Positions 1-64,000 of a DNA stretch of 64,000 nt are shown here, in pieces. How positions within the stretch are numbered: the stretch's first letter is position 1; each line of letters begins with the position of its first letter. The DNA lies in IMG/VR virus record IMGVR_UViG_3300047322_000252, positions 1 to 64,000 of that record, one strand, 5' to 3'. The DNA comes from a virus. The translations under genes were made by a program, and so were the position numbers. Below the pieces are notes generated by a model. That model was not told the DNA's origin and did not search any database. It saw nothing but the letters and a program-made list of their open reading frames with translations.

Positions 1-23
1 TCTTCTCGGACCCGAACTGGCGA

Positions 24-641
24 TTGCCGGACTATGCGCAGCCATCGGCGCTGCCTTCATTCGACTCACTCATCGACGTGCCAACCCCTGACAAGGAAGA
101 TCCCCATGCCCTCTGGAAGCCTCCCCCTCCCTCCCGCCCTGCCCAAGTGGATGACCCGCAGCCCCAAGAGCCAGCCGAACCGTGGCCTGGCCTTGGCTGG
201 CGCCGTGGGCGCCCTGGTGGTCACCCTCGTAGCACGGTCATTCAGGTGACCGGGCACCAGTACCCACCGCCCCCGCCTGCTCCTGAGGCACCACCGGAGA
301 CGATGCACATCAACGACCTGACCCTGTCCGAGCAGTTGGACCACGTCCCCTGGTTCCACATCTACGTGCCCGATGACTACTTGGAGACGTCCGGCATCTA
401 CATGCTGACCAAGCGCCAGGCCCGTAAGCGGGACAAGGCCAAGGCCAAGGCCCGCAAGCTGCGCAACCCTCGCCTCGCACGTCGCCGCAACCGGCGTCAG
501 ATCATCACCTTCGTGATCTTCTTCATCGTCGTCCTTGGAGTCATCTTCAAGCTGCCCGAGGACCCGTTCAACAAGCACCCGGCGCCACCTTCCGGTCCCG
601 CCATCACGCAGCCCGCTACTGTGACAACAGTCACACCATAG
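24..641 (+). CDS. Pro-rich hypothetical membrane protein (start uncertain)
   Basis: Basic stretch followed by one hydrophobic helix (IITFVIFFIVVLGVIF). Confidence 0.55.
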   Translation: MPDYAQPSALPSFDSLIDVPTPDKEDPHALWKPPPPSRPAQVDDPQPQEPAEPWPGLGWRRGRPGGHPRSTVIQVTGHQYPPPPPAPEAPPETMHINDLTLSEQLDHVPWFHIYVPDDYLETSGIYMLTKRQARKRDKAKAKARKLRNPRLARRRNRRQIITFVIFFIVVLGVIFKLPEDPFNKHPAPPSGPAITQPATVTTVTP

Positions 642-653
642 GGGGCCTTGGAG

Positions 654-1120
654 ATGACCGAACTGCACCGCTACCACGAGGTCTGGATCAACGTGGCCCG
701 AGCCACCAGGGCCGAGCGAGGCAACCGTCCGTCCCAGGTCACGCTCACCTTCGACAATGACCTGGCCGTGGCTGAGTTCCTAGAGAGCATCTGCACCGGC
801 CACGAGCTTGTGGGCGGTGGAGTGCGCCACCAGGAAGGGCTGCACTGCCCTGTACACCCATGAGGGTGGACCGTGATGGCCTGGGCCTGGGCGTGTTCGC
901 CACGCTCGCCTGCGGTGGCCTGTATGTGTGCTACGACGCTGCCGGTCGAGTGGACAGGCCCACGGCGCTGGTAGCCATGGGCGTGTTCCTGGTGATGGCG
1001 GTGCTGGCCTGTCACTTCCTGCTCAACCTCATGGACCGCTTCGACAAGTGGCGTGAGCAGGCCATTGACACTGACAGCGAAGATGAGTCGAAAGACCTAG
1101 AAGATGCGGTTGTGTTCTAA
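654..1120 (+). CDS. Two small hypothetical genes (654-863; 860-1120, two predicted TM helices)
   Basis: GGAG before ATG654; ATGA overlap at 860; hydrophobic segments. Confidence 0.6.
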
Positions 1121-1146
1121 CAACACACTCGCTACTATTCATACTC
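1087..1146 (+). promoter_or_regulatory. Composite early promoter P1 (leaderless)
   Basis: CGAA..CCTA at 1089, box GTTCTAACAAC 1114-1124, -10 TACTAT 1133-1138, ATG at 1147. Confidence 0.75.
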
Positions 1147-1728
1147 ATGAGCACCGACTACGAGTACACCCTCCCCCGAGAGGTCGCTGTCCCTGAGTGG
1201 CCTGAGCGGGTCAAGAACGTCACCATGACCGTCGTCTACCCCAAGGTGACCGGCCGACTGGAACTGTGCGCCATGGACACCGATGACGTGTTCGTGGAAG
1301 GCGACCTGACCTACCGGGGGCACGGCTACCGGATCAAGTTCATCCACACCAACGACCAGGGCCAGCCCAAGGGCTACTGGTACGCCCGCAATGAGGCCGA
1401 GCGTGCCGCCAAGGGCGACAGCAACAGCCAGGTCTACGGCGTGATCCCCCAGGACGGCACCGTGGACTTCGAGCTTGCCCGGGCCATGGGCGATGCCCCC
1501 AAGACCTTCGTGCGTCCCCTGCTGGACGCCGTGGCCGACACGGTGCTGCGGTACCTGTGCTACGAGCCGACCAAGACCCACGCCGCCGAGGCCCGCAAGG
1601 CCAGTCTCGTCCAGAACCTCAACCGCAAGGCCGAGGCGTACAACCGTCTCGCCAAGGGTGCCGAGGCTGCCCTGGCCGAGTACGAGGCGGCGCTGGCCGC
1701 TGTCGAGAGCATCGAGGGGGTGAAATGA
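1147..1728 (+). CDS. Hypothetical protein with C-terminal coiled coil
   Basis: 193-aa ORF with typical codon usage directly after P1. Confidence 0.8.
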   Translation: MSTDYEYTLPREVAVPEWPERVKNVTMTVVYPKVTGRLELCAMDTDDVFVEGDLTYRGHGYRIKFIHTNDQGQPKGYWYARNEAERAAKGDSNSQVYGVIPQDGTVDFELARAMGDAPKTFVRPLLDAVADTVLRYLCYEPTKTHAAEARKASLVQNLNRKAEAYNRLAKGAEAALAEYEAALAAVESIEGVK

Positions 1729-1922
1729 CAGACCTCCCTCCCCCCGCACCCAAGTGGTACGAGAAGCACGAGAACATCGTGATCCTCGCCACGTGGATGG
1801 CCGACCAGGGCAACACCGCTCACACCGTGGTGGACGCCATCGAGACGCCGTGGAGCTACGAGGACGAGTTCAACCTCGCCCTCGCTGCCCTGGCCGAGCA
1901 GGAACCGGCCGAGCAGGCCTGA
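1725..1922 (+). CDS. Hypothetical protein
   Basis: GAGGGG RBS, ATGA overlap, MTDLPPPAPKWYEKH... Confidence 0.7.
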   Translation: MTDLPPPAPKWYEKHENIVILATWMADQGNTAHTVVDAIETPWSYEDEFNLALAALAEQEPAEQA

Positions 1923-1983
1923 TGTGACAACAGTCACTGCTGCCTGACGTTGTGAGAACACAACGATCCGGTACCATTGACAT

Positions 1984-2139
1984 TGACAGCGGGGTGGTGC
2001 GAAAGTAAGCCTCCCCAAGGCAGTACCCCATCGACCCGGTTGTGGCCGGGCTACGAGAGGGGAGTGGAGCGGTCCGACGTATCGCCTGGCTCATCCCAGG
2101 CAGAGTAGGCAAGGTCGGCACACTGCCCCGCTGTCACCA
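1984..2139 (+). ncRNA. Candidate structured RNA 1 (about 155 nt)
   Basis: 16-bp closing stem 1984-1999/2121-2136 with 2 G-U pairs; internal stems CTCCCC/GGGGAG, CCCGGT/GCCGGG, CCGAC/GTCGG, GCCTGG/CCAGGC; -10 TACCAT at 1972; ends ACCA. Confidence 0.7.
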
Positions 2140-2165
2140 ACACCCCTGACCGAGAAAGGCCCACC

Positions 2166-2786
2166 GTGGCACAGACCCAGCACATCAAGAGCGCCCGCAA
2201 GACCAAGGACGGCGACCGGCCCACGTGTCACACGTGCCACAAGCCCATCGAGGTCGGCCAGGGCTACTACAAGAACAGCCCGAGCCGGTTCTCTGCCACG
2301 TACTCCTGGCACGAGGGCTGCCCCGGACCCAGGGCCAGCACCCTGGAATCCAACGAGAAGCGTGGCGCTGCCTACGCTGCCTGCGAGGACGCCGACGACG
2401 CCGTGGAGGCCATCGATGGCGTCCTGGACATTCGAGATGGCGGCGAGCCGGTCGAGGTCACCATCGAGGCCCGAGTCAAGTACGTGATGGAGTGCCTGGG
2501 CGATGCGTTCACCGTCCTGGGCGACGGCATCCAAGAGGCCGCTGAGATGTGGCGTGAGAGCGCCAGCAACATCGAGGAAGGCTTCGGTCACGAGACTGAG
2601 CGCTCCCAGGAGATGAACGACCACGCCGACGTCTACGACGACGCCGCCAGCGAGGCCAGTGACAACCTGCTGGACCAGATCACCGAGTGGGACCCCGACG
2701 CCGAGATGGACTTCGATGAGTGGCTGGACCAGGCCAAGGCCGAGGCCCACGACGCCATCGATGGCGTGTACGGGATGATCGACTGA
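2166..2786 (+). CDS. Hypothetical protein, N-terminal Zn-binding motif and acidic helical C-terminus
   Basis: GAAAGG RBS; CHTC...HEGC; 206 aa. Confidence 0.8.
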   Translation: MAQTQHIKSARKTKDGDRPTCHTCHKPIEVGQGYYKNSPSRFSATYSWHEGCPGPRASTLESNEKRGAAYAACEDADDAVEAIDGVLDIRDGGEPVEVTIEARVKYVMECLGDAFTVLGDGIQEAAEMWRESASNIEEGFGHETERSQEMNDHADVYDDAASEASDNLLDQITEWDPDAEMDFDEWLDQAKAEAHDAIDGVYGMID

Positions 2787-2787
2787 C

Positions 2788-3661
2788 ATGAGCACCACCT
2801 ACCCCTGCCTCTTGCCCACCGTGCCCGCCAGCCGCTGGTACTTCAACATCACCCGCATCACCGGCACGGCCACCAAGGTCAACGAGATGAACGAGCCGGT
2901 GATCTACTGCTCAGTCGAGGCCGACAGCGTCGAGGGAGCCGAGCGTCACGCCCTGGCCTGCCTGCACCACGACTACGAGGACAACCTGGAAGGTGCCCAA
3001 GCCAGCGCCTCCCAGGCCGGTGGTGGCTACTTCGTCACCGTTCGGTTGAGGCCGTACCTGTGATGGGCGCTCCCGATCGTCGTGACCCACGCAACAACCC
3101 CGAGGACGCCTACCAGGCGTTCATGAACATGCCCAACAGCGAGTGGAACGGGCTGATCGCCAGTCTGTTCCACGGTGGCGTGCTCACCCCGGCCGAGCAG
3201 GAGGGCTTCGACCGTGCGATCAAGAACCGTGCGGCGCTGAATGGGCCGAACGGCCTAGACCCTGACGTGGTTGTTGTCAGAACGTCTGATACACTGTTGT
3301 CAGAACAACAGCGAGAGGACACCCCTGACATGGACGAGGAAGCAACCTGGATCGTCTCCATCGAGCGTCCGGACGGCACCACGTTCGTCTGGCAGGTGCA
3401 GGACATGGACCTATACGCCAGCATCGTCGGCGCCATCATCGACCTGACCGGCCACACGGCCGACGTGGTGGGTGCGTGATGGACGACACCACCGATCCCC
3501 GCTCACCTGGTGAGCGCCCCCGCAAGAACCAGTGCCAGATCAACGGCCTGGACGTGCGTGACATGGGCGACCGCCAGCTACTGCGTGAGCTACGCAAGCC
3601 CTGGGGACCCAACCTCATGGACATGATCCGAGCCGAGGCCCGGTGGCGCAACCTGGTGTGA
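2788..3661 (+). CDS. Small hypothetical genes (2788-3063; 3060-3479 with probable internal start at 3330; 3476-3661)
   Basis: Overlapping start/stop codons; internal promoter at 3247-3295 and GAGAGG RBS before ATG3330. Confidence 0.6.
3245..3306 (+). promoter_or_regulatory. Composite early promoter inside ORF 3060-3479
   Basis: CGAA..CCTA at 3247, GTTGTCAGAAC at 3273, -10 TACACT at 3290, second GTTGTCAGAAC at 3296. Confidence 0.65.
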
Positions 3662-3757
3662 ACGCTCACACCATTGACACTGACAGGCCGAATGGCCTAT
3701 GTCACTCCTGGTGGTGGCGTTGTACCCTCATGACTGAACCCTAAGAAAGGGGACTGC

Positions 3758-4381
3758 ATGAGACGACGCACCACCGTTGGGGCGATCATGTTGGTGGCGG
3801 GCTTTGGCCTCGTTGGTGGTGCTGCGTTCATGGGCACCGCTGGTGCTACTGGCAACGTGGAGCACTGCACCGATGGCAATGGGCAGGACGGGGTCAACAA
3901 CCCGCACTGCACCACGGACGACAGCACCCCGCCGTCGTCCACGCCGGACAGCACCCCACCGTCGAGCACCGTGGACAGCAGCGTGCCGGACAGCACGCCG
4001 CCCTCGTCCACGCCTCCACCCTCCGACAGTGTCCCCCCGCCCGACTCGTCGGTGCCGCCGCCTGACAGCAGCGTGCCACCGCCTGACTCATCGGTCCCGC
4101 CCACCACGCCGCCTTCGGTGGTGGACACCACGGTGCCCCCCAGCATCGTGACGACCGTGCCCCCGAGCGTGGTGACCACGCCAGCGCCTACCCCCACCAC
4201 GGCGCCAGCACCGGACACCACGCCCGCCCCGGCTGCCCCAACGACCCCGCCCGGATCGTTGCCCAGCACCGGCTCCACCACCCTCCCCCTCCTGCTTGGC
4301 TCCCTTGGCGCCCTGTTGGCCGGTGGTGGACTGATCGTCCTGACCAGGCGGAATGAGGTCGGGACAGCGCTCGCAGCGTAG
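3758..4381 (+). CDS. Secreted Pro/Ser/Thr-rich protein with LPXTG-type sorting signal
   Basis: N-terminal signal peptide; PDS(S/T)(V/T)PP repeats; LPSTG, hydrophobic helix and RR tail. Confidence 0.85.
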   Translation: MRRRTTVGAIMLVAGFGLVGGAAFMGTAGATGNVEHCTDGNGQDGVNNPHCTTDDSTPPSSTPDSTPPSSTVDSSVPDSTPPSSTPPPSDSVPPPDSSVPPPDSSVPPPDSSVPPTTPPSVVDTTVPPSIVTTVPPSVVTTPAPTPTTAPAPDTTPAPAAPTTPPGSLPSTGSTTLPLLLGSLGALLAGGGLIVLTRRNEVGTALAA

Positions 4382-4407
4382 GCGGATCGCTCTGCGAGCA
4401 ACACACG

Positions 4408-4441
4408 GCGCCCCTGGTCACAGCGACCAGGGGCGCTTTGT
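4408..4441 (+). terminator. Intrinsic terminator
   Basis: 12-bp stem GCGCCCCTGGTC/GACCAGGGGCGC followed by TTTGT. Confidence 0.8.
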
Positions 4442-4447
4442 AATATA

Positions 4448-4499
4448 GTCCGAATGACCTACGAAATCCGGTTGTGTTCTGACAACAGTTCGCTATACT
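4448..4499 (+). promoter_or_regulatory. Composite early promoter P2
   Basis: CGAA..CCTA at 4451, GTTCTGACAAC at 4476, -10 TATACT at 4494. Confidence 0.8.
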
Positions 4500-4526
4500 G
4501 ATCCTTGTAAGCAACGCAGCACCTTG

Positions 4527-4774
4527 ACAACTGAGCCGGGACCCACGAAGCACCATGCAAGTACCCCGATGAAAGCGCCCTGACGGTTAACGACCACGTC
4601 TGGCCCATGCGAATCAGCGCTACGGCCAGCGATCCCTGAACGAAGGCGTGTGGAGGGCGAAATCCGCCGTGAGAGAAGTGGGAGAACAGCCCGAACGAAA
4701 GCCGAGAGTATCCCCGGAGTGCGCACGATGGGGGGAGGGTAGGTGGACAAGTAGGACTGGCCCGGCTCAGTTGT
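4527..4774 (+). ncRNA. Candidate structured RNA 2 (about 250 nt, raiA-motif-like words)
   Basis: Perfect 14-bp closing stem ACAACTGAGCCGGG/CCCGGCTCAGTTGT; internal stems CTGGCC/GGCCAG and CGCCCT/AGGGCG; purine-rich linkers; no credible ORF; directly after P2. Confidence 0.75.
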
Positions 4775-4809
4775 GAGAGTGTTGTGAGAACCTGAAAGGA
4801 CCCTGACCC

Positions 4810-5556
4810 ATGAGCAATCCCAAGAACCTGCAAGAACTGGCCGACAGCCTGGCCGAGCAAGCCCGCACCATTCGCCAGTCTGGTCCTGGCACCTACGCCG
4901 ACAGCTTCCAGCGGGCGGGCTATGCCGATGCCCTGTTGGACACGAGGGCCACGGTCCTCGCCATGATCGCTGAGCAGCGGCCCAAGGGTCTGCACAAGGC
5001 CAGCCCTGATCCCGACTACGCCCACCTGTGCATCCATTGCATGCTGAACATCAAGCACCTGCCTGCGGGCCAGGGCTGGGTCCACGAGGGCACCGGCATG
5101 GTGGTCGGTGACGGTCCTGCTGACGTGTGCCCCGAGTGTGACTGCCCGATTGACGACCATCACGAGGCCTGTTCACGCCTCATCGGTGGCGACGAGGTCA
5201 ACAACGCCAGCCCTGCCGTGGTGGCTGCCATGAACGAGGCCCTGGTGCGCTACCAGTACCAGGTGCTGGTCGATGGCACGCCCATGCAGCACGGCCCGTT
5301 CGACCCCACGAGTGCCCACCACCCACGCAGCGCTGCTGCTACGTACCAGGAAATCAACCCCGAGGCCACGGTGGTCATCCAGTACCGGGACAACGAGGGC
5401 GATGGCGTGTGGACCACCAATGAGCCGAAAGGCTCAGTTCTGATGCACTGCCACGATCCTCGTCACGATGAGCCGTGCCCCTTGCCTTGTGCTGCGTGCG
5501 AGGACGAGTGCGACCCGGCCTTCGCACGCAATGAGCCGAATGGCCTACCGGCCTGA
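4810..5556 (+). CDS. Hypothetical multi-module Cys/His-rich protein
   Basis: GAAAGGA RBS; several CxxC/H motifs. Confidence 0.75.
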   Translation: MSNPKNLQELADSLAEQARTIRQSGPGTYADSFQRAGYADALLDTRATVLAMIAEQRPKGLHKASPDPDYAHLCIHCMLNIKHLPAGQGWVHEGTGMVVGDGPADVCPECDCPIDDHHEACSRLIGGDEVNNASPAVVAAMNEALVRYQYQVLVDGTPMQHGPFDPTSAHHPRSAAATYQEINPEATVVIQYRDNEGDGVWTTNEPKGSVLMHCHDPRHDEPCPLPCAACEDECDPAFARNEPNGLPA

Positions 5557-5593
5557 CGTGTGTTGTGACAACACATCAGGTACACTGACTCCC
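5535..5593 (+). promoter_or_regulatory. Composite early promoter P3 (leaderless)
   Basis: CGAA..CCTA at 5537, GTTGTGACAAC at 5562, -10 TACACT at 5581, ATG at 5594. Confidence 0.78.
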
Positions 5594-6991
5594 ATGAGCA
5601 GATACACCACCCCTGGCCCCTGGTCCTGCATCAAGCGGACCAACATCACCGGCTTCTACGGCTCCCGCATCGGCGCCGTCCAGATCGAGACAGGCCCCCT
5701 CGTGGATGGTCGCAACGGCCAGCGCTACGAGGATGGCGCCCACAAGGTCACCGTCACCAAGAGGCCCGAGGCCTGCACTGGTGGCTGGCCCCGAGGCAAG
5801 ACGTTCAAGGGCGAGACGGCCTGGTCCAGCGCTGAGCGCTACCGGGACGACTGCGTCCACATGATGGAGAAGTACGCACGAGAGGAAGGCCTGTGATGGC
5901 CCGCACACCCCGCCATAGCCCCTACGACCCGCAGTTCGCTGACAAGCCCGACCACGTGAGCGACAACACCTTCGACCTGGTCGGCAACATCATCGCCTTC
6001 GAGAATGGCGAACTGGACGAGGACGAGTGCATCGCTTTCTTCCAGCACCTGGTCAACACTGGCCTGGCCTGGTCCCTGCAAGGCACCTACGGCCGCACGG
6101 CCATGGCCCTGATCGAGGCCGGGCTGGTGACACGATGACCACGCCCTGGCAAGACGATCGCACGGTCGGCACCATCAACATCGGCCATGTCAATGTCAGT
6201 GACCTGCTGAGCAAGCTGGTCGAGTTCTCGCTGCGCTACGGCGCCGACCTGGACCTGTACATCGATGGCAACAACCTGGTCATCTTCGCCCCCCGGGGCG
6301 CCGCCACTCAGCCCCTCCCTTTGGAGGAACGCCGAGAGGTCGGCATGCACTGGCTGGCTGACATTCTTGGAAGGATCACACGATGAGCACCTTGGAGGTC
6401 CACCACGACGAGGAAGTGGGCACCGTGCTGGTGGTCCAGCGCTACCAGCGTGCCCGAGTCGCATACCAGTGTGATGCGTGCATCACAGGCGGTCCCATCG
6501 TCAAGGGTGAGGTCTACCGCTACGTTTGGAGCATGTTGGAGGGCGACAGCCTGGTCCAGCGGTTCCACGCCGGGTGCGTCTAGTGCCCCGCCTGCGCCTC
6601 TTGGAGCCTCTTGGAGCGCCTTTGGAGCTATCGGCGCCCCGGAGGCCCAAGCTGGCCCAGGTGGCCGCTCAGTGCCCCTTCTGCCGTGGTGCTGGCTACC
6701 TGTACGGCCGAGTGCTGTGCCCCACGTGCGAGGGCGCTGGTGTCGCCTAAGACGTCCAGCGGGTGGTTCGGCCTGGCGTGCTTCAACGCCCTGAGCCACG
6801 AGCAGCAGCGCATGCTGATCGAGGACGGCGTGCTGCCGTTCGGCCGCAAGTGGCCCGAGGGCGCCGGGTGCGAGCGTGGTGCGAGCGTGGCGATCGAGGT
6901 CGAGGGCGACGAGGCACCAGGGCCACGCTTCTACTGCGTGCCGTGCGGCATCGAGTACCTGCGCACCGTCACCATTGACACTGACACGTGA
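5594..6991 (+). CDS. Operon of six small genes (5594-5896, 5893-6138, 6135-6386, 6383-6583, 6583-6750 with CxxCxGxG Zn finger, 6740-6991)
   Basis: Chain of overlapping ORFs; 5893-6138 carries a common phage motif (ENGEL..LVNTGLAWSLQGTYGR). Confidence 0.7.
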
Positions 6992-7040
6992 CCGTTGTCA
7001 CAACACGCTCCGTGGTCGATACCTCACACCGTTGTGAATG

Positions 7041-7100
7041 GTCCGAAATACCTACGAGTATGACGACTGTTCTGACAACAACGGGACTAGACTCGCTGGT
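7041..7100 (+). promoter_or_regulatory. Composite early promoter P4 (leaderless)
   Basis: CGAA..CCTA at 7044, GTTCTGACAAC at 7069, -10 TAGACT at 7088, ATG at 7101. Confidence 0.78.
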
Positions 7101-7871
7101 ATGACCAGCAAGCCCGCCTCCGAGAGGCAGTACGCCTACCTGACCACCCTGCTGAACGAGCGTGACCCGGCCGTGACCGGCGTCCCCGACGTCGCAGCCT
7201 TCATCCAGTCCCTGCGGGACAACGGCGCCACCAGCGCCCAGGTGTCGGCCATCATCAAGGCCGTCCTGGCCCTGCCTAAGGCCGCTGCGCCTGCCGGTGC
7301 TGCCCCTGCGGGCCGGACCAACAACTACGGCGCCAAGTGCGTCAAGTGCGGCGTCTACGTGCCTGCCGGTGCTGGCGTCATCACCAAGAACAGCGCTGGC
7401 AAGTGGGACACCACCCACGTCCAGCCCTGCCCCGAGGTCGAGGCCAAGCTGCCCACGCCTGACGTGAGCACCCTGACCGAGGGTGTCTACGTGGACGAGG
7501 ACGGCACCGTGTGGAAGGTCTACACCGGCCGTCAGTCGGGGCGCCTGCAAGCTGCCACGCTCACCAACCACGGCGACCACGGCACCTTCGAGTTCGTGCG
7601 TGGTGGCCTGCGCATGGTGGCCGATGCCCTCGTGGCCCGGACCATGCGCCTGCTCACCCAGGACGAGGCCGCTGCGTTCGGGCGCCTGAACGGCTTCTGC
7701 TGCAACTGCGGCCTGGCGATCGAGGACGATCGCAGCGTGGCTGCCGGGTACGGACCCAAGTGCGCCACCAACCTGGGCTGGTGGTACCCCACCTACGAGG
7801 AAGCCGCCGCCATCCTGGGGCGCCCTGTCACCAAGCCTTCCGGCGTGGTGGTCCAGCCCCCCGCTGCGTGA
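7101..7871 (+). CDS. Zn-finger protein with C-terminal DUF6011-like domain
   Basis: CCNCGLAIEDDRSVAAGYGPKCA fits the recalled CxxCG..L.D..S...G.GP.C pattern; second CVKC motif. Confidence 0.75.
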   Translation: MTSKPASERQYAYLTTLLNERDPAVTGVPDVAAFIQSLRDNGATSAQVSAIIKAVLALPKAAAPAGAAPAGRTNNYGAKCVKCGVYVPAGAGVITKNSAGKWDTTHVQPCPEVEAKLPTPDVSTLTEGVYVDEDGTVWKVYTGRQSGRLQAATLTNHGDHGTFEFVRGGLRMVADALVARTMRLLTQDEAAAFGRLNGFCCNCGLAIEDDRSVAAGYGPKCATNLGWWYPTYEEAAAILGRPVTKPSGVVVQPPAA

Positions 7872-7883
7872 CCGTTGTCACAA

Positions 7884-7944
7884 CAGGGATAGGGCCGAAA
7901 GGCCCATCCCTGAGTGTGTGTTCTGACAACACGCCCGATAGACT
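7884..7944 (+). promoter_or_regulatory. Hairpin overlapping composite early promoter P5
   Basis: CAGGGAT-A-GGGCC GAAA GGCCC-ATCCCTG hairpin; CGAA at 7896, GTTCTGACAAC at 7920, -10 TAGACT at 7939. Confidence 0.7.
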
Positions 7945-7982
7945 GACGCTTGCCAGTCACCCACCGAGAGGAACCCCTGACC

Positions 7983-9206
7983 ATGCCCACGCACCGCACG
8001 CCCCCCACGCCCATCCGGCGCCACCTGAGCCGCCAGCACACGAACACCGTGGCTGCCAACGCCGTCATCTCGCAGGCGTTCTTCCCCGGCATGGGCTGGT
8101 CGAACCTGACCCACCTGCCCCTGCCCACCCGTAGCGCCATCTGCGTGCTGCGTGACCGGGGCGCCACCATGCTCGCCGTGAGCTACGCCAAGCCTCACAC
8201 CCGTAACCGGGTGACGGCTGACTTCACCGTGGCCGAGTGCCTGGTGGCGTCATGAGCACCGTCCGGCACCCCAACCACGTGGTGATGGCGACCGGCTCCG
8301 AGGTCATCCACGCCGCCTCTGACGTGGCCCTGGCCCAGCGCCGCCACGTCCTGGCCTGCAACGGTCGAGCCATCCAAGGCGGTGCCTGGGATGACGTTGT
8401 GACCAAGGTCACCTGCAAGGCCTGCCTCCGGGCGCTCGCCTCCGGGCGGGCCGTGTGGATCGGGCGTGCGTCATGATCCACGCCCTTTCCGCCGATGCCA
8501 CCTTCCCCGCCATGGTGGTGACCGTCACCTGTGAGGACGGCGCCATCAGGCACGCACCCTTCGCCAGCATGGCCGAGGCCCGCACCTGGGCCGAGTGGGG
8601 TCACTGCTGCACCAACCGCCACCGCTTCACGAGTCACCAGGAGAACCCGTCATGACCACCACCAACAACTGCCCCGTCTGCGGGACCGAGGTCACCGTGT
8701 GGGCCGACCTGTCGGGCGGGATCACCGTCAACTTCCGGTGCCCGAACGAGGCCTGCCCGGCAGGCAAGGCACCGTGGGACACGCCCGAGCCGGGCGTGGA
8801 CTACGAGCCATCGGTCTGCATGAACTGCGGCGAGGACGAGCACACGGCCGAGGAACTGGCCGAGTGCATCGACTCAGTGACCAATCCCTGGCCCGGCATC
8901 GAGCGCAACGTGCCGGTCACCCCGGCCCTGCGGCGCCGGTTCGTCTCCCGTAACTGGTGCTTCGGCTACAACGGCCACAGCATCTACCAGCTTGGCACCC
9001 TGCCTGCGGACCTGTACGCCGTGACCTGGGACCGGGATCACAACCCGGTGATCACCGGCCGCATCAAGGGCGCCAGCACACAGAGCACCGCCGACCTGAT
9101 CGCTTTCCTCTCCGAGTGGGAAGGCTGAGCGATGACGGACGAGCAGCGGGCCGCTGTGTACTTCCTCGTGATCAACCGGGGCGAGGAAGGGGACGACGAC
9201 GAGTAG
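7983..9206 (+). CDS. Operon of small genes (7983-8255, 8252-8476, 8473-8655, 8652-9128, 9132-9206)
   Basis: GAGAGGA RBS; ATGA overlaps; Cys motifs. Confidence 0.7.
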
Positions 9207-9207
9207 C

Positions 9208-9463
9208 TGACCAGGCCACGGTGCGCCGCAAGCACCGACACGACTGGTCAATCAGTTCTCGCCCGCAAGGGCGAGGGCTGGTGAGAGTGCATCGCCCCCG
9301 GGTGGTGCGTTGTCACCAGCCCCATGGGCCACGGTGCGCACTGCCCCGGCAAGGGTGCTGCGCAGCGGCTGGCATGGCCCAGCACCAGGACAAGCACACA
9401 CGGCGCATTGCCGTGCGACGTCTGTGCCCCTGTGTGTCGTCCGTTCGAGTCGGGCATGGGGTA
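9208..9463 (+). ncRNA. Candidate structured RNA 3 with tRNA-like acceptor/T-arm module
   Basis: Consecutive hairpins with GCAA loops; acceptor-like GCCCCAT 9319-9325/ATGGGGT 9456-9462; T-arm GTCCG TTCGAGT CGGGC 9439-9455. Confidence 0.65.
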
Positions 9464-9549
9464 TTACGTGTGTGAATCTCGTCACACTAGGCCACAATAC
9501 CTAGTGTTCTGACAACAGAAAGGGCCTCTGACCAGCTATTATGTCTCTC

Positions 9550-11100
9550 ATGAGCAACGCACCCATCACCCCTGACAGCCCCCTGGCGGGCCTGTTCGCC
9601 CAGGTCGTCGGCACCGCTGCCGTCGTCGCCGCCACCAACAACCTGGCCCCGGTCCTGTCGTTCGACACCCTGGCCCTCCCCCTCATGGCCCACCAGGTCG
9701 AGGCCGTCCAGCGCATCCACCACGACGTCGCCACCTACGGCGGGAGCTACGTGGGCGATGACATGGGCCTTGGCAAGACGTTTGAGGCCCTAGCGGCTGT
9801 TGCCCTGGCCCCGAACAGCTACCCGGCCCTGATCATCTGCCCGCCCTCTGTCACGCTGAACTGGCGCAACGAGGCCCGCCGCCTGATCCCCGGCGTCCGG
9901 GTCGAGGTGCTGAGTGGCACCAAGCCGGTGCTGCCTGCGCCCGCCGACATCTACGTCATGGGCGACAGTGTGCTCGCCGCATGGGCTGGCCTGGCGGTCG
10001 AGAACTACGTGGACAACCGGGACGTGCCCCGCAAGCGTGACGTCGTCCGGGGCGTGCTCACCGCCATGGGCATCCGGGCGCTGGTGGTGGACGAGGCCCA
10101 CCGCTTCAAGTCCTACAAGGCCCAGCGGGCACGTGCGGCCATGGCGTTCGCCGCCACCCTGCCCCGGGGCGCCCAGCGCATCCTGCTGAGCGGCACCGCC
10201 GTGGACAACCGCTCCGAGGAACTGGCGACGCAGATCCGCATCGCTGGCGTGGATCACGTGTTCGGCGGCTGGTTCAACTTCCTGGAAACGTACGCACCCA
10301 AGCAGGGCTATGCCCGGGTGAGCCGTCACAGTGACGAGCTTCACGCCAAGCTGGTGAGCACCTTCTACCTGCGCCGCCTGCGCACCGAGGTCCTGAGCCT
10401 GCCCGGCAAGGGGCGCAAGCTGGTGGCTGCGGCCATGGCCGGTAAGGCTGCCAGTGACTACCTCGCCGCCCAGGACGATCTCATCGCCTACGTGCGGGGG
10501 ACCAAGGGCCGCAAGGCTGCCGAGGTCGCCAGTCGGGCCGAGGCCCTGGTCCTGCTGACCACCCTGCGCCGCCTGGTCGGTGAGGCCAAGGTGGCTGCCG
10601 TGGTCGCCTACGTCCAGGACCTGGTGGACGACGGGGAGCAGGTGTTCGTGGCTGCCTGGCATGCGCCCATGGTCAAGGCCCTGACTGACGCCTTCGGCGC
10701 CGTGAACGTGGTCGGCGGTATGAAGGTCGAGGACAAGCAGGCGGCGGTCGAGGCGTTCCAGAACGGCACCGCCCGGGTGCTGGTGGGCAACATCGTGGCC
10801 GCTGGTGTGGGCATCACGCTCACCGCTGCCCGCCACGTAGTGGTGGCAGAACTGCCGTGGACGCCGGGAGCGCTGGCCCAGGTCGAGGACCGGCTGGACC
10901 GTATCGGCCAGACACGTGAGGTCGTCTCCCACATCATGCTGGGGACGAACGGCATCCCCACGGTGGACGAGCGCATCATGGCGATCCTCAACGAGAAGGC
11001 GGCAGTCACCGGCATGATCATGGACGGCAAGGCTGCCAGCATCATCGATGACGACACGATCAGCGCCGCCCTGCTGGACAGCTACCGGGACGCCGCCTAG
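9550..11100 (+). CDS. SNF2-family (SF2) DNA helicase/translocase
   Basis: DDMGLGKT, DEAH, LSGT, GVGITL, QVEDRLDRIGQ motifs; -10 TATTAT before a leaderless ATG. Confidence 0.93.
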   Translation: MSNAPITPDSPLAGLFAQVVGTAAVVAATNNLAPVLSFDTLALPLMAHQVEAVQRIHHDVATYGGSYVGDDMGLGKTFEALAAVALAPNSYPALIICPPSVTLNWRNEARRLIPGVRVEVLSGTKPVLPAPADIYVMGDSVLAAWAGLAVENYVDNRDVPRKRDVVRGVLTAMGIRALVVDEAHRFKSYKAQRARAAMAFAATLPRGAQRILLSGTAVDNRSEELATQIRIAGVDHVFGGWFNFLETYAPKQGYARVSRHSDELHAKLVSTFYLRRLRTEVLSLPGKGRKLVAAAMAGKAASDYLAAQDDLIAYVRGTKGRKAAEVASRAEALVLLTTLRRLVGEAKVAAVVAYVQDLVDDGEQVFVAAWHAPMVKALTDAFGAVNVVGGMKVEDKQAAVEAFQNGTARVLVGNIVAAGVGITLTAARHVVVAELPWTPGALAQVEDRLDRIGQTREVVSHIMLGTNGIPTVDERIMAILNEKAAVTGMIMDGKAASIIDDDTISAALLDSYRDAA

Positions 11101-11174
11101 TGGCCTCATCCCTACAGCGTGCATGAGCACGCCACCCCATTGACACTGACACACTCTCACCCCACTACCCCCAC

Positions 11175-11210
11175 GAGCACCCGCCCCCACCAGGGCGGGT
11201 GCTCTCTGTT
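11175..11210 (+). terminator. Intrinsic terminator closing the early region
   Basis: 12-bp stem GAGCACCCGCCC/GGGCGGGTGCTC followed by TCTGTT. Confidence 0.75.
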
Positions 11211-11739
11211 GTGACACCAGGCGAGCCTAATCGGCGCCCATGGGATGCCCACGGCATGAGGCAGAGTGATCAAGTGCATGCCCTGTCTCACCGTCACCCC
11301 CTCCCCTACTGCCTAGCTATGTCAGGCAGTGACACATGCCACACCCCTCCCACCCTAGTGAGCGTGGCGTAGCCACTCTCCCCTCTGCCTGTCGTGCCTG
11401 CTCATGCCCCTATGGGCATGACCTAGATCAACCCTGGCCCCGGTTGTCAAGGCAGTTGTGACAACAGCCTGCCTTGACATACGCCCTCACCTGTGAAACA
11501 CCAGGTCACAGACCTGTTGTGATAACTGTCACACCACATGTGCCTCATGGCACATGTGTTGACAACATGCCCTGACCTGCGGCTACGCCGCCTGTCAAGG
11601 GCTGTGAATCATGTCACACCCCTGTGACATTAATCACCCTGACCGGGCTGCGCCCGGGCTAGGACTCCCATGTGCAAGGGGGGTTTCCCGGGGGACTCGT
11701 GTAGTGGTATATGCACTCGTGTGTGGTACAATGTGGTGC
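11211..11739. other. Long palindrome-rich non-coding control region
   Basis: No credible ORF; inverted repeats at 11445-11479, 11535-11558, 11611-11630; clustered GTTGTGACAAC-type boxes. Confidence 0.65.
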
Positions 11740-12057
11740 ATGAGCGTGAACACCTCCATACGCCTGCCTCTGGACTTGAAGGAGCGGCTACAGGCTGCTG
11801 CTGACGAAGAGGGCAGGAGCCTGAACAACTACATGATCCGCATCCTCCAAGAAGCCTCGAACCTCAGGGAGGGCCATTCGACCCTTGGCAGTTCCCCTGC
11901 CCCCGATAGTATGAAGGGTATGTCCCGAGCGGTGCCGTCGAAGAGAGCGTCCAAGAGGGCCACGGCCCATCAACGGCTGGTGCAGGAGCGGGATGAAGCC
12001 GCTCGCCAGGAGATCAAGAACCGGGTCCTGGGCCAGAGAGAGGGAGGGCCGTCATGA
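11740..12057 (+). CDS. Arc/HicB-like ribbon-helix-helix DNA-binding protein
   Basis: TSIRLPLDLKERLQAAADEEGRSLNNYMIRIL; -10 TACAAT, leaderless. Confidence 0.85.
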   Translation: MSVNTSIRLPLDLKERLQAAADEEGRSLNNYMIRILQEASNLREGHSTLGSSPAPDSMKGMSRAVPSKRASKRATAHQRLVQERDEAARQEIKNRVLGQREGGPS

Positions 12058-12914
12058 CCTTGACCGCTGACGGAGATCCGAAGCTCCTGGCCATCCGGAA
12101 GCTCTACGCCGCAGGGGAGGCCCTGCTGGAAGCCCAGACTGCTCTGGTGAGTGCTGGGATGGCTGACGTCGTGGCCCTCCAGGAGTGTCGCATCAACATC
12201 CGAGTGATGCTGGTCGAGATGGCCTTTCAGGGAGAGGGGCGGGTCGAATGAGGCGGACCGGGGCACCAGTGCCCAAACCCGGTGAGGACCCGCTGGACTT
12301 CATCGAGCGGGTCATCCAGTACCTGACGGTGCCTGATAGGCGCCGGATGGGCGAGCGCACGGCCGGTTACATGCGCCAGGCCATCAAACGGGTCCGACAC
12401 ACGCCGATGAAGCCATGAAGACCCGGGACTACGTCTACGAGGTCACCCTGCGGGTGGTCCACCACGAGCCGCCCAATCCGGACGAGCCGAGCCTCAACGC
12501 CAACACCCTGGCCGAGGCGATGGCGGCGGCTGCCCAGGACCTGACGCCCGAGATCACCGTGACGGTGGCTGCGGTGCTGTTCCGAGGGGAGCAGCCCCGA
12601 TGAACCGGATCAGGATCAACCCCACCACCTACACCGTCTGCGGTCTGCCCGAGTCGGACGTCAACGCCCAGGTGTGGCGCATCACCATCGAGTGGCGTGG
12701 CCCGCTGGACTCCTGGGCCATTTGTCACATCGGGCGCTGTCTGAGCAGTAGGGGGCGCTGGGATCACGAGCCGCTGCCTTCCAGCCGCACCGAGGCCTTC
12801 ATCCGCTCGCATCGTTTCACGCTGGCCGAGGCCAAGCAGAAGGCCATCCAGGCCTACCCGAAGCTGGAGATCAACGGCCTGCGGGTCGAGGACGGGAAAC
12901 TGGTACCGGCGTGA
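12054..12914 (+). CDS. Four small hypothetical genes (12054-12251, 12248-12418, 12415-12603, 12600-12914)
   Basis: ATGA overlaps and RBSs. Confidence 0.65.
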
Positions 12915-13348
12915 CCACCCTGGCTGACGCCGTACACGACGCTCAGCCCACGTGGACGGACTCGGAGCTATCCAGGCGCACCGGCCTGAGCACCAGGACC
13001 GTCAGGGAGCTTCTGCGGCCCTGGACGGGTCAGGTGCGCCAGTTTCGGCGCTACACGCTGGCCAAGCTGGACGGGCCGCTGGGATGGGAGCCGGGAGTGG
13101 CTTGGCGGCTGTACACCGGCCAACCTCTTCATCCTGACTGGGTGAAGGGCATTGACACTGACATTGTTGAGACAACAGGAGGGCGGGAGATGAAGATCCT
13201 GGTGGGGTGGTGGAACCCCAAGACGACCGAACTGGTGGACATCCCGGGTTTCGACCTGGTCCACGACACGGCCGGGTGGCTGCCAGCGGTGGTGGACGTG
13301 CCCCCGCATCTGGCTCACACCCTGCGCATGGGGCTGAGTCAGCGATGA
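12911..13348 (+). CDS. XRE-like helix-turn-helix protein (possible internal start at 13190)
   Basis: WTDSELSRRTGLSTRTVRELL...TLAKLDGPLGW. Confidence 0.7.
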   Translation: MTTLADAVHDAQPTWTDSELSRRTGLSTRTVRELLRPWTGQVRQFRRYTLAKLDGPLGWEPGVAWRLYTGQPLHPDWVKGIDTDIVETTGGREMKILVGWWNPKTTELVDIPGFDLVHDTAGWLPAVVDVPPHLAHTLRMGLSQR

Positions 13349-13611
13349 CGCCGTGCCAGGAGCCTGGTGCTCCGTCTGTGTGGCCCGAGGATTGGGGCAT
13401 CGGCCTCCAGGGTCGGGCCAAGCGCTCGCAGGCCTTGGCCATGTGTCGCACCTGCTCCGAGAAGCGTGACTGTGCCCTGTTGGCCCTGAGAGCGCTGGAG
13501 GCGGGTCAGCCGCCGTACGGCATCTGGGGCGGGATCGCCTTTGTTGACGTAACACGCCAAGAGGAGAAGATCGAGCGTCTTCGGGCGGTAGCGGAGATGG
13601 TGGCGGCATGA
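13345..13611 (+). CDS. whiB: Divergent WhiB-like transcription factor
   Basis: C...CxxC.....C with YGIWGG turn. Confidence 0.75.
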   Translation: MTPCQEPGAPSVWPEDWGIGLQGRAKRSQALAMCRTCSEKRDCALLALRALEAGQPPYGIWGGIAFVDVTRQEEKIERLRAVAEMVAA

Positions 13612-16164
13612 TCGCCTACTACGCCGTCATCGGCGCTCTGGTGGGCGTGGCCGTGGGTTTCGCCATCGTCAAGTGGGTGTGGCACCCCAATCCCAAGATC
13701 GGCGTCAAGACGGCCGACATCGACCTGAACGACCCCCGCTACGTCATCGATGACGTCAGTGCCCGAGCCGGGTTCGTGTGCAAGAACCTCGACGGCATGG
13801 GCTGGTACGAGAAGGGCCACATCGAGCTACCACCCGAGAACCACCGCTGCTGGACGCAGACCTGGGCTGAGATGACGGACTTCACCTTCGTGCGCCGCTG
13901 CCCCTGTGGCGCCATCAGTATGAACGACCCCAGCAACAACGACGTCTACTGGATGGACCGCAACGAGACGAGGAAGAGCCGATGAGCGATCACCAGTTGG
14001 CCATGACCGTGGCTGAGCTACGGGAGTTCCTGGTCGCCCTCAACATCAAGGGCGTGGTCCTCACCGAGGCCCTGGGCGCCGCCTGGCAGTTGTACGGCAC
14101 CGATCTGCGGCCCCAGGACTGGAATGGGCCGGTGGAGCGCCCTCTGGTGGACGACCTGGCCGGTGTTCTGTCAGCAACGGTGGTCGGCTGGGAAGCGGTG
14201 ACCGGGCATGACCTGAGTGAGGCTCCGGAAGTGAAGCGAGTACTGGCCCGCTATCACCAAGAGCATCGGTGACGATCACTCGCCAGGAGGGCTTCTACCG
14301 TCTGGCCCGGGAGTACGTCGCCATGCAGGGCGCTCCCCGCACCCCGGGCGTGTTCTCGGAGTTGTACATCCGGGGCTTCGAGGCTGCCGTGGAGACGGCC
14401 TTGGACCGTCAGGAGGAGGGCCGCACCATCTCTTGGGTCCGGCTGGCCTACGACCGGGTGGTGGATGACGTGCTGTGGATGGAGGAGGGGGCCGGGTTCG
14501 TCACTCAGGGGCGGATTGCGACAATAGTCACACTGCTCCAGTTCGAGTGGGGCCTCCACGGTCAGGGCCAGTGGGTCGAGCGGGACTTCGGGGACGACGA
14601 CATGAACATGCCCGAGTGGATGCACGTCTGCCGCTTGGGCGACATCATCGGTCACAAGGAGAACGACGTGCTGGAGATCTGGCGCTTATGGCCTAGTGGC
14701 TGGGAGAAGTGGGTCGTCTAGTATGAACCGTATGAGCGAGTGGCCGAGGCCCCTGGTGGCCTGTATAGGATTCGGAATGATGATCGCCTACTGGGGCGGC
14801 GTCCAGGCACGGAAGCGAGGCTGGGTCCATGGCTGAGTTCGTCATCGAAGACGAGGGGCTGTTGGAGCGCCTGGAGTTGTACCGGCGCCAACGCTTCGCC
14901 CCGACCCTGGACGAGGCCCTGCGGCGCCTCCTGGACAAGAACCTGCCCGAGTTGCACCAACTCAACGAGACGGAGCACGCCAAGGTCATGGAGCGCCTGG
15001 CCCTGCGCCAGCGCCGGGAGGCAGCAGCCATCGCCAACCGGGCCAAGTGCGTAGGCCTCCAAGGTGACTGAACCCACTGACATTGACATCCGTGACCTGT
15101 TATGGCGTCTCCGTGGTTACGACATGGGCATCTGTGATGAGGCTGCCCACGCCATCCAGGTGCTAGAGGCCCGGTTGGCGTTCAGCAGCGTCGAGCGGAG
15201 TTTGGGTCAGCGAGCGGCCCGTCTGGTGGCCGACATGCTCCAGCAGGCAGGCAGGTACCTGACCCATGGCTACGGCGAGATCAACGAGGTGCTGCTGGAG
15301 GCCCGTCAGCGGGGCTGGCTGGAGCCGATCGAGTGAGCGTCGTGCGTGAGCGCAAGGCCTGGGAGCCGTACATCGTCAGTGGCTGCATCACGTTGGTGAC
15401 GCTCGTGCTGACCGTGTGCGCCATCATCCTCATCATCTACAGCGCCATGTTCGCCGTCGCCACCATGAAGGCGCACTGGCCATGAACTGGCCCCTGTTCG
15501 TCATCCTGGTGTGCTGGGTGTTGGTCGTGTTCTCGGGCGTCCGCTACGTCTGCGTCCGCTGGGGCCACCAGCGCTGGAGTGACTGGCCATGAGCGGCATG
15601 GGAGGCGACAACCACTCCGCTGACGGCGTGCTCAACAGCGGTGGGCCGCTGGTGGCTCTGTGCAAGATGGCCGCTGCCTACATGCTGACCGTGGGTGGGT
15701 ACTACGTATTCAAGACGGCGATCCGAGCGATCCGGGTGATGTGGGACGATGACCAACCGTCACGGTAAGAACCGCAACGCCAAGCGGCGCATGGGCCATA
15801 AGCGCCCCGCACCCAGCGATCGCCTGCCTGAGGGAGTCCACGAGACGAACCTGGCTCCATGGGAGCAGCCCTACGCCGTCCAGGTGCCGTCGATCACCTG
15901 CCCGGTGTGCGGTATGACGAGCTACAACCCCACCGACGTGGCCGAGGGCTACTGCGGCAACTGCCACGACTGGACCAGCCGATGAAGCTCAGACGACCGA
16001 AGGATGGTGTCCATTACTCCTGGTACGACCGGGGGTACGGTACGGAGAATCCCTTTCTGGAAGCGGGCATGTTGGTGGGCATGGGGACGTTCTTCCTGGC
16101 CCTCGCTGGGTTCTCACATCTCGTGGGCCTCTACGAGAAGCTGCGCTATCGGCGGGCGAAGTAG
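13608..16164 (+). CDS. Run of small hypothetical and membrane genes (13608-13985, 13982-14272, 14269-14721, 14829-15071, 15064-15336, short TM ORFs 15333-15752, 15749-15985, 15982-16164)
   Basis: Overlapping ORFs with phage codon usage; 15749-15985 has a CPVC..CGNC Zn ribbon. Confidence 0.6.
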
Positions 16165-16190
16165 GCAATGTCAATGGTATGCTTCGTCAT

Positions 16191-16394
16191 ATGACTGTCC
16201 GAACCACCATCTCCATGCCTGACGATCTGTGGGAGCAGATCGAGCGTCAGCAGAAGGACACCGGAGCCAGCACCAGCGAGATCGTGCGGCGAGCGCTAGT
16301 GGCCTTCTTCCCCGCCCCCACCAAGACCAACGGTCGCAAGGCCACCAAGACGGTGACCAAGGCCCCGGCCCGCAAGCGGGTGGTGCGGAAGTGA
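16191..16394 (+). CDS. CopG-like ribbon-helix-helix protein with Lys-rich tail
   Basis: RTTISMPDDLWEQIE...STSEIVRRAL; -10 TATGCT at 16178, leaderless. Confidence 0.85.
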   Translation: MTVRTTISMPDDLWEQIERQQKDTGASTSEIVRRALVAFFPAPTKTNGRKATKTVTKAPARKRVVRK

Positions 16395-16396
16395 CC

Positions 16397-16606
16397 ATGG
16401 ACCCGGAGGAGCTAGCCATCCGGTTCACCTACCACCCGCCCACTCCTGAGCAGGTCCCTCTGTATGCAGAGACTCGGGTGCGGGCGAAGGAACTGGCCGA
16501 GTACATCGACACGACGGCGCCGGACGGTCGAGAGAAGAGCCTGGCCCTCACGCATCTGGACGAGGTCGTGTTCTGGACCAATGCAGCGATCGCCAGGCGC
16601 TCGTGA
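16397..16606 (+). CDS. Acb2/Tad1-like helical hairpin protein (putative immune-signal sponge)
   Basis: RFTYHPP...REKSLALTHLDEVVFWTNAAIAR resembles the Tad1/Acb2 C-terminal hairpin as recalled. Confidence 0.65.
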   Translation: MDPEELAIRFTYHPPTPEQVPLYAETRVRAKELAEYIDTTAPDGREKSLALTHLDEVVFWTNAAIARRS

Positions 16607-16847
16607 CGGCGGGCGAGCTTCGGACCCTCCTGGCTGACTACCCGGATGATGCTGTGGTGGTGGTCGTCTACCACGAGGCCGAGAGTGAGGACGTCACGGT
16701 GGAGCGGGACGAGAACGACGGCCTCGTGTACTGCGTGATCGACGGGTCGTGACTGACCGGATCACCTTCCCCCACTTCAAGCCGGTGGGGTGGTACGGGC
16801 CTGATGGTGTGCTCCACTACTTCAAGGGTGTGTTAGGGTCCCGGACC

Positions 16848-17126
16848 ATGAACAAAGCTGTGGCATTGAAGATCACGTACAACATCCCCATCGGCCGCTA
16901 CGAGCAGGCCATCGAAGAGTTGGGCATGGCGGAAGGCGTCCACGACGCTGGCGGCGCCATCAGCCATTGGGTCGAGGAGACGCCCCAGGGCTTCATCGTC
17001 CACGACGTGTGGGAGCGCCGGGAGGACTTCGACCGCTTCGTGGAGGAGCGCCTGTCGAAGATCGACATGCCCCCGCCCGACGAGGTCCAGGAGACGCCGG
17101 TCTACAACTACCTGGTCGGAACATGA
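16848..17126 (+). CDS. ABM-like dimeric alpha-beta barrel protein
   Basis: GFIVHDVWERREDFDRF motif; -10 TAGGGT before ATG. Confidence 0.6.
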   Translation: MNKAVALKITYNIPIGRYEQAIEELGMAEGVHDAGGAISHWVEETPQGFIVHDVWERREDFDRFVEERLSKIDMPPPDEVQETPVYNYLVGT

Positions 17127-17440
17127 GAAGGCTCATCGCAGCAGCAGTCATCACGGTGGCCTCCGTCTCTCTGGCCGCTCCCGCTTTCGCAGGGGAGATC
17201 AACGGGCAGGGTCTGCCGGTCGGTGGTGAGGGCCTGGGCGCTGCTCACGCTCACTCGATCTGCGCCTTCTCCGGGCTACAGGACGGCGACGGGCTGGGCT
17301 TCCCCGGTCCTGGTGGGGCACCGCCTCAGAACTGGGGTCACATCCCCAAGGACCAGCGGGGCGTCGGTGAGAACGTGCCGCCCGGTACGTCCTGCAACGG
17401 CCACACCGGCTTCCTCGCCCAGGGTGGGCCAACGCCGTGA
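17123..17440 (+). CDS. Small secreted Gly/Pro-rich protein
   Basis: Signal peptide MRRLIAAAVITVASVSLAAPAFA; two Cys. Confidence 0.75.
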   Translation: MRRLIAAAVITVASVSLAAPAFAGEINGQGLPVGGEGLGAAHAHSICAFSGLQDGDGLGFPGPGGAPPQNWGHIPKDQRGVGENVPPGTSCNGHTGFLAQGGPTP

Positions 17441-17820
17441 GGCGGGCGCTGGCAGTAGCAGGGGCGGTAGCCCTCGGAGCGGCGGTCCTGAGTCAGGTGC
17501 CTGCGAGCGCCGCCCCGCTCAACACGCAGAAGGGCATCGTGTTCCCGTTCGTGACCTGCACGCCCTTGCAGCCCGGACTGGGCATCATCCACACCATCTT
17601 CACGGTGGCGGGCAACGGGAGCGGTCCGGCGTTCTTGCAGGACGGCTCCAAGTTCCAGCCCTACTCGCTCCAGATCTTCTTCAACGGCCAGCAGGTGGAC
17701 GGGTTCTTCAAGGCGCCTCTGGTGCCCTCGGCCACCTACGAGTGCTCCGGCACCGTGAAGCAAGGTCCGGTCGATGATCCGGTGGTGACCAGCTTCGTCG
17801 CCAGGGGCATATTCAAGTAA
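17437..17820 (+). CDS. Small secreted protein
   Basis: Signal peptide ending ASA-A; two Cys. Confidence 0.75.
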   Translation: MRRALAVAGAVALGAAVLSQVPASAAPLNTQKGIVFPFVTCTPLQPGLGIIHTIFTVAGNGSGPAFLQDGSKFQPYSLQIFFNGQQVDGFFKAPLVPSATYECSGTVKQGPVDDPVVTSFVARGIFK

Positions 17821-17843
17821 CCCCTGACCTGCATTGACATTGA

Positions 17844-17871
17844 CAGAGGCCCCCCTTCCGGGGGGCCTCTG
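17844..17871. terminator. Terminator hairpin between convergent gene blocks
   Basis: 12-bp stem CAGAGGCCCCCC/GGGGGGCCTCTG. Confidence 0.8.
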
Positions 17872-17890
17872 CTGTACCAGCGGTGGGACT

Positions 17891-20800
17891 CTAGCTCGCC
17901 TGCGCTTGGAAGGCCGACGCTTTATCGCACCGGCCGCAGACCTTGAAGGTCAACTCGGCGCCATCGGCTTCCCGGAAGGTGCGGGTCCGGCCGTTGTCAA
18001 GCGCTGAGCGGTAGTGGATGTTGCACCGGGGCACCCACACGCCATCTCGTTCGATCGAGCGGTGCAGGATCTTCCGCTTCGCCCTCGATCCGAACATGAT
18101 CAGCAGCGGTCCCTCCGGTGGCAGGCTCATACTCGTAGGATACCGAATCGGGGTCGATCAGGCCTGCAAGTCGGAAGGCCTCGACCGCTATCTCTCGGGG
18201 CCTCATGGCCGGAACACGGCGGGCGGTAGGTAGCCGGTCTGGCACAGGGCGCCGAGGGCGGCGGGTACCACCGGCCCCCAGAAGGTCATCACGCCACCAG
18301 CATGGTGGAACTGGACTCCATCGGCGCCGTGGTGGGTGTGCATGATCTCCGAGAAGAGCAGGATGCGGGTGCTGTGCTGCCCCAGGAAGACGAAACGGTC
18401 GCCCTGTACCTGGAAGGTGCCCCAGTCGTGGAATGAGCCGTGGAAGGGCACAGGGAGGGCGCCGAACAGGCTGCCGGACTCGGCGCCGACGAACGCTTGA
18501 CGCTCCCGAGGCTCCTCCAGGGTCACCCGGCACTCGAAGCCGAAGGGGTTGGCGAACCAGTACCGCTCAGCGGCGATCGTGTCGGCGTCAGGGGTGGCGG
18601 GCTGGGTACCGCCGAAGAGTGCTGTGAGGAACTTGCCCATGAGCACAATCATACTCGTATGCGCTCTTATCCGACATGGGCCGTATGCCTCACCAGTGCG
18701 ACGGCCTGATCATGCCCGGCGAGCGCAGCGGCCTCGGTGGGGTAGCGCTCCTGGTACTGATCGTGCTTGCCGCCGAAGATCATCGTCTCGTAGACCAGAG
18801 GCGGGACACCGTAGAAGCCGTAGCCCATGTCGATGCCGAACCACCGGGTGCTGATCCGGACCTCGCCCTCGTCAGTGTCAATGACGTCCTGTTGGACGAC
18901 CGTGTCCAGGTGGTTCTCGATCAGCATCGCCCACAGGCTCAGAGGGATCGGCTTGCCTACCCGGTCGAAGTGGATCGGCGTCCAGATCCGGCCAAGGTGC
19001 CCAGGCGTCGTCCAGTCCGAGCACTCCTGGCAGTACCCCTCGAACTGATCCATCTCGTTGCGGATCGGGTTGTGACACCGGGCGCAGAGCAACACGCACC
19101 TCCTGGGTACGCAGAGTACGCAGGTACCTGACGCAGCACCACGTGATTAGGCGGTAGTCCTCGATCATGGACTCGCCGCACCAGCAGGGGAAGCGGTGCT
19201 TCAAGGCCCAGCGTGTCCCGACGTAGTTCTTGGGGCCGCTGATCAGATGGTTCCGGTGGGTGTCAGAGCGGGGCATCGGCCACGAAGTTGTAGGTGTCCA
19301 CCAGGGCCTCGATGGCGTCGTCGCCGGGCCACACGTTGTCAGGGGGCCAGTTGCCCAGCGCCTGTTGCGTGTGGATGTAGCAGTTGACCCGCTCCACGTC
19401 AGTCACCTGATCAGGGCGTTCAGGCGGTCGATCTCAGCTTGCTGGGCCTCCACCAGGTTGAGGGTTTCCGTCACGCCATTCCGAAGCTGCCACACGGCGA
19501 AGGCCAGGGCTAGGAGGGCGAGGACGAGTAGAGCTATGACAACAGACATCAGGTCATTCTATCCGAGTCTGTCAATGTCAATGCCTCGGTATCCGAAGAC
19601 GGCTCCCATGTCCCCAGGGCTTCCACAGCCACCTGTGCATAAGGCAGGCACCAGGCCGGGTGGTAGCCGGAGAACGGGGGCAGTGTTGACAACGCTCCGG
19701 CGACGTATCGCTCCAGTTCGGTGTAGGCGGCAGGGTCGGGGAATGAGATCGAGTCCGACCAGGGTGGGACATCAGGTGGCATTGGCTTCCTTCGGATGGT
19801 GGACGTCGGTGGGCGGTGGCCTGCTGGCCACCTCTCGGTAGTGGTCTTGCTCGTGGAACCAGGCATCGGCTGGTGTGGCCAGCCAGCCCAGGTGGTGTTT
19901 CCACCCGCACCGGCACCTCAGCCATACGCCGTCTTCCTGCGGGTCTGGCCAGCGGTACGTCAGCCAGACGTGGTGCTCGAACGGTCCGCTATCCAAAGCA
20001 GCGCTCGCACGCATACTCGGCCTTGTCCGAGATCACCTCGAACGGGCCTCCCTGCCACTCGCTCTGAGCGTTGAGATCGACCCCGCACACGGTCACCCCG
20101 TTGCCGTGGCCGAGTGCTGGCAGGTGCAGCACCCGGTCGTCGTTGCCCATGAGGGCGACCGGGAACTCAATCGTCACGGTTCCAACCCAGCAGGCTGTTG
20201 GCCTCGTCCCAGAACGGCGCTGCGTAGTCGGTGGTCGTCTGCTCCGTGCCGTGGATGCACTGGACGGCCATGAGCACGAGGGCGTCGATCTGGGTGTGGA
20301 AGAGGGCGTCGGTCTGGTAGCGCCGGTAAGCCTCTACGTCGCCTACGCCGTTGTGGTCTGCCGCCATGTGCAGCAGTGCCTCGGTGAATCGTCTGGTGAA
20401 TCCCTGGGTGTCGAGCATCAGGACACGATAGGAGCGTCGTTGTTGCCCCTGGTCACCGCAGTAGCGGCGGTCGCCATCAACCTCGTGAGGCTGTGGTCCC
20501 GCCACTCCTGGTCAATGCCCTCACGCTTGCACGTCAGGATGTACTCAGGCACCCAGTGGCTGCTGGTCTGAACCGGCCCACCTCGGCGCAGAACGATCTC
20601 CGAGCACTCGTACGCCTCCAGGAGATCCATCACCGACTCAATCTGCTTTGGAAGCATCGCCTGACTGTACATGGTTCTGACCCATGAACAAGGGCCTTAG
20701 CTTGTCGAGCGGCCAGTCGTAGTCACCGCAGTCAGGGCAGGTTGCGACCCCACGCCTCAGGGAAAGGTTGGGCATCCGGGCGGCTGTCGAGCGGTCCACC

Positions 20801-21660
20801 AGCAGGGTGATTCCGCACGCTGTCACCAAGACCTGGTTCCCCTGATAGCAGACTCGATGTGACGTCCTGGACGGGGAGGGTGATGCCGTCGTCATCCTCG
20901 TCGTCCACCCACTCGTTGAAGACGACAACCTCGCTGTCCACCAGCCGCCACGTCTCTTTGATGACTCGGCACTCGTCGGACTCCTCGAAGAACTCGGTGT
21001 CGGTCACCCAGGCGTACTCACCGTAGATGTCGCTGCCGTCCTCCATGCGGTAGGTCACCCACTGCTTGCCCTCCATGAGGCGCTTGTTCTCGGCGTAGAG
21101 GGCACGAAGCTCCTCCCAGGCCCGAGCTAGCTGGTCGGCCAGGTGTGGGTCGGTGCGCTGGTTCTCCATGAGGCGCTGGAGATCACTGGCGATCTCCAGC
21201 ATCTCGTAGCTGTTCCAAATGGGGCGCTCGCCCTCCCGGTACTCGATCAGGCGCTCGCACTCCAACCGGGTGTGGTCCAGGTTCATGCGGCGTCGTCCGG
21301 TACACGGTTGGCGGGCCACTTCGGCCAGCGGGAGGGAGGCTCGCCCAGCACCTCACGGACTAGCTCCGGGTTGGTCTGGCGCCGGAAGGCCAGTTCCTCG
21401 GGGAACAGTTCAAGCTGGCGCTTGAAGCCTTCTCGGTATAGCTCGTCCACGGTGGTGGACGTCTTCGACATGAAGAAGGCCGTGCCGCCGAGGGTGAAAC
21501 GGTGGTCCCAGGGATCGCTACCCAGGCAGTGCCACATGTGCTGCTTGCCATCCACGGCGGGGAGCCAGCACAGGTCGTCCGGGCAGAGCGGGTTCACCAG
21601 AAGGCACCCGTTCCACTTCTCGGGTACCTCGATCTTGGGTACGCCCCACTTCTCCTTCAT
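17891..21660 (-). CDS. Block of small - strand hypothetical genes (e.g. 17891-18130, 18203-18640 PH-like, 18667-19095, 19549-19790, 19772-20014, 19989-20177, 20167-20430, 20418-20658, 20732-21286, 21283-21660; some starts approximate)
   Basis: Overlapping - strand ORFs with phage codon usage; several leaderless -10 boxes (TATCCT, TATGAT, TACAGT, TAGGAT). Confidence 0.6.
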
Positions 21661-21674
21661 ACTCAGAATCCTAA

Positions 21675-21702
21675 CAGGAAGAGGGGGGCCGAAGCCCCCC
21701 TC
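21675..21702 (-). terminator. Intrinsic terminator
   Basis: GAGGGGGGC TTCG GCCCCCCTC followed by TTCCTGTT on the - strand. Confidence 0.75.
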
Positions 21703-21758
21703 TCACCGCATGCCCCAACTCACCCCGAGGCCTCCAGGAGGAGACAGGGGGCACAGTA

Positions 21759-22037
21759 CTACGGATTCAGAACCTCGTACACCCCGTATCGGGCGACCCG
21801 GAGCTTCATGATGATCTCGGCCTCGTCCACGCCCAGGTTCCGCAGCACCATGCGGGCCTCCGCTGAACCGGGCACGGTCACGTTCTGGATGAGTTCACCT
21901 TGCAGCAGGGTCGTGGCCAGAGTGACCGAGCGGGTCCACACGCAGGTGAAGGGCGGGGTCCCGATGTGAAGGCGGGGCGTCACGCTCGTGTAGCCCTTCT
22001 CCAGGTCGGCGGCGATGAAGTCGTCAGGCGTTTGCAT
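21759..22037 (-). CDS. Hypothetical protein (leaderless)
   Basis: -10 TATCAT just before ATG; MQTPDDFIAAD... Confidence 0.65.
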   Translation of the reverse strand: MQTPDDFIAADLEKGYTSVTPRLHIGTPPFTCVWTRSVTLATTLLQGELIQNVTVPGSAEARMVLRNLGVDEAEIIMKLRVARYGVYEVLNP

Positions 22038-22054
22038 ACTGGTATGATAGCGGA

Positions 22055-22171
22055 TGACGGAGGGGCCGATACACCAAACCATGGCGGGGGAGGGGAGCGG
22101 CCCCTCCGTCAGTTCTGGGGCGTTCCCTCAGGAGAGGGCTGATCAGGCGGGTTCGATTCCCGTACGCTCCG
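22055..22171 (+). ncRNA. Candidate RNA 4: 14-bp hairpin plus anticodon-less tRNA-like module
   Basis: TG-G-TATGAT extended -10 at 22040; stem 22055-22068/22098-22111; acceptor GGGGCGT/ACGCTCC; CCCTC/GAGGG arm; T-arm GCGGG TTCGATT CCCGT. Confidence 0.72.
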
Positions 22172-22198
22172 CTGAACCTCCCCCCAATCGGGGAGAAG

Positions 22199-22654
22199 TT
22201 ACTGCGCCCGGCCCCAACCGCCCTTGACCCGGATGCCGGTGAACTGGCGCCCTTCCAGGAGCGCCGCCGTGGCCCGGTGGTGGCCGCTGAGCAGCATGTG
22301 CGTCTCCGGGCAGCCCTCGCACTCCGAGCGGCTGTAGACGACGGGGAAGCGGTTCCCAGGCTCGTGCTCGTTGGCGAAGAGCTTGCCCGATGACTGGTTC
22401 TCGGGGTTCATGTAGTGGGCCACGCCCTCCCGGGTCACCCACGACTGCGTCGAGTGGACCTCTCGGGGGTCGATCTGCTCCGTCTCGGGCGTGCCCCGGA
22501 GGGCCTTGTGGACCAGGTCCTCGTCGTAGGGCATCTGGCGCTTCGAGCGCCCCGCAGCGGGGAAGGGCGGCGTGGTCTTGCCTGCCGACCCCTCGGGGAA
22601 CAGCGAGGACATGCCGCCGCCGTAGAACTTCCCGAACTGATCAGGCTGGAGCAT
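22199..22654 (-). CDS. ParB/Srx N-terminal-like domain protein
   Basis: STQ..V...PVV...LLSGHHRATAA pattern. Confidence 0.7.
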   Translation of the reverse strand: MLQPDQFGKFYGGGMSSLFPEGSAGKTTPPFPAAGRSKRQMPYDEDLVHKALRGTPETEQIDPREVHSTQSWVTREGVAHYMNPENQSSGKLFANEHEPGNRFPVVYSRSECEGCPETHMLLSGHHRATAALLEGRQFTGIRVKGGWGRAQ

Positions 22655-22655
22655 G

Positions 22656-23708
22656 TCAGTCCTTCCAGATCTTCACCGTGGTCTTCTCAGTGGTGTCCAA
22701 GGGTAGACCTTCTGGCCCCTTGATGTGGGGTGCTATGTAAACAGGGCGCCGGAACTGCCTGCCCTCGCCTACGGCCTGTTGGCGCCAGTGGCCCTTGACG
22801 ATCCACCGCTTGGTCCACTCGACGGTCCTGGGCTGGCCTGTTGGGGGCCGGTGGCGGGCGTGGATGTTGACCAGGCGCACGTTGTGGTTCAGCGGGATCG
22901 AGATCTTCTTGCGGTCGATCCTCTTCTGCACCGGCCGGATGGGGCCAGCGGTGGTCGTGCTGACCAGGTTCTCCTGTTGTGACAGCAGGAAGAAGGCGGC
23001 GAGGATGCGCCGGTCCTCTTCCAGCGTGGCCTTCTGGTGCTCCGTGGCCCCCTTGGGGGCGAACTGGCCGCTCGTGTCGAACCCGAAAGGCCAGTCGGTG
23101 CGGCCCAGGGGTTGCCACACCTCCCACTTGCGCCAGAACGCCACCGACACGCCATTGCCCCGGAGACGAAACTCATCGCCTTCCTGGGCGTCGGCAATGA
23201 GCTTCTTCACCTCGTCCGAGAACTGGTCGTTGGTCAGCATGTCCTTGGTATCGACCCATCCGCCCCGCAGGCGCAGGGGGTCGTCCTGTGGGGTCATCTT
23301 GACGGCGCCATCGACTCGTGTCTCTGTTGACACATCAAACTGGCACGGCCCCCACTGCATGGCCTGGAGATCGATCTGGTGGTCCTCCACTCGGGAGTCC
23401 ATGCCCCACAGGGGCTTGGCGAAGAACACCATCCCCGCCCGGGACGGCACCATCTCGTCGGTGAGGGTGGTGGGCGGCAGGTTCTGGTACGCCGCCTGGA
23501 GCAGGTCGCACATGTCCTCGCTGACCCACCACAGTTCGGCCTCGGCCAGTTCCTCGAACATCCACTGGAGCGACTTCAACTGGTAGTCGGGGTTGGCTTC
23601 ATACTGCGGAGCCTGGCCGGTGGAGTACAACCGAGCCATCCGGCTCAGGTTCTCCATCATCTCGATCCGGACTTCCGGGACCATGACGGGGCGCACGATC
23701 AGTGCCAT
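22656..23708 (-). CDS. Conserved phage protein with C-terminal WxVxGHWRxQ motif
   Basis: RWIVKGHWRQQAVG...YIAPHIKGP. Confidence 0.8.
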   Translation of the reverse strand: MALIVRPVMVPEVRIEMMENLSRMARLYSTGQAPQYEANPDYQLKSLQWMFEELAEAELWWVSEDMCDLLQAAYQNLPPTTLTDEMVPSRAGMVFFAKPLWGMDSRVEDHQIDLQAMQWGPCQFDVSTETRVDGAVKMTPQDDPLRLRGGWVDTKDMLTNDQFSDEVKKLIADAQEGDEFRLRGNGVSVAFWRKWEVWQPLGRTDWPFGFDTSGQFAPKGATEHQKATLEEDRRILAAFFLLSQQENLVSTTTAGPIRPVQKRIDRKKISIPLNHNVRLVNIHARHRPPTGQPRTVEWTKRWIVKGHWRQQAVGEGRQFRRPVYIAPHIKGPEGLPLDTTEKTTVKIWKD

Positions 23709-23977
23709 TCGATGACCTCCATGGCCTCGGCTAGACGGAGTGGGAAGCATTGGCGTAGCTCGTAGAAGCCGTGGCACACCGGCTCGACGGCCTCGCCCAG
23801 GTGGTGGTGGCAGGGGATGACGCCCTCGCCCTTGGCGCAGATGGCGATCATCTCTTCCCGGCGCTCGACGGACACCGGGCTGTTGCCCCCGAAGATGCAG
23901 GTGTCACAACGGCGCTTGCGGATGTGGACCTTGTTGTCCACGAAGACCTTGTGCGTGCGGAACCGGCGCTCACCCAT
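23699..23977 (-). CDS. Small Cys/His metal-binding protein
   Basis: CDTC..CHHH..CHGF. Confidence 0.65.
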   Translation of the reverse strand: MGERRFRTHKVFVDNKVHIRKRRCDTCIFGGNSPVSVERREEMIAICAKGEGVIPCHHHLGEAVEPVCHGFYELRQCFPLRLAEAMEVIEWH

Positions 23978-24338
23978 CTCCCACCTTGATCCCCATGTCG
24001 GCCACCAGCTTCGGGCAGCCCACGTTGACCAGGTGCATGGCCTGGGCCAGCAGGTAGGGGTTGGCGCCGAGGGTGTTGACCAGGGCCTGGATCTTCCCCG
24101 GCCCCTTGCAGGACTCCTTGACGATCTGGAGCAGTGCTGCCAGGTCCTCTTGGGCGATAGGCCCGCCGTTGGGCGCCACAAGCTGTCGGTCGGCCACCAT
24201 GGCGGCTGCCGTGTGGGTCACAGCGTCCTCGTTGTAGGGAGGGATGCTGGAGACGGCGTTGTCACCACCGCAGGAGACGCAGAGCAGTGCCGACAAGGCA
24301 ATAGCGGCGGCGATGCACAGGGCGAGGAGGCTTCTCAT
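23970..24338 (-). CDS. Putative lipoprotein
   Basis: MRSLLALCIAAAIALSALLCVS-CGG lipobox-like; -10 TACCAT upstream. Confidence 0.6.
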   Translation of the reverse strand: MRSLLALCIAAAIALSALLCVSCGGDNAVSSIPPYNEDAVTHTAAAMVADRQLVAPNGGPIAQEDLAALLQIVKESCKGPGKIQALVNTLGANPYLLAQAMHLVNVGCPKLVADMGIKVGDG

Positions 24339-24361
24339 GTCAGTGTCAATGGTACTGCACC

Positions 24362-24718
24362 CTAAGACTCCGGGGATGGGTCTTTCGGCGCATACTTGTT
24401 GCCGAAGTCCTTGATGGCCTCGGCCAGCTTGTCCCGGTCGGCGTCGTTCTCCATGTTGCACTCGATGATCAGGTCGGCCACTCGGACCAGGCGCTCTGGC
24501 ACCTTGGTACCGGGCCGCACCACGGCCAGGATGGGCTTGTTCAGCATGATGCACATGCCCAACTCGACGCAGAACTTGATGTCCGGGTCACCATCGGGCA
24601 CGAGGCTCAGCGTGATGACCGAGTCCTTGATCATGCCAGGCAGCGTCTCAGCGGTGTGGGCCACCCAGGCCTTGGCGTCCGGGTCGTTCCAGGGGTCCTG
24701 CGAGCGGCGCTTAGCCAT
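24362..24718 (-). CDS. Small nucleoside-deoxyribosyltransferase/TIR-like Rossmann fragment
   Basis: VELGMCIMLNKPILAV resembles the ELG.A..L.KP motif. Confidence 0.5.
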   Translation of the reverse strand: MAKRRSQDPWNDPDAKAWVAHTAETLPGMIKDSVITLSLVPDGDPDIKFCVELGMCIMLNKPILAVVRPGTKVPERLVRVADLIIECNMENDADRDKLAEAIKDFGNKYAPKDPSPES

Positions 24719-25607
24719 TGAGGCCTTCTCTCTTGTCCAGGTCGTAGAGAAGCGAGTCAAGCTCCTCGATGGCGTCTTGCATGTCCATCTTGTCGTTGGC
24801 CCTGTCCCATGCTCTGACAACACGCTCGCATAGGTCGATCAGTTCCTTGCGGCTGCGCACCACCTCGGCCTTGGCTGCCTCCGGGCTGAACAGGTTCATC
24901 ATCTGCCCGATCACCTGGAGGAAGAGCCGGGCCATCTTGGACGTGCGCTCATGCCCGCCACGCTGGATGAAGTTCTCCCACAGCGGCCCGATGCCGGGTA
25001 CCCGCATAGCGAGGGCCATGGCCTCCTGGTCGATCCGGGCCAGTTCGATGCTCTCCCGGCGAGCCATCTCCTCGGCCACCTTCTTCTGGCTGTCGAAGAA
25101 ACCGTGAGGGATGTGCTGGTCCAGGGGGTTCTGCTGCGGGAGGCCGTGGGAGTGGCCGTACTGACGGGTGTCCGGGAAGCGTTGCCCGTACTGCTCGTAC
25201 ATCTCCAGCATCCGCCGCTCGATCTCGGCGTAGTCCAGCTTGTCGATGCCGGTCAGTTCGCCTTTCAGGCAGTTGACCTTGGTGACGAAGTTGACCGAGT
25301 CAGAGGGCAGGTTGGTAGCGATGACGGGGCAGACAGTGCAGCCCTTGCAGGCGACATCCTTGATCGTGCCCATTCATCATCCCCGGTGCCCGATGTGGGG
25401 GGCACGCTCCATGTGGTCGGCCAGGATGGTGGCCACCAAGGCGATGTCAGCACCAAGCTCCATGAGGCGCTGCTCCAGATGTGCGTTGGTGTTGGCGAGG
25501 CGGTTGGGGTAGCTGTCGTAGTCCTGGAGGACCCGGGCTTCTAGTTCACCCGCCTTGGCCCGCAGCACTCGCACCGCACGATCTACGGGAAGTCGTTCGT
25601 CAGGCAT
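24711..25607 (-). CDS. Two hypothetical genes (24711-25373; 25377-25607)
   Basis: ORFs with RBS; helical/coiled-coil composition. Confidence 0.65.
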
Positions 25608-25767
25608 TGTGCTCCTCCAGCCATAGCTCCATCACGTGTTCTATCAACCAGGTGCGACTGACCACCCGGGATTCGGCCTCGGTGTCGATGCGTTCCAGCA
25701 GGTCAGGGTCGATTCGCAGGGTGACGTAGGAGCGGCCATCTCGGGCCTTCACAGATCGTCCGGGCAT
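25600..25767 (-). CDS. Ribbon-helix-helix DNA-binding protein
   Basis: VTLRIDPDLLERIDTEAESRVVSRTWLIE; AGGAG RBS. Confidence 0.8.
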   Translation of the reverse strand: MPGRSVKARDGRSYVTLRIDPDLLERIDTEAESRVVSRTWLIEHVMELWLEEHNA

Positions 25768-25774
25768 GGCTCTC

Positions 25775-26137
25775 CTATCCGAGCAGGTAGACGAAGAAGG
25801 CCCTCGTCTGGTCCACCCAGGCGTTGTAGTAGGGGATGGCAGCGATGGGGATACTGCCATTGGGGGCCATCGCTTCCAGGGCAGCCGAGCACACGTCGTC
25901 GGCTGACAGCATGGGTCGGGCCTTGGGCGGTCGGCCCATGCGCTTGCCGCTCGTTCCGCCACTCGTCCGAGGCGTGCCATCGGGCCTGCGGGACGTCCCC
26001 TTGATGCCGTGGTTGTGGTACATGTGCAGGCCCATGTGCTGGGGGTGCTTCCAACCGGGCCGATCCTCGCAGCCCGGTTCCTTGCAGTGGAACAGGCCGT
26101 CGTCGTCTCGCTGGTACTTGGCCTGGGTTTGGGTCAT
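25775..26137 (-). CDS. C2H2 Zn-finger protein with AT-hook-like motif
   Basis: CKEPGC...HMYHNH; KRMGRPPK. Confidence 0.65.
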   Translation of the reverse strand: MTQTQAKYQRDDDGLFHCKEPGCEDRPGWKHPQHMGLHMYHNHGIKGTSRRPDGTPRTSGGTSGKRMGRPPKARPMLSADDVCSAALEAMAPNGSIPIAAIPYYNAWVDQTRAFFVYLLG

Positions 26138-26523
26138 CCGGCCCTCTTCGCAGTGCCGTTCCTCGGCTTCCGGTTCCTGATCGCCAGCAGGGCCAGACGA
26201 AACTCGTCCTTGGTGGGGAAGTTGCCGCCCCACTCCTGGAGGTAGCCCTCGGGGTAGATGTAGGTCCGGTAGTTGAGGAAGCCGGTGCTGTCCCACATCT
26301 CTCGCCGCTCTGATCCGCACCGCTCGCAGCGCAGGGTCATCGGCGTACCGGAGACGCCATCGGCAGCCCAATCGGAGTCAGCCTCAAACCAGGCGTGTCC
26401 GATGGTTCTGCACCGGGTGTAATCGACTGTCAGGTCCTCGATGGGCAAGGCCGCTCCTCTCGCTGTGTAAATGGTACCGTACCCGTTGAAAGTATGCCAC
26501 CACTTTGCTACACTTCCCCCCAC
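26134..26523 (-). CDS. Zn-ribbon hypothetical protein (start uncertain)
   Basis: CRTIGHAW...CERC. Confidence 0.6.
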   Translation of the reverse strand: MGGSVAKWWHTFNGYGTIYTARGAALPIEDLTVDYTRCRTIGHAWFEADSDWAADGVSGTPMTLRCERCGSERREMWDSTGFLNYRTYIYPEGYLQEWGGNFPTKDEFRLALLAIRNRKPRNGTAKRAG

Positions 26524-26543
26524 CCTGACGCAAGGAAGTTTCC

Positions 26544-27419
26544 GTGGACACCGATGACGTGCTGGATTACCGGCGCCTGATCAGCCAAACCAACATCGGT
26601 ACGGTGCCTGAGCCGACCGTCTACGCCACCAATGAGTGGTTGGACACGGTGTATGCGATGGCCTTGGACATTCCGGCCGATGATGAAGGTCTGATCTTCC
26701 CGTCGCAGGCTGACTGTGGTTGGTCCTGGACCGAGACGGGCCTCTTGGTGCTCTTCGAGCGCCCTCTGGAGATGGTCCACATCATCACGTCGGAGACGGA
26801 CCCGCACACCCGCCAGAAGCACTCCATCGAACCGGAACTGGAGCACATGATGGTCGAGGCCGTGCTCTTCACGGCCGAGTTTCTGGCGCCGGTCCAGCGG
26901 ACGGGCGAGGACGGTTGGGTGGTGGGTGAGGACGGCGGCGGGCCGTTCGATCCTCGCATGATGGCCACCGGGGTGTTGTGGATCGCTCCTCTCGACAAGA
27001 ACTTCACGCACATCCCGCTGTCCAGCGCCTACGTGTGCTTCGAGTGGAAGGTGTTCGCCAACCCGGAGTTGGGCATGTCTCAGAGCACCCGCTTCCTGTA
27101 CTCGATGCTGTGGGCGCTGAGCCACCGCATGACCACGTCCACGCCGATGAGTTATGCCAACAATCACCAGCGCAAGCGGTTCGTGCGCTCTGGCCTCCCG
27201 CCTGTCCGCATGCTGGAACTGACGGCGCCTACCGCCTCACAGACGAACGGCACCCAGGTGGTCAACTGGAAGCGGTCGTGGAAGGTGCGCACCCACTGGC
27301 GCAACCAGGCCTGCGGCCCCAAGATGAGACAACACAAGCGCATACTCATCCACGAGTACTGGAAGCAGCCCGACCTGCCGCCTGATCTGCGGCCTACCGT
27401 CTGGAAGACTGAGGCATGA
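26544..27419 (+). CDS. Second phage protein with WxVxxHWRxQ motif
   Basis: SWKVRTHWRNQACG...LIHEYWK; AAGGA RBS; -10 TACACT at 26509. Confidence 0.8.
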   Translation: MDTDDVLDYRRLISQTNIGTVPEPTVYATNEWLDTVYAMALDIPADDEGLIFPSQADCGWSWTETGLLVLFERPLEMVHIITSETDPHTRQKHSIEPELEHMMVEAVLFTAEFLAPVQRTGEDGWVVGEDGGGPFDPRMMATGVLWIAPLDKNFTHIPLSSAYVCFEWKVFANPELGMSQSTRFLYSMLWALSHRMTTSTPMSYANNHQRKRFVRSGLPPVRMLELTAPTASQTNGTQVVNWKRSWKVRTHWRNQACGPKMRQHKRILIHEYWKQPDLPPDLRPTVWKTEA

Positions 27420-27794
27420 CGTTCTTCGCTGGATTCGCTGTCGGGGGTGGCCTCGTCGGCCTCTGGTCCTGGGCGGTGTGGCGTCGCATCCAGGCCGAGC
27501 AGATCCCCAACTTCATACGGAGGGTCGATGAAGCACCTACTCACCGAGCAAACCCCGAAGGGCGTCACTGTCAAGTGCGGCGTCAAGACGTCTGCACCCG
27601 GGAAACCCCTCAGGAGAGATGACGTCACCATCTGGTGGAGCGAGGTGGACTGCCCCAAGTGCAGGCCTTACCGCTTCATGCCGGTGCCTGCTGACGACCC
27701 GATCGGTGGTATGAAGATGGTGTACGTGGGGACAGGAGAAGAGCCGCCTGTTGTGAAACCACGGCGACGCATCATTCGGACACCCCGAGCTTGA
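27416..27794 (+). CDS. Two small genes (27416-27622 membrane; 27528-27794 Cys-containing with basic tail)
   Basis: ATGA overlap; GGAGG RBS before 27528. Confidence 0.55.
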
Positions 27795-27871
27795 TTAGGA
27801 TTCCGTTTCCTGTACTGTGATTGCAGTTGCGTAACCATAGCGCAACCTGACAGACACATGGAGAGAGACGA

Positions 27872-28597
27872 GTGCGCACACGCCTCATCGCTCCCCTGGC
27901 CATCGTTCTCCTCGTAGCAGCAGTTCTCGTTGCGGGGTTGGCCACTGGGGGCGACGGAGGAGTCAGGGTGCAAGCCGGTGATCTGCTTTCGGGCACGACC
28001 ACGACCCAGACCCCCGTCACCACGTCCGAAGCGACATCCACCGTGCCCATTATGGCCCCGATCCCCGTTGTGACAACTGTGGCCACGACGGTGCCCGTAA
28101 CCGAACCAACAACGGTGGCGCCGCCGCCCGAGCCAACAGCGGCACCACCAGCGGAGAACGTAGCTGCGGCTGAGGTCCCGGCTGCGGCTCCTGTCCCTGA
28201 GGCAGTCGTGCCGGACGCCACCCAGCCAGCGGTGCGCACCGGCACTGTCTGCACCACCGACCCGGACTACTGCAATCCACCGGCCACCGCAGCGGTACCG
28301 GGGTGGGCGCAGTGCCCGGAGTACTACCAGATGGCGCTCGACGTCGGCTGGCCCGAGAGTCAGATGCGTACGGTGATGTACGTGATGAACCGGGAGTCGA
28401 GATGCAACCCCGGCGCCACCGGGAGCAACGTCCACGGCAAGCACGCCCAGGGCCTCATGCAGTTGTTGGGCTGGTCGTGTCCACCGAACGGGTGCTACGA
28501 CCCCTGGAGCAACCTGTCCAAGGCGCTCGATCTGTGGCAGTCCTCGGGGTGGCGCCCCTGGTGCTTACGGGGCGACCGGGTCACCGGCTCCTGTTAG
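27872..28597 (+). CDS. Secreted lytic transglycosylase (SLT/Rpf-like) with Pro/Thr linker
   Basis: Signal/anchor helix; RESRCNPGA, GLMQL, GWRPW motifs. Confidence 0.85.
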   Translation: MRTRLIAPLAIVLLVAAVLVAGLATGGDGGVRVQAGDLLSGTTTTQTPVTTSEATSTVPIMAPIPVVTTVATTVPVTEPTTVAPPPEPTAAPPAENVAAAEVPAAAPVPEAVVPDATQPAVRTGTVCTTDPDYCNPPATAAVPGWAQCPEYYQMALDVGWPESQMRTVMYVMNRESRCNPGATGSNVHGKHAQGLMQLLGWSCPPNGCYDPWSNLSKALDLWQSSGWRPWCLRGDRVTGSC

Positions 28598-28607
28598 CTT
28601 CCGAACC

Positions 28608-28916
28608 ATGGACGTCCCCGAAGACTTCATCGCCAAGGTGGTTGGTTGCGGCATCGGTATCTCGTTCTTCGAGGGCGAGCTAGAGCCGGTGATCACGATC
28701 TCGTGGCAGCCGATCGAGGGGAACCCCATCCAGATCGCCATCTCGCCCGAGCACCTGGAGGGCATGCTCCCCGAGTTCATCGGGGCCTGCATCCGGGCCA
28801 GGACCGTGGCCGAGATGACGACGACGTACCCTGAGAAGCGGGACGAGATCATCCAGAACCTCATGTTCCGCTGGACAGGCACGATCGTGGAGGACACGAA
28901 TGGCGAAGGGACGTAG
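28608..28916 (+). CDS. Hypothetical protein
   Basis: 102-aa ORF with typical codon usage. Confidence 0.65.
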   Translation: MDVPEDFIAKVVGCGIGISFFEGELEPVITISWQPIEGNPIQIAISPEHLEGMLPEFIGACIRARTVAEMTTTYPEKRDEIIQNLMFRWTGTIVEDTNGEGT

Positions 28917-29334
28917 GGAGTCACCAGGCCAGCAGTCGCTCTTCCCGGCCCCGGCCAACACCAAGGGGCGGCGCCGTCATGGCGCCACCGCCAAGTCCTC
29001 GGACATGGGCGGGGCCGCAGGCGACCTGGACACCACCAGTGCCCGGCGCAGGGTCCACGAGGCCGTCACCACGTTCGAGGACCCGCTGGAGGACTGGGAG
29101 TACCACTCCTTCGGCTCCAGTCGTGTGAACGCCGCCCGCTACAGCGCCTCCCGGCGCCAGTTGCTGGTCGATTGGGCCAACGCCCCTGGTGGGACCCCCT
29201 ATCCGCCCTACATCTACGACGCCGTGCCCCCGGCCGTCTGGACCGGCTTCCGGACGGCTGGGTCGGCGGGCAGCTACGTCAACTCGACGCTCAACACCTT
29301 CCCCTACCGCCCGGCGCCCGGCGAGTACGTCTGA
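28900..29334 (+). CDS. KTSC domain protein
   Basis: SSRVNAARY...YIYDAVPPAVW.GF..AGSAGSYVN. Confidence 0.8.
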   Translation: MAKGRRESPGQQSLFPAPANTKGRRRHGATAKSSDMGGAAGDLDTTSARRRVHEAVTTFEDPLEDWEYHSFGSSRVNAARYSASRRQLLVDWANAPGGTPYPPYIYDAVPPAVWTGFRTAGSAGSYVNSTLNTFPYRPAPGEYV

Positions 29335-29826
29335 TGATGCGGATCAAGGGCGTCGGCCCTGTGTACGTGGGGTATGAGCGCTGGACCGAGGAGCGGCAGC
29401 GCATCTCCCGGCCCTGGTTCCGGGAACTGACACCTCCCTGGCGCATGAGCAAGCGGGGCTGGCGGCTCCGGATCGGCCACCGGGCCTTCCAGATCGGGTG
29501 GTGCGAGAAGCGGCCACTTGCGGAGGAGCCTTCGGCGTTGTCACAGTTGGGGGGATATGACCTGGATGTGACCCCCGACCAGATCGGAGCGTGGGGCCGT
29601 GACGCTTCGCCGCCAGAGGGACCGACAGCCGCCTGACCCTGTCAGTGTCAATGCTCGTCTTGTTCGGGTACCGACTGCGGATCTGCACGAGATAGCCGAG
29701 ACGCAGATCATGATGGCGGGGCAGTACCTGTCCCAGTGGGCCAACGGGGAACCCCTGGCGATCGAACAGGCGATCGATCAGGTGGAGCAGGCGCTGGAAG
29801 TGCTACGTGCTCTCCGAACCCGTTAA
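29334..29826 (+). CDS. Two hypothetical genes (29334-29636; 29599-29826)
   Basis: Overlapping ORFs. Confidence 0.6.
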
Positions 29827-30061
29827 GTGGTGGGACTTCGCCAGTTGCCGTGGCCTCGACCCCGAACTCTTCTACCCCGAGCCGTACACCGACCCGAAGG
29901 AGGCCAAGGAGGTGTGCAGAGCGTGTCCCGTCCAGGTCGTGTGTCTGGAGTGGGCGTTGTCGCATCGGGAGAAGCACGGCGTGTGGGGCGGTGAGTCAGA
30001 GGCTGGGCGAAGACGCATCCTGCGCCGCCGAGGCACTGACACTGACAACGGTTCCGAATGA
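29807..30061 (+). CDS. whiB: WhiB-family transcription factor
   Basis: ASCRGLDPELFYP...AKEVCRACPVQVVCLEWAL...GVWGGESE.RR. Confidence 0.95.
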   Translation: MLSEPVKWWDFASCRGLDPELFYPEPYTDPKEAKEVCRACPVQVVCLEWALSHREKHGVWGGESEAGRRRILRRRGTDTDNGSE

Positions 30062-30073
30062 TAAGTTCCGGCC

Positions 30074-30379
30074 ATGAGGCCAAACGGGAAGACCCTGCAC
30101 GAGGTCGCTGATGCGATCAACGCTCTGTTCGATCGGTACGGGCTTGACCATCCCGTCGTCGCTGTGAAGGAGACGCTGCCGATCCGTCTCGATGTGCGAG
30201 AGAACGAGCCGGACCCGATGAAGTGGCGGGCTGCCGAGCGGGCCATGCCCGCCGACTGCATCGTGTTGGAGAACTGCGATGACGTCCCGGCCATGGAGTT
30301 ACTGCTGACCACGCTCACGTACATCTTCGACGTCTACTTCGAGGTGCAGCCGCCGTCCGAGCAGCGTCGCCTCTTCTGA
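30074..30379 (+). CDS. Hypothetical protein
   Basis: 101-aa ORF. Confidence 0.65.
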   Translation: MRPNGKTLHEVADAINALFDRYGLDHPVVAVKETLPIRLDVRENEPDPMKWRAAERAMPADCIVLENCDDVPAMELLLTTLTYIFDVYFEVQPPSEQRRLF

Positions 30380-30425
30380 TCCCGTTCCTGTTATCATCAC
30401 ACCGCCCCTGAGCCATAACGAAAGG

Positions 30426-30869
30426 ATGACGGTGGCCCAGACGAAGGACCCCATCAAGAAGCTCCAACAGGACATGGGGGCGTTGCGAACTCGTGTCGAG
30501 ACGCTGGAGAGCGAGAGGCCGGGGCGCAAGCCCAAGCCGTTGCTGGCGATCAAGCAGCGAGACGTGTGCGCCATCGACCCCGACAGCGACTCCTCGGTGT
30601 GCCCCTGGTCCAGCATCTACCGCTACCAGTCCGGCTGCTGGGGCACGCTGTGCCGGGCCAAGCAGCATGAAGCGTATGAACGTCGCAAGACGGCACGCTC
30701 CAACGGCAAGGTCAAGGCGGTCGCTGTGAAGGTGCGACCAGTGCGACCAACGTCGTCAACGGCGAAGAAGATCGTGGCGGCGGCACCCGTCAAGAAGATC
30801 GTGAAGAAGACGCCCGCCAAGGCCACCAAGGCCCCGGCGAAGCGCACCGTGAAACGCATGGCCTCGTAG
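30426..30869 (+). CDS. Coiled-coil/Cys protein with histone-like Lys/Ala tail
   Basis: GAAAGG RBS; four Cys; KKIVKKTPAKATKAPAKR. Confidence 0.75.
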   Translation: MTVAQTKDPIKKLQQDMGALRTRVETLESERPGRKPKPLLAIKQRDVCAIDPDSDSSVCPWSSIYRYQSGCWGTLCRAKQHEAYERRKTARSNGKVKAVAVKVRPVRPTSSTAKKIVAAAPVKKIVKKTPAKATKAPAKRTVKRMAS

Positions 30870-31177
30870 TGCTACCGATCGGTGGGTCTGGGCCACCATC
30901 GATCCCAGTGGGCACAGGGAAGCATCACCTGGAGCAAATCGAGCCGTTCCGCCTGGTCAACCTGGACGCCGCAGCGTTCGACTGGTTGTGGCGGATGACC
31001 GAGCAGAAGGCTCGCCAGCATCAGCAGGAGGCCAAGGAGCGGGGCGGCATCCACGAGCTACAGGCGCAGGTCAGTCTGCATGCGGTCCTCGCCTTCCGGG
31101 AGGCGGCGGGGACCCTGAACAACACGCCGCCACCAGGAACGAAGGTCATCCGAAGGCGGGTTGTAAAGAAGTCCTAG
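30869..31177 (+). CDS. Hypothetical protein with basic tail
   Basis: ORF ends KVIRRRVVKKS. Confidence 0.6.
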   Translation: MLPIGGSGPPSIPVGTGKHHLEQIEPFRLVNLDAAAFDWLWRMTEQKARQHQQEAKERGGIHELQAQVSLHAVLAFREAAGTLNNTPPPGTKVIRRRVVKKS

Positions 31178-31336
31178 GTCCGGTAACATGTACACAGCAG
31201 CAGACGGGTCTGTCAGGGGTCCCCTGCTCAGGTTCGAGAGGGCGCCACTCCACTGCGGGGGGCGCCCTCTCCTCGTTGTAGGGTGCGGCCCGAGTCGGGG
31301 GGTCGTCCGGGTCACAGCGGTGGTCCCCCTTCTCGC

Positions 31337-31410
31337 CGGGGTGTAGATCAGTTGGTTAGATCGCAGGTCTGGGGGACCTGAGGGCGTGGGTTCGAGTCCC
31401 ACCACCCCGA
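31337..31410 (+). tRNA. tRNA-Pro(GGG), CCA not encoded
   Basis: Full cloverleaf: CGGGGTG/CACCCCG, GATC/GATC, CAGGT-CTGGGGG-ACCTG, GTGGG-TTCGAGT-CCCAC. Confidence 0.93.
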
Positions 31411-31431
31411 CTAAGGTTCCGAATCAGGTAC

Positions 31432-31505
31432 GGGGCCATAGCTCAGCCAGGTAGAGCGCCGCCATGGCATGGCGGATGTCAGGGGTTCAACTCCCCTTGG
31501 CTCCA
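31432..31505 (+). tRNA. tRNA-Ala(GGC), CCA not encoded
   Basis: Full cloverleaf: GGGGCCA/TGGCTCC with G3-U70, GCTC/GAGC, CCGCC-ATGGCAT-GGCGG, AGGGG-TTCAACT-CCCCT. Confidence 0.95.
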
Positions 31506-31507
31506 CG

Positions 31508-31846
31508 ATGAACGAGATCGCAGTAGACGACGTGATCGCCATGGCCCTGCCTGTCGGTGTCCGCATGGACGACAAGCACATCAATCGCAACGCCACCGCC
31601 GTGGCGCAGAAGACGGTGTGGGACCAGTGGCCCGAGGGCCAGGGTCCGGCCATGATCCAGTTCGATCCCATCGAGTGGAAGCTCACCCGGGACCCGGCCG
31701 AGGTGGAGGCCTTCCAGCCTGCACACGATTGTGAACAGTGTCGGGAGGGCAACGAGAAGGCCAAGCGCTTCTTGGAGGAGTATCCGGATCGCTGGGTACT
31801 GCTGGGCAACATCCACTACGTGGAGATGTGGCCCGATCCGAACTAA
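31508..31846 (+). CDS. Hypothetical protein
   Basis: ORF directly after tRNA-Ala; HDCEQC. Confidence 0.6.
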   Translation: MNEIAVDDVIAMALPVGVRMDDKHINRNATAVAQKTVWDQWPEGQGPAMIQFDPIEWKLTRDPAEVEAFQPAHDCEQCREGNEKAKRFLEEYPDRWVLLGNIHYVEMWPDPN

Positions 31847-31895
31847 CAGGAGAGGGGCGCTGGACGGCACCGTCAAGGCACCACGCCCCCGAGCG

Positions 31896-32150
31896 TTACG
31901 CCTTCACGAAGCGCCACCAGCGCCCGTGGGCTGACTGGTTGGCCTCGCTGACGACGCTCGTCGCCCTCTCGATCTGCCTGCCGTACGAGTCGGTCTTGGT
32001 GCTGTCACCGCTCACGTAGATCAGGTTGATCGAAGGCATCGCATTGGCGGGGCCGTGTACTGCGGTCACCAGACCGAGGTACGGACGGCCGTACTCATCG
32101 AAGTACTCGATGGAGTCGCCAACGCTGATCTCCTGCTGTTGTGTGCTCAT
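31896..32150 (-). CDS. Small SH3-like hypothetical protein
   Basis: AAGGAGGT RBS; VGD.I.Y...GLVTAVH pattern. Confidence 0.7.
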   Translation of the reverse strand: MSTQQQEISVGDSIEYFDEYGRPYLGLVTAVHGPANAMPSINLIYVSGDSTKTDSYGRQIERATSVVSEANQSAHGRWWRFVKA

Positions 32151-32189
32151 GTTCACCTCCTTCCGTGGTCGCTCGCTACTGTAGGTGTT

Positions 32190-33791
32190 GTGACGACCCT
32201 CTACGAGGAACTGCCCCCGGAGCTACAGGCTCCAGCGGAGGACGACTTCCTCGATGAGGACGAGGACCAGCCGTTCGACCCGGACCCCTTGGAGGAAGAG
32301 GAGCTAGACGAGTCCACCAAGGAGTTCGTGGACAAGCTCGTCAAGCGCTGCATCCTCTTCGTGGAGGAGTTCAACCAGGTCGAGTTCTACCCGTACCAGC
32401 GGGAGTTGTCATATCGCATCATCCAGAGCCTGGTCCTCCACGACGCTGAGGAGATCACCGGCCTCGTGTCCCGCCAGGCGGGGAAGACCGAGACGCTGGC
32501 CAACACCTTCGCCGGGTGCATGGTGCTGTTCCCCAAGCTGGCCCTCTCCTTCGAGTTGCTGGCTCGCTTCAAGAAGGGCTTATGGGTCGGGTGCTTCGCT
32601 CCCACCGAGGACCAGTCCGAGACGCTGCACGGCCGCATCGTGGAGCGCTTGACCAGCGACGCCGCCACCGAGTTCATGATGGACCCGGAGATCGATGACG
32701 AGGTCAAGGGCAAGGGCAAGCTCATCCGGTTGAAGAACGGCTCGATCGCCCGGCGCCAGACCTGTAACCCGAAGGCGAAGATCGAGGGCAAGACCTACCA
32801 CGTGATCGTCATAGACGAAGCCCAGGACGCCAGCGAGGACGTGGTGCGCAAGTCGGTCCATCCCATGATGGCCGCTACCGCTGGCTCCATGGTGAAGATC
32901 GGCACGCCCTCCTACATCAAGGGCGACTTCTACCGGGCCATCCAGTTGAACAAGCGGCGCATGGCGGGACGGGGTCGTCGGCAGAACCACTTTGAGTACA
33001 ACTACAAGATCGTCAGCAAGTACAACCCGGACTACGCCCGCTACATCGTCCAGGAGAAGCTGCGGCTGGGTGAGGACTCCGACGAGTTCCAGATGAGTTA
33101 TAACATCAAGTGGTTGTTAGAACAGGGCCAGTTCGTCACCGACGAGGTGATGGACGGCCTGATGGACCCCAGCATGCCGCTGGTGCGCTCCTGGTTCCGC
33201 AGCCCGGTGGTGGTGGGCATCGACCCGGCCCGCATCAAGGACTCCACGGTGGTGACGGTGTGCTGGGTGGATTGGGACTTCCCCGACGCCTTCGGCTTCC
33301 GTGAGCATCGCATCCTCAACTGGCTCGAACTGCACAACATGCCGTGGGAGGAGCAGTACTTCCAGATCGCTGACTTCCTGGACAACTACCGGCTGAGCTA
33401 CATCGCCGTGGACGCTCAGGCGATGGGCAGCGCCGTGGCCGAGCGCTTGCAGGTGCTGTTCGGTTCTCGGGCCGAGGTGATCCCGATGGGGTCTGACACC
33501 AAGGCCCAGGGCATCCGCTGGAAGAACCTCCAGACCCTGCTCGACAGGCGTCTGCTGGTGTATCCGGGCCACTCCAAGGCCCGCCGTACTCGTGTCTGGA
33601 AGAGGTTCCGGCGCCAGATGGCTGACGTCATCAAGGTGTTCCGAGCAGGGCAAATGCTGGTTGAGGCGCCCAACGAGGCCGAGGCCCACGACGACTACGT
33701 GGACTCGATCGCACTGGCCTGTGCGGCCTCCATGATTGAGGCCACACCAGAGGTCGAGGTGATCGAGTCACCCTTCTACAGCAGGAGGTAA
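32190..33791 (+). CDS. terL: Terminase large subunit
   Basis: SRQAGKT Walker A, VIVIDEAQD Walker B, GIDPAR and HDDYVDS nuclease motifs. Confidence 0.95.
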   Translation: MTTLYEELPPELQAPAEDDFLDEDEDQPFDPDPLEEEELDESTKEFVDKLVKRCILFVEEFNQVEFYPYQRELSYRIIQSLVLHDAEEITGLVSRQAGKTETLANTFAGCMVLFPKLALSFELLARFKKGLWVGCFAPTEDQSETLHGRIVERLTSDAATEFMMDPEIDDEVKGKGKLIRLKNGSIARRQTCNPKAKIEGKTYHVIVIDEAQDASEDVVRKSVHPMMAATAGSMVKIGTPSYIKGDFYRAIQLNKRRMAGRGRRQNHFEYNYKIVSKYNPDYARYIVQEKLRLGEDSDEFQMSYNIKWLLEQGQFVTDEVMDGLMDPSMPLVRSWFRSPVVVGIDPARIKDSTVVTVCWVDWDFPDAFGFREHRILNWLELHNMPWEEQYFQIADFLDNYRLSYIAVDAQAMGSAVAERLQVLFGSRAEVIPMGSDTKAQGIRWKNLQTLLDRRLLVYPGHSKARRTRVWKRFRRQMADVIKVFRAGQMLVEAPNEAEAHDDYVDSIALACAASMIEATPEVEVIESPFYSRR

Positions 33792-33851
33792 CCCATCTTG
33801 CTGCGACAACGTGCTTAACATGGCGCCGACCGCCACCCCTTGGAGGTAGCT

Positions 33852-34531
33852 ATGGGCCTTGCCCCCGTTCCCCCGCTGGGACCCGAGAAGTTCCGGGGCG
33901 CCCAGTACGAGACAGATGTCGCTCAGAACGACCGGCGCCGTGGGCCGCTCCGCTTCGAGGAGGGCATCGCCACCGACACCGACGTGCCCCAGGACTTCCG
34001 GCGTGGTGCGTACGCCGACTGCGCCAACGAGCGGCCCGTCACCTGTGTCAAGGGTGCGGGCGAGACGCAGCGTGAGCGGGTCCACATGGGGTCGTCCACG
34101 TGGATCGAGGCGCCTGCCCTTCTGAGCGAGTTCGCCCATGGTGCCCAGATGTTCGGGCACGGCTTCGAGAGGGAGATGGGCGCCAACGCCATCCAGCGCC
34201 GCCCGAACCGGGCTGTCGTCACGGACTGATGCCGTACAGCCAGCCGTCCTCCCGCATGCGGGTCCTCGGGACTCAACTGCCGACCTCGCAGACGGTCCAT
34301 GACCGTGTGTACGGCCCGGCTCCGAGGGGACGGCCGGTTGTCATAGCACCGAAGAGCCTGGCGTTGAAGAAGGACGCCAGCCGCCCGCAGAACTTCCGTC
34401 TGCTCTGGCAGAAGATGAAGCCCGACGTCCTCCAGCGTGCTGAGGGGCTGATGGGCACCCACATGCCCCCGGCGTTGGAACCCGCTGCCCTGCGGGCCTA
34501 CAACACCAAGAAGCATCGGCTGGAGCACTGA
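33852..34531 (+). CDS. Two head-region hypothetical genes (33852-34229; 34229-34531)
   Basis: GGAGG RBS; TGATG overlap; lie between terminase and portal. Confidence 0.75.
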
Positions 34532-36102
34532 TGGTTGCTCGCAAGAAGCCACCTCCGGACAGCCGGGTCACCCCGCCGCCCGGTCGAGCACTGCGTACCG
34601 AGGATCTGACGCCCCAGGGGCGCAACAAGCTGGACCAGCGCATGTCCCGCCTGGGCAACGCCAAGACGGGCCAGCGCACCATCATGCGGCGCTTGGCCAA
34701 GCAGGCGGTGGACCCGAACGCCTCGGAGGAGACTCGGGACCAGTCGGCTCGTCGTCTGGTGACGCACAAGGCCATGAAGGCAGCCGGGGCCTTCGTGGAC
34801 CGTGACATCACCATGGAGAACGCTGTCGAGTCGCAGACGGGCTACGTCAACCGGGGCCGGGAGCGGGGGCATCGGGACTTCGAGTCTGGCCTGCCCGGTA
34901 TGCACACCGACCGCCGTCCCACTGACCGGCCGGTGATGGGCCTGAGTGATCTGGGCGCTGACTGGTACTTCGAGCACCACGGCAAGCTCGCTGGTGTCTC
35001 CAAGGAGACGGGCATCGACAAGGAGCGGGTGATCACCGGCTCCACGGTGATGTCACCACAGAACAACCCTGTGCAGGAACTGGCAGCGGTGCATGCGCTG
35101 GCTCGTGCTCACGCCGACCCCACGGCCCGGGTCAAGGTGTCACCGCAGGCGGTGGAGGAGTCTGAGGACAAGTCGATCGCTGACTGGACAGGCCGATCGG
35201 TCCACCCCGGCGAGATGCAGTCGCACCAGTTCGCTGCGTTGAAGGCGCCCAAGGTGCGGGGCCACGTCCAGACCGAGGGTGACGTGAACCTGGCTCCCAT
35301 GGCCAAGGGTGGCACCACCGAGAACGTCACCAAGTCGATCGACGTCCTGCGGGGCAACACGGCGCCCGAGGACGCCATCGATCCCCATGGGTCGCCCAAG
35401 GTCCACAGCTACCGAGAGGCCATCCGCTCTAGCGACCCCTCCGAGCAGCACGTCCACGAGGAGTTCCTGGGGCGCATGGACAACGTGCTGCGCCAGCTTC
35501 CAGGCCAGCAGCGCATGGACACCTTCGGCTTGAAATCCTCTACCGAGGGCATCCTGGACCCGCACCACCCCATCGCCAACGACACCTGGATGCAGGCGGC
35601 GCAGTCAGGCCAGCGGCCCGAGGTGGTGGACACCGGGCGGTCAGGCAAGGCTCGTTGGCAGTCTCCGGCCAAGTTCGGCGTAGGGGAAGCGGGGTCTGCC
35701 AACGAGAAGAAGCTCACCTCTGGTGGCATCGTCAAGGGTGGTTCGCCCGCCATGATCCGTCACGCCTGGGGCCAGGAGTCGGTGGAGCGCACCGGGGCTG
35801 AACTGGGCAAACGCAACGACGAGATCGTGCCCTCGGTGGGTGTCCAGGGCGTGGTGTGGACCGAGATTCGTCGTCAGGCCGGTGGGGGCAAGGACGCTGA
35901 GTACGAAGGTCGAGTGGCGGCACATCAGGCCAGCCAGCGGTCCCCGCTGCGTCCTGGCCGGGGCCAGAAGTCTCAGACCATGTTCCATGCTGGTGAAGGC
36001 GGTACCGAGACGGTCAATCCGGCTGCGGTGTTGTCACAGTCCCGGCAACTAGCCCTGCGGAAGACGGCTGCTCGTGGTGTGCAGGGAGAGTTGTTCGGGT
36101 GA
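34531..36102 (+). CDS. Alpha-helical DNA-glycosylase-like (HhH-GPD-related, DUF7178-type) protein
   Basis: WY...MSPQN...KVHSY...DTWM...VQGVVW motif order, recalled from that family. Confidence 0.5.
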   Translation: MVARKKPPPDSRVTPPPGRALRTEDLTPQGRNKLDQRMSRLGNAKTGQRTIMRRLAKQAVDPNASEETRDQSARRLVTHKAMKAAGAFVDRDITMENAVESQTGYVNRGRERGHRDFESGLPGMHTDRRPTDRPVMGLSDLGADWYFEHHGKLAGVSKETGIDKERVITGSTVMSPQNNPVQELAAVHALARAHADPTARVKVSPQAVEESEDKSIADWTGRSVHPGEMQSHQFAALKAPKVRGHVQTEGDVNLAPMAKGGTTENVTKSIDVLRGNTAPEDAIDPHGSPKVHSYREAIRSSDPSEQHVHEEFLGRMDNVLRQLPGQQRMDTFGLKSSTEGILDPHHPIANDTWMQAAQSGQRPEVVDTGRSGKARWQSPAKFGVGEAGSANEKKLTSGGIVKGGSPAMIRHAWGQESVERTGAELGKRNDEIVPSVGVQGVVWTEIRRQAGGGKDAEYEGRVAAHQASQRSPLRPGRGQKSQTMFHAGEGGTETVNPAAVLSQSRQLALRKTAARGVQGELFG

Positions 36103-37754
36103 GCATCAACTTCAACCCTCCGACCTACCGAGCCGCAGTCAGTGACCTGGCTATCGCTGTGTCCCCGCTGGGCCTGGTGGAGTTGGCCGATGAGGAGTTC
36201 GAGGTCCATGGCCCTCGGATGAACCGCTACGCCAGCAACTGGGCGTGGTACCTGGGTCATCACTGGGCCTACCGGCGTGAACTGGGCGAGCCGCAACTCA
36301 CCTTCAACTTCGTCAAGGCGTTCAGTGATTACATAACAAACTGGACCTTCGGCCGAGGCATCGAGTTCCATGCCCCCGAGGCCACCGGCCTGATCATCCC
36401 CCCGCTCATGAAGCGGGTGTGGGAGATCGACAACAACAAGAGCCGCCTGCTGTGGGAGATCGGCCAGCTTGGCTCCGTCAGTGGCGACGTGTTCGTGAAG
36501 GTGGCCTACGAAGAGGCCTACGTGGACCCGGCTGGCCGTGTTCACAACGGGCGGGTGCGCATCCTGCCACTGAACCCGGCGTTCTGCTTCCCGGAGTTCC
36601 ACCCGCACGACAAGAACAAGATGATCCGGTTTCGCTTGAAATATAAGTTCTGGGGGACTGCCCAGGACGGGACCCGTCAGGTCTACACGTACGTCGAGCT
36701 TCTGACCGATCAGATGATCGAGGAGTACGTCAACGACGAACTCATCGATCGCCGTGAGAATCCGCTGGGCACCATCCCCATCACGCACGCTGCCAACCTG
36801 CCGGTGGCGTCGTCGCCGTGGGGCCTCGGTGACATCAACGACATCATCACGCTGAATCGTGAGTACAACGAGAAGGCCACCGAAATCTCGGACATCATCA
36901 ACTACCATTCGGCGCCGGTCACCGTGATCATCGGGGCCAAGGCGGCGGGGCTAGAGAAAGGCCCCAAGAAGATCTGGGCCATCGGCAACAAGGACGCCTC
37001 GGTCACCAACCTGGAGTTGGAGACGAACTTCGCCGGGCCGCTGGGCTACATGGAACTGTTGAAGCAAAGTATGCACGAGATGATGGGCATTCCCATGGGT
37101 GCGCTGGGCCAGGTACAGCCCATCTCGAACACCTCGGGCGTGGCGCTCCAGATGCAGTACCAGAGCATGATGCCCCGGTACCACCAGAAGAAGGTGCAGT
37201 ACACGCCCTTCTTCAAGCAGATCAACGAGCACATCATGCTGCACCTGGCAGTCTTCGAGCCGCAGGCGCTCCAGTACAACCCCTACCTGTCGAGCGTGCG
37301 GCCCGAGCCGGACCAGGCGTTGGCGCTTGATCCCTCCGACCCGCTGACCTACCGCACCGAGATCTTCTGGCCCGATCCCATGCCGATGGACCGGCTGTTG
37401 AAGATCAACGAGATCCAGGCCCTGATGGCGATGAGCCTGGAGTCCCGCAAGGGTGCGCTCAGGGACCTGGGCGAGCAGTTCCCCGATCAGAAGCTGCGGG
37501 AGATCTTCGAGGAGATGTTGGAGGACATCAAGGAGCAAGGCGCTCTCGATCTCATCCGCATGCAGGCCGCTCAGTTCCAGATGGCGACTACGGGTATGAC
37601 GCCGGACGGACAACCCATCCTGACACCAGAGGGCGGCGCAGTGCCGTCCGCACCCATCGATCCTGCACTCGCTCAGGAGATCATGGAGCGTGCGTTCCAA
37701 GAGATGCCGCCCCAGACGATGGACTACGACACCACCGACACTTCGAGCGAGTAG
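36099..37754 (+). CDS. Portal protein (SPP1 gp6-like)
   Basis: 551 aa between terminase and scaffold; SGVAL motif. Confidence 0.9.
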   Translation: MSINFNPPTYRAAVSDLAIAVSPLGLVELADEEFEVHGPRMNRYASNWAWYLGHHWAYRRELGEPQLTFNFVKAFSDYITNWTFGRGIEFHAPEATGLIIPPLMKRVWEIDNNKSRLLWEIGQLGSVSGDVFVKVAYEEAYVDPAGRVHNGRVRILPLNPAFCFPEFHPHDKNKMIRFRLKYKFWGTAQDGTRQVYTYVELLTDQMIEEYVNDELIDRRENPLGTIPITHAANLPVASSPWGLGDINDIITLNREYNEKATEISDIINYHSAPVTVIIGAKAAGLEKGPKKIWAIGNKDASVTNLELETNFAGPLGYMELLKQSMHEMMGIPMGALGQVQPISNTSGVALQMQYQSMMPRYHQKKVQYTPFFKQINEHIMLHLAVFEPQALQYNPYLSSVRPEPDQALALDPSDPLTYRTEIFWPDPMPMDRLLKINEIQALMAMSLESRKGALRDLGEQFPDQKLREIFEEMLEDIKEQGALDLIRMQAAQFQMATTGMTPDGQPILTPEGGAVPSAPIDPALAQEIMERAFQEMPPQTMDYDTTDTSSE

Positions 37755-37787
37755 TGTCACAACTGGGCCTGAAAGAGGTATGACAAC

Positions 37788-38609
37788 ATGAGCCAACTGG
37801 ATACCGGGAGTGGGTTCATCCAGGGACAGGGCGTCGAGCCTGCGCAGCCTCGTACGGCTGCTGACGTGCAGGCGCCGCCCCCGCAGCCTGGACAGAACGG
37901 TCCTCTCGTGATCGTGCAGGGTGGGCAGACGGGACCGGGGCCGACACCGCAGAACGGTCGCTTCTACTCGGAAGAGGACGTCGCCCGCATGCGGGAAGAG
38001 ACGGACGGCCGTCTGGCCGAGATGCAGGCGCAGCTACAGCAACTCACCACCGACCGGGAAGAGCGGGAGGCCGCTGCGCAGGCTGAGCGTGATCGTCTGG
38101 CGCAGGAGGCCCGTCAGGCGTCCGAGGCCGAGATGGATGTGCGCACCCTGCTGGAGACTCGGGACAAGGAGTGGAACCAGCGCATCGAGGCGATCGAAGA
38201 GCAGCGCCAGCGGGACCAGGCCATCTTCGAGCGGGAGCGGGAGTGGAACGAACTCCAGAACTACCGCCGTGCCCGCATCGAGCAGGAGGAGCAGTTCCTG
38301 CTGCCCGACCTGCGTGATCTCATCCAAGGCAACACCGTGGGCGAGATCGACCAGGCCATCGAGGACATGAAGCAGCGCACCCAGACCATCGCTGCCAACT
38401 TCCGAGAGGCCATGACGGATGCTCGTCCTCTCGCTCGTGGAGCGGCCCTCACCGGCCAACCGTCCATGGGTGGTCCGATGGAGCAGCAGCCTGGTGTTGA
38501 GCAGATCAGCATCCAGGACATCAAGGGCATGGACAACAAGACGTACGGCCAGTACCGGGACCGCCTGATGCGCTATGCGACTCAGAGCGGCCAAGCACCA
38601 CCGCAGTAG
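37788..38609 (+). CDS. Capsid scaffolding protein
   Basis: E/Q/R-rich coiled coil directly before the capsid gene. Confidence 0.85.
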   Translation: MSQLDTGSGFIQGQGVEPAQPRTAADVQAPPPQPGQNGPLVIVQGGQTGPGPTPQNGRFYSEEDVARMREETDGRLAEMQAQLQQLTTDREEREAAAQAERDRLAQEARQASEAEMDVRTLLETRDKEWNQRIEAIEEQRQRDQAIFEREREWNELQNYRRARIEQEEQFLLPDLRDLIQGNTVGEIDQAIEDMKQRTQTIAANFREAMTDARPLARGAALTGQPSMGGPMEQQPGVEQISIQDIKGMDNKTYGQYRDRLMRYATQSGQAPPQ

Positions 38610-38630
38610 TCACAACAAGAGAGGATTCTC

Positions 38631-39983
38631 ATGGCAGATACCGCCCTCGGCTCCCCGTTCCCATCGGGTTCCGCCGTCACTGGGACCGAGCAGGTCGCCG
38701 GTGGCGGTCCCGCCAGCGTCTACACCAGCGCTGTCGGCTACTACGGCCCGACCGGCCCCAACAACAACCCCAACACCGGCTATGGCGTCGCTCCCACCAC
38801 TGGCACCACCATGATGGGTCCGGCCATCCAGGTGATCTGGAGCAAGGAGATCTTGTTTCAGGCCATGCCGGTCCTGCGCTTCGAGCAGTTCGCCATCAAG
38901 AAGACCGAACTCGGGGTGATGCCCGGACTGACCGTGAACTTCATGCGTTATAACAACTTGCCGATCCCGTCGGGACCGCTGGTTGAGGGCGTCCGCATGC
39001 GGACCTACGCCCTGTCGGCGCAGCAGTACCAGATCAAGGTCGCTGAGCAAGGCTTCGGCGTCGCCGTGACGGAACTGCTCCTGAACGCATCGTTCGATGA
39101 CGTCATGGCCTCGGCCTCTCGTCTCCTCGGTCGCAACATGGCGCTGTACATCGACACGCAGGCCCGCACCTCGCTCCAGCGCTCCACGTCGGAGGTCTAC
39201 GGCTACGCCAAGCCCACGGCCATCAACACCGGCTACGGCGTCTACGAGCCGGGCACGGTGGCCCCGAGCTACGCCGCTGTGACGGCGGGCGGCGGCGGCT
39301 ACTTCCTCACGATGCACACGATCAAGGACGCCGTCGAGGTCCTGGCGTCCAAGAACATCCCCCGCATGGGCGAGACGTACGTGTGCTTCGTGCATCCCCA
39401 CCAGAGCCGCCGTCTGCGTGACACCCCGGAGTTCATCGAGGTGACCAAGTACGCATCGCCCGGGAACTTCATGCTGGGCGAGATCGGGCGTCTGAACGAC
39501 GTCGTCTTCATCGAGACGACCCAGATCGGTGCCCCGTTCAACAAGACGGTGTGGCCTGCCACGCTGGCCGACGACCCCTCGGTCGCCCAGGCCTACTGGC
39601 GGCAGGACACCCTGGGTGTGGCTTCTCCGGCCACGCCGGACGTGTCGATCGACCAGCCGCAGCCCGCAGGCTCCGGTGTCGGCCCGCCCAACCTCGGTGG
39701 TGCTGGTGTGGACACCAACCTGGAGTACGCCTACGTCGGCCCCGGCGCTGTCGCCACCCCCGGGTGGGGTCAGTACTGGCCTGGCGGTGGCCCTGCGGGT
39801 CTTCCGACCTACGAGGGCCTCATGGTCGGGGACAACGCCTTCGGGCACGCCATCAGCCTCCCCGTCGAGCTTCGTGACGGCGGCGTTCTCGACTTCGGTC
39901 GTGAGCACGCCCTGGCGTGGTACGGCATCTGGGGCTTCGGCACCATCACCGACTCGGCGGTCGTTCGCCTCGTCACCAACTGA
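38631..39983 (+). CDS. Major capsid protein (N4-gp56-like, HK97 fold)
   Basis: YVCFVHPHQ, GEIGRL..V.FIET, DFGREH..AWY motifs. Confidence 0.93.
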   Translation: MADTALGSPFPSGSAVTGTEQVAGGGPASVYTSAVGYYGPTGPNNNPNTGYGVAPTTGTTMMGPAIQVIWSKEILFQAMPVLRFEQFAIKKTELGVMPGLTVNFMRYNNLPIPSGPLVEGVRMRTYALSAQQYQIKVAEQGFGVAVTELLLNASFDDVMASASRLLGRNMALYIDTQARTSLQRSTSEVYGYAKPTAINTGYGVYEPGTVAPSYAAVTAGGGGYFLTMHTIKDAVEVLASKNIPRMGETYVCFVHPHQSRRLRDTPEFIEVTKYASPGNFMLGEIGRLNDVVFIETTQIGAPFNKTVWPATLADDPSVAQAYWRQDTLGVASPATPDVSIDQPQPAGSGVGPPNLGGAGVDTNLEYAYVGPGAVATPGWGQYWPGGGPAGLPTYEGLMVGDNAFGHAISLPVELRDGGVLDFGREHALAWYGIWGFGTITDSAVVRLVTN

Positions 39984-39999
39984 GCACACTCGTATGCAC

Positions 40000-40035
40000 A
40001 GAGGGGGGCGGCTTCGGCCGTCCCCCTCTTGCCTT
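40000..40035 (+). terminator. Terminator after the capsid gene
   Basis: AGAGGGGGGCGGC TTCG GCCGTCCCCCTCT hairpin. Confidence 0.8.
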
Positions 40036-40049
40036 GAACAGGAGCAACC

Positions 40050-40973
40050 ATGGCATCAGCCCGCCAGCCCGCAGGAACGCCAGAGACAGTCGATCCCTCC
40101 GTCGAGGGGGGTGAGGTCACGCCCGGCATGACCACCATGGCCGAGATGTTCGGCACGCCCCAGGTCGTGGACGAGGTGCAGGAGCTACCCATCCAGCAGC
40201 CGCTGGGTGAGGCCGTCTGGGTCGTGCGGCCCAACGCCGACATCGAGGAGATGACGGTGGGCCTCCCCGACAACCACTTCAACATGAAGGCGGGCACGAG
40301 GTACAGGGTTCCCGAGCGAGTGGCTCAGATCCTGTATGAAAGGGATCAGTTGATGGAGATGCCCATCCGGTACGACGAAGCCCTACAGCGGAGGTAACCC
40401 ATGAGCCTGGTCACTGTCCACGGCCCCAACACGATGTACACCACCGAAGGCGGGGGAGCGTCAATCCCGTCGTCCGGGGGCGGCATTGCCCAGGCCACCA
40501 AGAGTCCCACCAACGGCCTCCAGTTCTCCTTCTCGGTGCCCAACCCCGGCGCCCGCCCGGCTGCCGACTTCGACTGGACCTTCACCGGCCCTGGCAGCCC
40601 CGCAGCGCAGCCCGACAAGTTCAGCGGCACGGTGCTCTTCACCGGGGCCGGTGCGGTCAGCATCATCTGCACGGTGGCGGCGGGTGCTGGCCCGCCTGCT
40701 GGTGGCACCTACACCGTCAACGCCACGGCGACGGCGGGCACGCCTCGCATGGTCGAGCGGAGCGCTGAGCCGGACATGAGCAAGCCAGCGTTGAAGCCCG
40801 AGGAGTCAACGCCCGAGGTGGAGGTGGGCTACGACCCCGCCGCTCACACCGTGGACGAGGTGATCGAGTACGCCGAGGAGCATCCGGACCAGGTCCCCGA
40901 CATCTACGCCGCCGAGCAAGCGGGCAAGCAGCGCTCCACGCTGTTGTCACATCTGGAGCACATGCAGGCGTAG
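40050..40973 (+). CDS. Two head accessory/decoration genes (40050-40397; 40401-40973, Ig/PKD-like plus small helical C-domain)
   Basis: Strong RBSs; position after capsid; DP..HTVDEV..Y...E..GK.RSTL domain. Confidence 0.7.
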
Positions 40974-41003
40974 GGACCCATTGACATTGACGTAGGAGCA
41001 CAC

Positions 41004-42551
41004 ATGGTCAACAGGGCCGGTTTCATCGTCCAGAACGCCGTCACGGCCGGGGCCAACCTGGACCTGGCTGAGCCTGACGCTCTCGACTTCAACATGCTGG
41101 GCAACATCCGCCACGGTGTGCTTGGTTCGGACCCGAACGCCTGCAAGGTCAGTGTCAATGGATCGAGCTACACGATCACCGTGGCGCCGGGTGTCGCCGT
41201 GGTGGACGGGGCACTCGTGCGGACGGGTGGGACGGTCCCCCTGCCCGGACCCTCCCAGTCACCACGGTTCGATCTGATCACGGTGGATGGGGGCGGGACT
41301 GCCGGTGCCATCGTCGGCACTCCCGACCCGAACCCGGTCTTCCCCGACTACGACGACACGGTGACGGTGCTCGCCGCCATCATGATCCGGCCAGGTGGCA
41401 ACTACCCGCAGGCCGGGGACGTGACCGACAAGCGGCTCATGCTGATGCAGCGGTTCGTGACGGCGGTCAGTGCCGGGTCGCTGCTCCACAACGGCAACCC
41501 GGCCAACCTGGCCCCGCTGTTCGACATTGACTTCAACGGGCGCATGGTGTGGGACGGCGACGGCACGGCGTTGGAGCGCACCAGCACCAAGACCTTGCGG
41601 GTCGGGGACAACCTGGTCGTGGCGGGCACGCTCTCTGCTGCCGCTATCGCAGCGGTCGGGGACCTGAACGTCAGTGGCGACATCATCGCCACCAACTTCC
41701 TCCAGGGCGCTGGTCCCCCTTCGGGCACGGCCACCCTCGGGGACCTCTACAAGAACCTGACTGACGGGTCAATCTGGGCCTACCAGACCACCGGCTGGGT
41801 GCAGCTTTCGACGGTGCCCATCCCTGCCGGTATGACGATGATGGGCTTCATGACCACCGCTCCAGCGGGATGGCTGTTGGTCAACGGCCAGACCATCTCC
41901 AAGGCGGCGTCAGGAGGCCTGTGGGACGCCCGGCCCGACTGGCAGCTTCCTGGTGGCACCCAGATGAAGCTCCCCGACGCCCGGGACTGCTTCTATGGCT
42001 GGGGCGCTCCCGGTGTGAGGTTCGGCAACGTGGCACCCCAGGTGCAGTTGACCGTGGCCAACCTGCCCCCGCACAAGCATCTGGTCAGTCCCACGACGGA
42101 CGCAGGAGGGGCGCACGGCCACACGGTGAGCCAGACCCCGGCTGGGGCGCACAGCCACACCACCGTGCAGCCCAGTGGCGCCCACAACCACTCCATCTAC
42201 GACCCGGGGCACTCGCATCCGCCGCCCCCGGACGCCGACGCCTACGTGACCCGCACCATCGGTGGTGGCCCGAAGCGGCTGCTGGATGGCCCCTGGGACG
42301 TGGGCTTCGATCCGGGTACGGGTGTGAACGTCGATGTGTACCAGCACGGCACCACCGGCATCCAGACCACGACAGCGGGGTCCAACCACGACCACCCCAC
42401 CGACGTTCAGGGCAACCACACCCACGGCTTCGCCATCGATTCCGGGGGCGCAGCGCACTCGCACCCCATCAGCGAGAACACCATCGGCTCTGGGATTCCG
42501 ATCGACATCCGCCCGCCCGCCATGGGCATGTACCTGTTCGTGAAGATCTGA
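41004..42551 (+). CDS. Tail fibre with collar domain and HxH repeats
   Basis: IPAG...APAGWLLVNGQ collar, LT.ANLPPHKH, repeated GAHxH. Confidence 0.85.
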   Translation: MVNRAGFIVQNAVTAGANLDLAEPDALDFNMLGNIRHGVLGSDPNACKVSVNGSSYTITVAPGVAVVDGALVRTGGTVPLPGPSQSPRFDLITVDGGGTAGAIVGTPDPNPVFPDYDDTVTVLAAIMIRPGGNYPQAGDVTDKRLMLMQRFVTAVSAGSLLHNGNPANLAPLFDIDFNGRMVWDGDGTALERTSTKTLRVGDNLVVAGTLSAAAIAAVGDLNVSGDIIATNFLQGAGPPSGTATLGDLYKNLTDGSIWAYQTTGWVQLSTVPIPAGMTMMGFMTTAPAGWLLVNGQTISKAASGGLWDARPDWQLPGGTQMKLPDARDCFYGWGAPGVRFGNVAPQVQLTVANLPPHKHLVSPTTDAGGAHGHTVSQTPAGAHSHTTVQPSGAHNHSIYDPGHSHPPPPDADAYVTRTIGGGPKRLLDGPWDVGFDPGTGVNVDVYQHGTTGIQTTTAGSNHDHPTDVQGNHTHGFAIDSGGAAHSHPISENTIGSGIPIDIRPPAMGMYLFVKI

Positions 42552-43539
42552 TGCCCTACCGCAAGCCCGACGAGGGCATCATCCAGCAAGCGGTGGAGCT
42601 TTCCTCCGAGGGGCTGGAGGAGATCCCCTACGCCTCGGAGATCGTGGACAAGGGGCCAGGCGGTCCAGGCCTGGACCCGGAGTGGGAGCCAGCATGACCG
42701 ACATCGTCGCCCCTGCGGAGTGGTTCGTGCCGCCGTACCCGAAGGCCCTGGTGCCCGACTACTCGGGCTACGCCCCGGGTGCCGTCAGCGGCGCAAGTGG
42801 TGGGACAGGAGCCGCTGACGGCGGGGCATCTTCGCAGGTCCCTACGAGCTACGACCTCTCGTGGGTGGCTGGAGACACCGTCGAGTTCAAGTTCTTCTTC
42901 CCGAACGTGTGCTGGGTGGAGGTTGATCCCGGCTCCACGCAGGCGCTGTGGGAGTACACCACCTGGCGCTCCCAGGTCCGCACGTCACACTATTACTACT
43001 ATGGCTACTGGTGGCCTCCCACTTTCCCGATGGGTGCTCGCATCATGGAGTTCGTCTGCACCGCTGAGTATGTGGAGGACGATCCGGACAAGGGCACTGG
43101 CACCTGGGTCACCCTTCGGGGCGGCACGTCGTGGCCTGGCGACTTCAAGTGGGATCTCCAGTCCGAGGCCCACACCAGCACCCTCGATCCGTACTTCTAC
43201 GAGGCCCACACCTGGTACCAGGGCAACGTCAAGGTGCTGCCCCAATACACCTCACCCACGCTGTACCCGCCGAGCAACTGGCCGGTCTACTCCTTCGACT
43301 CGAACCCCTGGCCGCATCAGGGGCCGTATCTCTACCCGTGAGGTGAGGAGGTGGACATGCAGGTCAGGGTCGATGTCACCGAAGACGAAGGCGTGCGTGT
43401 TACGACAACCTACGGGCCGGTCCTGTTGTCCGTAGTCTTCGACCTGGCCGACGAGGAGGCAGTCATCGACGTCATTCGCCAGGGCTTCGCAGATGCCCGC
43501 AAGCTCCATGAGGAGAAGGTCCATGTGCTCCCCGGCTGA
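42551..43539 (+). CDS. Three virion-region genes (42551-42697; 42694-43341; 43357-43539)
   Basis: Overlapping ORFs; 42694-43341 is Trp/Tyr/Pro-rich and beta-sandwich-like. Confidence 0.65.
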
Positions 43540-44326
43540 GATCGCTCAGAAGGTGCGCTACAAGCTGAGGGACTTCGGGCACTACTTCGAGGTGCCCTAC
43601 ACAGCGGCGCCCATCTACACCATGCGGCTGCCTCACCCCCTGGTGGACAAGGACAAGATCACCGTCTGGCAGCCCGACTCCACGGAGATCCCGTCTGGCC
43701 CAGACACCTGGGAACTGGACCAGCGCAACGGCATCATCAAGTTCCGGGACCCCAACACCATCGCTGACGGCGTGGGCGTCTCGGGCTATTACTACGAGTG
43801 GTTCCTGGACGAGGACCTGGAGTACGCCGCTGGCATCATGACCAACCAGCACCTCTACGACTCCGACAAGGCTGACAACGGCAGCGACTTCTCGCCCGTC
43901 GAGTGTGATGTGCTGGCGACCGGCGCTGCGGCTCAGGCGTACTACGCCCTCATGGCCGAACTGTCCCTCGACGTTGATGTCTCAACACCAGAGGGCATCA
44001 GCATCCCCGCTACGCAGCGCTTTCGCCAGGCGACGGAGATGGCGGGGCACCTCGCCCAGGTCTACACCGACGAGGCAGCCATGCTGGGTGTGGGCCTCAA
44101 CAAGGTGGAGCAGTTCTGGTTGCGCCGGGTGGCCTACCTCACCAACCGCCTCGTGCCCATCCTGCGGGAGCGGGAAGTGGATGATCCCCATCCTCCGCTG
44201 CGACTGCTGCCGCCCATCCCTGCGGGCCTCCAGGACGGCGAGGGCGACGCCGTCTACATGCCTGAGCCGCCTGGTGGCATCGGCTACGGCGGCTGGACCA
44301 CTCTCGGTACGAGTGGGTTGCCATGA
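43523..44326 (+). CDS. Head-tail adaptor/neck protein
   Basis: Position; DVSTPEG.SIP..QRF motif typical of actinophage myovirus neck proteins. Confidence 0.65.
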   Translation: MCSPAEIAQKVRYKLRDFGHYFEVPYTAAPIYTMRLPHPLVDKDKITVWQPDSTEIPSGPDTWELDQRNGIIKFRDPNTIADGVGVSGYYYEWFLDEDLEYAAGIMTNQHLYDSDKADNGSDFSPVECDVLATGAAAQAYYALMAELSLDVDVSTPEGISIPATQRFRQATEMAGHLAQVYTDEAAMLGVGLNKVEQFWLRRVAYLTNRLVPILREREVDDPHPPLRLLPPIPAGLQDGEGDAVYMPEPPGGIGYGGWTTLGTSGLP

Positions 44327-44862
44327 TCGACACCCGCCGAGAGGCCGCTCACATCGCCAGGGAGATGGCTCGTTATCACAACGAGATCGGTGAGGCCGTC
44401 ATCTGGTTCAAGTTCGACACCGAGAACAGCCACTATGACCGGGTCTACAACGAGGGGGGCAAGGCCTGGAGGCGGGGCCTGAGCGTAGCCACGCTGTGGA
44501 TCGACCAGGGCGAGGCTCCGGAGCAGTACCTCCCCGAGGGGCGCCGTCCCTACGTGACGCTGCGCTTCGCCGTGTCGGCGGTGGCCCTCATGGAGTCGGG
44601 CGTCGGCCAGCAAGAGGCCCACGGCCATCGGGTCTGGGACCAGGGCCTGCTCCAGGACTTCTGGATGGACGACCGGAACAACGACGTCGTGTACTACGAC
44701 GGGCGATACTGGGAGGTGTCCAACTTCCAGATCCGGGGCCGCATCCAGGTGGACACCGTGGTCGGGGTGACCTGCACCGAGACGTACCCCGAGGATGAGT
44801 ACACCTTCGACTTCCCGCCCAACACTCGACCTCCGGTGCTCAACCCTCTGAGGGAGGACTGA
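44323..44862 (+). CDS. Head closure/neck protein
   Basis: Position; D.VYYDGRYWEV beta-rich motif. Confidence 0.6.
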   Translation: MIDTRREAAHIAREMARYHNEIGEAVIWFKFDTENSHYDRVYNEGGKAWRRGLSVATLWIDQGEAPEQYLPEGRRPYVTLRFAVSAVALMESGVGQQEAHGHRVWDQGLLQDFWMDDRNNDVVYYDGRYWEVSNFQIRGRIQVDTVVGVTCTETYPEDEYTFDFPPNTRPPVLNPLRED

Positions 44863-46033
44863 TGGCTGCCCCCGGCTCCGCTACCGCAACGGTCTGGCCC
44901 GACTGGGCCAACGGCTTCGACAACTGGCGTGAGCAGGACGCCGAATGGCTGCGCAACCGCATCGTCAGCCCCTTCCCTGATGTCGCAACACGTGACACCA
45001 TCATGAACCCGGTGGCCAAGAGCTTCGGCATGATGTCGATCCTCCAGGCGGGGTCGGTGGCCGGGGCGCCGGACTTCTGGAACGGGGCGGCGTGGGAGTC
45101 CATTCGGTACCCCAACCTGAACGTCACCTCGGACGCCACCAGCGTCACGTTGAAGCGCCAGGGAGCGGGGTCCGGCATCCAGTTGATGAACGACGGCTCC
45201 GTGAACACGGTGAAGAACGTCGTCGGCACAGGTGGCATCGGCTACGTGGGGGACACCACCGGCATCTCCATGAAGATCGGCGCCAAGACGGTCAAGTTGG
45301 CCACCGATGCCACCCAGTTGACCATCGACTCCCCCGTCTCGATCGCTGGGGGACTGACACTGACAGGCGCCCTTAGCGTAAATAGCGTAAATGTGACGGC
45401 GGGGCTGACCGTGGGGGGCACCCTCGGCGCTCAGGCCATCACGGCGACCACGCTCACGGCCAGCGGCCTGGTGGCGGGTGGCAGTGTCAATGGTGGAGAT
45501 GCACAGTTGGCGACGGTGGGCATCTTCGGTGTGCTGCGTCATCGCAGTGGCGGCACCGGGGTGGTGAGCGTGGGGTCGGACTCCACGTTGAAGATCGATG
45601 GGGCGAGCCTCGCCGTCAACCCGCCGACCACTTTCGCTGGCACGATCACGGCCAATGGGGTGACCAACTTCGTGGGGCAGCCCAACTTGGCCATCACAGG
45701 CAAGACGTCGGTCATGGTGGCGGGCATCGTCGCCGTGGCGGGCAACACGCCACCAGGGTCGCTGAACGCCCCTGACGGAACCTTGTACGTCACCTACTAG
45801 GAGGACCCATGAGCGACAAGATCTACTTCCCGCCCGAAGGCACCGACAACCCGCCCGACCCCGAGACTGGTCGGGTCATGGCGGCGCTGGACGCCATCGA
45901 GGCTCGCCTCATCCAGGAGGTCGAAGGCCTCTTCGTCCAACTCGGCGCCAAGGCCGAGGGCGTCAAGGCCCGGCTCGATGCCATCATGGCCAACGTCGAT
46001 GCCAAGATTGACGAGATCGCCGCTCGTCGCTGA
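44862..46033 (+). CDS. Fibre-like Gly/Thr-rich protein (44862-45800) and small coiled-coil protein (45809-46033)
   Basis: Beta-repeat composition; C-terminal DGTLYV; GGAGG RBSs. Confidence 0.7.
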
Positions 46034-47757
46034 TGACCGTCTCGGTCCGCAACGCCGCAGCGTGGCAGACGTCACCGGCTGGGCGCCTGCTGTACATCCG
46101 GGTCAACGGGGCCTGGCGGATGTGCCTCGACGCCTGGATCAGGGGCACGCCCACGCCGGGGGCTGTAGCGCTGCCTGTGGGGACCTTCCTCGACCCGTTC
46201 GACAACGTGTCGGCTTGGAGCGCAGGTGCCAGCGTGGCCGGGGGTCGCACCGGCAACGGCTACCAGGGCACCAGTCTCTCGATCGGTAACGGTGGTGGCA
46301 CGCATGCCATCCCTGCTGGCCAGCAGGGCGACACCATCACGGTGGGCTTCGCCGCCAAGTTCACCACGCTCGCCGCCGACAACAACGTGCTCTGCTTCTA
46401 CGGCGATGCTGGGGCCACGCTGCATGTCGCTGTGCAGTTGGGCAATGCCCGGGACATCTTCGTGTGGCGGGGCGCCAGCGCTGCTCTTCTGGGCAACACG
46501 AGCAGTGGCACCGCCTACCCGGCTGCGGGCACCTGGTTCTACTGCGAGGTGCAGGTCAAGGTCCATGACACACAGGGCACGGTCGTCGTTCGGATCAACG
46601 GCACTGTGGTGCTGAACCTCATCAATCAGGACACGAAGAACGCTGGGACCGGCACCGTCATCGACACCGTGCGGCTGACCAGCGGGCACTCGGCCAACGG
46701 CGGCATCATCGATGACTTCTACCTGGCTCCAGGGGCTGCCTTCCTGGGTGACATCAACGCCAGCAGCCCGCCGAGCAATCCGCCGACGTCAGCAGACAGC
46801 ATCTGGCACAAGGTGGCCGACTACAGCGCTCCGGGTATGACGGCGCCCACCAACCTGCGGATGTACCCGGATGCGCCCTCGAACTACGGCGCTCACTCCA
46901 GTTTCCAGGTGGCGTGGGACTGGACGCTGCCCACCAATGGGCTGAACGTGGGTGACTTCCAAGTTGTGTTAACAGACTCGGCGGGGAACTGGTACCCCGG
47001 CTACCCCGTCTCGGTGGCTGCCGGGAGTCGCACCTACAACTTCACCGGGCTGAACCAGAACACGCAGTACCAGGCGTACGTGAAGGCCCGCTATGCCAGC
47101 GGTGGCCGGGCTGACTCGGCGTGGGCGGGACCGCTGCGGTGGAAGACCGGCGCTGACAGCTACGTCGTCTATGACATCCCGGTCTACGACTGGCGCAACG
47201 AGTTCGAGTACACGCCGCCCTACTACTACACCTACACGTCGGCGGCGCTGGGCGACGGCAGCACGTGGGGCTTCGGCAAGGCCATCGACGGTAACTTCTC
47301 CAGTTACTGGAACTCCGACGTCGTCACCGAACCGCTGGGGTCCACCCAAGGTGAGGGCTGGATGGTGCAGGCCCCCAGCGTTGATGGCAACGGCAACAGC
47401 TACCTCTTCACCGGCATCCGTGCGTGGACCATCAACCCGCACACGTGGTGGATCGGCATCTACTACAACAACGCCTGGCAGGGCGGGAACACCGTCTACA
47501 ACGGCAAGTACACCTCATTCCGTGTCCCTTACGCCGTGGGTGTCGATCAGGGGGCGGCGGGGACGAATCCCACCATCCGGCCCGGCAACTACCAGACCAA
47601 CTCGGGCATCTTCGTCGCTGGCCTCATGCAGGTCCCCGGGTATGACGGGTACAACTGGCGCATGGAGATGATCGAGCTTCGGCTATTACTCATGCAATGG
47701 ACACTGGTGGCGTACAACCCTCGGACGGTGGCGGCGGTCAACTCGGGGCCGTGGTAG
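46033..47757 (+). CDS. Fibre/receptor-binding protein with lectin-like and FN3 domains
   Basis: W.Y.EV...G...VRING..V lectin-like segment; YNFTGLNQNTQYQAYVKA FN3 motif. Confidence 0.75.
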   Translation: MTVSVRNAAAWQTSPAGRLLYIRVNGAWRMCLDAWIRGTPTPGAVALPVGTFLDPFDNVSAWSAGASVAGGRTGNGYQGTSLSIGNGGGTHAIPAGQQGDTITVGFAAKFTTLAADNNVLCFYGDAGATLHVAVQLGNARDIFVWRGASAALLGNTSSGTAYPAAGTWFYCEVQVKVHDTQGTVVVRINGTVVLNLINQDTKNAGTGTVIDTVRLTSGHSANGGIIDDFYLAPGAAFLGDINASSPPSNPPTSADSIWHKVADYSAPGMTAPTNLRMYPDAPSNYGAHSSFQVAWDWTLPTNGLNVGDFQVVLTDSAGNWYPGYPVSVAAGSRTYNFTGLNQNTQYQAYVKARYASGGRADSAWAGPLRWKTGADSYVVYDIPVYDWRNEFEYTPPYYYTYTSAALGDGSTWGFGKAIDGNFSSYWNSDVVTEPLGSTQGEGWMVQAPSVDGNGNSYLFTGIRAWTINPHTWWIGIYYNNAWQGGNTVYNGKYTSFRVPYAVGVDQGAAGTNPTIRPGNYQTNSGIFVAGLMQVPGYDGYNWRMEMIELRLLLMQWTLVAYNPRTVAAVNSGPW

Positions 47758-48032
47758 CCCCTCCAGAGTCGATCGAGCAGGTGGTGATCCGGCACCTCGG
47801 TGTCTCGCTGGCGCAGACTCAGGTGGACCTGGCCTTCGCTCTGGGCCGGAACGCTCTGGCCAAGGAGATGGTCAAGCGGTTCATGGACATAGCGCACGAC
47901 GACCCGGACGGCTCCGTGCTCGTGTCCCTCCCCATGCTGGGTACCCTCTACGGCGCTCTGGGCTGAGCTACGCTCCCGGCGTCGGCACCCACGCTGGGTC
48001 CGGCCCACTTGCCCAGAACAGGAGAGCCGCCC

Positions 48033-48416
48033 ATGGTGGTGCCCTCGAACCACGTCTACGTGAAGGGTGGCGGCGAACTTGTTGACGCTCTCCTGGATGT
48101 GGTGGAACGGGCAGCGACTGTTGTCACACAGTCGGCCCAAGAGGCGATCGAGGACCAGCACTCCCGGATGCAGGCGGCAGCGGCGCAGGACCCCCGGTGG
48201 GCCACCATGGCCCCGGACATCCAGTACTGGGCTGACGAGGACGGGGACCTGGCCTATGGCGTGCCCTGGCACAACCGCAGCTACGAGCAGGCGGTGCGGG
48301 TCGAGTACGGCGACACCGTGGACGCTCCCATCCCGCTCATCCGCATGGGCGTGCTCAACGGGGTGACCCAGATGGGCTGGTCCATGCGCCAGGCGTTCAT
48401 GGAGAACGGGTTCTGA
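48033..48416 (+). CDS. Putative tail completion protein
   Basis: Position; VEYG motif. Confidence 0.55.
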   Translation: MVVPSNHVYVKGGGELVDALLDVVERAATVVTQSAQEAIEDQHSRMQAAAAQDPRWATMAPDIQYWADEDGDLAYGVPWHNRSYEQAVRVEYGDTVDAPIPLIRMGVLNGVTQMGWSMRQAFMENGF

Positions 48417-49213
48417 TGGCTTCGGCTCGCACCCCCGCCCGCCCTCGCAAGGCACCCCCGCCGCCGCCCATCTACCCCGAGCACGTCGGGTTCCTCCTGG
48501 CTGAGGAAGACGCCTTGAAGGAGATGCTGGAGGCCACGGTGAGGTTGCCGGACGGCCGGGGCACCGAGAAGCCGGTGCGCACCTGGTTCCGCTTCCCCGA
48601 CTCGGCCACGCAGATCACCTACCCGTACATCACCATCGACCTCATCGGGATCGAACCGGCCTACGACCTGTGGCACTCGGAGTACGCCCTCTACCGGGAC
48701 TCCGAGGTGGAGGAGGACTCGAACACCGGGGAGGTGTCCGGCCACCGGCTGTACGACCCCTCCACGTCGCCCAACATCGGGCTGACCGATCAGGACCCGC
48801 CCGACTTCTTCTTGCGGCGCAACTATCTCCAGTACCGCCTCTTCTTCCAACTGGGCCTGTGGTGTGACAACGTCGCCCACGACCGCATCCTGACGGCCCG
48901 CATGTTCAGGGACATCGTCATGCCCCACCCCTCGTGGCTGCACTGCCCGGCCGATGGGGTGTGGAAGCGCATGGAGACGATCTCGTGGACCCCGGCCGAC
49001 ATCCCCTCGCAGGAGGGTGCCTCCAAGCGCATCTTCCGCAAGATCTACACCATCTCGGTGCAGACCGACATCCCGCAGGATCGGCTCGAACACCTGACGC
49101 TCCAGCCTCGCATCAAGAAGCTGCTGCTGCGGATGACGGACCAGCGAACAGGCGCTCAGGTACTACCCGAGGACACTGCCCAGCAATGGGAAACACTGCA
49201 TGACTGGACCTAG
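48416..49213 (+). CDS. Tail terminator-like protein
   Basis: YPYITIDL...RIFRKIYTISV; directly before the sheath gene. Confidence 0.7.
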   Translation: MASARTPARPRKAPPPPPIYPEHVGFLLAEEDALKEMLEATVRLPDGRGTEKPVRTWFRFPDSATQITYPYITIDLIGIEPAYDLWHSEYALYRDSEVEEDSNTGEVSGHRLYDPSTSPNIGLTDQDPPDFFLRRNYLQYRLFFQLGLWCDNVAHDRILTARMFRDIVMPHPSWLHCPADGVWKRMETISWTPADIPSQEGASKRIFRKIYTISVQTDIPQDRLEHLTLQPRIKKLLLRMTDQRTGAQVLPEDTAQQWETLHDWT

Positions 49214-49222
49214 GAGGTCAAC

Positions 49223-50839
49223 GTGAGTGACTACCGCCGACCGGGGGTGTACCTGGAGGAAGTCCTCCAGACCTCTCCGAACCAGACAGGTACGGCCAAC
49301 GCCGTTGCTGTCTTCGCAGGGGTGGCCCCCAAGGGACCAGCCAACGTCGCTACCAGGGTGGACTCCTGGGCCGACTATGCCCAGCAGTTCGGGGGCTTCG
49401 ACACGGTGACGGTCACGGACGGGACTGCTCCTGCCGTGGATTCGACGCTGTTGTCATATCTCCCCTACGCCGTCTTCTCGTATTACCAGAACGGGGGCCG
49501 GGTCGCCTACATCGTGCGGGTGCTGCCCACCGCTGGCGGGTCCGGGGGCACGATCGCCAAGAACCCGGTGATGGACGCTGCCACCCCCACGCCCAAGGAG
49601 GTGTTCACCGTCCAGGCCAACGGTGTGGGCAACTGGGCCGAGGACCTGCAAGTGGTTCTCGCCACCACGGTTGCGGCCTCGGCTGCCACAGGCAACCACT
49701 CGATCTTCTCCCTCCAGGTGCGCCGTATCTCGACCGGCCAGGTCTTGGAGACGTTCACCAACCTTTCGATGACCGGGGTGGCGGGTACCCGACCTGCGCT
49801 GGCAGCGATCAACGATCCGCTGGCCGGGTCGGCGTACATCACAGCGGTGGCGCCTGCGGTCGCCAATCCCACAGGCGACCCCGCTCCAGCGACGGTTCCG
49901 TTGCTGAACGGGAGCGACCCAGGCACCCCACTGGCTGCCGACCTCGTGGCCACGCCCGTCACGGACGCCATGCGGACGATCGACGCTCCTCTGCTGGTGT
50001 CGTTCCAGCCCTTCCGCAAGGCCGATGGCACCTACGTGGTGCCCCCGGCGCAGAACGTCTCGACGGCGCTCAACCAGGGCCGGGTGAACTGCTTCGTCAT
50101 CTGGGACGGCGAGGCGGCGAGTACGGGCTACGTCGCCAAGGTGACCGCCCGAGCGCAGTCGATCTCCAACAGCGACTCGTACAACGCCATCTACTGCCCC
50201 TGGATCACGGTGCCGGACCCTGCTCGTGCCGGGGGCACCATCAACATCCCGCCGTCTGGCTCTGTGCAGGGTGTGATGGCCCGCATGGACGCCACGGTCG
50301 GACCCTGGCGGTCGGCAGCCGGTCTTCCGGCTGGGTTGGCGACAGCGGTAGCGACCGAGGTGAAGTTCTCCGACACCGACCTGGGGTCGCTGAACAACGC
50401 CAACATCAACGTGATCCGGGCGGTGCAGGGCCAGGGCATCTGCATCATGGGTGCCCGCACCCGCAAGATGTACGGCCCGGATCGGTTCGTGGGTGACCGG
50501 CGCACCCTCATCTTCATCGAGGACAGCTTGAAGTTGTCAACACAGTATGCGGTCTTTGAGAATAACGACCAGCGACTGTGGACGGCGCTGAGGAACACCG
50601 CTCAGCAGATCCTCCAGCCCGTCTGGGAGCGGGGTGGCCTGGCTGGGAGCACTGCTGCCGAGGCCTACTACATCACCTGCGACAAGACGCTCAACAACCC
50701 GCAGGTCGTCCAGTCCGGAGAGGTGCGCATGGAAGTCGGCGTGGCCCTCCAGTACCCCGCCGAGTTCGTGGTCATCCGGGTCAGCCAGTTCGACTCCGGG
50801 GCCTCGGTCGCCGCTGAGTTCGCCACCCAAGCCGCATAG
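49223..50839 (+). CDS. Tail sheath protein
   Basis: RPGVYLEE N-terminus; PPSG...G; VFENND..LW; PAEFVVIR. Confidence 0.96.
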   Translation: MSDYRRPGVYLEEVLQTSPNQTGTANAVAVFAGVAPKGPANVATRVDSWADYAQQFGGFDTVTVTDGTAPAVDSTLLSYLPYAVFSYYQNGGRVAYIVRVLPTAGGSGGTIAKNPVMDAATPTPKEVFTVQANGVGNWAEDLQVVLATTVAASAATGNHSIFSLQVRRISTGQVLETFTNLSMTGVAGTRPALAAINDPLAGSAYITAVAPAVANPTGDPAPATVPLLNGSDPGTPLAADLVATPVTDAMRTIDAPLLVSFQPFRKADGTYVVPPAQNVSTALNQGRVNCFVIWDGEAASTGYVAKVTARAQSISNSDSYNAIYCPWITVPDPARAGGTINIPPSGSVQGVMARMDATVGPWRSAAGLPAGLATAVATEVKFSDTDLGSLNNANINVIRAVQGQGICIMGARTRKMYGPDRFVGDRRTLIFIEDSLKLSTQYAVFENNDQRLWTALRNTAQQILQPVWERGGLAGSTAAEAYYITCDKTLNNPQVVQSGEVRMEVGVALQYPAEFVVIRVSQFDSGASVAAEFATQAA

Positions 50840-50847
50840 GAGGAGAC

Positions 50848-51411
50848 ATGCCCTACGACGTGCGGTCCCGCACCGACCCGATGAGGAACTTCAAGTTCCA
50901 GGTGCAGATCATCCATCCCACCCTGCAATCCGCCGTCGCCAACATGGGCTTCACCAACGTGGCCGGTCTGAACATGACCACAGAGGCGATTCCCTACCGA
51001 GAAGGCGGGTGGAACACCAACCCGCACAAGCTGCCGGGGCAGACGGACTTCGGTCCGCTCACGCTCATCCAGGGGGTGATGTACACCACGCCGGGCATGT
51101 GGTTGCTGGCGAAGAACATCTTCGCCGTGCAGTGGGGTGGTGGCACGCTCGCTGCCGACACCCAGTTCCGGTTCACCACCGTCATACGGGTGCTTGATCA
51201 CCCGATCACGGTGGGGGCGGCGTCAGGCTCGCCTGCGGCGTCCTACCCACCGGACGGCGCCCGGCTGGCGTTCGTGGCGTACAACTGCTGGGTGGGGTCG
51301 GTCGCTTACAACGACCTCGACGCCATGGGCAACGCCGTGCTCATCAGCCAGATGACCATGCACCACGAGGGCTTCGACACCCTCTTCGGCCAGGATGCGA
51401 TCGCCGCCTGA
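50848..51411 (+). CDS. Tail tube protein (T4 gp19-like)
   Basis: DPMRNFKF, YREGG, KLPGQT.F..LTL..G, HEG. Confidence 0.93.
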   Translation: MPYDVRSRTDPMRNFKFQVQIIHPTLQSAVANMGFTNVAGLNMTTEAIPYREGGWNTNPHKLPGQTDFGPLTLIQGVMYTTPGMWLLAKNIFAVQWGGGTLAADTQFRFTTVIRVLDHPITVGAASGSPAASYPPDGARLAFVAYNCWVGSVAYNDLDAMGNAVLISQMTMHHEGFDTLFGQDAIAA

Positions 51412-52250
51412 TGACCGACGTCTCCTCCGATTGGCTCCAGGGCCTGCCTATCGAGCAGCAGGTCCTGGAGGTGGGCAAGATCCAGAGCGCTGTTCACGGC
51501 GAAGAGCCGTTGATGAGCGAGGCTCCCGACACCAACGTCACCCTGTTCCGGGGTGTCTTCGTCGGGAAGGACTGGGACCAGAAGGCGGCGGTCAGGGAGT
51601 TGACCGGCTCCGACGAGGAGTACATCGCCCGCATGATGGGTGGCTCCAACCCGACGCTGTACCTCAACGCCGTGCTCACCTACGGCACCGAGGTGCTGGG
51701 TCCCCACGAGCTATCCGGCCTGACCGTGCCCGAGCGCATGGCCCTCATCGACAGCCTCCTGGTGGGCGAGAAGGAACTGCTGTTCCTGAACATCCTCCGG
51801 GTGACCTACGGCGACCAGCGCACGGTGCCGGTGAAGTGCCCCACCTGTGACGCCATCAACGATGTCTCCTTCTCGATCAAGGAGGACGTCCCCATCCGGA
51901 CCATGGACGATCCCTTCGCCATGGACTACGAGTTCACCTGCCGCAACGGGGACAACATCCGGTACCGCCTGGTGAACGGTGCTGACCAGGCGGCGTCCGC
52001 ACAGAACCCTCGGGCCACCCTGCCCGAGCAGAACACCGTCCTGCTCAGCCGTGTTATCAACACAGTCAACGGCAAGCCGCTGGTGGACCCCATGCACTAC
52101 TCCCGGGACCTCGGCGCTCTCGATCGGCGCAACCTGCTGGACGCCCTGCTGACCAAGCAGCCGGGGCCGTACTTCGAGGAGGTGAAGCTGCCCTGTGCGA
52201 CGTGTGGCGCCGAAAGTCTGTTCACGCCGACCTGGGCCGACCTTCTATAG
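51411..52250 (+). CDS. T4 gp26-like baseplate hub / tail assembly chaperone
   Basis: VRELTG.DEE, two CxxC pairs; between tube and tape measure. Confidence 0.8.
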   Translation: MTDVSSDWLQGLPIEQQVLEVGKIQSAVHGEEPLMSEAPDTNVTLFRGVFVGKDWDQKAAVRELTGSDEEYIARMMGGSNPTLYLNAVLTYGTEVLGPHELSGLTVPERMALIDSLLVGEKELLFLNILRVTYGDQRTVPVKCPTCDAINDVSFSIKEDVPIRTMDDPFAMDYEFTCRNGDNIRYRLVNGADQAASAQNPRATLPEQNTVLLSRVINTVNGKPLVDPMHYSRDLGALDRRNLLDALLTKQPGPYFEEVKLPCATCGAESLFTPTWADLL

Positions 52251-52263
52251 CCCCAACCTGGCG

Positions 52264-52398
52264 ATGTTGTACGTCCACTACGACGGGATCGCCAAGCACT
52301 ACCCGGGGTGGAACCTGACCGAGATCAAGCGGATGCCCGCCAGGGAGCGAGAGTTCTGGGTCGCTCTGATCAAGTGGAGGATTGACCGGAATGGCTGA
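52264..52398 (+). CDS. Small tail assembly protein (possible frameshift extension of the upstream gene)
   Basis: GWNLTEIKRMP.RER..W motif. Confidence 0.7.
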   Translation: MLYVHYDGIAKHYPGWNLTEIKRMPAREREFWVALIKWRIDRNG

Positions 52399-55003
52399 CG
52401 GCAGCGAGCCGTACGGAGGGGGGACATTCGACTTCAACTCCGGCCGTGGCGGCGGCGGTGGGGGTCGGTTCTCTCGTGCCCTCCGTGCCTTCGGTGGCGG
52501 CTCCGCTCAGGCCTCGTTGAAGTTCGACATCCCGGGCCTCCAGCAGTTCCGGCGTGAGATCGGTGACATCACAACAGGGCTGGGCAGGCTCCGTGAGGAG
52601 TTCAACCGGCTGTCCACAGCGCCCAAGAAGTTCGCTGACGAACTAGCTCGCATCAACCGTGAGTTGGTCGCCATGAAGACCAACCTGGGCAACGCCAAGG
52701 GGGCGGGCTTCGGCACCCCGGCCACCAGCCTCATGCCCGCCTCGTCGTCCGTCTCCACCATGTCCCCGATGGCCCAGACGCCCACCACGGGCGGCATGGC
52801 AGGCAGCTTCGTCCAGGGCTTCATGGGTGGCGGCGGTATGAAGGGTGGCCTCTCTGCGCTGAGCGGCGGTGGCGGTAGCCCGCTCGCTGCCATCACCAAC
52901 ATCATCGGCAGCGCCATCCAGCAGGGCACGCAGTTGGCCATGGGGCGCTTCACCGGCAACATGGCCACGACCGGCGCCTTCGACACCTCGGGCAGCATGA
53001 TCGCCCTGTCGAGTGGTGTGTCTTCCCGGAACCAGATGGGAGCGATCTCCCGCAACGCCCCCTTCTACGGGGATCTGCCCGGCATCGGCCAGACGTTGTT
53101 ACAACAAGCTCAGATCGGTAACGTTTACGGCGGCACCGGCCTGGCTGGTGCCCGAGGCCAGCAGGCAGCAGCGAACATCCAGGGCCTCCAGGCTCTCAAC
53201 CCCGGCATGTCAGCCCAGCAGGCCGGTGGGATGCTCACGGCTCAGTCCCGGAACGTGCAGGGCATCAACCAGGCCCGGATGGTCTTCGGCAATGCCCTCA
53301 CTCCCACTGGTCCAGGTGGAGCGCCGAGGGCGCAGAAGGACATCTTCAAGGCCCTGCTGGACTCCATCGTGCGCCAGGCCCACAACGGGGTGCCCTACAA
53401 CAAGGACCAGATCATCGCCCAGCGGATGCCTGGCTCGAATCTCTACTCCTGGTTGGCCCAGACCGGCTGGGCCGACGACATGATCCAGGTGTGGTTCGAC
53501 TGGGCCATCGGCCAGGCCACCTACGACGTCACCGGCAAGAAGACCTTCGATCCCGCCCGAGACATCAACCAGGTCCGGCCCGGGGGCAAGAGCCTCGCTA
53601 CGAGTATGCAGGAGACGGAGACGAGGAACGCCCAGAAGGAAGCCAATATGGGCAACGCCCAGTACCAGTCGTACATGGACTTCCAGAGCGCTGCCAGGGG
53701 CCTCATCACCGCCCTGGAGAAGCTGGATGACACCATGAACGGCGTCTACAAGGGCATCGGCAAGGCTGGCCCTTTGGCGGGCAACGCCGGTAACGCCCTC
53801 GGCGGGGCGGTGAAGGGCGCTGGCATCGGCGCCACCATCGGCACGCTCATCGAGCCAGGCGGCGGCACGGTCATCGGTGGAGCCATCGGAGGCCTCGTCG
53901 GCGGGGCGGCGGGCTTCTTCGGCATCGGTGATCCGGGCGACAACGGCACGTCCCAGATGAACCCGGACGTGCGCAAGCGGGTCAACACCATGATGGCGGC
54001 GAACCCGGCTCTGCGGGTCAACTCGGGCTATCGCACGAGTATGCAGCAGAAGCGGCTCTACGAGTCCGGGAACCCCAACGTGGCCCGCCCTGGCCGGGGT
54101 CAGCACACCAAGGGCAACGCTGCCGACATCGGCCCGGCCTCGCAGTACGGGTGGCTGGCCAAGAACGCCAAGCGCTTCGGCCTTGACACCGCTGGGCACC
54201 TGGGTGAGCCGTGGCACGTGCAGGTGGCGGGCACCCTGAGCGGAGTCGGAGACGCTGAGTCTTTCCAGCAGTGGTCAGCCGAGACATCAGCCCAGCACAA
54301 CGCTTTCCTGGTGGCCTCGGCGTCAGCAAAGCAGGGTGCAGGTGGCTCCAGTGCGGCTGCTGTCACAGCACCGTCCATGGCCGCTGCTGCCGGTGGCTCT
54401 CCGGATGCTGTGGGCCTCGACGTGGTGGGCAAGGCCCTGTACTCCGCAGGCTTCCGGGGTGACGACCTGGTCAACATGATGGCCATCCCCTCCCGGGAGT
54501 CCAGCTACGTCCCTGGTGCGCACAACCTGAACCCCAACACTGGAGACGACTCCTGGGGCCTGTGGCAGATCAACGTGGCCCCCGGCGCCAACGGGGCCAC
54601 CTTGAAGGCGGTCACCGGCTCTGACGACCCCAACCAGTTGACCGATCCCGCCACCGCCGCCCGAGTCGCTTTCGAGATGTACAAGCGCTCCGGTAACACG
54701 CTGCGGCCGTGGGGCGGGTACAAGGGCATGTCGAACACGTACAACGTGAGCGACGATGCCATCGGCGCCGCCCGTTCGATGGCTCAGAGCCTCTGGCCCA
54801 GTGGCTACGGCGATCCCTCGGGCGGCGCTAGTGGCAATGGCGGTTCCACCAGCGTGACGCACTCGCCGGTCGTCTTCAATGCCACCTTCAACATCTCGGC
54901 TTCGGGCGGTGGCGGCGGGGCCATGGACCTTGACGGCCTGGCCCGGCAACTAGCACCCAAGATCGAGTCCGTAGTCCGTCGAGCAGTAGGGGCCACACGA
55001 TGA
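52391..55003 (+). CDS. Tape measure protein with M15 peptidase and lytic transglycosylase domains
   Basis: Gly/Ala-rich helical body; SGYR..H..G.AAD..EPWH; RES..GDDSWGLWQIN. Confidence 0.9.
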   Translation: MADGSEPYGGGTFDFNSGRGGGGGGRFSRALRAFGGGSAQASLKFDIPGLQQFRREIGDITTGLGRLREEFNRLSTAPKKFADELARINRELVAMKTNLGNAKGAGFGTPATSLMPASSSVSTMSPMAQTPTTGGMAGSFVQGFMGGGGMKGGLSALSGGGGSPLAAITNIIGSAIQQGTQLAMGRFTGNMATTGAFDTSGSMIALSSGVSSRNQMGAISRNAPFYGDLPGIGQTLLQQAQIGNVYGGTGLAGARGQQAAANIQGLQALNPGMSAQQAGGMLTAQSRNVQGINQARMVFGNALTPTGPGGAPRAQKDIFKALLDSIVRQAHNGVPYNKDQIIAQRMPGSNLYSWLAQTGWADDMIQVWFDWAIGQATYDVTGKKTFDPARDINQVRPGGKSLATSMQETETRNAQKEANMGNAQYQSYMDFQSAARGLITALEKLDDTMNGVYKGIGKAGPLAGNAGNALGGAVKGAGIGATIGTLIEPGGGTVIGGAIGGLVGGAAGFFGIGDPGDNGTSQMNPDVRKRVNTMMAANPALRVNSGYRTSMQQKRLYESGNPNVARPGRGQHTKGNAADIGPASQYGWLAKNAKRFGLDTAGHLGEPWHVQVAGTLSGVGDAESFQQWSAETSAQHNAFLVASASAKQGAGGSSAAAVTAPSMAAAAGGSPDAVGLDVVGKALYSAGFRGDDLVNMMAIPSRESSYVPGAHNLNPNTGDDSWGLWQINVAPGANGATLKAVTGSDDPNQLTDPATAARVAFEMYKRSGNTLRPWGGYKGMSNTYNVSDDAIGAARSMAQSLWPSGYGDPSGGASGNGGSTSVTHSPVVFNATFNISASGGGGGAMDLDGLARQLAPKIESVVRRAVGATR

Positions 55004-56694
55004 GCGTTGATTCCGACATCGGTTCGGGGAGTGATCGCAGCCCGAGCTACAACATCGGAGGGGCACCGCCCTACGGCTGGACGGGTACCCCGGGCTACAA
55101 CCCCTTCCAGGCTCCCAGTGAGAAGGAGACGTTCGGGGAGGTGGCGCTCTACGAGCGCATGGACTGGACAGGTGGTGTCACTGCCGACGCAGCCCAGAAG
55201 GAGTTGCAGAACCCGCCCTTCATCGGCGTGGGGAGCACCAGCGCCCGGGTTCCGGGGCACATGGCCAACAGCAGCAACCCGGCCATCCCGCACCGCATCC
55301 TGCGGGGCTACATGCGCCGCTTCGACACCAACCCGGCGAGTACTGACAACGCCTCGGACCCGTCGAAGAGCTACAAGGCCCGGCTCTTCTTCATGTGGAA
55401 CCCCCAGTTCATCGAGCGCACGTACGCAGCGCTGGAGGACATCCAGCAGTTCCTCAACCTCACCAACCAGGCCAACGGGCCGGTGAACAATGAGGACACG
55501 CAGCCGTACTTGAAGACGGAGGTGGGCTTCTCTCTGGTCTTCGACCGGCAGGAGGAGGTGAACCGCTTCCCGAACCACCCTGGCTGTCTGGTGGACCTGG
55601 CGGTGTTCGACCTGCTGTCGAGAGGTGGCTCCCCAGCCGGACAGATGACCAAGGAGGCGTTGAAGGCGCTGGACGACGCTGGTGGGACGGTGGCGGGAGG
55701 CCCGTCCAGCAAGAGCCTGATCTTCAACCCCGGCATCAAGATCGCCGTCATCTTCTCGCCCTACATCGTCTACTTCGGCAACATCATCGACGTGCGGGCC
55801 ACCTTCGAGAAGTTCTCGCACCGCATGACGCCTACTCGTATGACGCTGGACTTGAAGATGCGGCTCTACGCCTTCGGCAGCCTGAACCAGTTGAAGGCCT
55901 CGGACCAGGCAGCGGTGTCCTCTTCAGCTTCAGCAGCGGCATACCAGGCGGGGCCTCTGGGAGCAGTGGACCCCACGACGGTGACGGCCAAGAGCCAGGA
56001 CGAGAAGGACCGGCTCAACATCCAGGGGGCCAGGGACGCCATGTCCTGGGGTGAGCACTGGATCGGCAAGGTCAACTACGAGGCCGGGGCGACCCGGTGT
56101 GCGAACGCTGGAGCGGACAGCTACGACAAGCCGGACTCCAACATCCCGCTGGCCTTCGACTGCTCCAGCTTCGTGGCCCGGTGTTTCTGCGTGATCGGGT
56201 GGGGTCCCACACTGGGCATCGACCCTTGTTCTGACACCAACGGGTTCGAGACAGCGATCAAGAACAACCCCAGCGCCTGGTACGTGTACTGGTTCAGCAA
56301 CGAGATGATGCGTGCTCAGAACAACGGAAGCTCCACCAGCGCTGTGTTCACCGTGCTGACCAGTCAGATCCGGCCCGGGGACTGCATCCTGCGCTCCGGT
56401 ACCGGCCCCAACGGACACATCGCTTTCATCCATGCGGTCATCGAGGCAGGTAAGACCTACGAGATCTTGCATACCAACACCTCGAAGCCGCCCAACAACA
56501 AGGTCCACCTGGACACCTACACCCTGGACCACATCGTCAACGGCGACGGCAACAGCATGAAGCCGTACACGCACCTCATCCGGGCGCAGCCCATCCCGCT
56601 GGTGAAGCCAGCCGAGCAGAAGGCTGCCCCGAGCAACCCGGCGCCGCAGATGGTGATGGCCCGGTCCACGATCTCTCTGGCTGGGCGGTTCTGA
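55000..56694 (+). CDS. Baseplate/tube-initiator protein fused to an NlpC/P60 domain
   Basis: F.WNP...L.FDR N-domain; FDCSSFV...GHIAF. Confidence 0.75.
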   Translation: MSVDSDIGSGSDRSPSYNIGGAPPYGWTGTPGYNPFQAPSEKETFGEVALYERMDWTGGVTADAAQKELQNPPFIGVGSTSARVPGHMANSSNPAIPHRILRGYMRRFDTNPASTDNASDPSKSYKARLFFMWNPQFIERTYAALEDIQQFLNLTNQANGPVNNEDTQPYLKTEVGFSLVFDRQEEVNRFPNHPGCLVDLAVFDLLSRGGSPAGQMTKEALKALDDAGGTVAGGPSSKSLIFNPGIKIAVIFSPYIVYFGNIIDVRATFEKFSHRMTPTRMTLDLKMRLYAFGSLNQLKASDQAAVSSSASAAAYQAGPLGAVDPTTVTAKSQDEKDRLNIQGARDAMSWGEHWIGKVNYEAGATRCANAGADSYDKPDSNIPLAFDCSSFVARCFCVIGWGPTLGIDPCSDTNGFETAIKNNPSAWYVYWFSNEMMRAQNNGSSTSAVFTVLTSQIRPGDCILRSGTGPNGHIAFIHAVIEAGKTYEILHTNTSKPPNNKVHLDTYTLDHIVNGDGNSMKPYTHLIRAQPIPLVKPAEQKAAPSNPAPQMVMARSTISLAGRF

Positions 56695-56978
56695 TGATCA
56701 CCGCTGCCTCCCGCTACACCCAGGGCGAGGCCTTGTGGGTCACCACCAAGGACCCTGACGTGGGCCGGGGCAACAAGCTCACGGTGTTCCTCAACACCGT
56801 CACCTACCTCACCAGCCCCTACTCCGTGGCGCTGGTGAAGGAGACGGACGACATGAGCCTGTTCGCTTTCACCGCCTACGCCGACCCTCGGCGGTGGTGG
56901 GTGATCGCTGATGCCAACCCGCAGGTGTTCCACCCTTGGGACGCCCGCCCTGGCCAGTCCGTGCGGGTGCCGTCGTGA
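56694..56978 (+). CDS. LysM-like baseplate protein (gp53/tail X)
   Basis: YADPRRWWVIADANP...PGQSVRVP. Confidence 0.85.
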   Translation: MITAASRYTQGEALWVTTKDPDVGRGNKLTVFLNTVTYLTSPYSVALVKETDDMSLFAFTAYADPRRWWVIADANPQVFHPWDARPGQSVRVPS

Positions 56979-58192
56979 CTACCTCCCCCTCGCTGGTCCA
57001 GCCTGCTCGCAGCCCGACCACCGTCATCGGGGACATCCGGGTGAACGAGCGTTCCATCCTGGTCACTCCCACGCACGGCACGCTCACCCGCAAGGAGGAT
57101 GAGCACGACACCGCCAGCATCTTCGTGGTCACCGGCACTCGTGCCACGGACTTCGATCAGCTACCGAACCAGCGCATCGAGTTCGCCTACGGCACTCCCG
57201 GCAACAAGAGCACCTTCCAGGGTTATGTCAACAGCGTGATGCCGCAGAAGCGGTTGGTGGGTAACCAGACTGTCACCGTGCAGGAGATCTTCTGCTACGG
57301 GGCCTCGATGGTGTTGAAGGGCAACGTCCCCCGCTTCTTCACGTCATTGACATTGACGCAGATGATGCAGCGCATCGTGAGCGAGGCCAACCTGGGCTTC
57401 TCCGACGAGTTCCGCAACGACACGATGGTGTGGCGCTCTCTGGCCCAGACCTCGGAGTCGGACTGGGAGATGTTGCTGGCCATGGCGAACCGCCTGGCTG
57501 CTCGCATCCTCTACGACCAGGGTGTCGTGCGCCTCATCGACTACCGGGACATCGCCTACCGCATGCTCCCGGTGCGCAAGCTCCTGAGCGGGAGCATGGA
57601 CCCGGACTTCTCGGCCTCCGAGACGGGCAACTTCGGGTCGGGCGCCGTGGTCGAGTACGTGCCCATCAGCGTCGGTGTCCAGGACCCGGCCTACCGCACG
57701 CCCACCACCGCCTACCTGGCCGGGAAGTCGGCCGTGGTGCTGACCCCGCCGCTGGCCAGGCTCACGGCTCAGCCCTCGGTCATGAAGAACACCTGGGGGT
57801 CGGCACTGGTGGGCCGCTTCGCCACCGACATGCCTGCGTCATCACAACAAGAGGCCGAGATCATCCAGCAGGGCTTCTACAACCCACCGTGGCCCCAGCA
57901 GGCCGAGGTTCGCATCGAGGGGGACGCCACCGCCTCTCCTGGCACCGTGGTGCAGATCTCCTCGAAGCGGGGGCAAACCATGTCCCCGACCTACGACGGT
58001 CTGTGGTACGTCAGTGGGGTGCAGCACGACATCGGCCTCAACAAGCGCTTCTACACCGTGCTGACCGTGGGTCGGCAGGCTGAGCGGGGCATGAACTGGT
58101 ATCAGTACCGGCCGTTCTGGCTGAGTGACAAGCGTGGCCCGCCCACTCTGCGCTCGTCGGGCGCTGGACAGTGGATCTCGAACTGGAGGTGA
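56975..58192 (+). CDS. Baseplate hub protein (gp27/gpD-like)
   Basis: FQGYV, Q..ESDW..L..MA, G.WYV..V.H. Confidence 0.85.
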   Translation: MTTSPSLVQPARSPTTVIGDIRVNERSILVTPTHGTLTRKEDEHDTASIFVVTGTRATDFDQLPNQRIEFAYGTPGNKSTFQGYVNSVMPQKRLVGNQTVTVQEIFCYGASMVLKGNVPRFFTSLTLTQMMQRIVSEANLGFSDEFRNDTMVWRSLAQTSESDWEMLLAMANRLAARILYDQGVVRLIDYRDIAYRMLPVRKLLSGSMDPDFSASETGNFGSGAVVEYVPISVGVQDPAYRTPTTAYLAGKSAVVLTPPLARLTAQPSVMKNTWGSALVGRFATDMPASSQQEAEIIQQGFYNPPWPQQAEVRIEGDATASPGTVVQISSKRGQTMSPTYDGLWYVSGVQHDIGLNKRFYTVLTVGRQAERGMNWYQYRPFWLSDKRGPPTLRSSGAGQWISNWR

Positions 58193-58193
58193 C

Positions 58194-58586
58194 ATGCAGG
58201 CGCTCAGATTCCCCTTCCAGATCGACATCTACGGGCACGTCTCTGTTGTAACAACGTACCCGGAGGTCATCCGTGGGCAGTTGATCGACGTGCTGATGAC
58301 CAACGAGAACGAGCGGGTCATGCACCCCACCTACGGCGCCAACATGGAAGCGGCCCTCTTCGATCCCACTGACGTGTTGGTGCAGGCTGATGCAGCCCAG
58401 CAAGTGTCTGAGCGGATCACCACCTTCGCTCCCCGGGTGAACCTGCGGGACGTCAGGTTCTCTGCGGACCCTCTCCAGCCAGGCAGGCTCTTCGTGGACG
58501 TCAGTTACTCGGCCGGGGCCTTCGATGAGGCTCGCTCTCTGCGCATCCCGGTCGCCAACTTCCTGAGCGAGGAGTCCTCGGTATGA
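58194..58586 (+). CDS. Baseplate wedge protein gp25/gpW
   Basis: L.T...ERVMHPTYG. Confidence 0.9.
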   Translation: MQALRFPFQIDIYGHVSVVTTYPEVIRGQLIDVLMTNENERVMHPTYGANMEAALFDPTDVLVQADAAQQVSERITTFAPRVNLRDVRFSADPLQPGRLFVDVSYSAGAFDEARSLRIPVANFLSEESSV

Positions 58587-60076
58587 CCGCACCCATCGAG
58601 ATGGACTACACGAACAGGGACTACGACTCTCTCGTCTCCTTCCTGGTGAGCGCCGCCCGGGGGTTCATGCCCGAGTGGGTCACCGTGGGCGAGACAACCG
58701 ACTTCGGAACTTTGTTGTTAGAACTGTTTGCTTACGTCGGAGACGTGACCAACTACTACATCGACCGGGTCGCTGCCGAGCCGTTCCTGGCCACTGCCCA
58801 GCGTCGTCAGAGCGTCCTCGGCATAGCCGACATGCTGGGGTACACCCCCATCGCCCAGCAGGCTGCCTCGGGCATCGTCACCTTCACCCTGGACGACACC
58901 GCCTACCTGAACAGCACCACCACCATCCCGTCAGGGACCGTGGTGCAGACGGGCCAGAGCGAGGGCCAGGGGGCCGTCTTCTTCGAGACGACCACCAACG
59001 CCTACCTGGGCCAGTCGGTGCGCACCGCTGACATCGGTGTGAACGAGGGCCGCACCATCGCCACCGAGTACGTGGCGATCTCCAACGGCGCCCCCATGCA
59101 GGAGTACGTGCTGATGAACGCCGGGGTGATCCACCGCAGCACCCGGCTTTACGTGCAGGAGACGGACACCTCCGTCATCGAGTGGAGCTACGTGGACAAC
59201 CTGGTGGTGGCCGACCCCGACGCCTCGGTGTGGACCACCTACCTGGACGACCAGCAGTTCCTGCACATCGTCTTCGGAGACAACGTGGCCGGGCGCATCC
59301 CGCCCAACGGCGCTCAGGTCACCTGCTCCTACCGCTACGGCGCCGGGGCACGAGGCAACGTGGCCGGGGGCACCATCACCCAGATCACACCACCGATCGC
59401 TGGCGTGAGCGTGGTCAACGCCGCCGACAGCCCCTGCAACGGCGGCGCTGACAACGAGTCGATCGACCAGATGCGCTACTCGATCCCCCGAGCGGCCAAG
59501 CTCCGGGACCGGGCCATCACCCTCCAGGACTTCGCAGACCTGGCCCACCAGGTACCCGGTGTGGCAAAGGCCACAGCAACGGGCCAGTTCTACACGAACA
59601 TCAAGGTGTACATCGCCCCGGTGGGCGGGGGCTACCCCTCGGTTGACCTGCGGGCAGCGGTGGACACCTACCTCACCGAGCGGGCCTTGGTGGGCACCGC
59701 TGTCGATGTCCACCCGCTGAGCACTTCCGAGCAGTTGTATCAACAGATCCACCTGGCGCTCGACGTCCACGTCCGCAAGGAGTTCGGCCAGTTGACCGTG
59801 GCCAATGGCGTGCGGGACGCCATGACCGCCCTCTTCGCCTTCGACTCCTCGGACTTCGGCAAGTTCTACTCCCAGGGCGACGTGTACCACGCTGCGCTGG
59901 CCGTCACCGGGGTGGACTACATCGTCTTGAAGGCCATGCAGTTCTACGCCGCCGACAACAGCACCCTTGTGGCTCCCGCCATCGGTGACCTCACGGCCAG
60001 CCCGATCCTCATCCCGCTGCTCGACACCACCGACACGATCAAGTTCGTGCTCACCCCCATCGGGGGCCTGACGTGA
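58583..60076 (+). CDS. Baseplate J/gp6-like protein
   Basis: DYTNRDYDS, FGD...GRIP, RAITLQDF. Confidence 0.93.
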   Translation: MTAPIEMDYTNRDYDSLVSFLVSAARGFMPEWVTVGETTDFGTLLLELFAYVGDVTNYYIDRVAAEPFLATAQRRQSVLGIADMLGYTPIAQQAASGIVTFTLDDTAYLNSTTTIPSGTVVQTGQSEGQGAVFFETTTNAYLGQSVRTADIGVNEGRTIATEYVAISNGAPMQEYVLMNAGVIHRSTRLYVQETDTSVIEWSYVDNLVVADPDASVWTTYLDDQQFLHIVFGDNVAGRIPPNGAQVTCSYRYGAGARGNVAGGTITQITPPIAGVSVVNAADSPCNGGADNESIDQMRYSIPRAAKLRDRAITLQDFADLAHQVPGVAKATATGQFYTNIKVYIAPVGGGYPSVDLRAAVDTYLTERALVGTAVDVHPLSTSEQLYQQIHLALDVHVRKEFGQLTVANGVRDAMTALFAFDSSDFGKFYSQGDVYHAALAVTGVDYIVLKAMQFYAADNSTLVAPAIGDLTASPILIPLLDTTDTIKFVLTPIGGLT

Positions 60077-61656
60077 CGGACTTCCGCCCCTTCACCATCC
60101 GGCGCACCATCGGCGGCGACGTCGTCCGCTCGACCGCTGGATGGCACGGAGCGCTGCGGTACGGCCCCGTCCAGGTCCCGTTCGACATCGTGGACGGGAC
60201 CACTCTCGACGGCATGCCCATCGGGTATGACACTGGCCTCGTCACGGTGCGGATTCCCCCCACCGTGCCGTGGGTTGAGGCGGTACTGGTGCGGGGTGCC
60301 TTCGGGCCTCCCACCACACCGCTGGACGGGGTGCCGGTCTGGTACGAGGAGGGCCACGATCCTCACGACCCGGACCAGTTCAGCCAGATGGTCATGGACA
60401 CGCCGCTCACCGGGGGCTACTGGTATTACTACACGCTCTTCCTGTACTTCGGCTCGCCCCCCACCTGGCTGGCTGCGGCCACCGTGGCGCTGCTGGTGCC
60501 CCGCAACTACGGCACCGCCGAGAAGCTGTTCAGCCTGATCCCGCAGTTCTACCAGTCCACCGACGATCAGCAGGCGGCTGACGGGCGCAACGGACCGCTG
60601 CGGAAGTTCACGGCCATCCTGGGTTATGACAACGACTACGAGCGCACGCTCCTCGACGGCGTGCTCAACGTCTACGACCCGGACCGGGCGCCCTTGAAGT
60701 TCGTCCAGCTACTGGGCACCAACCTGGGCCTTCCCATCGAGCAGGCCCTCGGCGGCGCTCGCTACCGCACCCTGGTGGGTGGCCTCACCCAGCTAGAGGA
60801 CCTGCGGGGTACCTCCATCGGCCTGGAGGCGTTCATCTACGCCGCCAGCAACTACCGCTGTGATGTGACAACGGGAGGAAACTCCCTGCTCACGCCGGAC
60901 GACGCCGAGTTCGTGAATGGAGTGGGGCACTGGCAGAAGTTCCTCAACTCTGCTATCACAACATTCCAGAACGCCATCTCCCACGCCACGCCTGCGGTGC
61001 CTGGGGACCAGTGGGCCAACCTGGTCCTGCGCAAGTACACCGGCAACGCCAGCCCGCCCATCCCTCCGGTGCCCAGCGCCGGGCAGGGGATCATGGAGAT
61101 CATCGATCTGGCGACCACGCACCTCTACACCGACTTCGTCATCGTCTGTGGCCTCAGCCCGACCGGATCTACTGGGGGCCTGCCGGACGCCATCCAGTTC
61201 GGCATCCCGGTGCGAGGCGGGGAACTGTGGGAGTTCAGCTTCAACATGGTCAAGCCCACCGCTGGCCCGACTGCTCAGGTGGTCGCCTCGTGGGTCGCCT
61301 ACGACACCAACGGCGTCTTGAAGGGCGTCTACCAGGACGCCACAACCTACGCCCCCAACGGCTACCTGTCCGACACCGGGGCCTGGACCAAGTACCGGAT
61401 GCAGCACATCATCGCCTCGGGCGGCGACGGCCTCGTCACCGACCCAGCGGGCGGCATCTGCGGCTACATCATCCCCTGCATCTGGTGGCATGCACCGACA
61501 GCCATGACTGCCCGGTACATCATGGGGGCCATGCTGACCAGCATCAAGGGCGTGGGTGGGGCCATCGTGCCGCTGCCGCCTGACGTGTACCTGACCCTCG
61601 GGTCCACCAAGCTGCTCAATAGCCCACAATCGATACTGGGGCCAGATCCGGCATGA
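60073..61656 (+). CDS. Baseplate wedge / tail protein I-like
   Basis: L...IP.FY..D...L.KF...RGT..GLE. Confidence 0.75.
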   Translation: MTDFRPFTIRRTIGGDVVRSTAGWHGALRYGPVQVPFDIVDGTTLDGMPIGYDTGLVTVRIPPTVPWVEAVLVRGAFGPPTTPLDGVPVWYEEGHDPHDPDQFSQMVMDTPLTGGYWYYYTLFLYFGSPPTWLAAATVALLVPRNYGTAEKLFSLIPQFYQSTDDQQAADGRNGPLRKFTAILGYDNDYERTLLDGVLNVYDPDRAPLKFVQLLGTNLGLPIEQALGGARYRTLVGGLTQLEDLRGTSIGLEAFIYAASNYRCDVTTGGNSLLTPDDAEFVNGVGHWQKFLNSAITTFQNAISHATPAVPGDQWANLVLRKYTGNASPPIPPVPSAGQGIMEIIDLATTHLYTDFVIVCGLSPTGSTGGLPDAIQFGIPVRGGELWEFSFNMVKPTAGPTAQVVASWVAYDTNGVLKGVYQDATTYAPNGYLSDTGAWTKYRMQHIIASGGDGLVTDPAGGICGYIIPCIWWHAPTAMTARYIMGAMLTSIKGVGGAIVPLPPDVYLTLGSTKLLNSPQSILGPDPA

Positions 61657-62885
61657 CCACCTACGTGAACCAGCATCTGTTGTCACATCTGGCGGACGGC
61701 TCGCTCAACTTCAACGGGACAAACCTAGGTTTAGCCTTGGTTTACAGCTACGCCGTGCCGACTGACACCAGCCCCGACTCCTTCGACCAACTGCTGCTGT
61801 CGGGTGGCTTCCAGGAGCTTGACGCCGCCACCGGCTATACCCGCATCACTCGGACCGCCAACACCCAGGTGACGGCGCCGCTCACCAAGGTGGCGATCGG
61901 GGCCGACTACGCATTGACACTGACGAAGCCCACCTTCGTGGCTGCTGGTGTCTGGTACCTGGCGGGCAGCCAGGCGGGATTCACCAACCCCTGGCTCTTC
62001 GTCACCGACAGCATGTTCGGCAATGTTGTGTCACCAGGGGCCATCGTCGGCATCGCCGCCACCCCTAAGGTGCTGTTCTCCTACGTGACGCATGGGACCA
62101 CAGCGGACGTAGCCGGGGGCACGGTGGTGCAGTCTCCTGGCCCCACCACGTGGGAGTCGGCCCGCATCCAGCACGTCTACCTCTATCCGCAGCGGGTCAA
62201 CTTGATTCCGAACCCGAGCTACGAAGATGTCGGCGGCTTCGGGTGGCGCTCAGATGCTGCCATCGCCAGGGTTCTGGGTGGTGTGGACAAGCCTGCGTCC
62301 AACTACTTCGGCCGGGCGGCGGGCAAGGTGGTGCAGTCTCTCTCCATCCCGACCCAGGGCCGCATGCGGTTCTCGGCCTACGTGCGCAAGGGCACCGGCA
62401 CCAAGATCACCCTGAGTCTCGTGTGTCTGGACGAGACATACAGCGTGCTCACCACCGTCCAGGGGCATCAGCGGACGTTGTACAGCGACTGGGCACGGTA
62501 TGACGACCTCCTGGCGCCCTCCGACGACTGTGTGGCCGTGATCCCCCAGATCATCTCGGACGGGTCCTTCGACTTCGACCTGTGCCTGCTGGAGGCCACC
62601 GACCCCCTCCACGACTACTTCGCCGGGGACTCCGACACCGGGGCGCCCTACGACTTCTCGTGGCAGGGCCAGGCCCACCAGTCCTACTCTTGTTATTACA
62701 ACAACCGCCATGTGACGGCAGCACGCCTGTTCGGGGGCTATTTCAACGGCCAGATGACCTTGCCTGGCCTCGTGCAGGACTGGATTCCCACTGGCACGGC
62801 AGTGTACACCCACTGGGATGTGCTGAGTATGACGGATACTGGGCACCCCTTGAAGGACTGGTCACCCAAGATCTTCGTGCCGTAG
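61653..62885 (+). CDS. Tail/baseplate protein with carbohydrate-binding-like module
   Basis: RVNLIPNPSYE, YFAGD, W.G..H.S motifs. Confidence 0.7.
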   Translation: MTTYVNQHLLSHLADGSLNFNGTNLGLALVYSYAVPTDTSPDSFDQLLLSGGFQELDAATGYTRITRTANTQVTAPLTKVAIGADYALTLTKPTFVAAGVWYLAGSQAGFTNPWLFVTDSMFGNVVSPGAIVGIAATPKVLFSYVTHGTTADVAGGTVVQSPGPTTWESARIQHVYLYPQRVNLIPNPSYEDVGGFGWRSDAAIARVLGGVDKPASNYFGRAAGKVVQSLSIPTQGRMRFSAYVRKGTGTKITLSLVCLDETYSVLTTVQGHQRTLYSDWARYDDLLAPSDDCVAVIPQIISDGSFDFDLCLLEATDPLHDYFAGDSDTGAPYDFSWQGQAHQSYSCYYNNRHVTAARLFGGYFNGQMTLPGLVQDWIPTGTAVYTHWDVLSMTDTGHPLKDWSPKIFVP

Positions 62886-62895
62886 GGTTCCGAAC

Positions 62896-63153
62896 ATGGT
62901 GTTCGTCCTGGTGGGGCTAGGTGTGTTCATGGTTGTACGGGTCGCCACCGAGGGCATCACCGCTCCTGCCTGGTTCTACATGGCCCTGTCGATCGCCCTG
63001 GCCTGCGGTGGACTGGCTCTCACCAGCGAAAGTCCCTGGTGGGGACCGGCCGTGGCCGGGATCGCCTTCGGGTTCTACCGAGGCGACCAGGTGATCGTGG
63101 CCCTGCGGGACTGGATTAGAGTCCGTGTTCTTCGGGGTCCGTCCCGAAGGTAA
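62896..63153 (+). CDS. Small membrane protein (holin-like)
   Basis: Three hydrophobic segments and a basic tail, at the end of the tail module. Confidence 0.5.
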   Translation: MVFVLVGLGVFMVVRVATEGITAPAWFYMALSIALACGGLALTSESPWWGPAVAGIAFGFYRGDQVIVALRDWIRVRVLRGPSRR

Positions 63154-63184
63154 CTGGGCTTCTACCTGCACGAATGGAGAGCAC

Positions 63185-64000
63185 ATGCTCTATGCCATTG
63201 CCGGAAACGGCGTAGGCCCCAACGCCGAGATCACCAAGGCTCTCGCAGATCTCAAAGCGAAGGCCACGGCTGACGGGGTTGACTTCTGGCTCCTGCTGGA
63301 AGCGAAGGACGAACCCACCAAGGCTGACACCGTCATCTATGAGTGGGCCAACAAGACCGAGACGTGGTTCGAGACGATCACGGCCACTGACGCTGCCGTC
63401 GAGGGCGCTCAGACGGCTGAGCAGAACGAAGACCCTCACGGACGGATGTTGGAGCGCATCCTGGAGATCCGTGGGGCCGCTGAACCGGAGGACGGCTCCG
63501 TCCTGGTTCTTCTTCCCCCCGATGACGCCGACGACGATGAGCCGCTGATGGCCCTCATCGAGAACGCCATCGACTCCGACGTCGAGGTCTTCCAGTTGAA
63601 CGGGGCCATGAGCAAGCTGAGCCTCGGGGAGGCCGAGGAGGAAGGGGATGCCGAACCAGTGGCTGCTGAGCCGGTGAAAGGTGCCACCAAGAAGGCAGGG
63701 GCGGCGAAGAAGGCGGCGGCTCCTGCTGCTGCCCCCACCAAGAAGGCAGCCGCCAAGAGGGCTGCGGCCCCCACCGCCGAAGATGTCGTAGCTGCGGTCG
63801 AGGAGCTACCTGAGGCTGTTGTGTACACAGAGGACGAACTGAAAAAAATGGGCGTCCCCGAACTCACCGGCATCGCACGAGGTCAGGGCATAGATACGAA
63901 GGGCCTCGGCAAGCGGGACCTGATCACGGCCATCATGAACCTCACCGAGGGCGAGCCGGAGGCCGTCGCTGCTGTTGTGTCAGCAGTCATGACCAATGGC
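63185..64000 (+). CDS. Acidic protein with Lys/Ala linker and Rho-N/HeH-like domain (truncated by window edge)
   Basis: GGAGAG RBS; open to the end; ELKKMGVPELTGIARGQGI...KRDLITAI. Confidence 0.75.
   Translation, partial: MLYAIAGNGVGPNAEITKALADLKAKATADGVDFWLLLEAKDEPTKADTVIYEWANKTETWFETITATDAAVEGAQTAEQNEDPHGRMLERILEIRGAAEPEDGSVLVLLPPDDADDDEPLMALIENAIDSDVEVFQLNGAMSKLSLGEAEEEGDAEPVAAEPVKGATKKAGAAKKAAAPAAAPTKKAAAKRAAAPTAEDVVAAVEELPEAVVYTEDELKKMGVPELTGIARGQGIDTKGLGKRDLITAIMNLTEGEPEAVAAVVSAVMTNG

Follow-up and report, generated by a model that had tools for sequence, protein, structure and literature searches.

RNA 1, a candidate structured 5' leader at the head of an early operon in a large soil phage

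Structured elements near the 5' ends of transcripts have been described in several bacterial and phage systems, and those closest to the element considered here, which is called RNA 1, fall into a few kinds. Small 5'-terminal stem-loops are said to stabilise mRNAs, as in the ompA leader of E. coli and the aprE and ermC leaders of B. subtilis. RNase III processing sites are reportedly found in phage early transcripts, including the R-sites of T7 and the N leader of lambda. In a canonical RNase III site the duplex is nearly continuous over about two helical turns and often contains a defined internal loop, and a helix of 15-16 bp is short for such a site. The put RNAs of phage HK022 are said to be promoter-proximal, cis-acting antitermination RNAs with two stems, a length of about 70 nt and known contacts with RNA polymerase. 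Among bacterial Y RNAs, YrlA is described as adjoining a Ro60 gene and as carrying a module that resembles a tRNA, in which there are 'D' and 'T' arms and a GNCGAAN0-1G motif, Ro60-encoding mycobacteriophages being included among its carriers (PMC4201824).

RNA 1 lies upstream of an early gene of a phage genome, and its ends pair into a long helix that closes a branched domain. By analogy with the leaders named above, the explanation that we prefer, with a confidence that stands about level with doubt, is that RNA 1 may be a structured 5' leader which buries the 5' end of its mRNA, as a stabiliser or as a processing site. The evidence for this explanation, and for the alternatives to it, is presented below.

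Genome setting and predicted promoter

The window, by which the whole 64,000-nt stretch analysed is meant, comprises positions 1-64000, at the left end, of a virus record of 118,220 bp that is rated complete, has 127-bp direct terminal repeats and contains 64.8% G+C. The large terminase shares 45-47% identity with its counterparts in Streptomyces phages of 112-116 kb, BRock and LuckySocke among them, and the source is a large soil phage. Its left genome end consists of a series of small + strand genes without assigned function. RNA 1 occupies a 243-nt gap in this series, between a 65-codon gene that ends at 1922 and a gene at 2166-2786 (gene 2166), and all neighbouring genes lie on the + strand. 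The sequence features of the gap and of the gene that follows it are listed here in order.

1923-1937, + strand: copy of motif C, TGTGACAACAGTCAC, a 15-mer with a small GTGAC/GTCAC hairpin, directly after the stop codon of the upstream gene
1949-1964, + strand: motif D, GTTGTGAGAACACAAC, a near-palindromic 16-mer, interpreted as operator or -35 region in a class of early promoters
1972-1977, + strand: -10-like hexamer TACCAT, proposed from the spacing to motif D that is common to other copies
1975-1989, + strand: copy of motif A, CATTGACATTGACAG, at about -10 to +5 of the predicted promoter
1985, + strand: predicted transcription start, the 8th base after the -10 hexamer
1985-1999, + strand: 5' arm of the closing helix, pairing with 2121-2135
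2009-2021, + strand: hairpin A, GCCU/CCCCA/AGGC, in MFE and centroid folds
2026-2062, + strand: hairpin B, CCCC...GGGG around CCCGGU/UGUG/GCCGGG, in MFE and centroid folds
2084-2101, + strand: hairpin C, GCCUGG/CUCAUC/CCAGGC, with a 6-nt loop, in MFE and centroid folds
2121-2135, + strand: 3' arm of the closing helix; its two wobbles become C-A mismatches on the - strand
2136-2142, + strand: ACCAACA, the start of a C/A-rich single-stranded spacer, which includes 'ACCA'
2143-2159, + strand: CCCCTGACCGAGAA, a conserved segment of the leader that includes the ribosome-binding site GAAAGG at 2154-2159 and recurs, no more than 70 nt from the start codon, in 6 of 33 homologous loci
2166-2786, + strand: gene 2166, 206 aa, with a GTG start confirmed by homologues and a CxxC...C motif near the N terminus

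A coding role for RNA 1 was considered and ruled out. The open reading frames that overlap it have G+C contents by codon position of 0.52/0.66/0.70 and 0.60/0.70/0.58, compared with 0.65/0.43/0.89 in the flanking genes, and since they lack this codon-position pattern the region is taken to be non-coding. The stretch is present in 24 sequencing runs, all listed as DNA; all 24 carry every sampled word and therefore offer no natural variation.

Motif D (GTTGTGWNNNNACAAC) has seven matches at up to three mismatches in the window, against 0.35 expected, and copies lie at 1109-1124, 1949-1964, 4471-4486, 5562-5577, 7915-7930 and 9501-9516, with a further one at genome positions 109745-109760. A TANNNT hexamer lies 7-8 nt downstream of five copies, namely those at 1109 (TACTAT), 1949 (TACCAT), 4471 (TATACT), 7915 (TAGACT) and, on the - strand, 109745 (TACACT); a TANNNT hexamer also accompanies the copies at 5562 and 9501, at different distances. 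Both of these units look leaderless, since an ATG begins with the 8th base beyond their hexamer, and at 1109 the ATG follows the hexamer as the 9th base. At least three motif D transcription units look leaderless, their ATGs being at 1147, about 5606 and 9541. Motif D together with the TANNNT hexamer is likely to represent an early-promoter class. When the 8-base spacing of the leaderless genes is applied to TACCAT it leads to G1985, and for this reason transcription is predicted to start at the first base of the helix; as an exact position, G1985 is a prediction from spacing. A strict sigma-70 consensus scan returned no promoter in 1-8000, and no + strand terminator-like site was found in the same interval.

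The other two repeated words in the gap recur elsewhere in the genome. Motif C has seven matches at up to two mismatches in the window, against 0.20 expected, with copies of TGTGACAACAGTCAC at 620-634, 1923-1937, 6988-7002, 7868-7882 and 48114-48128, usually at or just after stop codons. Motif A (CATTGACAYTGACAG) has 20 copies at up to two mismatches in the window, against 0.33 expected, and 35 in the genome; they include those at window positions 1063, 1975, 3672, 6973, 11138, 13150 and 17832, often just past gene ends. The copy at 1975-1989 overlaps the 5' arm of RNA 1, in agreement with the original prediction that motif A overlaps its start. Terminator hairpins directly follow three copies (17832, 65968 and 116693). 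A general module of motif A followed by a hairpin was considered and rejected on the folding energies of the 50 nt downstream (35 copies against 1500 random sites, Mann-Whitney p 0.65). No clear orientation rule was seen either, the copies agreeing with the nearest crudely called gene in 20 of 35 cases.

A separate feature of this early region is a Pro/Ser/Thr-rich protein encoded at 3758-4381, whose N terminus resembles a signal sequence and which has an LPXTG motif for cell-wall anchoring (PF00746, 20.2 bits with the cut-off at 20, E 5.7e-4). An LPXTG-bearing protein is unusual cargo in a phage early region.

The closing helix and the fold of RNA 1

The closing helix consists of 15 contiguous pairs, from G1985-C2135 through G1999-C2121, two of which are wobbles (U1995-G2125 and G1996-U2124); U1984-A2136 forms a 16th pair. 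The 15-bp stem with G1985-C2135 at its end and ACCA at 2136-2139 behind it, which the original prediction had described, is thus present in the sequence. Closing helix and hairpins A-C are kept in the MFE and centroid folds of 155-, 194- and 306-nt contexts. Dinucleotide shuffling of the 243-nt gap gave at least 16 contiguous pairs in none of 1000 shuffles and at least 14 in two, and genome-wide only four helices of at least 16 pairs within 320 nt were found on the + strand and three on the - strand. The closing helix is real and exceeds chance expectation for its gap.

The overall fold energy of RNA 1 is unexceptional against the genome background and in wider windows. When the window for folding is cut exactly at the helix ends, the + strand reaches -75.5 kcal/mol with a z of -3.27 (0 of 200 shuffles), and the - strand folds less well (-71.6, z -2.33). 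In wider contexts z is only -1.56 for 1972-2165 (13 of 200 shuffles) and -1.50 for 1985-2290, a 306-nt transcript. Among 2436 random-phase 155-nt windows of the same genome, 50 have a G+C-adjusted energy equal to or lower than that of RNA 1.

These values bear on the possibility that RNA 1 has no dedicated function, the helix and hairpins being the product of a G+C-rich 243-nt spacer or an insertion remnant in which only the promoter and the ribosome site matter. This possibility is a serious one, although on balance we doubt it. The 50 genome windows that fold equally well and the modest z in wider contexts are what it would lead one to expect; three of the four + strand helices of at least 16 pairs fall inside genes, so that such helices evidently arise without an RNA role; no conservation of RNA 1 was found in the searches described below; and selection applies, as RNA 1 was picked out of many scanned gaps. 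It fits less well with the absence of 16 pairs from all 1000 shuffles of the gap, or with a helix that starts within one base of the predicted start site. Further, both non-Watson-Crick positions of the helix are G-U on the + strand, the transcribed one, and the domain exactly fills the space from the predicted +1 to a conserved, ancestral segment of the leader.

The genome survey of fold energies also drew attention to two regions away from RNA 1. The most stable + strand 155-nt windows after G+C adjustment are at genome positions 64409-64563 (z -4.66) and 11447-11601 (z -3.58), mostly within gaps by a rough gene call (64411-64550 and 11298-11828), and are possible further structured RNAs or terminators.

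The long terminal helix followed by ACCA suggests a tRNA-like reading, in which these four bases would be a discriminator plus CCA. ARAGORN, however, reported only tRNA-Pro and tRNA-Ala at 31337-31506 and no tRNA or tmRNA at RNA 1. A search against Rfam, which reportedly includes a YrlA model, likewise returned only tRNA-Pro and tRNA-Ala at the gathering score, and at E<=10 it gave three chance-level matches in 1800-2400, with no tRNA (RF00005) or tmRNA (RF00023) among them. The hairpin GCCTGG/CTCATC/CCAGGC with CAT in its loop is at 2084-2101 as described; its loop has 6 bases against the 7 of an anticodon loop. The absence of a T-loop is confirmed, in that no GTTCRA-type T-loop occurs in 1985-2139 and the ARAGORN tRNAs lie only at 31.3-31.5 kb. 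The ACCA itself belongs to a C/A-rich spacer, ACCAACACCCC, and C/A-rich spacers also precede gene 2166 homologues in other contigs, which bears out the earlier caution that the ACCA may be chance.

The ends-paired, branched shape of RNA 1 also resembles Y RNAs, and a retron msr-msd was a further candidate. The whole 118-kb genome was searched for a Ro60 (TROVE, PF05731) protein and for a reverse transcriptase (PF00078), and neither was found, the controls being positive in both cases; Pfam and PADLOC gave no match of the reverse transcriptase kind for gene 2166 either. The Y-RNA reading is removed by the absence of the TROVE protein from the genome and the retron reading by the absence of reverse transcriptase. 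RNA 1 is not tRNA-like. A tRNA-like, Y-RNA-like or retron-like RNA with a functional acceptor-like helix and ACCA is extremely improbable, and this group of readings is largely refuted.

Homologous loci, RNA 2 and the search for relatives

Gene 2166 has 26 protein matches at E<=0.001, including that of the window itself, and hence 25 homologues; alignment with 22 of them begins at residue 1 and confirms the GTG start, and the closer ones (P0002-P0006) are 64-73% identical. The protein has no match in PHROG or PADLOC, and in Pfam only a sub-threshold match to DUF7692. A search with gene 2166 alone found no viral locus, and the DNA of 1700-2400 had no match in the phage collection. Homologous loci were collected through a 23-protein alignment, which gave 80 metagenome and 28 viral loci (best identity 46%); the contigs that encode P0002-P0006 were not among them. 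Inspection covered 33 upstream regions with a protein match that began no later than residue 8.

None of the 33 upstream regions contains an RNA 1-like domain or a long structured leader. In six of them the sequence CCC..GACCGARR is retained just before the ribosome site, corresponding to 2143-2156 of the window; there it lies 22-30 nt after a -10-like hexamer, compared with 165 nt in the window. Because six loci keep this segment behind a short leader and none has the domain, RNA 1 looks like a lineage-specific insertion of about 151 nt, apparently placed between the start site and an ancestral short leader.

An insertion bounded by an inverted repeat might also function as DNA, either as a miniature inverted-repeat insertion whose terminal inverted repeats would be the 15-bp arms or as an inverted repeat that binds a protein, with no RNA role. 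The inverted repeat does bound RNA 1 exactly, the element is missing from all 33 homologous loci inspected, and motif A, a repeated DNA word, overlaps one end. RNA 1 is, however, single-copy in its genome, with no copy in about 950 kb of other phage loci and no flanking direct repeat seen, and both arm mismatches are G-U on the transcribed strand. A purely DNA-level element is accordingly a very unlikely explanation.

Relatives of RNA 1 were sought with a covariance model built from its sequence alone. The model found nothing convincing in 321,465 + 357,606 + 257,346 + 16,000 bases of related loci, no relative in five whole phage records that carry RNA 2 homologues and no second copy elsewhere in its own genome. 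The 33 orthologous upstream regions and the covariance-model searches yielded no homologue with compensatory base changes. RNA 1 is an orphan without conservation or covariation support.

RNA 2, with which the original prediction had linked RNA 1, is located at 4507-4786 of the window (+ strand), behind the motif D copy at 4471 and in the same layout as RNA 1. The words said to be common to the two, AGTACCCC (2022-2029) and AGTAGG (2105-2110), are indeed present, but their frequency is at chance level. The two RNAs have in common one 8-mer, two 7-mers and seventeen 6-mers; when 3000 random 280-nt windows of the genome were compared with RNA 1, one or more common 8-mers were seen in 67%, two or more 7-mers in 94% and seventeen or more 6-mers in 51%. 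An 18-sequence profile of the RNA 2 family (nhmmer) recovered RNA 2 at E 2.6e-53, and RNA 1 was absent among its 18 matches at E<=100. Profiles of the 5' and 3' segments of RNA 2 gave nothing overlapping 1960-2160 among 104 and 129 matches, respectively, at E<=1000. RNA 1 is thus not a detectable member of the RNA 2 family, since both the family profile and the profiles of its ends miss it, and with the common words at chance level the proposed kinship does not hold.

The RNA 2 family was characterised alongside these comparisons. It is an actinophage family of about 250-400 nt matched by no Rfam model, with loci in L002, L003, L004, L007, L008, L012-L048 and L203. Starting from 41 viral stretches found by a core pattern, with the window and phage Dandelion added, and four non-members or truncated copies and four duplicates removed, 35 distinct members were obtained. 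The invariant core consists of CUGACGGYUAACGACCAC and CCCUGAAYGAA, the closing helix has 25-40 bp, and the consensus fold of the 18-sequence alignment has compensatory changes in 45 of 53 pairs. About 200 records of cluster C mycobacteriophages have a match to the core, with 86-92% identity; in phage Dandelion it falls between genes 70 and 71, in a gap without annotation. In bacterial genome contigs only one full-length copy was seen, in an Acidimicrobiales MAG. In other phages, many helices of the RNA 2 family have as their outer 5' arm the word CAYTGACAACTGAA, which is related to motif A.

One hairpin loop of the family (window 4712-4738; columns 253-280 of alignment A1) contains a self-complementary 6-10-mer in all 18 aligned members, if three 8-mers that include one G-U are counted. 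The loop word varies and its palindromy is kept, as in GUGCGCAC, GUGGCCAC, GCUGCAGC, GUUGCAAC, GGUGCAUC, GACGUC and GUGCAC. Such a palindromic loop is the signature expected of a loop-loop (kissing) homodimer, which the sequences would predict for RNA 2. T-arm-like sequences (GGTTCGAAYCC type) occur a few hundred bases past the RNA 2 homologues in L012/L046, L022 and L033, and L022 has an Rfam tmRNA match at 10219-10301 (57.7 bits), about 1.2 kb from its RNA 2 homologue; the family may tend to sit in clusters of RNA genes. In the parts of the literature consulted no description of an RNA 2-like element in these phages was found, and the family may be included in a catalogue of candidate motifs for viruses and phages (PMC10690425). 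RNA 2 represents a genuine, widespread family of phage RNAs absent from Rfam, which merits its own study and looks to be of far greater interest than RNA 1.

Among full-length matches, the RNA 1 model scored highest for an element in one of the RNA 2-bearing phages, at L025:7236-7369 (11.7 bits, E 2.8, or E 0.11 when only two loci were searched). It ends 10 nt upstream of that phage's RNA 2 homologue (7379-7636). The surrounding stretch, 7183-7672 of an 86.8-kb viral contig, holds a -10-like hexamer, the 134-nt closed-helix element, the RNA 2 member and a terminator-like hairpin, with no ORF between them, and appears to be a purely non-coding two-RNA unit. The L025 element folds with a z of -4.98. 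The sequence of its closing helix is unrelated to that of RNA 1, and ahead of the 3' arm the two agree at about 35 of 49 aligned positions, the common stretch being TCGCCTGG-6 nt-CCAG.CAG.G..TAGGC.AGG. It is also the top blastn match for RNA 1 among 615,071 bases of loci (E 0.079). No nhmmer match between the two was obtained, and in the reciprocal test a model of the L025 element missed RNA 1 on the + strand among 74 matches at E<=10 with filters off; this model also found no relatives in 41 loci that carry or flank RNA 2 family matches. A scan of viral contigs for the 3' motif common to both gave 31 stretches, and besides L025 none of the 30 new loci was RNA 1-like under the model. The L025 element is thus a weak, one-way match, a lead and not support for RNA 1.

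The L025 arrangement is what chiefly speaks for a stand-alone non-coding RNA of about 150 nt, cleaved out near 2136-2140 and acting in trans, possibly with the RNA 2 family. The position of the L025 element beside an RNA 2 homologue between promoter-like and terminator-like signals, its good fold and its place at the head of the blastn matches would suit such an RNA. The covariance-model match is not significant, however, and the reciprocal model neither finds RNA 1 nor has relatives of its own; at RNA 1 itself no terminator follows and no feature defines a 3' end at 2139. We regard a stand-alone RNA as unlikely. More unlikely still is a second class of small RNAs, acting together with the RNA 2 family, to which RNA 1 and L025:7236-7369 would both belong as diverged members; large actinophages would then have an early module of two RNAs, set free by processing at the long terminal helices. 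If it were true, L025 would have both RNAs head-to-tail in one unit, while in the present genome each heads its own early operon behind the same promoter type.

The leader reading and its place among known systems

Of the two roles originally suggested for RNA 1, that of a structured leader of gene 2166 is the one favoured here. From the promoter class, transcription is predicted to begin with the first base of the helix; downstream come a ribosome site and start codon and no terminator-like site. The suggestion of a trans-acting RNA found no support. As a leader, RNA 1 would form the first 151 nt of a 181-nt 5' untranslated region of an early operon that starts with gene 2166. Transcription would proceed from about G1985 by way of motif D, a 7-nt spacer and TACCAT, and the 5' end would pair with 2121-2135 and so close the three-hairpin domain. 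A C/A-rich single strand of 30 nt with the ribosome-binding site would be left free before GTG 2166. The domain would be an insertion into an otherwise short leader, and its ACCA would be incidental.

The ribosome site (2154-2159) begins 18 nt past the closing helix and GTG 2166 follows 30 nt past it; the site is not sequestered by the domain, and because it lies outside no regulatory switch is evident. What the long helix would most likely do is to hide the 5' end, with the result that the mRNA may be protected from 5'-end-dependent RNases, or else to offer a site for double-strand-specific processing. The domain might also punctuate read-through transcripts that come from the upstream genes. 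This stabilising or processing role is proposed by analogy with known leaders.

If the leader reading is true, this phage has put a self-closing RNA domain of 151 nt exactly between a transcription start and an ancestral short leader. The locus would then provide a compact natural test case for the effect of 5'-end burial on mRNA life and translation in high-G+C hosts. The value of the results for RNA 1 itself is mainly negative, in that it is neither tRNA-like nor kin to RNA 2, and RNA 1 is of modest interest.

Among the systems with which RNA 1 may be compared, bacterial Y RNAs such as YrlA are also found in large actinophages and likewise have ends that pair into a long stem closing a branched domain; RNA 1 differs in having no tRNA-like module, no TROVE protein in its genome and no Rfam family match. 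With the HK022 put RNAs it has in common a structured RNA immediately downstream of a phage early promoter, a predicted one in the case of RNA 1, put acting on its own transcript, but there is no sign of antitermination at RNA 1 and no terminator downstream of it. The RNA 2 family has the same promoter class, a helix that starts near the predicted start and a gene directly after the 3' arm, and a 5' arm beginning with TTGACA is a further point of likeness. It differs in its conserved core, closing helices of 25-40 bp and strong covariation, whereas RNA 1 has no such core and is missed by the family profile.

The RNase III sites resemble RNA 1 as structured elements that lie between early cistrons or in an early phage leader and that would also be contained in upstream read-through transcripts; the helix of RNA 1 differs in its 15-16 bp and in the large branched domain that it encloses. 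The 5'-terminal stem-loop stabilisers resemble it in that the helix takes in the first transcribed bases, which for RNA 1 are predicted ones, and is followed by a single-stranded ribosome-binding region, with no terminator and with the gene directly downstream. These stabilisers are small local hairpins, whereas RNA 1 has a long-range helix of 15-16 bp that closes a three-hairpin domain of 151 nt.

Follow-up and report, generated by a model that had tools for sequence, protein, structure and literature searches.

An uncultured soil phage carries in the first 64 kb of its 118-kb genome (65% GC, direct terminal repeats) a 54-nt sequence that, as folding and comparative analysis show, is predicted to encode a stand-alone small RNA similar to tRNA-Ala and to the TLD of tmRNA. 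These 64 kb, the whole stretch of DNA analyzed, are referred to here as the window. A preliminary description of the window had proposed that four intergenic regions with long complementary stems, here termed R1 to R4, make up one toolkit of four related tRNA-like RNAs, with tRNA-like parts in three of them. The stems are indeed in the sequence, and all four regions lie in non-coding gaps, where the spread of GC content among codon positions is 0.05–0.18 as compared with 0.32–0.45 in the adjoining genes. The tRNA-like parts hold in R4 alone: R1 and R2 have no tRNA-like feature, and the module proposed in R3 is unsupported. The reading that we favor, to which we assign a probability of about 0.55, is that the regions represent three different things, namely the R4 mini-RNA with a putative anti-trans-translation role, structured 5′ leaders (R1 and R2) and a hairpin cluster (R3). 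Three of the four ‘structured RNAs’ would then be explained without anything exotic.

The acceptor stem of R4 has 7 bp (GGGGCGU/ACGCUCC, 22117–22123/22164–22170) and includes G3:U70, the alanine identity mark of the alanine minihelix and tRNA-Ala. It is followed by U8, a 5-bp D-like hairpin with loop AGGA and an 8-nt linker, and then by a canonical T-arm (GCGGG-UUCGAUU-CCCGU) stacked on the acceptor stem, with pair probabilities of 0.94–1.00. Both stems stay in the fold of the wider context (0.84–1.00), although the 54-nt element taken alone folds no better than shuffled sequences (z −1.4). The gap between acceptor stem and T-arm is just 23 nt and holds neither an anticodon arm nor a tag reading frame. 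A G stands at the discriminator position (22171), and CCA is missing from the encoded sequence, as it is from the phage's own two tRNA genes. On both strands of the whole 118-kb genome, perfect T-arm motifs occur only four times, in the two real tRNAs, R4 and R3. ARAGORN called neither a tRNA nor a tmRNA at R4, and the canonical tRNA model RF00005 gave no match at its gathering score, with R3 likewise below threshold. The best score for R4 within the tRNA/tmRNA clan of Rfam was 19.7 bits for tRNA-Sec (threshold 47), while among the curated tmRNA models tmRNA_permuted reached 8.1 bits (threshold 47) through the T-loop alone. None of the four regions fits a family in Rfam, so the case considered earlier, that all four belong to known families, was not seen.

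A related phage with a helicase 67% identical (L120/L121) has a 54-nt counterpart of identical layout at 1608–1661. It differs from R4 at 20 of 55 positions (64% identity) with every helix kept, and five pairs (6:49, 7:48, 31:47, 32:46 and 11:20) have both bases exchanged without loss of pairing. Compensatory changes between homologs, in line with the covariation that the preliminary description had named as a check, are thereby seen for R4, whereas R1 and R2 have no homologs that we could find. An element on an unrelated contig (L373) shares the 54-nt layout with further double changes, and G3:U70 is kept in all three. The L120/L121 counterpart comes straight after the stop codon of a gene and a repeated word of 13 nt, without the upstream hairpin of R4, and at a different genome position, so the R4-type element appears to move as its own gene. 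The conservation of R4 rests on one independent related lineage, L120 and L121 counting as the same. Among other relatives, the records of G001 and G009 gave no significant match to an R4-type element, and G008 gave just two weak ones (20.3 and 16.1 bits).

The surroundings of R4 (Table 1) include one promoter-like site where 0.1 would be expected, with a predicted plus-strand start near 22055. Its −10 box ends 6 nt before the R4 region (22055) and overlaps an opposite-strand TATCAT just before the ATG at 22037(−). Three of the four regions had been described as starting just after a TANNNT box. This is correct for R4 and for R1, in which TACCAT (1972–1977) ends 7 nt before the closing stem, but the TATACT box of R2 (4493–4498) is 28 nt away; no −10 box precedes R3. 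The hairpin upstream of the mini-RNA either leads its transcript or terminates that of the minus-strand gene 22199–22654, and the smaller downstream one is possibly a two-way terminator, as judged from its modeled fold. Pfam assigned no family to the neighboring genes 22199–22654 and 22656–23777.

Table 1. Features of the window in and around R1 to R4
Feature	Position	Strand	Basis
R1, 5′ leader of gene 2166–2786	1984–2139	+	Stem, fold, non-coding GC
R2, 5′ leader of gene 4810–5556	4527–4774	+	Stem, fold, non-coding GC
R3a, three consecutive strong hairpins after 24-codon ORF (9133–9207)	9208–9317	+	Fold; rank 3/299 windows
R3b, proposed ‘giant tRNA-like’ module	9319–9462	+	Letters present; structure unsupported
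Promoter-like site: TCGTCA, 16 nt, TATGAT, TG before −10	22021–22048	+	Promoter scan
Perfect 14-bp hairpin, 29-nt loop	22055–22111	+	z −5.4 on +, −5.1 on −
54-nt tRNA-Ala-like RNA without anticodon arm (R4)	22117–22170	+	Letters, stems, fold in context
6-bp hairpin CUCCCC/GGGGAG between mini-tRNA and stop codon of minus-strand gene 22199–22654	22178–22195		Fold, sequence

The closest published parallel to R4 is the ‘TLD-only’ (‘CDS-less’) tmRNA of mycobacteriophage DS6A, which is reported to be an inhibitor of trans-translation (PMC4131195, PMC11915505). The comparison with tmRNA in the preliminary description was thus well chosen, and in view of this parallel R4 is not a new kind of system. 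We located the DS6A element at 28478–28556 of JN698994 (L389), where it is 79 nt long and unannotated in the GenBank record. The mini-RNA model matches it with 32.2 bits (E 1.5e-4), DS6A being absent from the training set. Both RNAs stand alone in actinobacterial phages, have a GGGGCNN/NNGCUCC acceptor with G3:U70 and a UUCGAUU T-loop, and are without an anticodon arm and a tag reading frame. They differ in the discriminator, which is A in DS6A, and in the stretch between acceptor and T-arm, where DS6A has a D-loop and helix stub, presumably a tmRNA-type layout, and R4 has neither; SmpB binding by R4 is therefore an extrapolation. Inhibition of tmRNA in E. coli, reportedly described by Mao in 2009, was for DS6A or a similar molecule and not for the form seen in R4.

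Laboratory TLD fragments of ∼60 nt bind SmpB and, together with it, enter and work on ribosomes (PMC3929946). They share with R4 the size range, the acceptor, the T-arm and a closure in place of the remaining tmRNA, but were engineered from tmRNA with its D-loop, whereas R4 has a short D-like hairpin. Real tRNA-Ala has the same GGGGC../..GCUCC acceptor with G3:U70 and, unlike R4, an anticodon arm; the T-arm of the phage's own tRNA-Ala (31432–31506) differs from that of R4. The mascRNA (the MALAT1 3′ module, RF01684) is similar in its length of ∼55–60 nt, acceptor and T-arm, degenerate middle and possible RNase P handle, but belongs to a eukaryotic family without the alanine mark. With the mascRNA-menRNA model of Rfam, the alignment spans exactly 22117–22170 but scores 14.9 bits, below the threshold of 42.5. 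In YrlA, a bacterial Y RNA, the long stem is made by the RNA ends and a loop caps the ‘acceptor’, the reverse of the R4 layout. YrlA resembles R4 in being non-coding and having a tRNA-like module, and it is reported from phages as well (PMC4201824). The YrlA/Y RNA models of Rfam gave no match in R1 to R4 at E up to 10.

In the role that we propose, a promoter belonging to R4 would drive its transcription, RNase P and 3′ nucleases would trim the transcript, and the host enzyme would add CCA. Host AlaRS, reading G3:U70 and not the anticodon, would charge it, and the charged RNA may become a competitor of the host's tmRNA for SmpB, EF-Tu and stalled ribosomes. Tagging by trans-translation would consequently be blunted during infection, as has been described for the DS6A RNA. 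If expressed and charged, R4 would be a 54-nt phage RNA that interferes with host ribosome rescue or alanine-tRNA biology, and mini-RNAs of this type offer concrete, cheap molecules for asking whether blocking trans-translation aids phage growth.

Other roles have to be weighed against this one. R4 could be a processing tag similar to mascRNA, in which RNase P, by a cut at G22117, would set free and delimit the hairpin RNA of 62 nt that lies upstream, or else the 3′ terminus of a neighboring transcript, with the tRNA-like piece as a by-product. The perfect hairpin directly upstream in the same predicted transcript agrees with this, as do the exact alignment of the mascRNA-menRNA model, though far below threshold, and the position of two viral mini-RNAs (L329 and L318) within tRNA arrays, whose transcripts are as a rule processed by RNase P. 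Nevertheless, we find a tag unlikely, given that the upstream hairpin is absent from the L120/L121 counterpart and that an RNase P handle needs no G3:U70, which all three 54-nt elements keep. Slightly less likely, in our estimate, is a decoy or sponge for host defenses that hit the tRNA acceptor end or elbow (e.g. 3′-end toxins). No defense or counter-defense gene is linked to R4, and tRNA-cutting defenses usually target the anticodon loop, exactly the part that R4 is without; on the other hand, R4 retains just the acceptor/T-arm half with an elbow-forming GG loop, it has its own early-looking promoter, and no conserved protein partner was found in 29 mini-RNA loci.

It is improbable that R4 is a functionless remnant, be it a tRNA-Ala gene that decayed and lost an internal part or an attP-type piece of a host tRNA or tmRNA gene. 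Fragments of T-arm and 3′ acceptor are frequent in phages as attachment sites, and the annotated attP of D29 is among the blastn matches of R4. Moreover, of 64 distinct free matches to the pattern among viral contigs, 35 are without both extra acceptor pairs and look like such attachment-site fragments (one more fails in the T-stem). However, R4 has the 5′ acceptor strand and the D-like hairpin, both unneeded by an attP core, and its helices are preserved relative to L120 by compensatory double changes. A Pfam scan (E up to 1e-4) that covered 80 phage proteins, from a total of 173 crude gene calls, brought up no integrase, and the genome record is flanked by direct terminal repeats.

Stand-alone alanine mini-RNAs akin to R4 were found by a pattern scan of viral contigs, which points to an occurrence beyond a single mycobacteriophage. 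In the 57–64-nt class, both untested acceptor pairs are present in 19 of 31 distinct stand-alone matches versus 14% expected (p 1.6e-9), and on this statistic the viral class is clearly real. The size class of R4, 46–56 nt, shows weak enrichment among viral contigs (9/33, p 0.034), and its share is not significantly above that in cellular genomes (11/70 among the matches listed, Fisher p 0.13). All 29 accepted viral mini-RNAs have discriminator A, in place of the G of R4, and 16 of the 29 have an ACCA end. A tRNA-Ala-type D-arm is kept in L357 and L329, and a D-loop of the ..GGU..CGAC.. type is present in DS6A, L336 and L341, while R4 has U8 and the 5-bp hairpin instead. This kind of mini-RNA is missed by ARAGORN, by Rfam and by the DS6A GenBank record. 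We tentatively consider that phages infecting many bacterial phyla (locus GC 0.32–0.67) may carry an unannotated family of 50–65-nt alanine mini-tRNAs that have no anticodon arm and, charged by host AlaRS, would act either as sponges of SmpB and EF-Tu that shut off the rescue of ribosomes and tagging, or as alanine donors outside decoding. Such a family, about which we remain doubtful, would be far wider than the single published DS6A case, with R4 as its compact actinophage variant, and trans-translation would then be a regular target of phage small RNAs.

The proposal of one early tRNA-mimic toolkit, with R1 to R3 as divergent, enlarged tRNA-like or Y-RNA-like scaffolds, is largely refuted and in our judgment very improbable. 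All four regions do lie in non-coding gaps of unusual length in the early and middle part of the genome, and R3 has T-arm letters beside a 7-bp stem. But R1 and R2 have no T-loop, no similarity to R3 and none of significance to each other (local alignment score 35 versus 30.7 ± 6.0 for shuffles, 61 of 300 as high), and none of R1 to R3 was found in L120/L121. Y RNA, tmRNA and tRNA matches in Rfam are missing, and the Pfam matches of the 80 scanned proteins include neither Ro60 (TROVE), RtcB, SmpB, a CCA-adding enzyme nor an RNA ligase.

In R3, the 7-bp stem (9319–9325/9456–9462) adjoins the T-arm (9439–9455, GUCCG-UUCGAGU-CGGGC) and encloses 113 nt. We rejected this tRNA-like module, as in the whole-gap fold its acceptor stem has a probability of 0.00 and its T-stem 0.06; the folding z of R3b is −1.7. 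Of the two acceptor and T-arm modules without an anticodon arm in the preliminary description, that of R4 is therefore retained and that of R3 exists as letters only. Loose acceptor/T-arm letter matches are common, with 74 outside ARAGORN genes in the loci scanned; motifs of this kind arise at the chance rate, and the T-arm-like letters of R3 are a chance match. The hairpins of R3a are likely a terminator or insulator cluster between the mini-ORF and the helicase gene; their plus strand folds 16 kcal/mol better than the minus strand, and the best Rfam score for the hairpins is 25.6 bits for P26 (threshold 36).

Relative to dinucleotide shuffles, the folding z is negative in all four regions (R1 −3.0, R2 −2.2, R3 −4.3, R4 −3.2), but the background, taken from 299 unselected windows of 120 nt across this DNA, is broad (mean −0.54, sd 1.72, noisy with 12 shuffles per window). 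Against it the R3 hairpin cluster alone stands out, whereas R1 and R2 are within about 1.5 sd. Inverted repeats of at least 13 nt within 400 nt number 38 in the window, many of them inside genes. The closing stems of R1 (16 bp, 1984–1999/2121–2136) and R2 (a perfect 14 bp, 4527–4540/4761–4774) hold in the wider-context fold with pair probabilities of 0.83–1.00, and in each case a start codon with its ribosome-binding site comes within the next 26–35 nt. On the simplest view, these stems, at or near the 5′ end of early-gene transcripts, would protect the mRNA or offer a site for a regulator. The ACCA noted earlier after a stem is present at the end of R1, but four letters carry no weight. Among known riboswitches, leaders and sRNAs, no Rfam model is matched by R1, R2 or R3. 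The best Rfam score for R2 is 18.9 bits for sR36 (threshold 55), and for R1 nothing exceeds 13.8 bits. Operator-like words flank R2 at 4476–4486 and 4781–4791.

Among the four regions of the window that had been suspected to be structured RNAs (R1 to R4), R4 is the real find. It encodes a 54-nt mini-RNA that combines an alanine-type acceptor with a T-arm and has no anticodon arm; the gene is conserved and structurally constrained, and RNAs of this kind are rare and have barely been studied. Pair 3 of the acceptor stem is G:U, the identity mark of alanine. The hairpin at 22055-22111 that precedes the mini-RNA starts 6 nt past a promoter-like site (TCGTCA, 16 nt, TG-n-TATGAT), and a 6-bp hairpin (22178-22195) follows the mini-RNA just before the stop of the converging gene 22199-22654. 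According to a crude GC3-based gene call, plus-strand genes extend to 17820, a minus-strand block occupies 17891-25373 and plus-strand genes resume thereafter, with R4 being the sole plus-strand unit within the block. The mini-RNA reaches no Rfam threshold, the best scores being those of tRNA-Sec (19.7 versus 47) and mascRNA (14.9 versus 42.5).

Features of the four regions, the mini-RNA and related elements
Feature	Position	Description
R1	1984-2139	16-bp closing stem, then ACCA
R2	4527-4774	perfect 14-bp closing stem
R3	9208-9463	three hairpins, then 7-bp stem adjoining T-arm
R4	22055-22171	14-bp hairpin, then 54-nt acceptor/T-arm element
Mini-RNA acceptor, 5' strand	starts 22117(+)	GGGGCGU, then U
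Mini-RNA hairpin	after U	CCCUC-AGGA-GAGGG
Mini-RNA linker	between hairpin and T-arm	CUGAUCAG
Mini-RNA T-arm	after linker	GCGGG-UUCGAUU-CCCGU
Mini-RNA acceptor, 3' strand	ends 22170(+)	ACGCUCC, then G
Double change, window to L120	6:49	G-C to A-U
Double change, window to L120	7:48	U-A to C-G
Double change, window to L120	31:47	G-U to C-G
Double change, window to L120	32:46	C-G to G-C
Double change, window to L120	11:20	C-G to A-U
Mini-RNAs in tRNA arrays	L329:6176-6230; L318:9280-9342	one is 5 nt from tRNA-Val
Copies of CAYTGACAYTGAC	window 1975-1987, 3672, 17832; genome 65968, 116693; L120:1595-1607	
tRNA-Pro	31337-31411	ARAGORN and Rfam at gathering score
tRNA-Ala(GGC)	31432-31506	ARAGORN and Rfam at gathering score
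Window patches matched by X18/X22 contig	5441-5866; 9679-11014; 17574-17783	

An element of the same 54-nt layout is located at 1608-1661 of L120, a viral contig that we counted with L121 as one lineage, the protein matches, the gene calls and the element itself being identical in the two. The window and L120 sequences differ at 20 of 55 positions, and half of these differences belong to five pairs that have changed on both sides and still pair; one hairpin pair is lost, and G3:U70 is kept. The L120 copy occupies a different genome location, where a gene stop and one of that phage's 13-nt repeated words immediately precede it; the mini-RNA thus moves as an independent gene. The same layout, with further double changes, is found in the unrelated contig L373. 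In the records of other relatives, G001 and G009 have no such element and the two weak matches in G008 are not significant. None of the 504 matching records of cultured phages covers at least 80% of the R4 query, and these matches consist of T-arm pieces of tRNAs and attP sites.

The 13-nt word CAYTGACAYTGAC directly adjoins the 5' end of the R1 closing stem, of the L120 mini-RNA (whose G1 is the base right after the word) and of several GC-rich hairpins. Its copies run in gene direction and in L120 often lie just past stop codons; a promoter or processing signal, with the product beginning right after the word, would fit. Upstream of the same gene cluster in contig L153, a distant relative whose helicase is 40% identical to that of the window phage, lies a 65-nt acceptor/hairpin/T-arm element (L153:987-1051). 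This element is without the alanine mark (G3-C70) and scores 20.3 bits with model R1, a model built from viral mini-RNAs and distinct from region R1; a weaker element of its kind is found at L153:298-340.

A scan of viral contigs for an alanine acceptor, 20-38 nt, a T-arm and an alanine acceptor gave 110 matches in 109 stretches, 38 of them internal accidents within ARAGORN genes. The two acceptor pairs that the pattern leaves open both occur in 30 of the 72 free matches, and 29 of these also have a good T-stem. These 29 accepted viral mini-RNAs represent 27 distinct sequences, with discriminator A in all 29 and an ACCA end in 16. For the distinct free matches of 57-64 nt, both pairs are present in 19 of 31 (14% expected, p 1.6e-9), in comparison with 9 of 33 for those of 46-56 nt (p 0.034). 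The short class is at chance in cellular genomes (11/70 among the matches listed), and the difference between the viral 9/33 and this cellular count among the matches listed is not significant (Fisher p 0.13). The viral class of ~60-nt alanine mini-RNAs is therefore solid, while the 54-nt form rests mainly on the window/L120 pair and L373. The 98.1% of paired cells in alignment A2 is inflated by the selection of matches and is no independent evidence. No tRNA gene is present in 22 of the 29 loci; two mini-RNAs lie inside arrays of 17 and 37 tRNA genes, and tRNA-like processing is probable for these two. Outside one lineage (L292/L300/L331/L337), the mini-RNAs have no recurrent protein family as a neighbour, and a conserved protein neighbour was rejected on this ground. 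Contig L199 has two tRNA-like genes of 75-78 nt (5923-5997 and 6054-6131) with good acceptor and T-arms and without an ARAGORN call.

The nearest published parallel is mycobacteriophage DS6A, whose tmRNA consists of the tRNA-like domain (TLD) only. We located this element at JN698994 28478-28556 (79 nt), where it is unannotated in the record. Model R1 scores it at 32.2 bits and the true tRNA-Ala of the window phage at 39.8 bits, and thus recognises an alanine acceptor with a T-arm without resolving finer detail; the model includes the window's sequence, and MAFFT splits acceptor positions 6-7. In contrast to the DS6A element, the window mini-RNA is shorter (54 versus 79 nt), has a D-like hairpin instead of a D-loop and helix stub, and carries discriminator G, not A.

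Passages of PMC4131195 and PMC11915505, citing Mao 2009 as primary source, state that the DS6A-type TLD-only molecule strongly inhibits tmRNA in Escherichia coli, perhaps by titrating SmpB. The review PMC3929946 describes TLD fragments of ~60 nt that bind SmpB and, when SmpB is present, sustain ribosomal peptide synthesis. The mini-RNA may be processed by RNase P, receive CCA and be charged by AlaRS, and as a competitor of tmRNA it would then take up SmpB, EF-Tu and stalled ribosomes. The Pfam matches of the 80 phage proteins scanned are to replication, recombination, lysis and glycosyltransferase families and include no RNA-handling enzyme, so any partner of the mini-RNA would be a host protein. 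Alternatively, the mini-RNA could serve as a processing handle, act as a decoy against acceptor-end toxins, or be a remnant. In the literature covered, mostly open journals, the phage TLD-only form appears in two tmRNA-database papers only, and no paper came up that reports anticodon-less alanine mini-tRNAs as widespread among phages.

The long complementary stems of the preliminary description are present as letters in all four regions, and codon-position GC confirms that these are non-coding gaps (difference of 0.05-0.18 versus 0.32-0.45 in flanking genes). Their folding signal exceeds chance only partly. Shuffle z-scores are -3.0 (R1), -2.2 (R2), -4.3 (R3) and -3.2 (R4), against a mean of -0.54 (sd 1.72) for 299 unselected 120-nt windows of 1-24000, a background that is noisy with 12 shuffles per window. 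Among these 299, the R3 hairpin cluster ranks third and 22001-22120 ranks 26th, and no R1 or R2 window is among the best 30. The window has 38 inverted repeats of at least 13 nt within 400 nt, many inside genes, R2 being the fourth longest and R1 the 23rd. The acceptor-like stem and T-arm described for two regions hold in whole-gap folds for R4 (pair probabilities of 0.84-1.00) and fail for R3 (acceptor stem 0.00, T-stem 0.06). With one mini-RNA, two probable leaders and one hairpin cluster, the proposed shared RNA ‘toolkit’ is not supported. The strongest local folding in the first 24 kb lies outside R1-R4, in a palindrome-dense gap after the helicase gene (11441-11640, z of roughly -8 to -11 from a small number of shuffles).

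R1 starts ~7 nt past TACCAT (1972-1977); its end, where the ACCA noted earlier is indeed present as letters, lies 26 nt upstream of gene 2166-2786, whose GTG start is preceded by GAGAAAGG. R2 starts 28 nt past TATACT (4493-4498), and 35 nt separate its end from the ATG of gene 4810-5556, a start preceded by GAAAGGA. Both are flanked by the operator-like word GTTCTSACAAC. With up to one mismatch allowed, this word occurs 28 times where 1.6 occurrences are expected, and it clusters in the first 12 kb. These spacings and flanking words make R1 and R2 long, probably structured 5' leaders, with closing-stem probabilities of 0.83-1.00 in whole-gap folds; on the plainest reading, a 5'-terminal stem would stabilise the mRNA or give a regulator a handle. 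Neither has a T-loop or matches an Rfam family including raiA, by which a raiA-like R2 was rejected, and their alignment score of 35 (shuffles 30.7 +/- 6.0, 61 of 300 as high) rejects them as paralogs. The L120/L121 locus has no counterparts, the corresponding genes there having short spacers; a 13-mer common to R1 and L120:9909-9921 is without a comparable fold at the L120 site (z -1.05). No homolog of 1900-4900 was found by megablast against GenBank phages, nor any of R1-R3 when 1-20000 was searched as DNA against five related or candidate records, or when the four gaps were compared with L120-L199 (blastn, word size 7).

We read R3 as a cluster of hairpins in which a tRNA-like motif has arisen by chance. 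Over the whole 118-kb genome, a strict T-arm motif (G-TTCRANN-C, 5-bp stem) turns up in four places, namely the two tRNAs, R4 and R3, where we estimate ~0.6 by chance from base frequencies; given such a motif, we estimate a chance of roughly 40% for a 7-bp partner within 400 nt upstream. A looser acceptor and T-arm search of the loci then collected and this genome gave 99 matches, 74 outside ARAGORN genes and most of these obviously fortuitous. The chance-rate motif, the folding of 9319-9463 no better than shuffles (z -1.7) and the lack of a tRNA-like Rfam match (best P26, 25.6 versus 36 bits, on two hairpins) all lead to this reading; the Rfam result and the acceptor probability likewise reject R3 as tmRNA-like. 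The plus strand folds 16 kcal/mol better than the minus strand, which suggests that the hairpins probably act in RNA. R3 lies between a 24-codon ORF (9133-9207) and the ribosome-binding site of the helicase. The ORF ends in an acidic run directly before the hairpins and could be a leader peptide, or nothing.

The virus record (118,220 bp, ~65% GC), of which the window covers bases 1-64000, has direct terminal repeats, and its two tRNAs are the sole RNA genes found by ARAGORN and Rfam at gathering score. Megablast found no close relative among GenBank phages, to whose proteins the SNF2 helicase is at most ~34% identical. A helicase profile search gave L120/L121 at 67% identity and all others at 42% or less, a metagenome scan with generic helicase patterns gave at most 36% among the matches listed, and a single-protein search of viral contigs gave no closer relatives; helicases P0002-P0004 are 73-77% identical. 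A 15-nt repeated-word scan was too unspecific, turning up three partial relatives by luck. Near-identical copies of the phage occur in 24 soil or rhizosphere sequencing runs, all 24 of the runs listed being DNA and none RNA. The contigs of four runs show both copies identical to the phage and patches that come from a second, related one; of the 160 differences, the 40 listed all lie outside R2-R4, and such differences bear on neither expression nor covariation. A 21,138-nt contig of the second phage (runs X18 and X22) matches the window in patches at ~80-90% and omits 5867-9678, the stretch containing R3. At 3758-4381 the window also encodes a surface protein that is rich in Ser, Pro and Thr and carries an LPXTG anchor (Pfam E 5.7e-4), and L120:690-1593 is likewise Ser/Pro/Thr-rich.

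What the first reader, a model, noticed from the sequence alone, without database searches (positions are those of the whole stretch)
4494..4809. RNA 2: about 250-nt RNA with raiA-motif-like words and an rRNA-leader-like entry
Seen: a perfect 14-bp terminal stem and, in order, TGAAAG (4570), AACGACCACGT (4589), AGAAGT (4674), CGAGAGTA (4703) and GAGGGTA (4735). From memory, the raiA motif RNA of Bacillota/Actinomycetota has similar words in the same order (unverified). The 5' flank GCACCTTGACAACTGA resembles boxA/processing-stalk sequences of rRNA operons. Inference: a divergent raiA-like or new large ncRNA excised by RNase III from an early transcript.
Basis: partly seen in the sequence, partly recalled or inferred. 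Interest (0 to 1): 0.8.

Follow-up and report, generated by a model that had tools for sequence, protein, structure and literature searches.

The report
New self-pairing phage RNA, rRNA-style stalk
This is a previously undescribed, elaborately folded non-coding RNA shared by many high-GC phages, including about 200 cultured mycobacteriophages; it sits inside a copy of the host's ribosomal-RNA processing stem and carries a loop that seems built to pair with a second copy of itself.

Summary

The raiA idea fails. Rfam raiA, ROOL and every other family give nothing, and my models give nothing on real raiA RNAs.

The "new large ncRNA" idea is strongly supported. The RNA belongs to a family of at least 108 distinct sequences in viral and metagenome contigs, plus cluster C mycobacteriophages. 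Covariation is heavy in both domains: 91% of cells paired against 27-40% in slid controls.

Two features stand out:
- **Terminal stem.** It copies the actinobacterial pre-16S rRNA processing stalk: the same boxA-like word in the 5' strand, and the same G.G mismatch.
- **3' hairpin loop.** It carries a 6-10-nt self-complementary word in at least 14 variants (98% self-complementary across 61 sequences). This is the signature of a symmetric kissing-loop dimer.

No flanking protein gene is conserved. In the window the RNA has its own promoter.

Best reading: a stand-alone RNA made and excised like a mini-rRNA that dimerises. Its cellular target is unknown. Expression, RNase III cleavage, Nus binding and dimerisation are all untested.

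The parts
4407..4436 (+). Hairpin after the upstream gene (13/12-nt G+C-rich arms, 5-nt loop), followed by TTTGT. A possible terminator that closes the preceding transcription unit.
   Evidence: Sequence. The cmscan noise hits drew this stem. The terminator scan did not call it because the T run is short.
4473..4499 (+). Promoter: the repeated box TGTGTTCTGACAACA (4473-4487) plus the -10 TATACT (4494-4499). The predicted start is about 4507, some 8 nt before the extended P1.
   Evidence: The same box followed by TAnAcT occurs at 1111, 5559, 7066, 7917 and 9503 (and 11205). At 1111, 5559 and 7066 an ATG follows the -10 by 7-8 nt, giving leaderless mRNAs. The start site is inferred.
4515..4540 (+). 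P1 5' arm. The perfect part is 4527-4540. The boxA-like word TTGACAACT lies at 4524-4532, and G4526 faces G4775 as a G.G mismatch.
   Evidence: The word matches 16S leaders of Actinomycetota.
4761..4786 (+). P1 3' arm. The perfect part is 4761-4774.
4538..4688 (+). 5' domain (model R1, 118.7 bits). Helices: P2 4542-4546/4678-4682; P3 4551-4556/4669-4675; P4 4575-4579/4645-4649; a variable hairpin 4597-4605/4624-4631.
   Evidence: 91.3% of cells are paired against 27-40% when slid, and 22 of 28 pairs have changes on both sides.
4580..4596 (+). Near-invariant strand CTGACGGTTAACGACCA, the 5' side of the large internal loop.
   Evidence: Exact in 38 of 38 viral loci found with it. In the 30 loci found through the other motif it is exact in 25 and one base different in 5.
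4632..4644 (+). Near-invariant strand ATCCCTGAACGAA, the 3' side of the same internal loop.
   Evidence: CCCTGAAYGAA is present in 33 of the 34 aligned members and differs by one base (CCCTAAATGAA) in the 34th. None of them was selected on this motif.
4681..4761 (+). 3' domain (model R2, 79.7 bits), a long irregular hairpin. Helices: P5 4687-4692/4754-4759; P6 4701-4703/4742-4744; P7 4712-4715/4730-4733. Purine-rich internal loops: GAGAGTAT and GGAGGGTA.
   Evidence: Cells paired: P7 97%, P6 86%, P5 59-68% (the alignment register is mixed).
4719..4726 (+). Self-complementary loop word GTGCGCAC, inside the 14-nt loop 4716-4729. Proposed symmetric kissing-loop contact between two copies of the RNA.
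   Evidence: The four mirror positions are 97.9% complementary across 61 distinct sequences. Both-side changes occur at 3 of the 4 positions, including the two adjacent central bases (GC 33, CG 26). These positions were not part of the model. At least 14 variants were seen.
4794..5556 (+). Ribosome-binding-like GAAAGGA (4794-4800) and the next gene (ATG at 4810; 248 aa; no Pfam or PHROG match), starting 24 nt after P1. It is probably co-transcribed with the RNA.

Best explanation
Window ~4507-4786 (+) encodes a member of a new, widespread family of phage non-coding RNAs, 220-410 nt long. I take the steps in order and mark each as shown or inferred.

(a) Shown. It is a conserved, multi-helix RNA read from the + strand. 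It consists of a terminal stem P1, a 5' domain with two near-invariant unpaired strands, and a 3' domain that is a long irregular hairpin.

(b) Shown for the sequence, inferred for the function. It has its own promoter, one of a family of at least six in this phage's left end. The transcript would begin about 8 nt before P1.

(c) Shown as likeness, inferred as mechanism. P1 copies the host's pre-16S rRNA processing stalk: the boxA-like word UUGACAACU sits in the 5' strand, and the same G.G mismatch is present. I infer two consequences. The nascent 5' strand recruits NusB-S10 and the rRNA antitermination/chaperone complex, which protects the long untranslated transcript and helps the two distant strands meet. 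RNase III then cuts the roughly 26-bp stalk and releases a stable RNA of about 250 nt, freeing the downstream mRNA.

(d) Shown as covariation, inferred as structure. The loop word GUGCGCAC pairs with the same loop of a second molecule, giving a symmetric kissing-loop homodimer. The word differs between phages, which would keep dimers phage-specific.

(e) Inferred. The mature dimer acts in trans early in infection as a scaffold or decoy for a host factor, through the invariant strands CUGACGGYUAACGACCA and CCCUGAAYGAA. The target is unknown.
For: Family size and spread.
- 38 of 38 viral contigs found with motif 1 match model R1.
- 30 of 30 found with motif 2 match.
- 67 of 80 listed metagenome loci match.
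- 108 distinct elements in all.
- About 200 cluster C1 mycobacteriophages and Myrna carry it, mostly unannotated or under inconsistent small 'hypothetical' ORFs.
- There is one copy in the 118-kb phage.

Structure.
- RNAalifold gives 48 of 56 pairs with compensatory changes.
- 5' domain: 91.3% paired against 27-40% slid, with 0 of 500 shuffles reaching it.
- 3' domain: 82-84% paired against 28-56% slid.
- Frequent U.G pairs fix the strand as +.
- 28 of 35 distinct elements have terminal arms of 22-30 nt with different sequences.

Not coding.
- No + frame is open in any of 29 elements, and 14 of 29 have no open frame at all.
- Lengths mod 3 are 12/8/9.
- The only 'conserved ORFs' are antisense and fall in different frames.

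Stand-alone unit.
- No flanking protein is shared between distant loci.
- Some members are followed by a terminator-like hairpin with a T run (L042, L040; read by eye).

Promoter.

rRNA stalk mimicry.
- 4 of 4 Actinomycetota rRNA operons have the word in both the 16S leader and the 16S-23S spacer.
- The leader copy forms a 24-33-bp duplex with the spacer after 16S.
- The strict word is in 37 of 108 members' P1 region and a looser form in 12 more, against a background of 0.009 per window.
- boxA before both 16S and 23S binds NusB in E. coli and B. subtilis (PMC13753749, passages read).

Dimer.
-; the variants are.
- The near-twins L075 and L077 differ by GUGGCCAC versus GUCCGGAC.
- Tandem paralogues in L134 and in L156 share one word within each phage but differ between the phages.
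- Self-duplexes are -4.7 to -19.3 kcal/mol, and cross-duplexes are mostly weaker.
- The same signature, covariance of adjacent loop bases, marks the symmetric kissing loops solved in OLE and GOLLD (PMC12286853, passages read).
Against: - No expression data: no RNA run was listed, so the transcript, its ends and its stability are unproven.
- No test here of RNase III cleavage, NusB-S10 binding or dimerisation.
- The boxA-like word is missing from about half of the family (59 of 108), so it cannot be essential to the core function.
- In the window and in most loci a gene starts 20-50 nt after P1, with no terminator between. That also fits a cis-acting leader.
- P5 is only 59-68% paired in my alignments.
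- I found no convincing inter-domain pseudoknot.
- Family members were collected with exact words from the two most conserved strands. Members that differ there were missed, and the invariance is partly by construction; the cross-check limits this bias.
- The covariation alignments were fitted to the models. The palindrome columns were not.
Confidence: 0.6

Rival explanations
1. Cis-acting leader. The structure serves only the transcript that carries it: a boxA-based, nut- or put-like processive antiterminator, or a riboswitch-like or stabilising 5' UTR for the early genes downstream. It would have no life of its own as a free RNA.
For: A gene starts 24 nt after P1 in the window, and 20-50 nt after it in most loci. 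The boxA-like word lies at the very 5' end. The other promoters of the same family drive leaderless mRNAs, so this one's 300-nt leader is a deliberate addition.
Against: The downstream genes are unrelated between distant loci. Some members are followed by a terminator-like hairpin, or by a tRNA or tmRNA, rather than a gene. A boxA alone would be enough for antitermination, yet about 200 nt of core are conserved with near-invariant strands. A self-complementary loop that covaries, and that is shared by tandem paralogues, points to contacts between molecules. Half of the family lacks the boxA-like word.
Confidence: 0.2
2. A divergent member of the raiA motif RNA family.
For: Word-level likeness: raiA RNAs of Actinomycetota contain GAAACGACCCACGUAAG, UUGAAAG and GGAGAAG in a similar order, are of similar size, and have a closing P1 (PMC12968392 sections 13 and 16 read).
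Against: No raiA match at E<=10 in the region or the phage, nor at E<=1 in 11 other members. The model works in this phylum, hitting 38 of 101 genomes. R1 and R2 find nothing in 10 raiA RNAs. The window's P1 has no GU or GGU bulges and the architecture differs: there is no four-way junction with PK1/PK2. raiA is chromosomal, whereas this family was found in 0 of 150 other Actinomycetota genomes.
Confidence: 0.02
3. A DNA-level element: the inverted repeats and the palindrome are protein-binding sites (an operator, an origin or a packaging signal), or the ends of a miniature mobile element.
For: There are long terminal inverted repeats and a perfect DNA palindrome. The region lies among repeated regulatory boxes near the genome's left end.
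Against: G.U-type pairs (U.G in 16-20 sequences at three positions) work only in RNA of the + strand. Compensatory changes occur in at least 8 internal helices. There is one copy per genome, at a fixed place in about 200 cluster C genomes, so there is no sign of mobility. A protein operator would not change its sequence at least 14 ways while keeping only its symmetry.
Confidence: 0.03
4. A small protein gene, either the antisense ORFs 4459-5163 or 4493-4750, or the small ORFs annotated in some cluster C records.
For: An antisense frame is open through the element in 15 of 29 members. Some GenBank records annotate 24-87-aa hypothetical proteins here.
Against: 14 of 29 members have no open frame. 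The open frames differ between members. Lengths are not kept in threes. Many records annotate nothing here. The substitution pattern is paired, not codon-like.
Confidence: 0.02

Closest known systems
Pre-16S rRNA processing stalk with boxA (rRNA operon leader; Nus-factor antitermination complex; RNase III)
   Same: The same word (YYUGA[C/G/A]AACU) sits in the 5' strand of a 24-33-bp stem that closes a structured RNA, with the same G.G mismatch. It follows directly on a promoter.
   Different: The enclosed RNA is about 220 nt rather than 1.5 kb and shows no likeness to 16S or the 5' part of 23S beyond chance. It is phage-encoded. About half of the family uses a stalk without the word.
Lambda nut sites / N leader
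   Same: A phage early transcript that begins with a boxA borrowed from the host rRNA system (PMC2724277, abstract seen in the search listing only). From recall: an RNase III site lies next to nutL.
   Different: Lambda's element is short, needs the N protein, and has no conserved 200-nt core or self-pairing loop.
ROOL, GOLLD and OLE: ornate RNAs that form RNA-only homo-oligomers (PMC12286853)
   Same: They are large, highly structured RNAs of unknown function. ROOL and GOLLD are phage- or prophage-borne. Their symmetric kissing loops were recognised through covariance of adjacent loop bases, the same signature seen here.
   Different: There is no sequence or model similarity. This RNA is smaller (220-410 nt), occurs in high-GC phages, has a single main self-pairing loop (two in Myrna-like members), and has an rRNA-like stalk. 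Oligomer formation is not shown here.
raiA motif RNA (RF03072; PMC12968392)
   Same: Size, a closing P1, presence in the Actinomycetota world, and a few shared short words.
   Different: It fails the model in both directions and differs in architecture and genomic setting.
Retroviral dimer initiation sites and phi29 pRNA (recalled, not read here)
   Same: Loop-loop pairing between copies of one RNA, with loop words that differ between lineages while staying complementary.
   Different: Unrelated RNAs with known roles in genome packaging. Nothing here links this RNA to packaging.

Membership tests
raiA motif RNA (RF03072) | Match to the Rfam covariance model at or near the gathering score (101.3 bits) | tested here: not met
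   No match at E<=10 in 4350-4900 or in the whole phage, and none at E<=1 in 11 other members. Positive control: 38 of 101 Actinomycetota genomes at 112-172 bits.
raiA motif RNA (RF03072) | P1 with conserved GU and GGU bulges; a core of P3a-P3b, P4, PK1 and PK2 (PMC12968392, sections 13 and 16) | tested here: not met
   The window's P1 is a perfect 14-bp helix without bulges. The consensus structure has no four-way junction. R1 and R2 find nothing in 10 raiA RNAs.
ROOL (RF03087) and GOLLD | Match to the Rfam model | tested here: not met
   ROOL: none at E<=10 in the phage. All 4227 families: none in the region. That a GOLLD model is in the library is assumed, not checked by accession.
Bacterial Y RNA (YrlA-like) | Encoded next to a Ro60/TROVE gene; a tRNA-like domain (PMC4201824, passages read) | tested here: not met
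   No TROVE domain in the 118-kb phage. No tRNA-like call in any element. No Rfam match.
rRNA-type boxA / processing-stalk cassette | The boxA-like word of the host phylum lies in the 5' strand of a long stem that closes the RNA | tested here: met
   The window word at 4524-4532 is identical to the leader word of L061 and 15 of 16 to L058. 4 of 4 rRNA operons show the same layout.
rRNA-type boxA / processing-stalk cassette | Binding of NusB-S10 to the word; cleavage of the stalk by RNase III | not testable with these tools
   These need EMSA and cleavage assays, or end mapping in wild-type and RNase III-deficient hosts.
Symmetric kissing-loop homo-oligomeric RNAs | A self-complementary loop word whose mirror positions, including adjacent central bases, covary | tested here: met
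   97.9% complementary over 61 distinct sequences. Both-side changes in 16, 15 and 27 sequences at three mirror pairs. At least 14 word variants.
Symmetric kissing-loop homo-oligomeric RNAs | Physical dimer or oligomer | not testable with these tools
   Needs native gels, SEC-MALS or cryo-EM.
Protein-coding gene | A reading frame kept open and in register across relatives | tested here: not met
Miniature mobile element | Several copies per genome at varying places | tested here: not met
   One copy in the phage, one per locus except for two tandem pairs, and a fixed position in cluster C genomes.

The most novel reading that the evidence does not exclude
Phages of actinobacteria produce an RNA by passing it off as a ribosomal RNA. 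A boxA-and-stalk cassette recruits the host's rRNA antitermination/chaperone complex and RNase III, yielding an ornate RNA that assembles into a symmetric RNA-only dimer (or a larger assembly in members with two self-pairing loops). The loop carries a phage-specific 'address' word. The particle could work in either of two ways: as a decoy that titrates rRNA transcription or maturation factors so as to redirect or shut down host ribosome synthesis, or as a new kind of RNA-only quaternary machine. The cassette looks modular, since one phage (L039) uses the same frame around a second, unrelated RNA.
Probability: 0.3. Interest if true: 0.9.

Novelty: new variant of a known kind. Interest (0 to 1): 0.8.

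Why it matters
- It adds a large, well-supported RNA class to the short list of ornate phage RNAs of unknown function. Unlike ROOL and GOLLD, it sits in about 200 cultured, genetically tractable phages of the laboratory strain Mycobacterium smegmatis, where it has gone unannotated or been mis-annotated as small ORFs.
- It would be an example of a phage copying the host's rRNA leader and processing stalk to make a non-ribosomal RNA. This gives a direct handle on Nus-factor and RNase III use in actinobacteria.
- The covarying palindrome gives a clean, testable prediction of RNA-RNA self-recognition with switchable specificity.

Tried and rejected
- **RNA sequencing runs.** No RNA holder was listed for window 4300-5000. 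This is not evidence either way.
- **The word TGGAGGGCGAAATCCGCC.** Scanning with it gave 4 loci. 2 of them (L005, L007) are not family members.
- **Genome collection scan.** It gave 10 hits: 9 are chance matches inside unrelated genes, and 1 (L048) is a 126-kb contig in a metagenome bin that is probably the phage itself.
- **Group I intron likeness of CUGACGG...ACCACG.** This was a recollection only. There is no Rfam support, and a terminal stem joining both ends does not fit, so I dropped it.
- **Likeness of the core to 16S or 5' 23S rRNA.** The best matches of seven conserved motifs are no better than shuffled motifs.
- **Inter-domain pseudoknot search by all-against-all covariation.** Nothing convincing beyond the nested helices.
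- **Y RNA.** No TROVE gene.
- **Conserved neighbouring protein.** None.
- **Literature.** (badly framed) found no description of this RNA. A 2026 preprint on prokaryotic non-coding space has no mention of mycobacteriophages, kissing loops or palindromes. The library lacks most subscription journals and supplements were closed, so an earlier description cannot be excluded.

Full report
**What is in the window.** The stretch 4494-4809 is the gap between two + strand genes. The upstream gene (3758-4381) encodes a protein with an LPXTG cell-wall anchor. The downstream gene (4810-5556) has no family match. The perfect 14-bp stem is 4527-4540 with 4761-4774, and it extends imperfectly to 4515-4540 / 4761-4786. 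The + strand folds better than 99 of 100 shuffles (z = -3.07), while the - strand gives z = -1.39. The window is the left 64 kb of a 118,220-bp virus record with direct terminal repeats. It has 64-65% G+C and no close relative among 50,697 phage records.

**It is not raiA, ROOL or any Rfam family.**
- Rfam 15 gives only two tRNAs in the window at gathering thresholds.
- In 4350-4900 at E<=10 it gives only noise; the best hit is an archaeal snoRNA model at 18.9 bits.
- raiA (RF03072) and ROOL (RF03087) are in the library and find nothing at E<=10 in the whole phage.
- Eleven other family members give nothing relevant at E<=1.
- The raiA model does work in this phylum: 38 of 101 Actinomycetota genomes, at 112-172 bits (the tally includes one unpublished genome, G089).
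- My two models find nothing inside ten of those raiA RNAs.
- Those raiA RNAs do contain GAAACGACCCACGUAAG, UUGAAAG (5 of 10) and GGAGAAG.
- raiA's defining P1 bulges and pseudoknotted core (PMC12968392, sections 13 and 16 read) are not present here.

**A large family.**
- A distant blastn search of 4380-4820 hit 202 phage records, all cluster C mycobacteriophages. The match fell in a gap that is unannotated in some records and covered by inconsistent small 'hypothetical' ORFs in others.
- Two other members used as queries again hit only Mycobacterium phages: 202 records, including Myrna at 3226-3602, and 199 records.
- The alignment showed long identical blocks separated by an insertion of about 75 nt, the pattern of a structured RNA.
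- The exact word CTGACGGYTAACGACCAC found 38 viral contigs, and all 38 match my 5'-domain model R1.
- To check that this invariance was not circular, I scanned with the other conserved strand (GCGAYCCCTGAAYGAASG). All 30 loci found are members: 25 carry the first word exactly and 5 carry it with a single C-to-U change.
67 of the 80 listed match R1.
- Counting everything fetched, there are 108 distinct elements with both motifs.
- In 185,579 species' genomes the word occurs 10 times. Nine are chance matches inside genes. One is a 126-kb contig of a metagenome bin, identical to a viral contig and probably the phage itself.
- R1 found nothing in 150 other Actinomycetota genomes, with stricter filters and 21 candidates scored per genome.
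- The phage has one copy.

**Structure.**
- RNAalifold on 16 compact members predicts 56 pairs, 48 with compensatory changes.
- On 34 members aligned to R1, 91.3% of cells pair against 27-40% when the partners are slid. 22 of 28 pairs change on both sides, and 0 of 500 shuffles reach the covariation score.
- The 3' domain (model R2; 61 distinct sequences) gives 82% against 28-56%.
- These alignments are fitted to the models, which favours the structure. The slid controls and the first, unfitted MAFFT/RNAalifold result point the same way.
- U.G pairs at three positions in 16-20 sequences fix the strand as +.
- The layout has three parts. P1 is the terminal stem. The 5' domain has P2, P3 and P4 around a big internal loop whose two strands, CUGACGGYUAACGACCA and AUCCCUGAAYGAA, are nearly invariant, plus a hairpin of very variable length.
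- 28 of 35 distinct elements have terminal arms of 22-30 nt, each with its own sequence.
- An all-against-all covariation scan recovered these helices and gave hints of one more short helix, but no convincing pseudoknot between domains.

**Not coding, not mobile.** No + frame is open through any of 29 elements, and 14 have no open frame at all. Lengths mod 3 are 12/8/9. The only ORF clusters shared by many loci are antisense, overlap the element, and fall in different frames. No flanking protein is shared by distant loci. There is no TROVE/Ro60 gene in the phage, so it is not a Y RNA (PMC4201824, passages read).

**Own promoter.** The box TGTGTTCTGACAACA followed 6-7 nt later by TAnAcT occurs at 1111, 4473, 5559, 7066 and 7917 (at 9503 with a longer spacer; 11205 has the box only). 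At 1111, 5559 and 7066 an ATG lies 7-8 nt after the -10, giving leaderless mRNAs. By the same spacing, the copy at 4473-4499 would start transcription near 4507, about 8 nt before the extended P1. Many other members show a TAnnnT 10-25 nt before P1 (read by eye). That word is too short to be significant on its own. After P1, most loci run into a gene within 20-50 nt. A few instead have a terminator-like hairpin with a T run (L042, L040), or a tRNA or tmRNA further on.

**The terminal stem copies the pre-16S rRNA stalk.**
- I read four rRNA operons from unnamed Actinomycetota genomes.
- All four have the word YYTGA[G/C/A]AACT both upstream of 16S and in the 16S-23S spacer. This is the arrangement that defines boxA in E. 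coli and B. subtilis, whose consensus sequences end in UUUAACA and UUUGAAA and bind NusB (PMC13753749, passages read).
- In all four, the leader copy is the 5' strand of a 24-33-bp duplex with the spacer just after 16S, which is the processing stalk.
- The window's GCACCTTGACAACTGA is 15 of 16 identical to one leader. Its CCTTGACAACTGA is identical to another.
- The G of UUGA faces a G in both the rRNA stalks and the window's P1 (worked out and the sequence).
- The strict word lies in the P1 region of 37 of 108 members and a looser form in 12 more, against 0.009 expected per window. It is therefore a feature of a large subset that includes the window, not of the whole family.
- In the window, no other boxA-like word begins a long stem.
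- The core shows no likeness to 16S or 5' 23S beyond shuffled controls.

From established knowledge of rRNA operons, I infer the following. The nascent word recruits NusB-S10 and the antitermination/chaperone complex. This shields a long untranslated transcript from Rho and helps the distant strands pair. RNase III then cuts the stalk. None of this is tested here.

**A loop built to pair with itself.**
- The 14-16-nt loop of P7 carries a self-complementary word in every member I could align.
- The variants are GUGCGCAC (the window, 4719-4726), GUGGCCAC, GGUGCAUC, GGUGCACC, GGUGCACU, GCUGCAGC, GCGGCCGC, GUUGCAAC, GUCCGGAC, CCGUGCACGG, GACGUC, GUGCAC, GCGCGC and AUGCAU.
- The four mirror pairs are 97.9% complementary over 61 distinct sequences. 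Both-side changes occur in 16, 15 and 27 sequences, including the two adjacent central bases (GC 33, CG 26) (97.4% on the first 30).
- These columns were not part of the model. A hairpin cannot pair adjacent bases, so the constraint must come from a second molecule.

Three further observations fit this reading.
- L075 and L077 are almost identical, yet one carries GUGGCCAC and the other GUCCGGAC.
- Two phages carry tandem, divergent paralogues, each with its own P1. They share one word within each phage (GCGGCCGC in L134, GUGCGCAC in L156).
- Myrna-like members have a second hairpin with the loop GUCAUGAC.

Calculated self-duplexes are -4.7 to -19.3 kcal/mol, and most cross-duplexes are weaker.

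**Verdict.** The 'new large ncRNA with an rRNA-leader-like entry' is strongly supported and can be made more specific: a new family of phage RNAs, produced inside an rRNA-stalk mimic and carrying a covarying self-pairing loop. The transcript itself, its processing, Nus binding, the dimer and above all the cellular role are still open. I found no description of this RNA in six literature searches. The library is incomplete and supplements were closed.

Noticed in passing
window 1111-1140, 5559-5590, 7066-7095, 7917-7945, 9503-9545, 11205-11219: A family of phage promoters: TGTGTTCTGACAACA, then 6-7 nt, then TAnAcT. Several are followed after 7-8 nt by an ATG, which gives leaderless mRNAs. A longer shared upstream part (CGAAnGACCTAC...) is present at four of them.
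   Followed up: partly
window 3758-4381 (+): The phage gene just upstream encodes a 207-aa protein with an LPXTG cell-wall anchor (Pfam Gram_pos_anchor, 20.2 bits) and proline/threonine-rich repeats. This is unusual cargo for a phage and points to a Gram-positive host.
   Followed up: partly
window 620-634, 1923-1937, 11457-11637; and 1058-1076, 1970-1988, 3667-3685, 6968-6986, 11133-11151: Two further repeated words in the left 12 kb: TGTGACAACAGTCAC (partly palindromic, operator-like) and CCATTGACACTGACA (5 copies). They are probably regulatory sites.
   Followed up: no
L039:10244-10480 (-): Thirty-one nt after the family member lies a second unit: TTGACAACCGAAG, then 234 nt, then CTTCGGTTGTCAA. 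It is a different sequence in the same boxA-word-plus-terminal-stem frame, with no Rfam match at E<=1 and no R1 or R2 match. The cassette may be modular.
   Followed up: partly
L134:4934-5415 (-) and L156:2153-2637 (-): Tandem pairs of divergent family members (R1 109.5 and 53.2 bits; 119 and 44.9 bits), each with its own terminal stem. Both members of a pair carry the same loop palindrome, which differs between the two phages.
   Followed up: partly
L075:4200-4279 (-) versus L077:596-675 (-): Near-identical RNAs whose loop word differs at the four central bases (GUGGCCAC versus GUCCGGAC). This is a recent switch that keeps self-complementarity but would abolish cross-pairing.
   Followed up: partly
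L019, L024, L025 (Myrna-like members; for example L025:3163-3213): An extra hairpin with a second self-complementary loop word, GUCAUGAC. Two self-pairing loops could allow assemblies larger than a dimer.
   Followed up: no
Cluster C mycobacteriophage records (for example L001:2460-2794; L002:2402-2762): The RNA locus is unannotated in some GenBank records. In others it is covered by one or two small 'hypothetical protein' ORFs (24-87 aa) that differ from record to record. These are likely mis-annotations.
   Followed up: partly
L018:10219-10301 (-); L033:284-609 (-); L029:629-712 (+): A tmRNA (Rfam 57.7 bits in L018; ARAGORN call only in L033), or a tRNA-like gene (L029), lies a few hundred nt downstream of the RNA on the same strand in some phages.
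   Followed up: no
window 31337-31410 and 31432-31505 (+): Two tRNA genes (Rfam 67.5 and 63.1 bits).
   Followed up: no

What the first reader, a model, noticed from the sequence alone, without database searches (positions are those of the whole stretch)
9208..9463. RNA 3: tRNA-like acceptor/T-arm with two oversized arms and a possible switch
Seen: GCCCCAT (9319-9325) pairs with ATGGGGT (9456-9462) next to T-arm 9439-9455, enclosing about 113 nt folded as two long arms. Upstream are three more hairpins. GGCCACGGTGCGC is repeated at 9214 and 9327, and GCAAG recurs in loops. Bases 9319-9322 can alternatively pair in the 9275-9284/9313-9322 stem, so the two folds are partly exclusive. Inference: a tRNA mimic released from the 3' end of an early operon, with repeated protein-binding hairpins.
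Basis: partly seen in the sequence, partly recalled or inferred. Interest (0 to 1): 0.74.

Follow-up and report, generated by a model that had tools for sequence, protein, structure and literature searches.

The report
tRNA-like RNA behind phage early genes
A 256-base non-coding stretch at the end of an early gene block of an uncultivated soil phage can fold into three very stable hairpins followed by a 145-base tRNA look-alike, much like the still unexplained RNAC of phage T4, but nothing yet shows that it is made, cut out or conserved.

Summary
The window is the first 64 kb of a 118-kb, 65% G+C, terminally repeated phage record from soil and rhizosphere metagenomes. Bases 9208-9463 are non-coding. 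They lie between the last small ORF of an early unit and the promoter module of the helicase gene.

On the + strand, 9208-9318 forms three hairpins far more stable than shuffles (z -6.1). On its own, 9319-9463 folds as a four-way junction:
- a 7-bp acceptor stem;
- two ~55-nt arms;
- a canonical T arm, followed by discriminator A, with no encoded CCA.

This exact 17-base T arm occurs at 23 places in IMG/VR, 21 of them inside called tRNA genes. Phage T4 RNAC (function unknown) has the same architecture.

Evidence against:
- The tRNA-like part is not more stable than shuffles (z -1.35).
- The acceptor stem loses to an alternative pairing in longer transcripts.
- The whole cluster is absent from the nearest reachable relatives.
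- No RNA data exist.

Best reading (0.45): a tRNA-derived, non-decoding RNA that acts as an RNase P-type processing signal and stable RNA at a unit's 3' end. Main rival: a 3' hairpin cluster with an inert tRNA relic.

The parts
9132..9206 (+). 24-aa ORF (MTDEQRAAVYFLVINRGEEGDDDE), the last coding sequence of the early unit. The RNA cluster starts 2 nt after its stop codon.
   Evidence: GC3 0.92, like real genes. Absent in relatives G001/G002.
9208..9250 (+). Hairpin H1: a 7-bp outer stem TGACCAG/CTGGTCA and an inner 6-bp stem with a loop containing GCAAG. It holds copy 1 of GGCCACGGTGCGC.
   Evidence: z -3.2, with 2 of 200 shuffles as stable. Fold.
9254..9279 (+). Hairpin H2: core CUCGCCC-GCAA-GGGCGAG, a GNRA-type tetraloop.
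   Evidence: z -4.2, 0 of 200 shuffles.
9275..9322 (+). Hairpin H3. The long form is 10+11 bp with 4 G.U pairs in the inner stem. The short form, 9280-9317, leaves 9319-9322 free for the acceptor stem.
   Evidence: z -6.9, 0 of 200 shuffles. One C is put in behind 9294, in the loop C-run, in 1 of the 3 laid runs whose contigs cover the cluster.
9319..9463 (+). 145-nt tRNA-like element: acceptor 9319-9325/9456-9462, arm 1 9326-9380, arm 2 9382-9437, T arm 9439-9455, discriminator A9463. Junction linkers are 0, 1, 1 and 0 nt.
   Evidence: MFE equals centroid at -75 kcal/mol. P(acceptor) 0.91 and P(T arm) 0.98 in isolation. z is only -1.35.
9439..9455 (+). T arm GTCCG/TTCGAGT/CGGGC. Its G-C closing pair is as at tRNA positions 53:61 (numbering recalled). 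The loop is identical to that of the phage's own tRNA-Pro.
   Evidence: The same 17-mer lies inside a called tRNA at 21 of 23 IMG/VR places.
9485..9549 (+). Promoter module of the next unit: hairpin/motif CACTAGG..CCTAGTG (9485-9506), TGTTCTGACAACA (9505-17), TATTAT (9537-42), then ATG at 9550. The mRNA would be leaderless (inferred).
   Evidence: The same motif plus TAnnnT plus about 7 nt plus ATG occurs at 1113, 5561 and 7068. The motif with a TAnnnT box also occurs at 4475 and 7919, where no nearby ATG was seen. The database copy of the helicase has 516 aa, which puts its start at 9550.
9550..11100 (+). SNF2-family helicase gene, downstream neighbour.
   Evidence: PF00176 and PF00271 on its homologues.
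8595..9128 (+). Zinc-ribbon-like protein of unknown function (P0002), upstream neighbour.
   Evidence: Weak PF03119 match only. Four proteins in the database at E <= 0.001, one of which is the window's own.

Best explanation
Bases 9208-9463 are the non-coding 3' end of an early transcription unit that starts at the promoter motif at 7919. It has two parts.

(1) Three very stable hairpins, H1-H3.

(2) A 145-nt tRNA-derived, non-decoding RNA. It keeps the acceptor/T-arm 'minihelix' of a tRNA, but two ~55-nt G+C-rich hairpins stand where the D and anticodon arms would be. There is no 7-nt anticodon loop.

Proposed mechanism (inferred, not shown):
- The minihelix is the part of a tRNA that RNase P, the 3'-end nucleases and the CCA-adding enzyme recognise.
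- The host would therefore cut at 9318/9319 and after A9463.
- This separates the early message from read-through into the helicase unit. The message is left ending in hairpin H3, which shields it from 3' exonucleases.
- It also releases a stable, CCA-tailed 145-nt RNA.
- The competing pairing of 9319-9322 with 9275-9278 means the tRNA-like fold is favoured only once the RNA ends near 9463.

What the released RNA does afterwards is open, as it is for T4 RNAC.
For: - The + strand of 9200-9545 folds with z -5.2; the - strand gives only -2.4. Ten of 92 pairs are G.U, so the structure is specific to + strand RNA.
- There is no coding signal. The one ORF searched across the region, 9248-9457 on the - strand, has no homologue.
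- 9319-9463 folds alone as a four-way junction with 7/7 acceptor and 5/5 T-arm pairs. That tidy a junction arises in 19 of 1000 shuffled interiors.
- The T-arm 17-mer lies inside a called tRNA at 21 of 23 IMG/VR places. The other 2 look like odd tRNA-like elements.
- Of the 7 T-arm patterns in the genome, the 2 tRNAs, this element and the 22147 element have a G-C pair closing the loop and a 7-bp acceptor partner. The 3 others have neither.
- The phage's own tRNAs also lack an encoded CCA.
- Position: the cluster lies directly before the promoter module at 9505.
- Relative G002 carries a 55-nt mini tRNA-like element in the same kind of place, between the stop codon of an early gene and the next promoter module. 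That mini family shows 5 of 16 pairs changed on both sides, against 0 in slid controls.
- No U-tailed terminator-like hairpin lies on the + strand in 7800-9700, whereas the helicase unit ends in one at 11175-11204.
- T4 RNAC folds with the same architecture: weak acceptor, long arm, hairpin and canonical T arm, z -4.6.
Against: - The tRNA-like part alone is not more stable than shuffles: z -1.35, 19 of 200. Arm 1 has z -0.5. The strong signal comes from H1-H3.
- In longer contexts the acceptor stem has probability 0.00-0.15, and the H3 extension wins in 5 of the 6 longer contexts tested.
- No homologue was found. BLAST and the covariance model R1 found only the element itself in G000-G004.
- G001/G002 have homologues of both flanking genes, but a plain promoter junction after each and no RNA cluster.
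- There is therefore no covariation and no test of T-loop conservation.
- The Rfam tRNA model gives no match at E <= 10. ARAGORN calls it only below threshold, with a contorted parse.
- The scan behind this finding covers very many windows, so a rare chance event cannot be excluded on pattern statistics alone.
Confidence: 0.45

Rival explanations
1. A cluster of stable hairpins that simply ends and protects the early message, as a terminator or 3' stabiliser. The tRNA-like look of its last part would then be fortuitous, with no interaction with tRNA enzymes.
For: The thermodynamic signal lies in H1-H3 (z -6.1), not in 9319-9463 (z -1.35). The acceptor is not predicted in read-through contexts. 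Long-range acceptor partners are about as common as chance in other phage DNA, 8 of 67. GNRA-type loops are also used by other hairpins of this phage.
Against: The exact T arm is a real tRNA T arm at 21 of 23 IMG/VR places. The tidy four-way junction arises in 19 of 1000 shuffles. No hairpin here has a U-rich tail. Other unit junctions need only one short hairpin in about 50 nt, for example 7871-7919.
Confidence: 0.28
2. A decayed or rearranged tRNA gene: a relic whose middle was replaced by unrelated hairpins. It would be carried along in a lineage-specific insertion without any function of its own.
For: The T arm is tRNA-type. The whole segment 9132-9463 is absent from relatives at 63-67% protein identity. 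No conservation could be shown. This phage group is mosaic here; the X19 variant joins 6664 to 8702.
Against: A decaying gene should lose acceptor complementarity and the T-loop consensus. Both are perfect here, while the interior is fully replaced yet still forms two abutting helices. The element is identical in the laid contigs of 3 of the 4 runs laid, with a single loop insertion, in H3 outside the element, in one of them. That population is near-clonal, however, so this is weak.
Confidence: 0.13
3. A DNA-level element (operator array, origin or packaging signal) whose inverted repeats only look like RNA structure.
For: The early region is full of repeated DNA motifs. An inverted-repeat region at 11.2-11.65 kb folds with z down to -9.4.
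Against: There is strand asymmetry, + z -5.2 against - z -2.4, with 10 G.U pairs. None of the repeated promoter or operator motifs lies inside 9208-9463.
Confidence: 0.04
4. A phage attachment site carrying the 3' part of a host tRNA gene.
For: Phage attP cores often copy a tRNA T arm and acceptor 3' strand (established knowledge, recalled).
Against: There is no tyrosine integrase (PF00589) and no serine recombinase (PF00239) in the complete genome. The 21-mer spanning T loop to discriminator occurs once in 185,579 species genomes, inside a coding region and not in a tRNA. The matching 5' acceptor strand is unexplained by this model.
Confidence: 0.02
5. A small cysteine-rich protein gene (ORF 9324-9512, 62 aa) or another ORF across the region.
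For: Open frames exist on both strands.
Against: GC3 is 0.56-0.76, against 0.88-0.92 for real genes. ORF 9324-9512 runs into the next promoter motif. The 69-aa minus-strand ORF has no match among 5.8 billion proteins, not even a called copy from this contig.
Confidence: 0.02

Closest known systems
Phage T4 RNAC (species 1 RNA, rnaC; 139 nt, beside the T4 tRNA cluster)
   Same: Folded here, it has an acceptor-like closing stem, one long arm, a second hairpin, then a canonical T arm CCGGG/UUCGAAU/CCCGG directly abutting the 3' acceptor strand. The size is similar (139 against 145 nt). It is phage-encoded and non-decoding. Its function is still unknown (passages read in PMC3014915, PMC9697503, PMC12685909).
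   Different: There is no sequence or model similarity; R1 gives 0 hits on T4. T4 RNAC sits in a tRNA gene cluster and its acceptor has two U.U mismatches. This element sits behind protein genes, 22 kb from the phage's two tRNAs, with three extra hairpins in front. The host phylum differs (probably Actinobacteria, inferred). That T4 RNAC is matured by tRNA enzymes is recalled, not checked here.
tRNA-like 3'/5'-end processing signals: plant mitochondrial t-elements and the MALAT1/mascRNA module
   Same: A tRNA-like fold placed at the end of a longer transcript. RNase P cutting would leave the upstream RNA with a protected 3' end and release a small tRNA-like RNA (abstracts of PMC1920247 and PMC4824109 seen in search listings). 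The 55-nt mini element of this phage scored weakly on Rfam mascRNA-menRNA, 14.9 bits.
   Different: Those are eukaryotic or organellar. No cleavage is shown here. The upstream protection would come from a hairpin, not a triple helix. This element is 145 nt, far larger than mascRNA.
tmRNA tRNA-like domain and bacterial Y RNA (YrlA) tRNA-like domain
   Same: Acceptor and/or T-arm mimicry in a larger non-decoding RNA.
   Different: ARAGORN's tmRNA search is negative even at a relaxed threshold, and no tag reading frame is present. Rfam gives no Y RNA, YrlA or tmRNA match at E <= 10. No Ro60/TROVE gene is in the genome. In YrlA the RNA ends lie at the Ro-binding stem, not at the acceptor (recalled).
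tRNA genes with insertions or introns in phages (such as L181:1833-2038, called tRNA-His(gtg) with a 120-nt intron)
   Same: A long distance between the acceptor strands, a canonical T arm, and not found by default tRNA searches.
   Different: Those keep a D region and a 7-nt anticodon loop once the insertion is removed. This element has neither, and ARAGORN parses it only below threshold, with a 2-bp D stem.

Membership tests
Canonical tRNA (Rfam RF00005 / ARAGORN) | 7-bp acceptor stem with the T arm abutting its 3' strand, followed by a discriminator base | tested here: met
   9319-25/9456-62 give 7 pairs. The T arm 9439-55 abuts directly, followed by A9463.
Canonical tRNA (Rfam RF00005 / ARAGORN) | T loop TTCRANY on a 5-bp stem closed by G-C | tested here: met
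   GTCCG/TTCGAGT/CGGGC. The identical 17-mer lies inside 21 called phage tRNAs.
Canonical tRNA (Rfam RF00005 / ARAGORN) | D arm and an anticodon arm with a 7-nt loop; overall model score | tested here: not met
   The arms are 55 and 56 nt, with 5-nt and 4-nt apical loops. No RF00005 match at E <= 10. ARAGORN default gives none; it calls the element only at -ps90 with an 'intron'.
tmRNA | tRNA-like domain plus a tag-peptide reading frame | tested here: not met
   ARAGORN -m finds none, even at -ps80. Rfam finds none.
T4 RNAC-like phage stable RNA | Four-way architecture: acceptor-like stem, two non-tRNA arms, canonical T arm; about 140 nt | tested here: met
   Folds of both RNAs compared.
T4 RNAC-like phage stable RNA | Sequence or profile homology to rnaC | tested here: not met
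   R1 gives 0 matches on the T4 locus at E <= 10. Rfam holds no rnaC family to test against.
T4 RNAC-like phage stable RNA | Accumulates as a discrete stable RNA during infection | not testable with these tools
   No RNA run is listed for this phage.
t-element / mascRNA-type processing signal | Cleavage by RNase P at the 5' side and by a tRNA 3' nuclease at the 3' side | not testable with these tools
   Needs an enzyme assay or RNA end mapping.
t-element / mascRNA-type processing signal | Lies at the end of a longer transcript | tested here: inconclusive
   The position between the last ORF and the next promoter motif is shown. The transcript itself is inferred.
Bacterial Y RNA (YrlA) with Ro60 | Rfam model match and a neighbouring or genomic Ro60 (TROVE) gene | tested here: not met
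   No Rfam match. PF05731 is absent from the complete genome.
attP with a tRNA 3' copy | An integrase gene and identity to a host tRNA 3' end | tested here: not met
   PF00589 and PF00239 are absent. No tRNA carries the 21-mer in genome contigs.

The most novel reading that the evidence does not exclude
This phage group may use tRNA-derived 'minihelix' RNAs as a system. There is a long form (this 145-nt element) and a 55-nt mini form with a G3:U70 pair, the known alanine identity mark. They would be placed as punctuation at the ends of early transcription units. Host tRNA enzymes would cut them out and CCA-tail them. The released RNAs would then act early in infection as decoys or sponges for host factors that target tRNA acceptor ends, for instance defence toxins that modify or cleave the 3' end, or a synthetase. 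T4 RNAC would be the first-seen example of a widespread but unrecognised class.
Probability: 0.12. Interest if true: 0.8.

Novelty: new variant of a known kind. Interest (0 to 1): 0.5.

Why it matters
Phage T4 RNAC has been known for some fifty years (duration recalled), and the papers read here still give it no function. An RNA of the same build in an unrelated, high-G+C soil phage, placed exactly between two early units, points to a concrete and testable job: RNase P-type punctuation plus a released stable RNA. A covarying mini version sits in the same kind of place in a relative.

If confirmed, it would show that phages of Gram-positive, leaderless-mRNA hosts use tRNA mimicry to shape their early transcripts. 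It would also show that standard tRNA and Rfam searches miss this class.

If not confirmed, this is one more orphan hairpin cluster with a tRNA relic.

Tried and rejected
- RNA evidence: no RNA holder is listed among the 24 runs that hold the stretch, all soil or rhizosphere DNA. Laid contigs of 4 runs showed no base change in 9208-9463 and one inserted C behind 9294 in X22. X19 does not cover the region.
- Near relatives: no DNA match in 'phages'. The helicase is at most 31-34% identical to annotated phages.
- Viral contigs by single proteins: none.
- The metagenome scan was swamped by distant helicases, best 37%. The 77%-identical relatives (P0004, P0005) and the 117.5-kb contig behind P0126 could therefore not be fetched.
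- Exact 23-mer of T arm plus acceptor in viral contigs: 0.
- A gapped pattern with the same acceptor and T loop gave 1 hit, L181:1450-1594, in an A+T-rich 172-kb contig. The pattern forced the resemblance. Its neighbour is an intron-type tRNA-His. I do not count it as a homologue.
- Rfam: only a weak P26 match, 25.6 bits against a cut-off of 36, on H2-H3. I judge it a chance likeness of two hairpins.
- No CCA-adding enzyme, RtcB or NTP_transf_2 family is encoded by the phage.
- Pfam and PHROGs name none of the neighbours usefully.
- The strongly 'structured' region 3681-4520 turned out to be a protein gene plus a terminator, not a sister RNA.
- The mini-element pattern and model R2 found no members beyond the window and G001/G002.
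- Earlier findings of the scan were not open.
- Supplementary files of papers were not consulted.

Full report
WHAT THE WINDOW IS. The window is the first 64 kb of a 118,220-bp virus record with a 127-bp exact terminal repeat and about 65% G+C. The same sequence is held by 24 soil or rhizosphere DNA runs. No annotated phage is close: there is no DNA match, and the helicase is at most 31-34% identical. The genome has two tRNA genes, Pro(GGG) at 31337 and Ala(GGC) at 31432. Neither has an encoded CCA. It has no tyrosine or serine recombinase. A Gram-positive, probably actinobacterial host is inferred from three things:
- the G+C content;
- the leaderless gene starts;
- a phage gene for an LPSTG-anchored protein.

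- acceptor strands at 9319-9325 and 9456-9462, giving 7 pairs, the first a G.U;
- T arm 9439-9455, GTCCG/TTCGAGT/CGGGC;
- A9463 as discriminator;
- the 13-mer GGCCACGGTGCGC at 9214 and 9327;
- GCAAG three times, each in an apical loop, against 0.44 expected;
- three upstream hairpins;
- the competing stem 9275-9284/9313-9322.

SETTING. A repeated motif TGTTCTGACAACA occurs at 1113, 4475, 5561, 7068, 7919 and 9505. At 1113, 5561, 7068 and 9505 it is followed by a TAnnnT box and, about 7 nt later, an ATG. At 4475 and 7919 a TAnnnT box follows but no nearby ATG was seen. I read these as early promoters of leaderless messages; this is an inference. The database copy of the helicase is 516 aa, which places its start at 9550, as this model predicts. 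The finding therefore lies at the 3' end of the unit that begins at 7919. It starts 2 nt after the stop of a 24-aa ORF with coding-like GC3 of 0.92, and it ends about 20 nt before the next promoter module. No ORF across it looks coding: GC3 is 0.56-0.76, against 0.88-0.92. The one ORF searched across the region, 9248-9457 on the - strand, has no homologue. Other unit junctions are about 50 nt with one short hairpin, for example 7871-7919. This 300-nt junction is therefore unusual.

STRUCTURE. The + strand of 9200-9545 folds with z -5.2, and the - strand with -2.4. Ten of 92 predicted pairs are G.U, which fits an RNA read from the + strand. By parts:

| Part | z-score |
|---|---|
| H1 | -3.2 |
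| H2 | -4.2 |
| H3, long form | -6.9 |
| H1-H3 together | -6.1 |
| arm 1 | -0.5 |
| arm 2 | -2.1 |
| tRNA-like element 9319-9463 | -1.35 (19 of 200 shuffles as stable) |

The thermodynamic case therefore rests on the three upstream hairpins, not on the tRNA-like part. Taken alone, 9319-9463 folds, with MFE equal to centroid, as a four-way junction with linkers of 0, 1, 1 and 0 nt. Acceptor probability is 0.91 and T-arm probability 0.98. With the acceptor and T arm held fixed and the 113-nt interior shuffled, 170 of 1000 kept both helices in the MFE. Only 19 of 1000 gave three branches with at most 2 unpaired junction bases.

The two conformers compete. With the RNA ending at 9463 the acceptor fold is better by 3.7 kcal/mol. 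Ending at 9480 they are equal. With read-through to 9545 or more upstream sequence, the long H3 is better by 1.4-8.1 kcal/mol, and acceptor probability falls to 0.00-0.15.

IS THE tRNA LIKENESS CHANCE? The strict T-arm pattern occurs 7 times in the genome against 0.85 expected from Markov simulations. Two of these are the tRNAs. Of the other five, only 9439 and 22147 lie outside the ORFs I called, have a G-C pair closing the loop as at tRNA positions 53:61 (recalled rule), and have a 7-bp acceptor partner. A partner with at most one G.U within 24-200 nt has probability 0.075.

As a control, 1.34 Mb of other phage DNA held 67 T-arm patterns:
- 18 had a tRNA-sized acceptor partner;
- 8 had only a long-range partner;
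- 2 had only a short-range partner;
- 39 had none.

The acceptor alone therefore adds little.

The most telling result is that the exact 17-base T arm occurs at 23 places in IMG/VR. Of these, 21 lie inside ARAGORN-called tRNAs: 18 Met(CAT), 1 Arg, 1 Thr and 1 Trp. The other two lie in odd tRNA-like contexts. I take the T arm to be of tRNA descent. I did not calibrate how much of the pattern space real T arms fill, so this argument is suggestive, not a probability.

WHAT IT IS NOT.
- Not a decoding tRNA. The arms end in 5- and 4-nt loops. There is no RF00005 match at E <= 10. ARAGORN calls it only at a relaxed threshold, with a 54-nt 'intron' and a 2-bp D stem.
- Not tmRNA.
- Not a Y RNA. There is no Rfam match and no TROVE gene.
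- Not attP. There is no integrase, and the 21-mer from T loop to discriminator occurs once in 185,579 species genomes, inside a coding region.

RELATIVES. Protein searches show closer relatives exist: helicase 77%, 77% and 73% identical (P0004-6), and a P0002 homologue on a 117.5-kb contig. Their DNA could not be reached, because the one metagenome scan returned only distant helicases.

The nearest reachable records are G001 and G002, with helicase 67%, the DUF6011 gene 46% and the P0002 C-terminus 63% identical. They keep both flanking genes, but in another order. Each is followed directly by a promoter module, with no 24-aa ORF and no RNA cluster. BLAST and the covariance model R1 find nothing in G001-G004. 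Bases 9132-9463 are therefore a lineage-specific insertion in a mosaic early region. In run X19, a variant joins 6664 to 8702.

A SECOND, SMALLER tRNA-LIKE ELEMENT. The window holds a 55-nt element at 22117-22171 on the + strand:
- acceptor GGGGCGU/ACGCUCC with a G3:U70 pair;
- one 5-bp hairpin;
- an 8-nt linker;
- T arm GCGGG/UUCGAUU/CCCGU.

It matches Rfam only weakly: tRNA-Sec 19.7 bits and mascRNA 14.9 bits. G001 and G002 carry an element of the same build, with GGGGCAC/GUGCUCC, again G3:U70, and A73. Across the two versions all 16 pairs are kept, and 5 are changed on both sides, against 0 in every slid control.

In G002 it stands 17 nt after the stop codon of an early gene and 4 nt before the next promoter module. 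That is the same kind of place as the finding. I count this as independent, if indirect, support that tRNA-like modules serve at the ends of early units in this phage group. The window's own mini element lies differently, on the + strand between two minus-strand genes. I cannot explain that.

CLOSEST KNOWN. T4 RNAC (139 nt) is annotated in NC_000866 as a small stable RNA. It folds with z -4.6 into the same four parts: an acceptor-like stem with two U.U mismatches, a 70-nt arm, a 26-nt hairpin, and a canonical T arm abutting the 3' strand. Three papers state that its role is unknown (passages read in PMC3014915, PMC9697503, PMC12685909). Rfam has no family for it, so the blank Rfam result for the finding does not set the two apart. 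There is no sequence or model similarity between them. I therefore claim likeness of build, not homology.

MECHANISM PROPOSED. The acceptor/T-arm stack is what RNase P, the tRNA 3' nucleases and the CCA-adding enzyme recognise (established knowledge, recalled). The proposal therefore runs as follows:
- Cutting at 9318/9319 would leave the early message ending in H3, the most stable hairpin of the region.
- Cutting after A9463 would free a 145-nt RNA.
- Its tRNA-like fold is the favoured one exactly when the RNA ends there.
- The unit has no U-tailed hairpin on the + strand, whereas the helicase unit ends in one at 11175-11204 and the unit before the 4475 promoter ends in a 12-13-bp hairpin followed by UUUGU.

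All of these steps are inferred; none is shown. The phage encodes no CCA-adding enzyme, RtcB or NTP_transf_2 protein, so host enzymes would have to act.

VERDICT. The element is best described as an orphan, tRNA-derived, T4-RNAC-like RNA module at an operon end. Confidence is 0.45. The main rival is a protective hairpin cluster whose tRNA part is inert.

Noticed in passing
window 22117-22171 (+); G002:C1:45423-45369 (-) = L167:5369-5423; G001 48988-48934 (-): A 55-nt mini tRNA-like element: a 7-bp acceptor with G3:U70, one small hairpin, an 8-nt linker and a canonical T arm. It is kept in two phage lineages, with 5 of 16 pairs changed on both sides. ARAGORN does not call it at its default threshold, and Rfam matches it only weakly, below the gathering score. 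In G002 it lies between an early gene's stop codon and the next promoter module.
   Followed up: partly
window 1113, 4475, 5561, 7068, 7919, 9505 (+): Repeated early-region motif TGTTCTGACAACA. It is preceded by a GNCCNAANNNCCTAN-like element and followed by a TAnnnT box; at 1113, 5561, 7068 and 9505 an ATG follows about 7 nt later. These are probably promoters of leaderless mRNAs. Relatives use TTGTTGACTCAAC in the same place.
   Followed up: partly
window 3758-4381 (+): Phage early gene for a 207-aa Pro/Ser/Thr-rich protein with a signal-peptide-like start, an LPSTG sortase motif at residue 168, a hydrophobic stretch and an RRNE tail. A 12-13-bp hairpin with a UUUGU tail follows at about 4407-4446. 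My GC3-based gene caller missed it, and its repeats gave strong false 'RNA structure' z-scores.
   Followed up: partly
window 11175-11680 (+): After the helicase gene comes a 12-bp terminator-like hairpin (11175-11204). It is followed by a region dense in TGTTGTGACA-type inverted repeats, with folding z down to -9.4. This lies just upstream of a gene with an Arc/ribbon-helix-helix domain (11611-12057), so it is probably an operator array.
   Followed up: no
window 6664-8702, run X19: A contig in one 2020 rhizosphere run joins 6664 to 8702 with 31 other letters between them. This indicates a variant phage in which about 2 kb of the early region is replaced. Cover of 8702-9743 is near zero in that run.
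   Followed up: no
window 9541 vs 9550: The helicase ORF opens at ATG 9541. The promoter spacing and the 516-aa database copy both point to ATG 9550 as the real start.
   Followed up: partly
L181:1450-1594 and L181:1833-2038 (IMG/VR contig of 172 kb, A+T-rich): Two paralogous long tRNA-like genes, 145 and 206 nt, with nearly identical 5' ends (GCCCCAYUAGUUUAACAGGA) and T arms. The second is called tRNA-His(gtg) with a 120-nt intron by ARAGORN -i. The default ARAGORN run on the locus and Rfam called neither.
   Followed up: partly
L200:4653-4669 (-) and L206:2835-2851 (-): The only two IMG/VR places where the finding's exact T-arm 17-mer is not inside a called tRNA. Both look like over-long tRNA-like elements: one is 104 nt with a 7-bp acceptor, the other sits inside a tRNA cluster.
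   Followed up: partly
whole genome G000: The 10-mer GGCCACGGTG, the start of the repeated 13-mer, occurs 13 times on the two strands of the 118-kb genome, mostly inside genes. My rough expectation is about 1. I have no explanation.
   Followed up: no
L002:7676-7732 (+): Directly after a gene's stop in G001/G002 there is a structure closed by an 11-bp stem GGGGCGCUCCU/AGGAGCGCCCC with inner hairpins. It matched the mini-element model weakly, 19.7 bits, but has no T loop.
   Followed up: no
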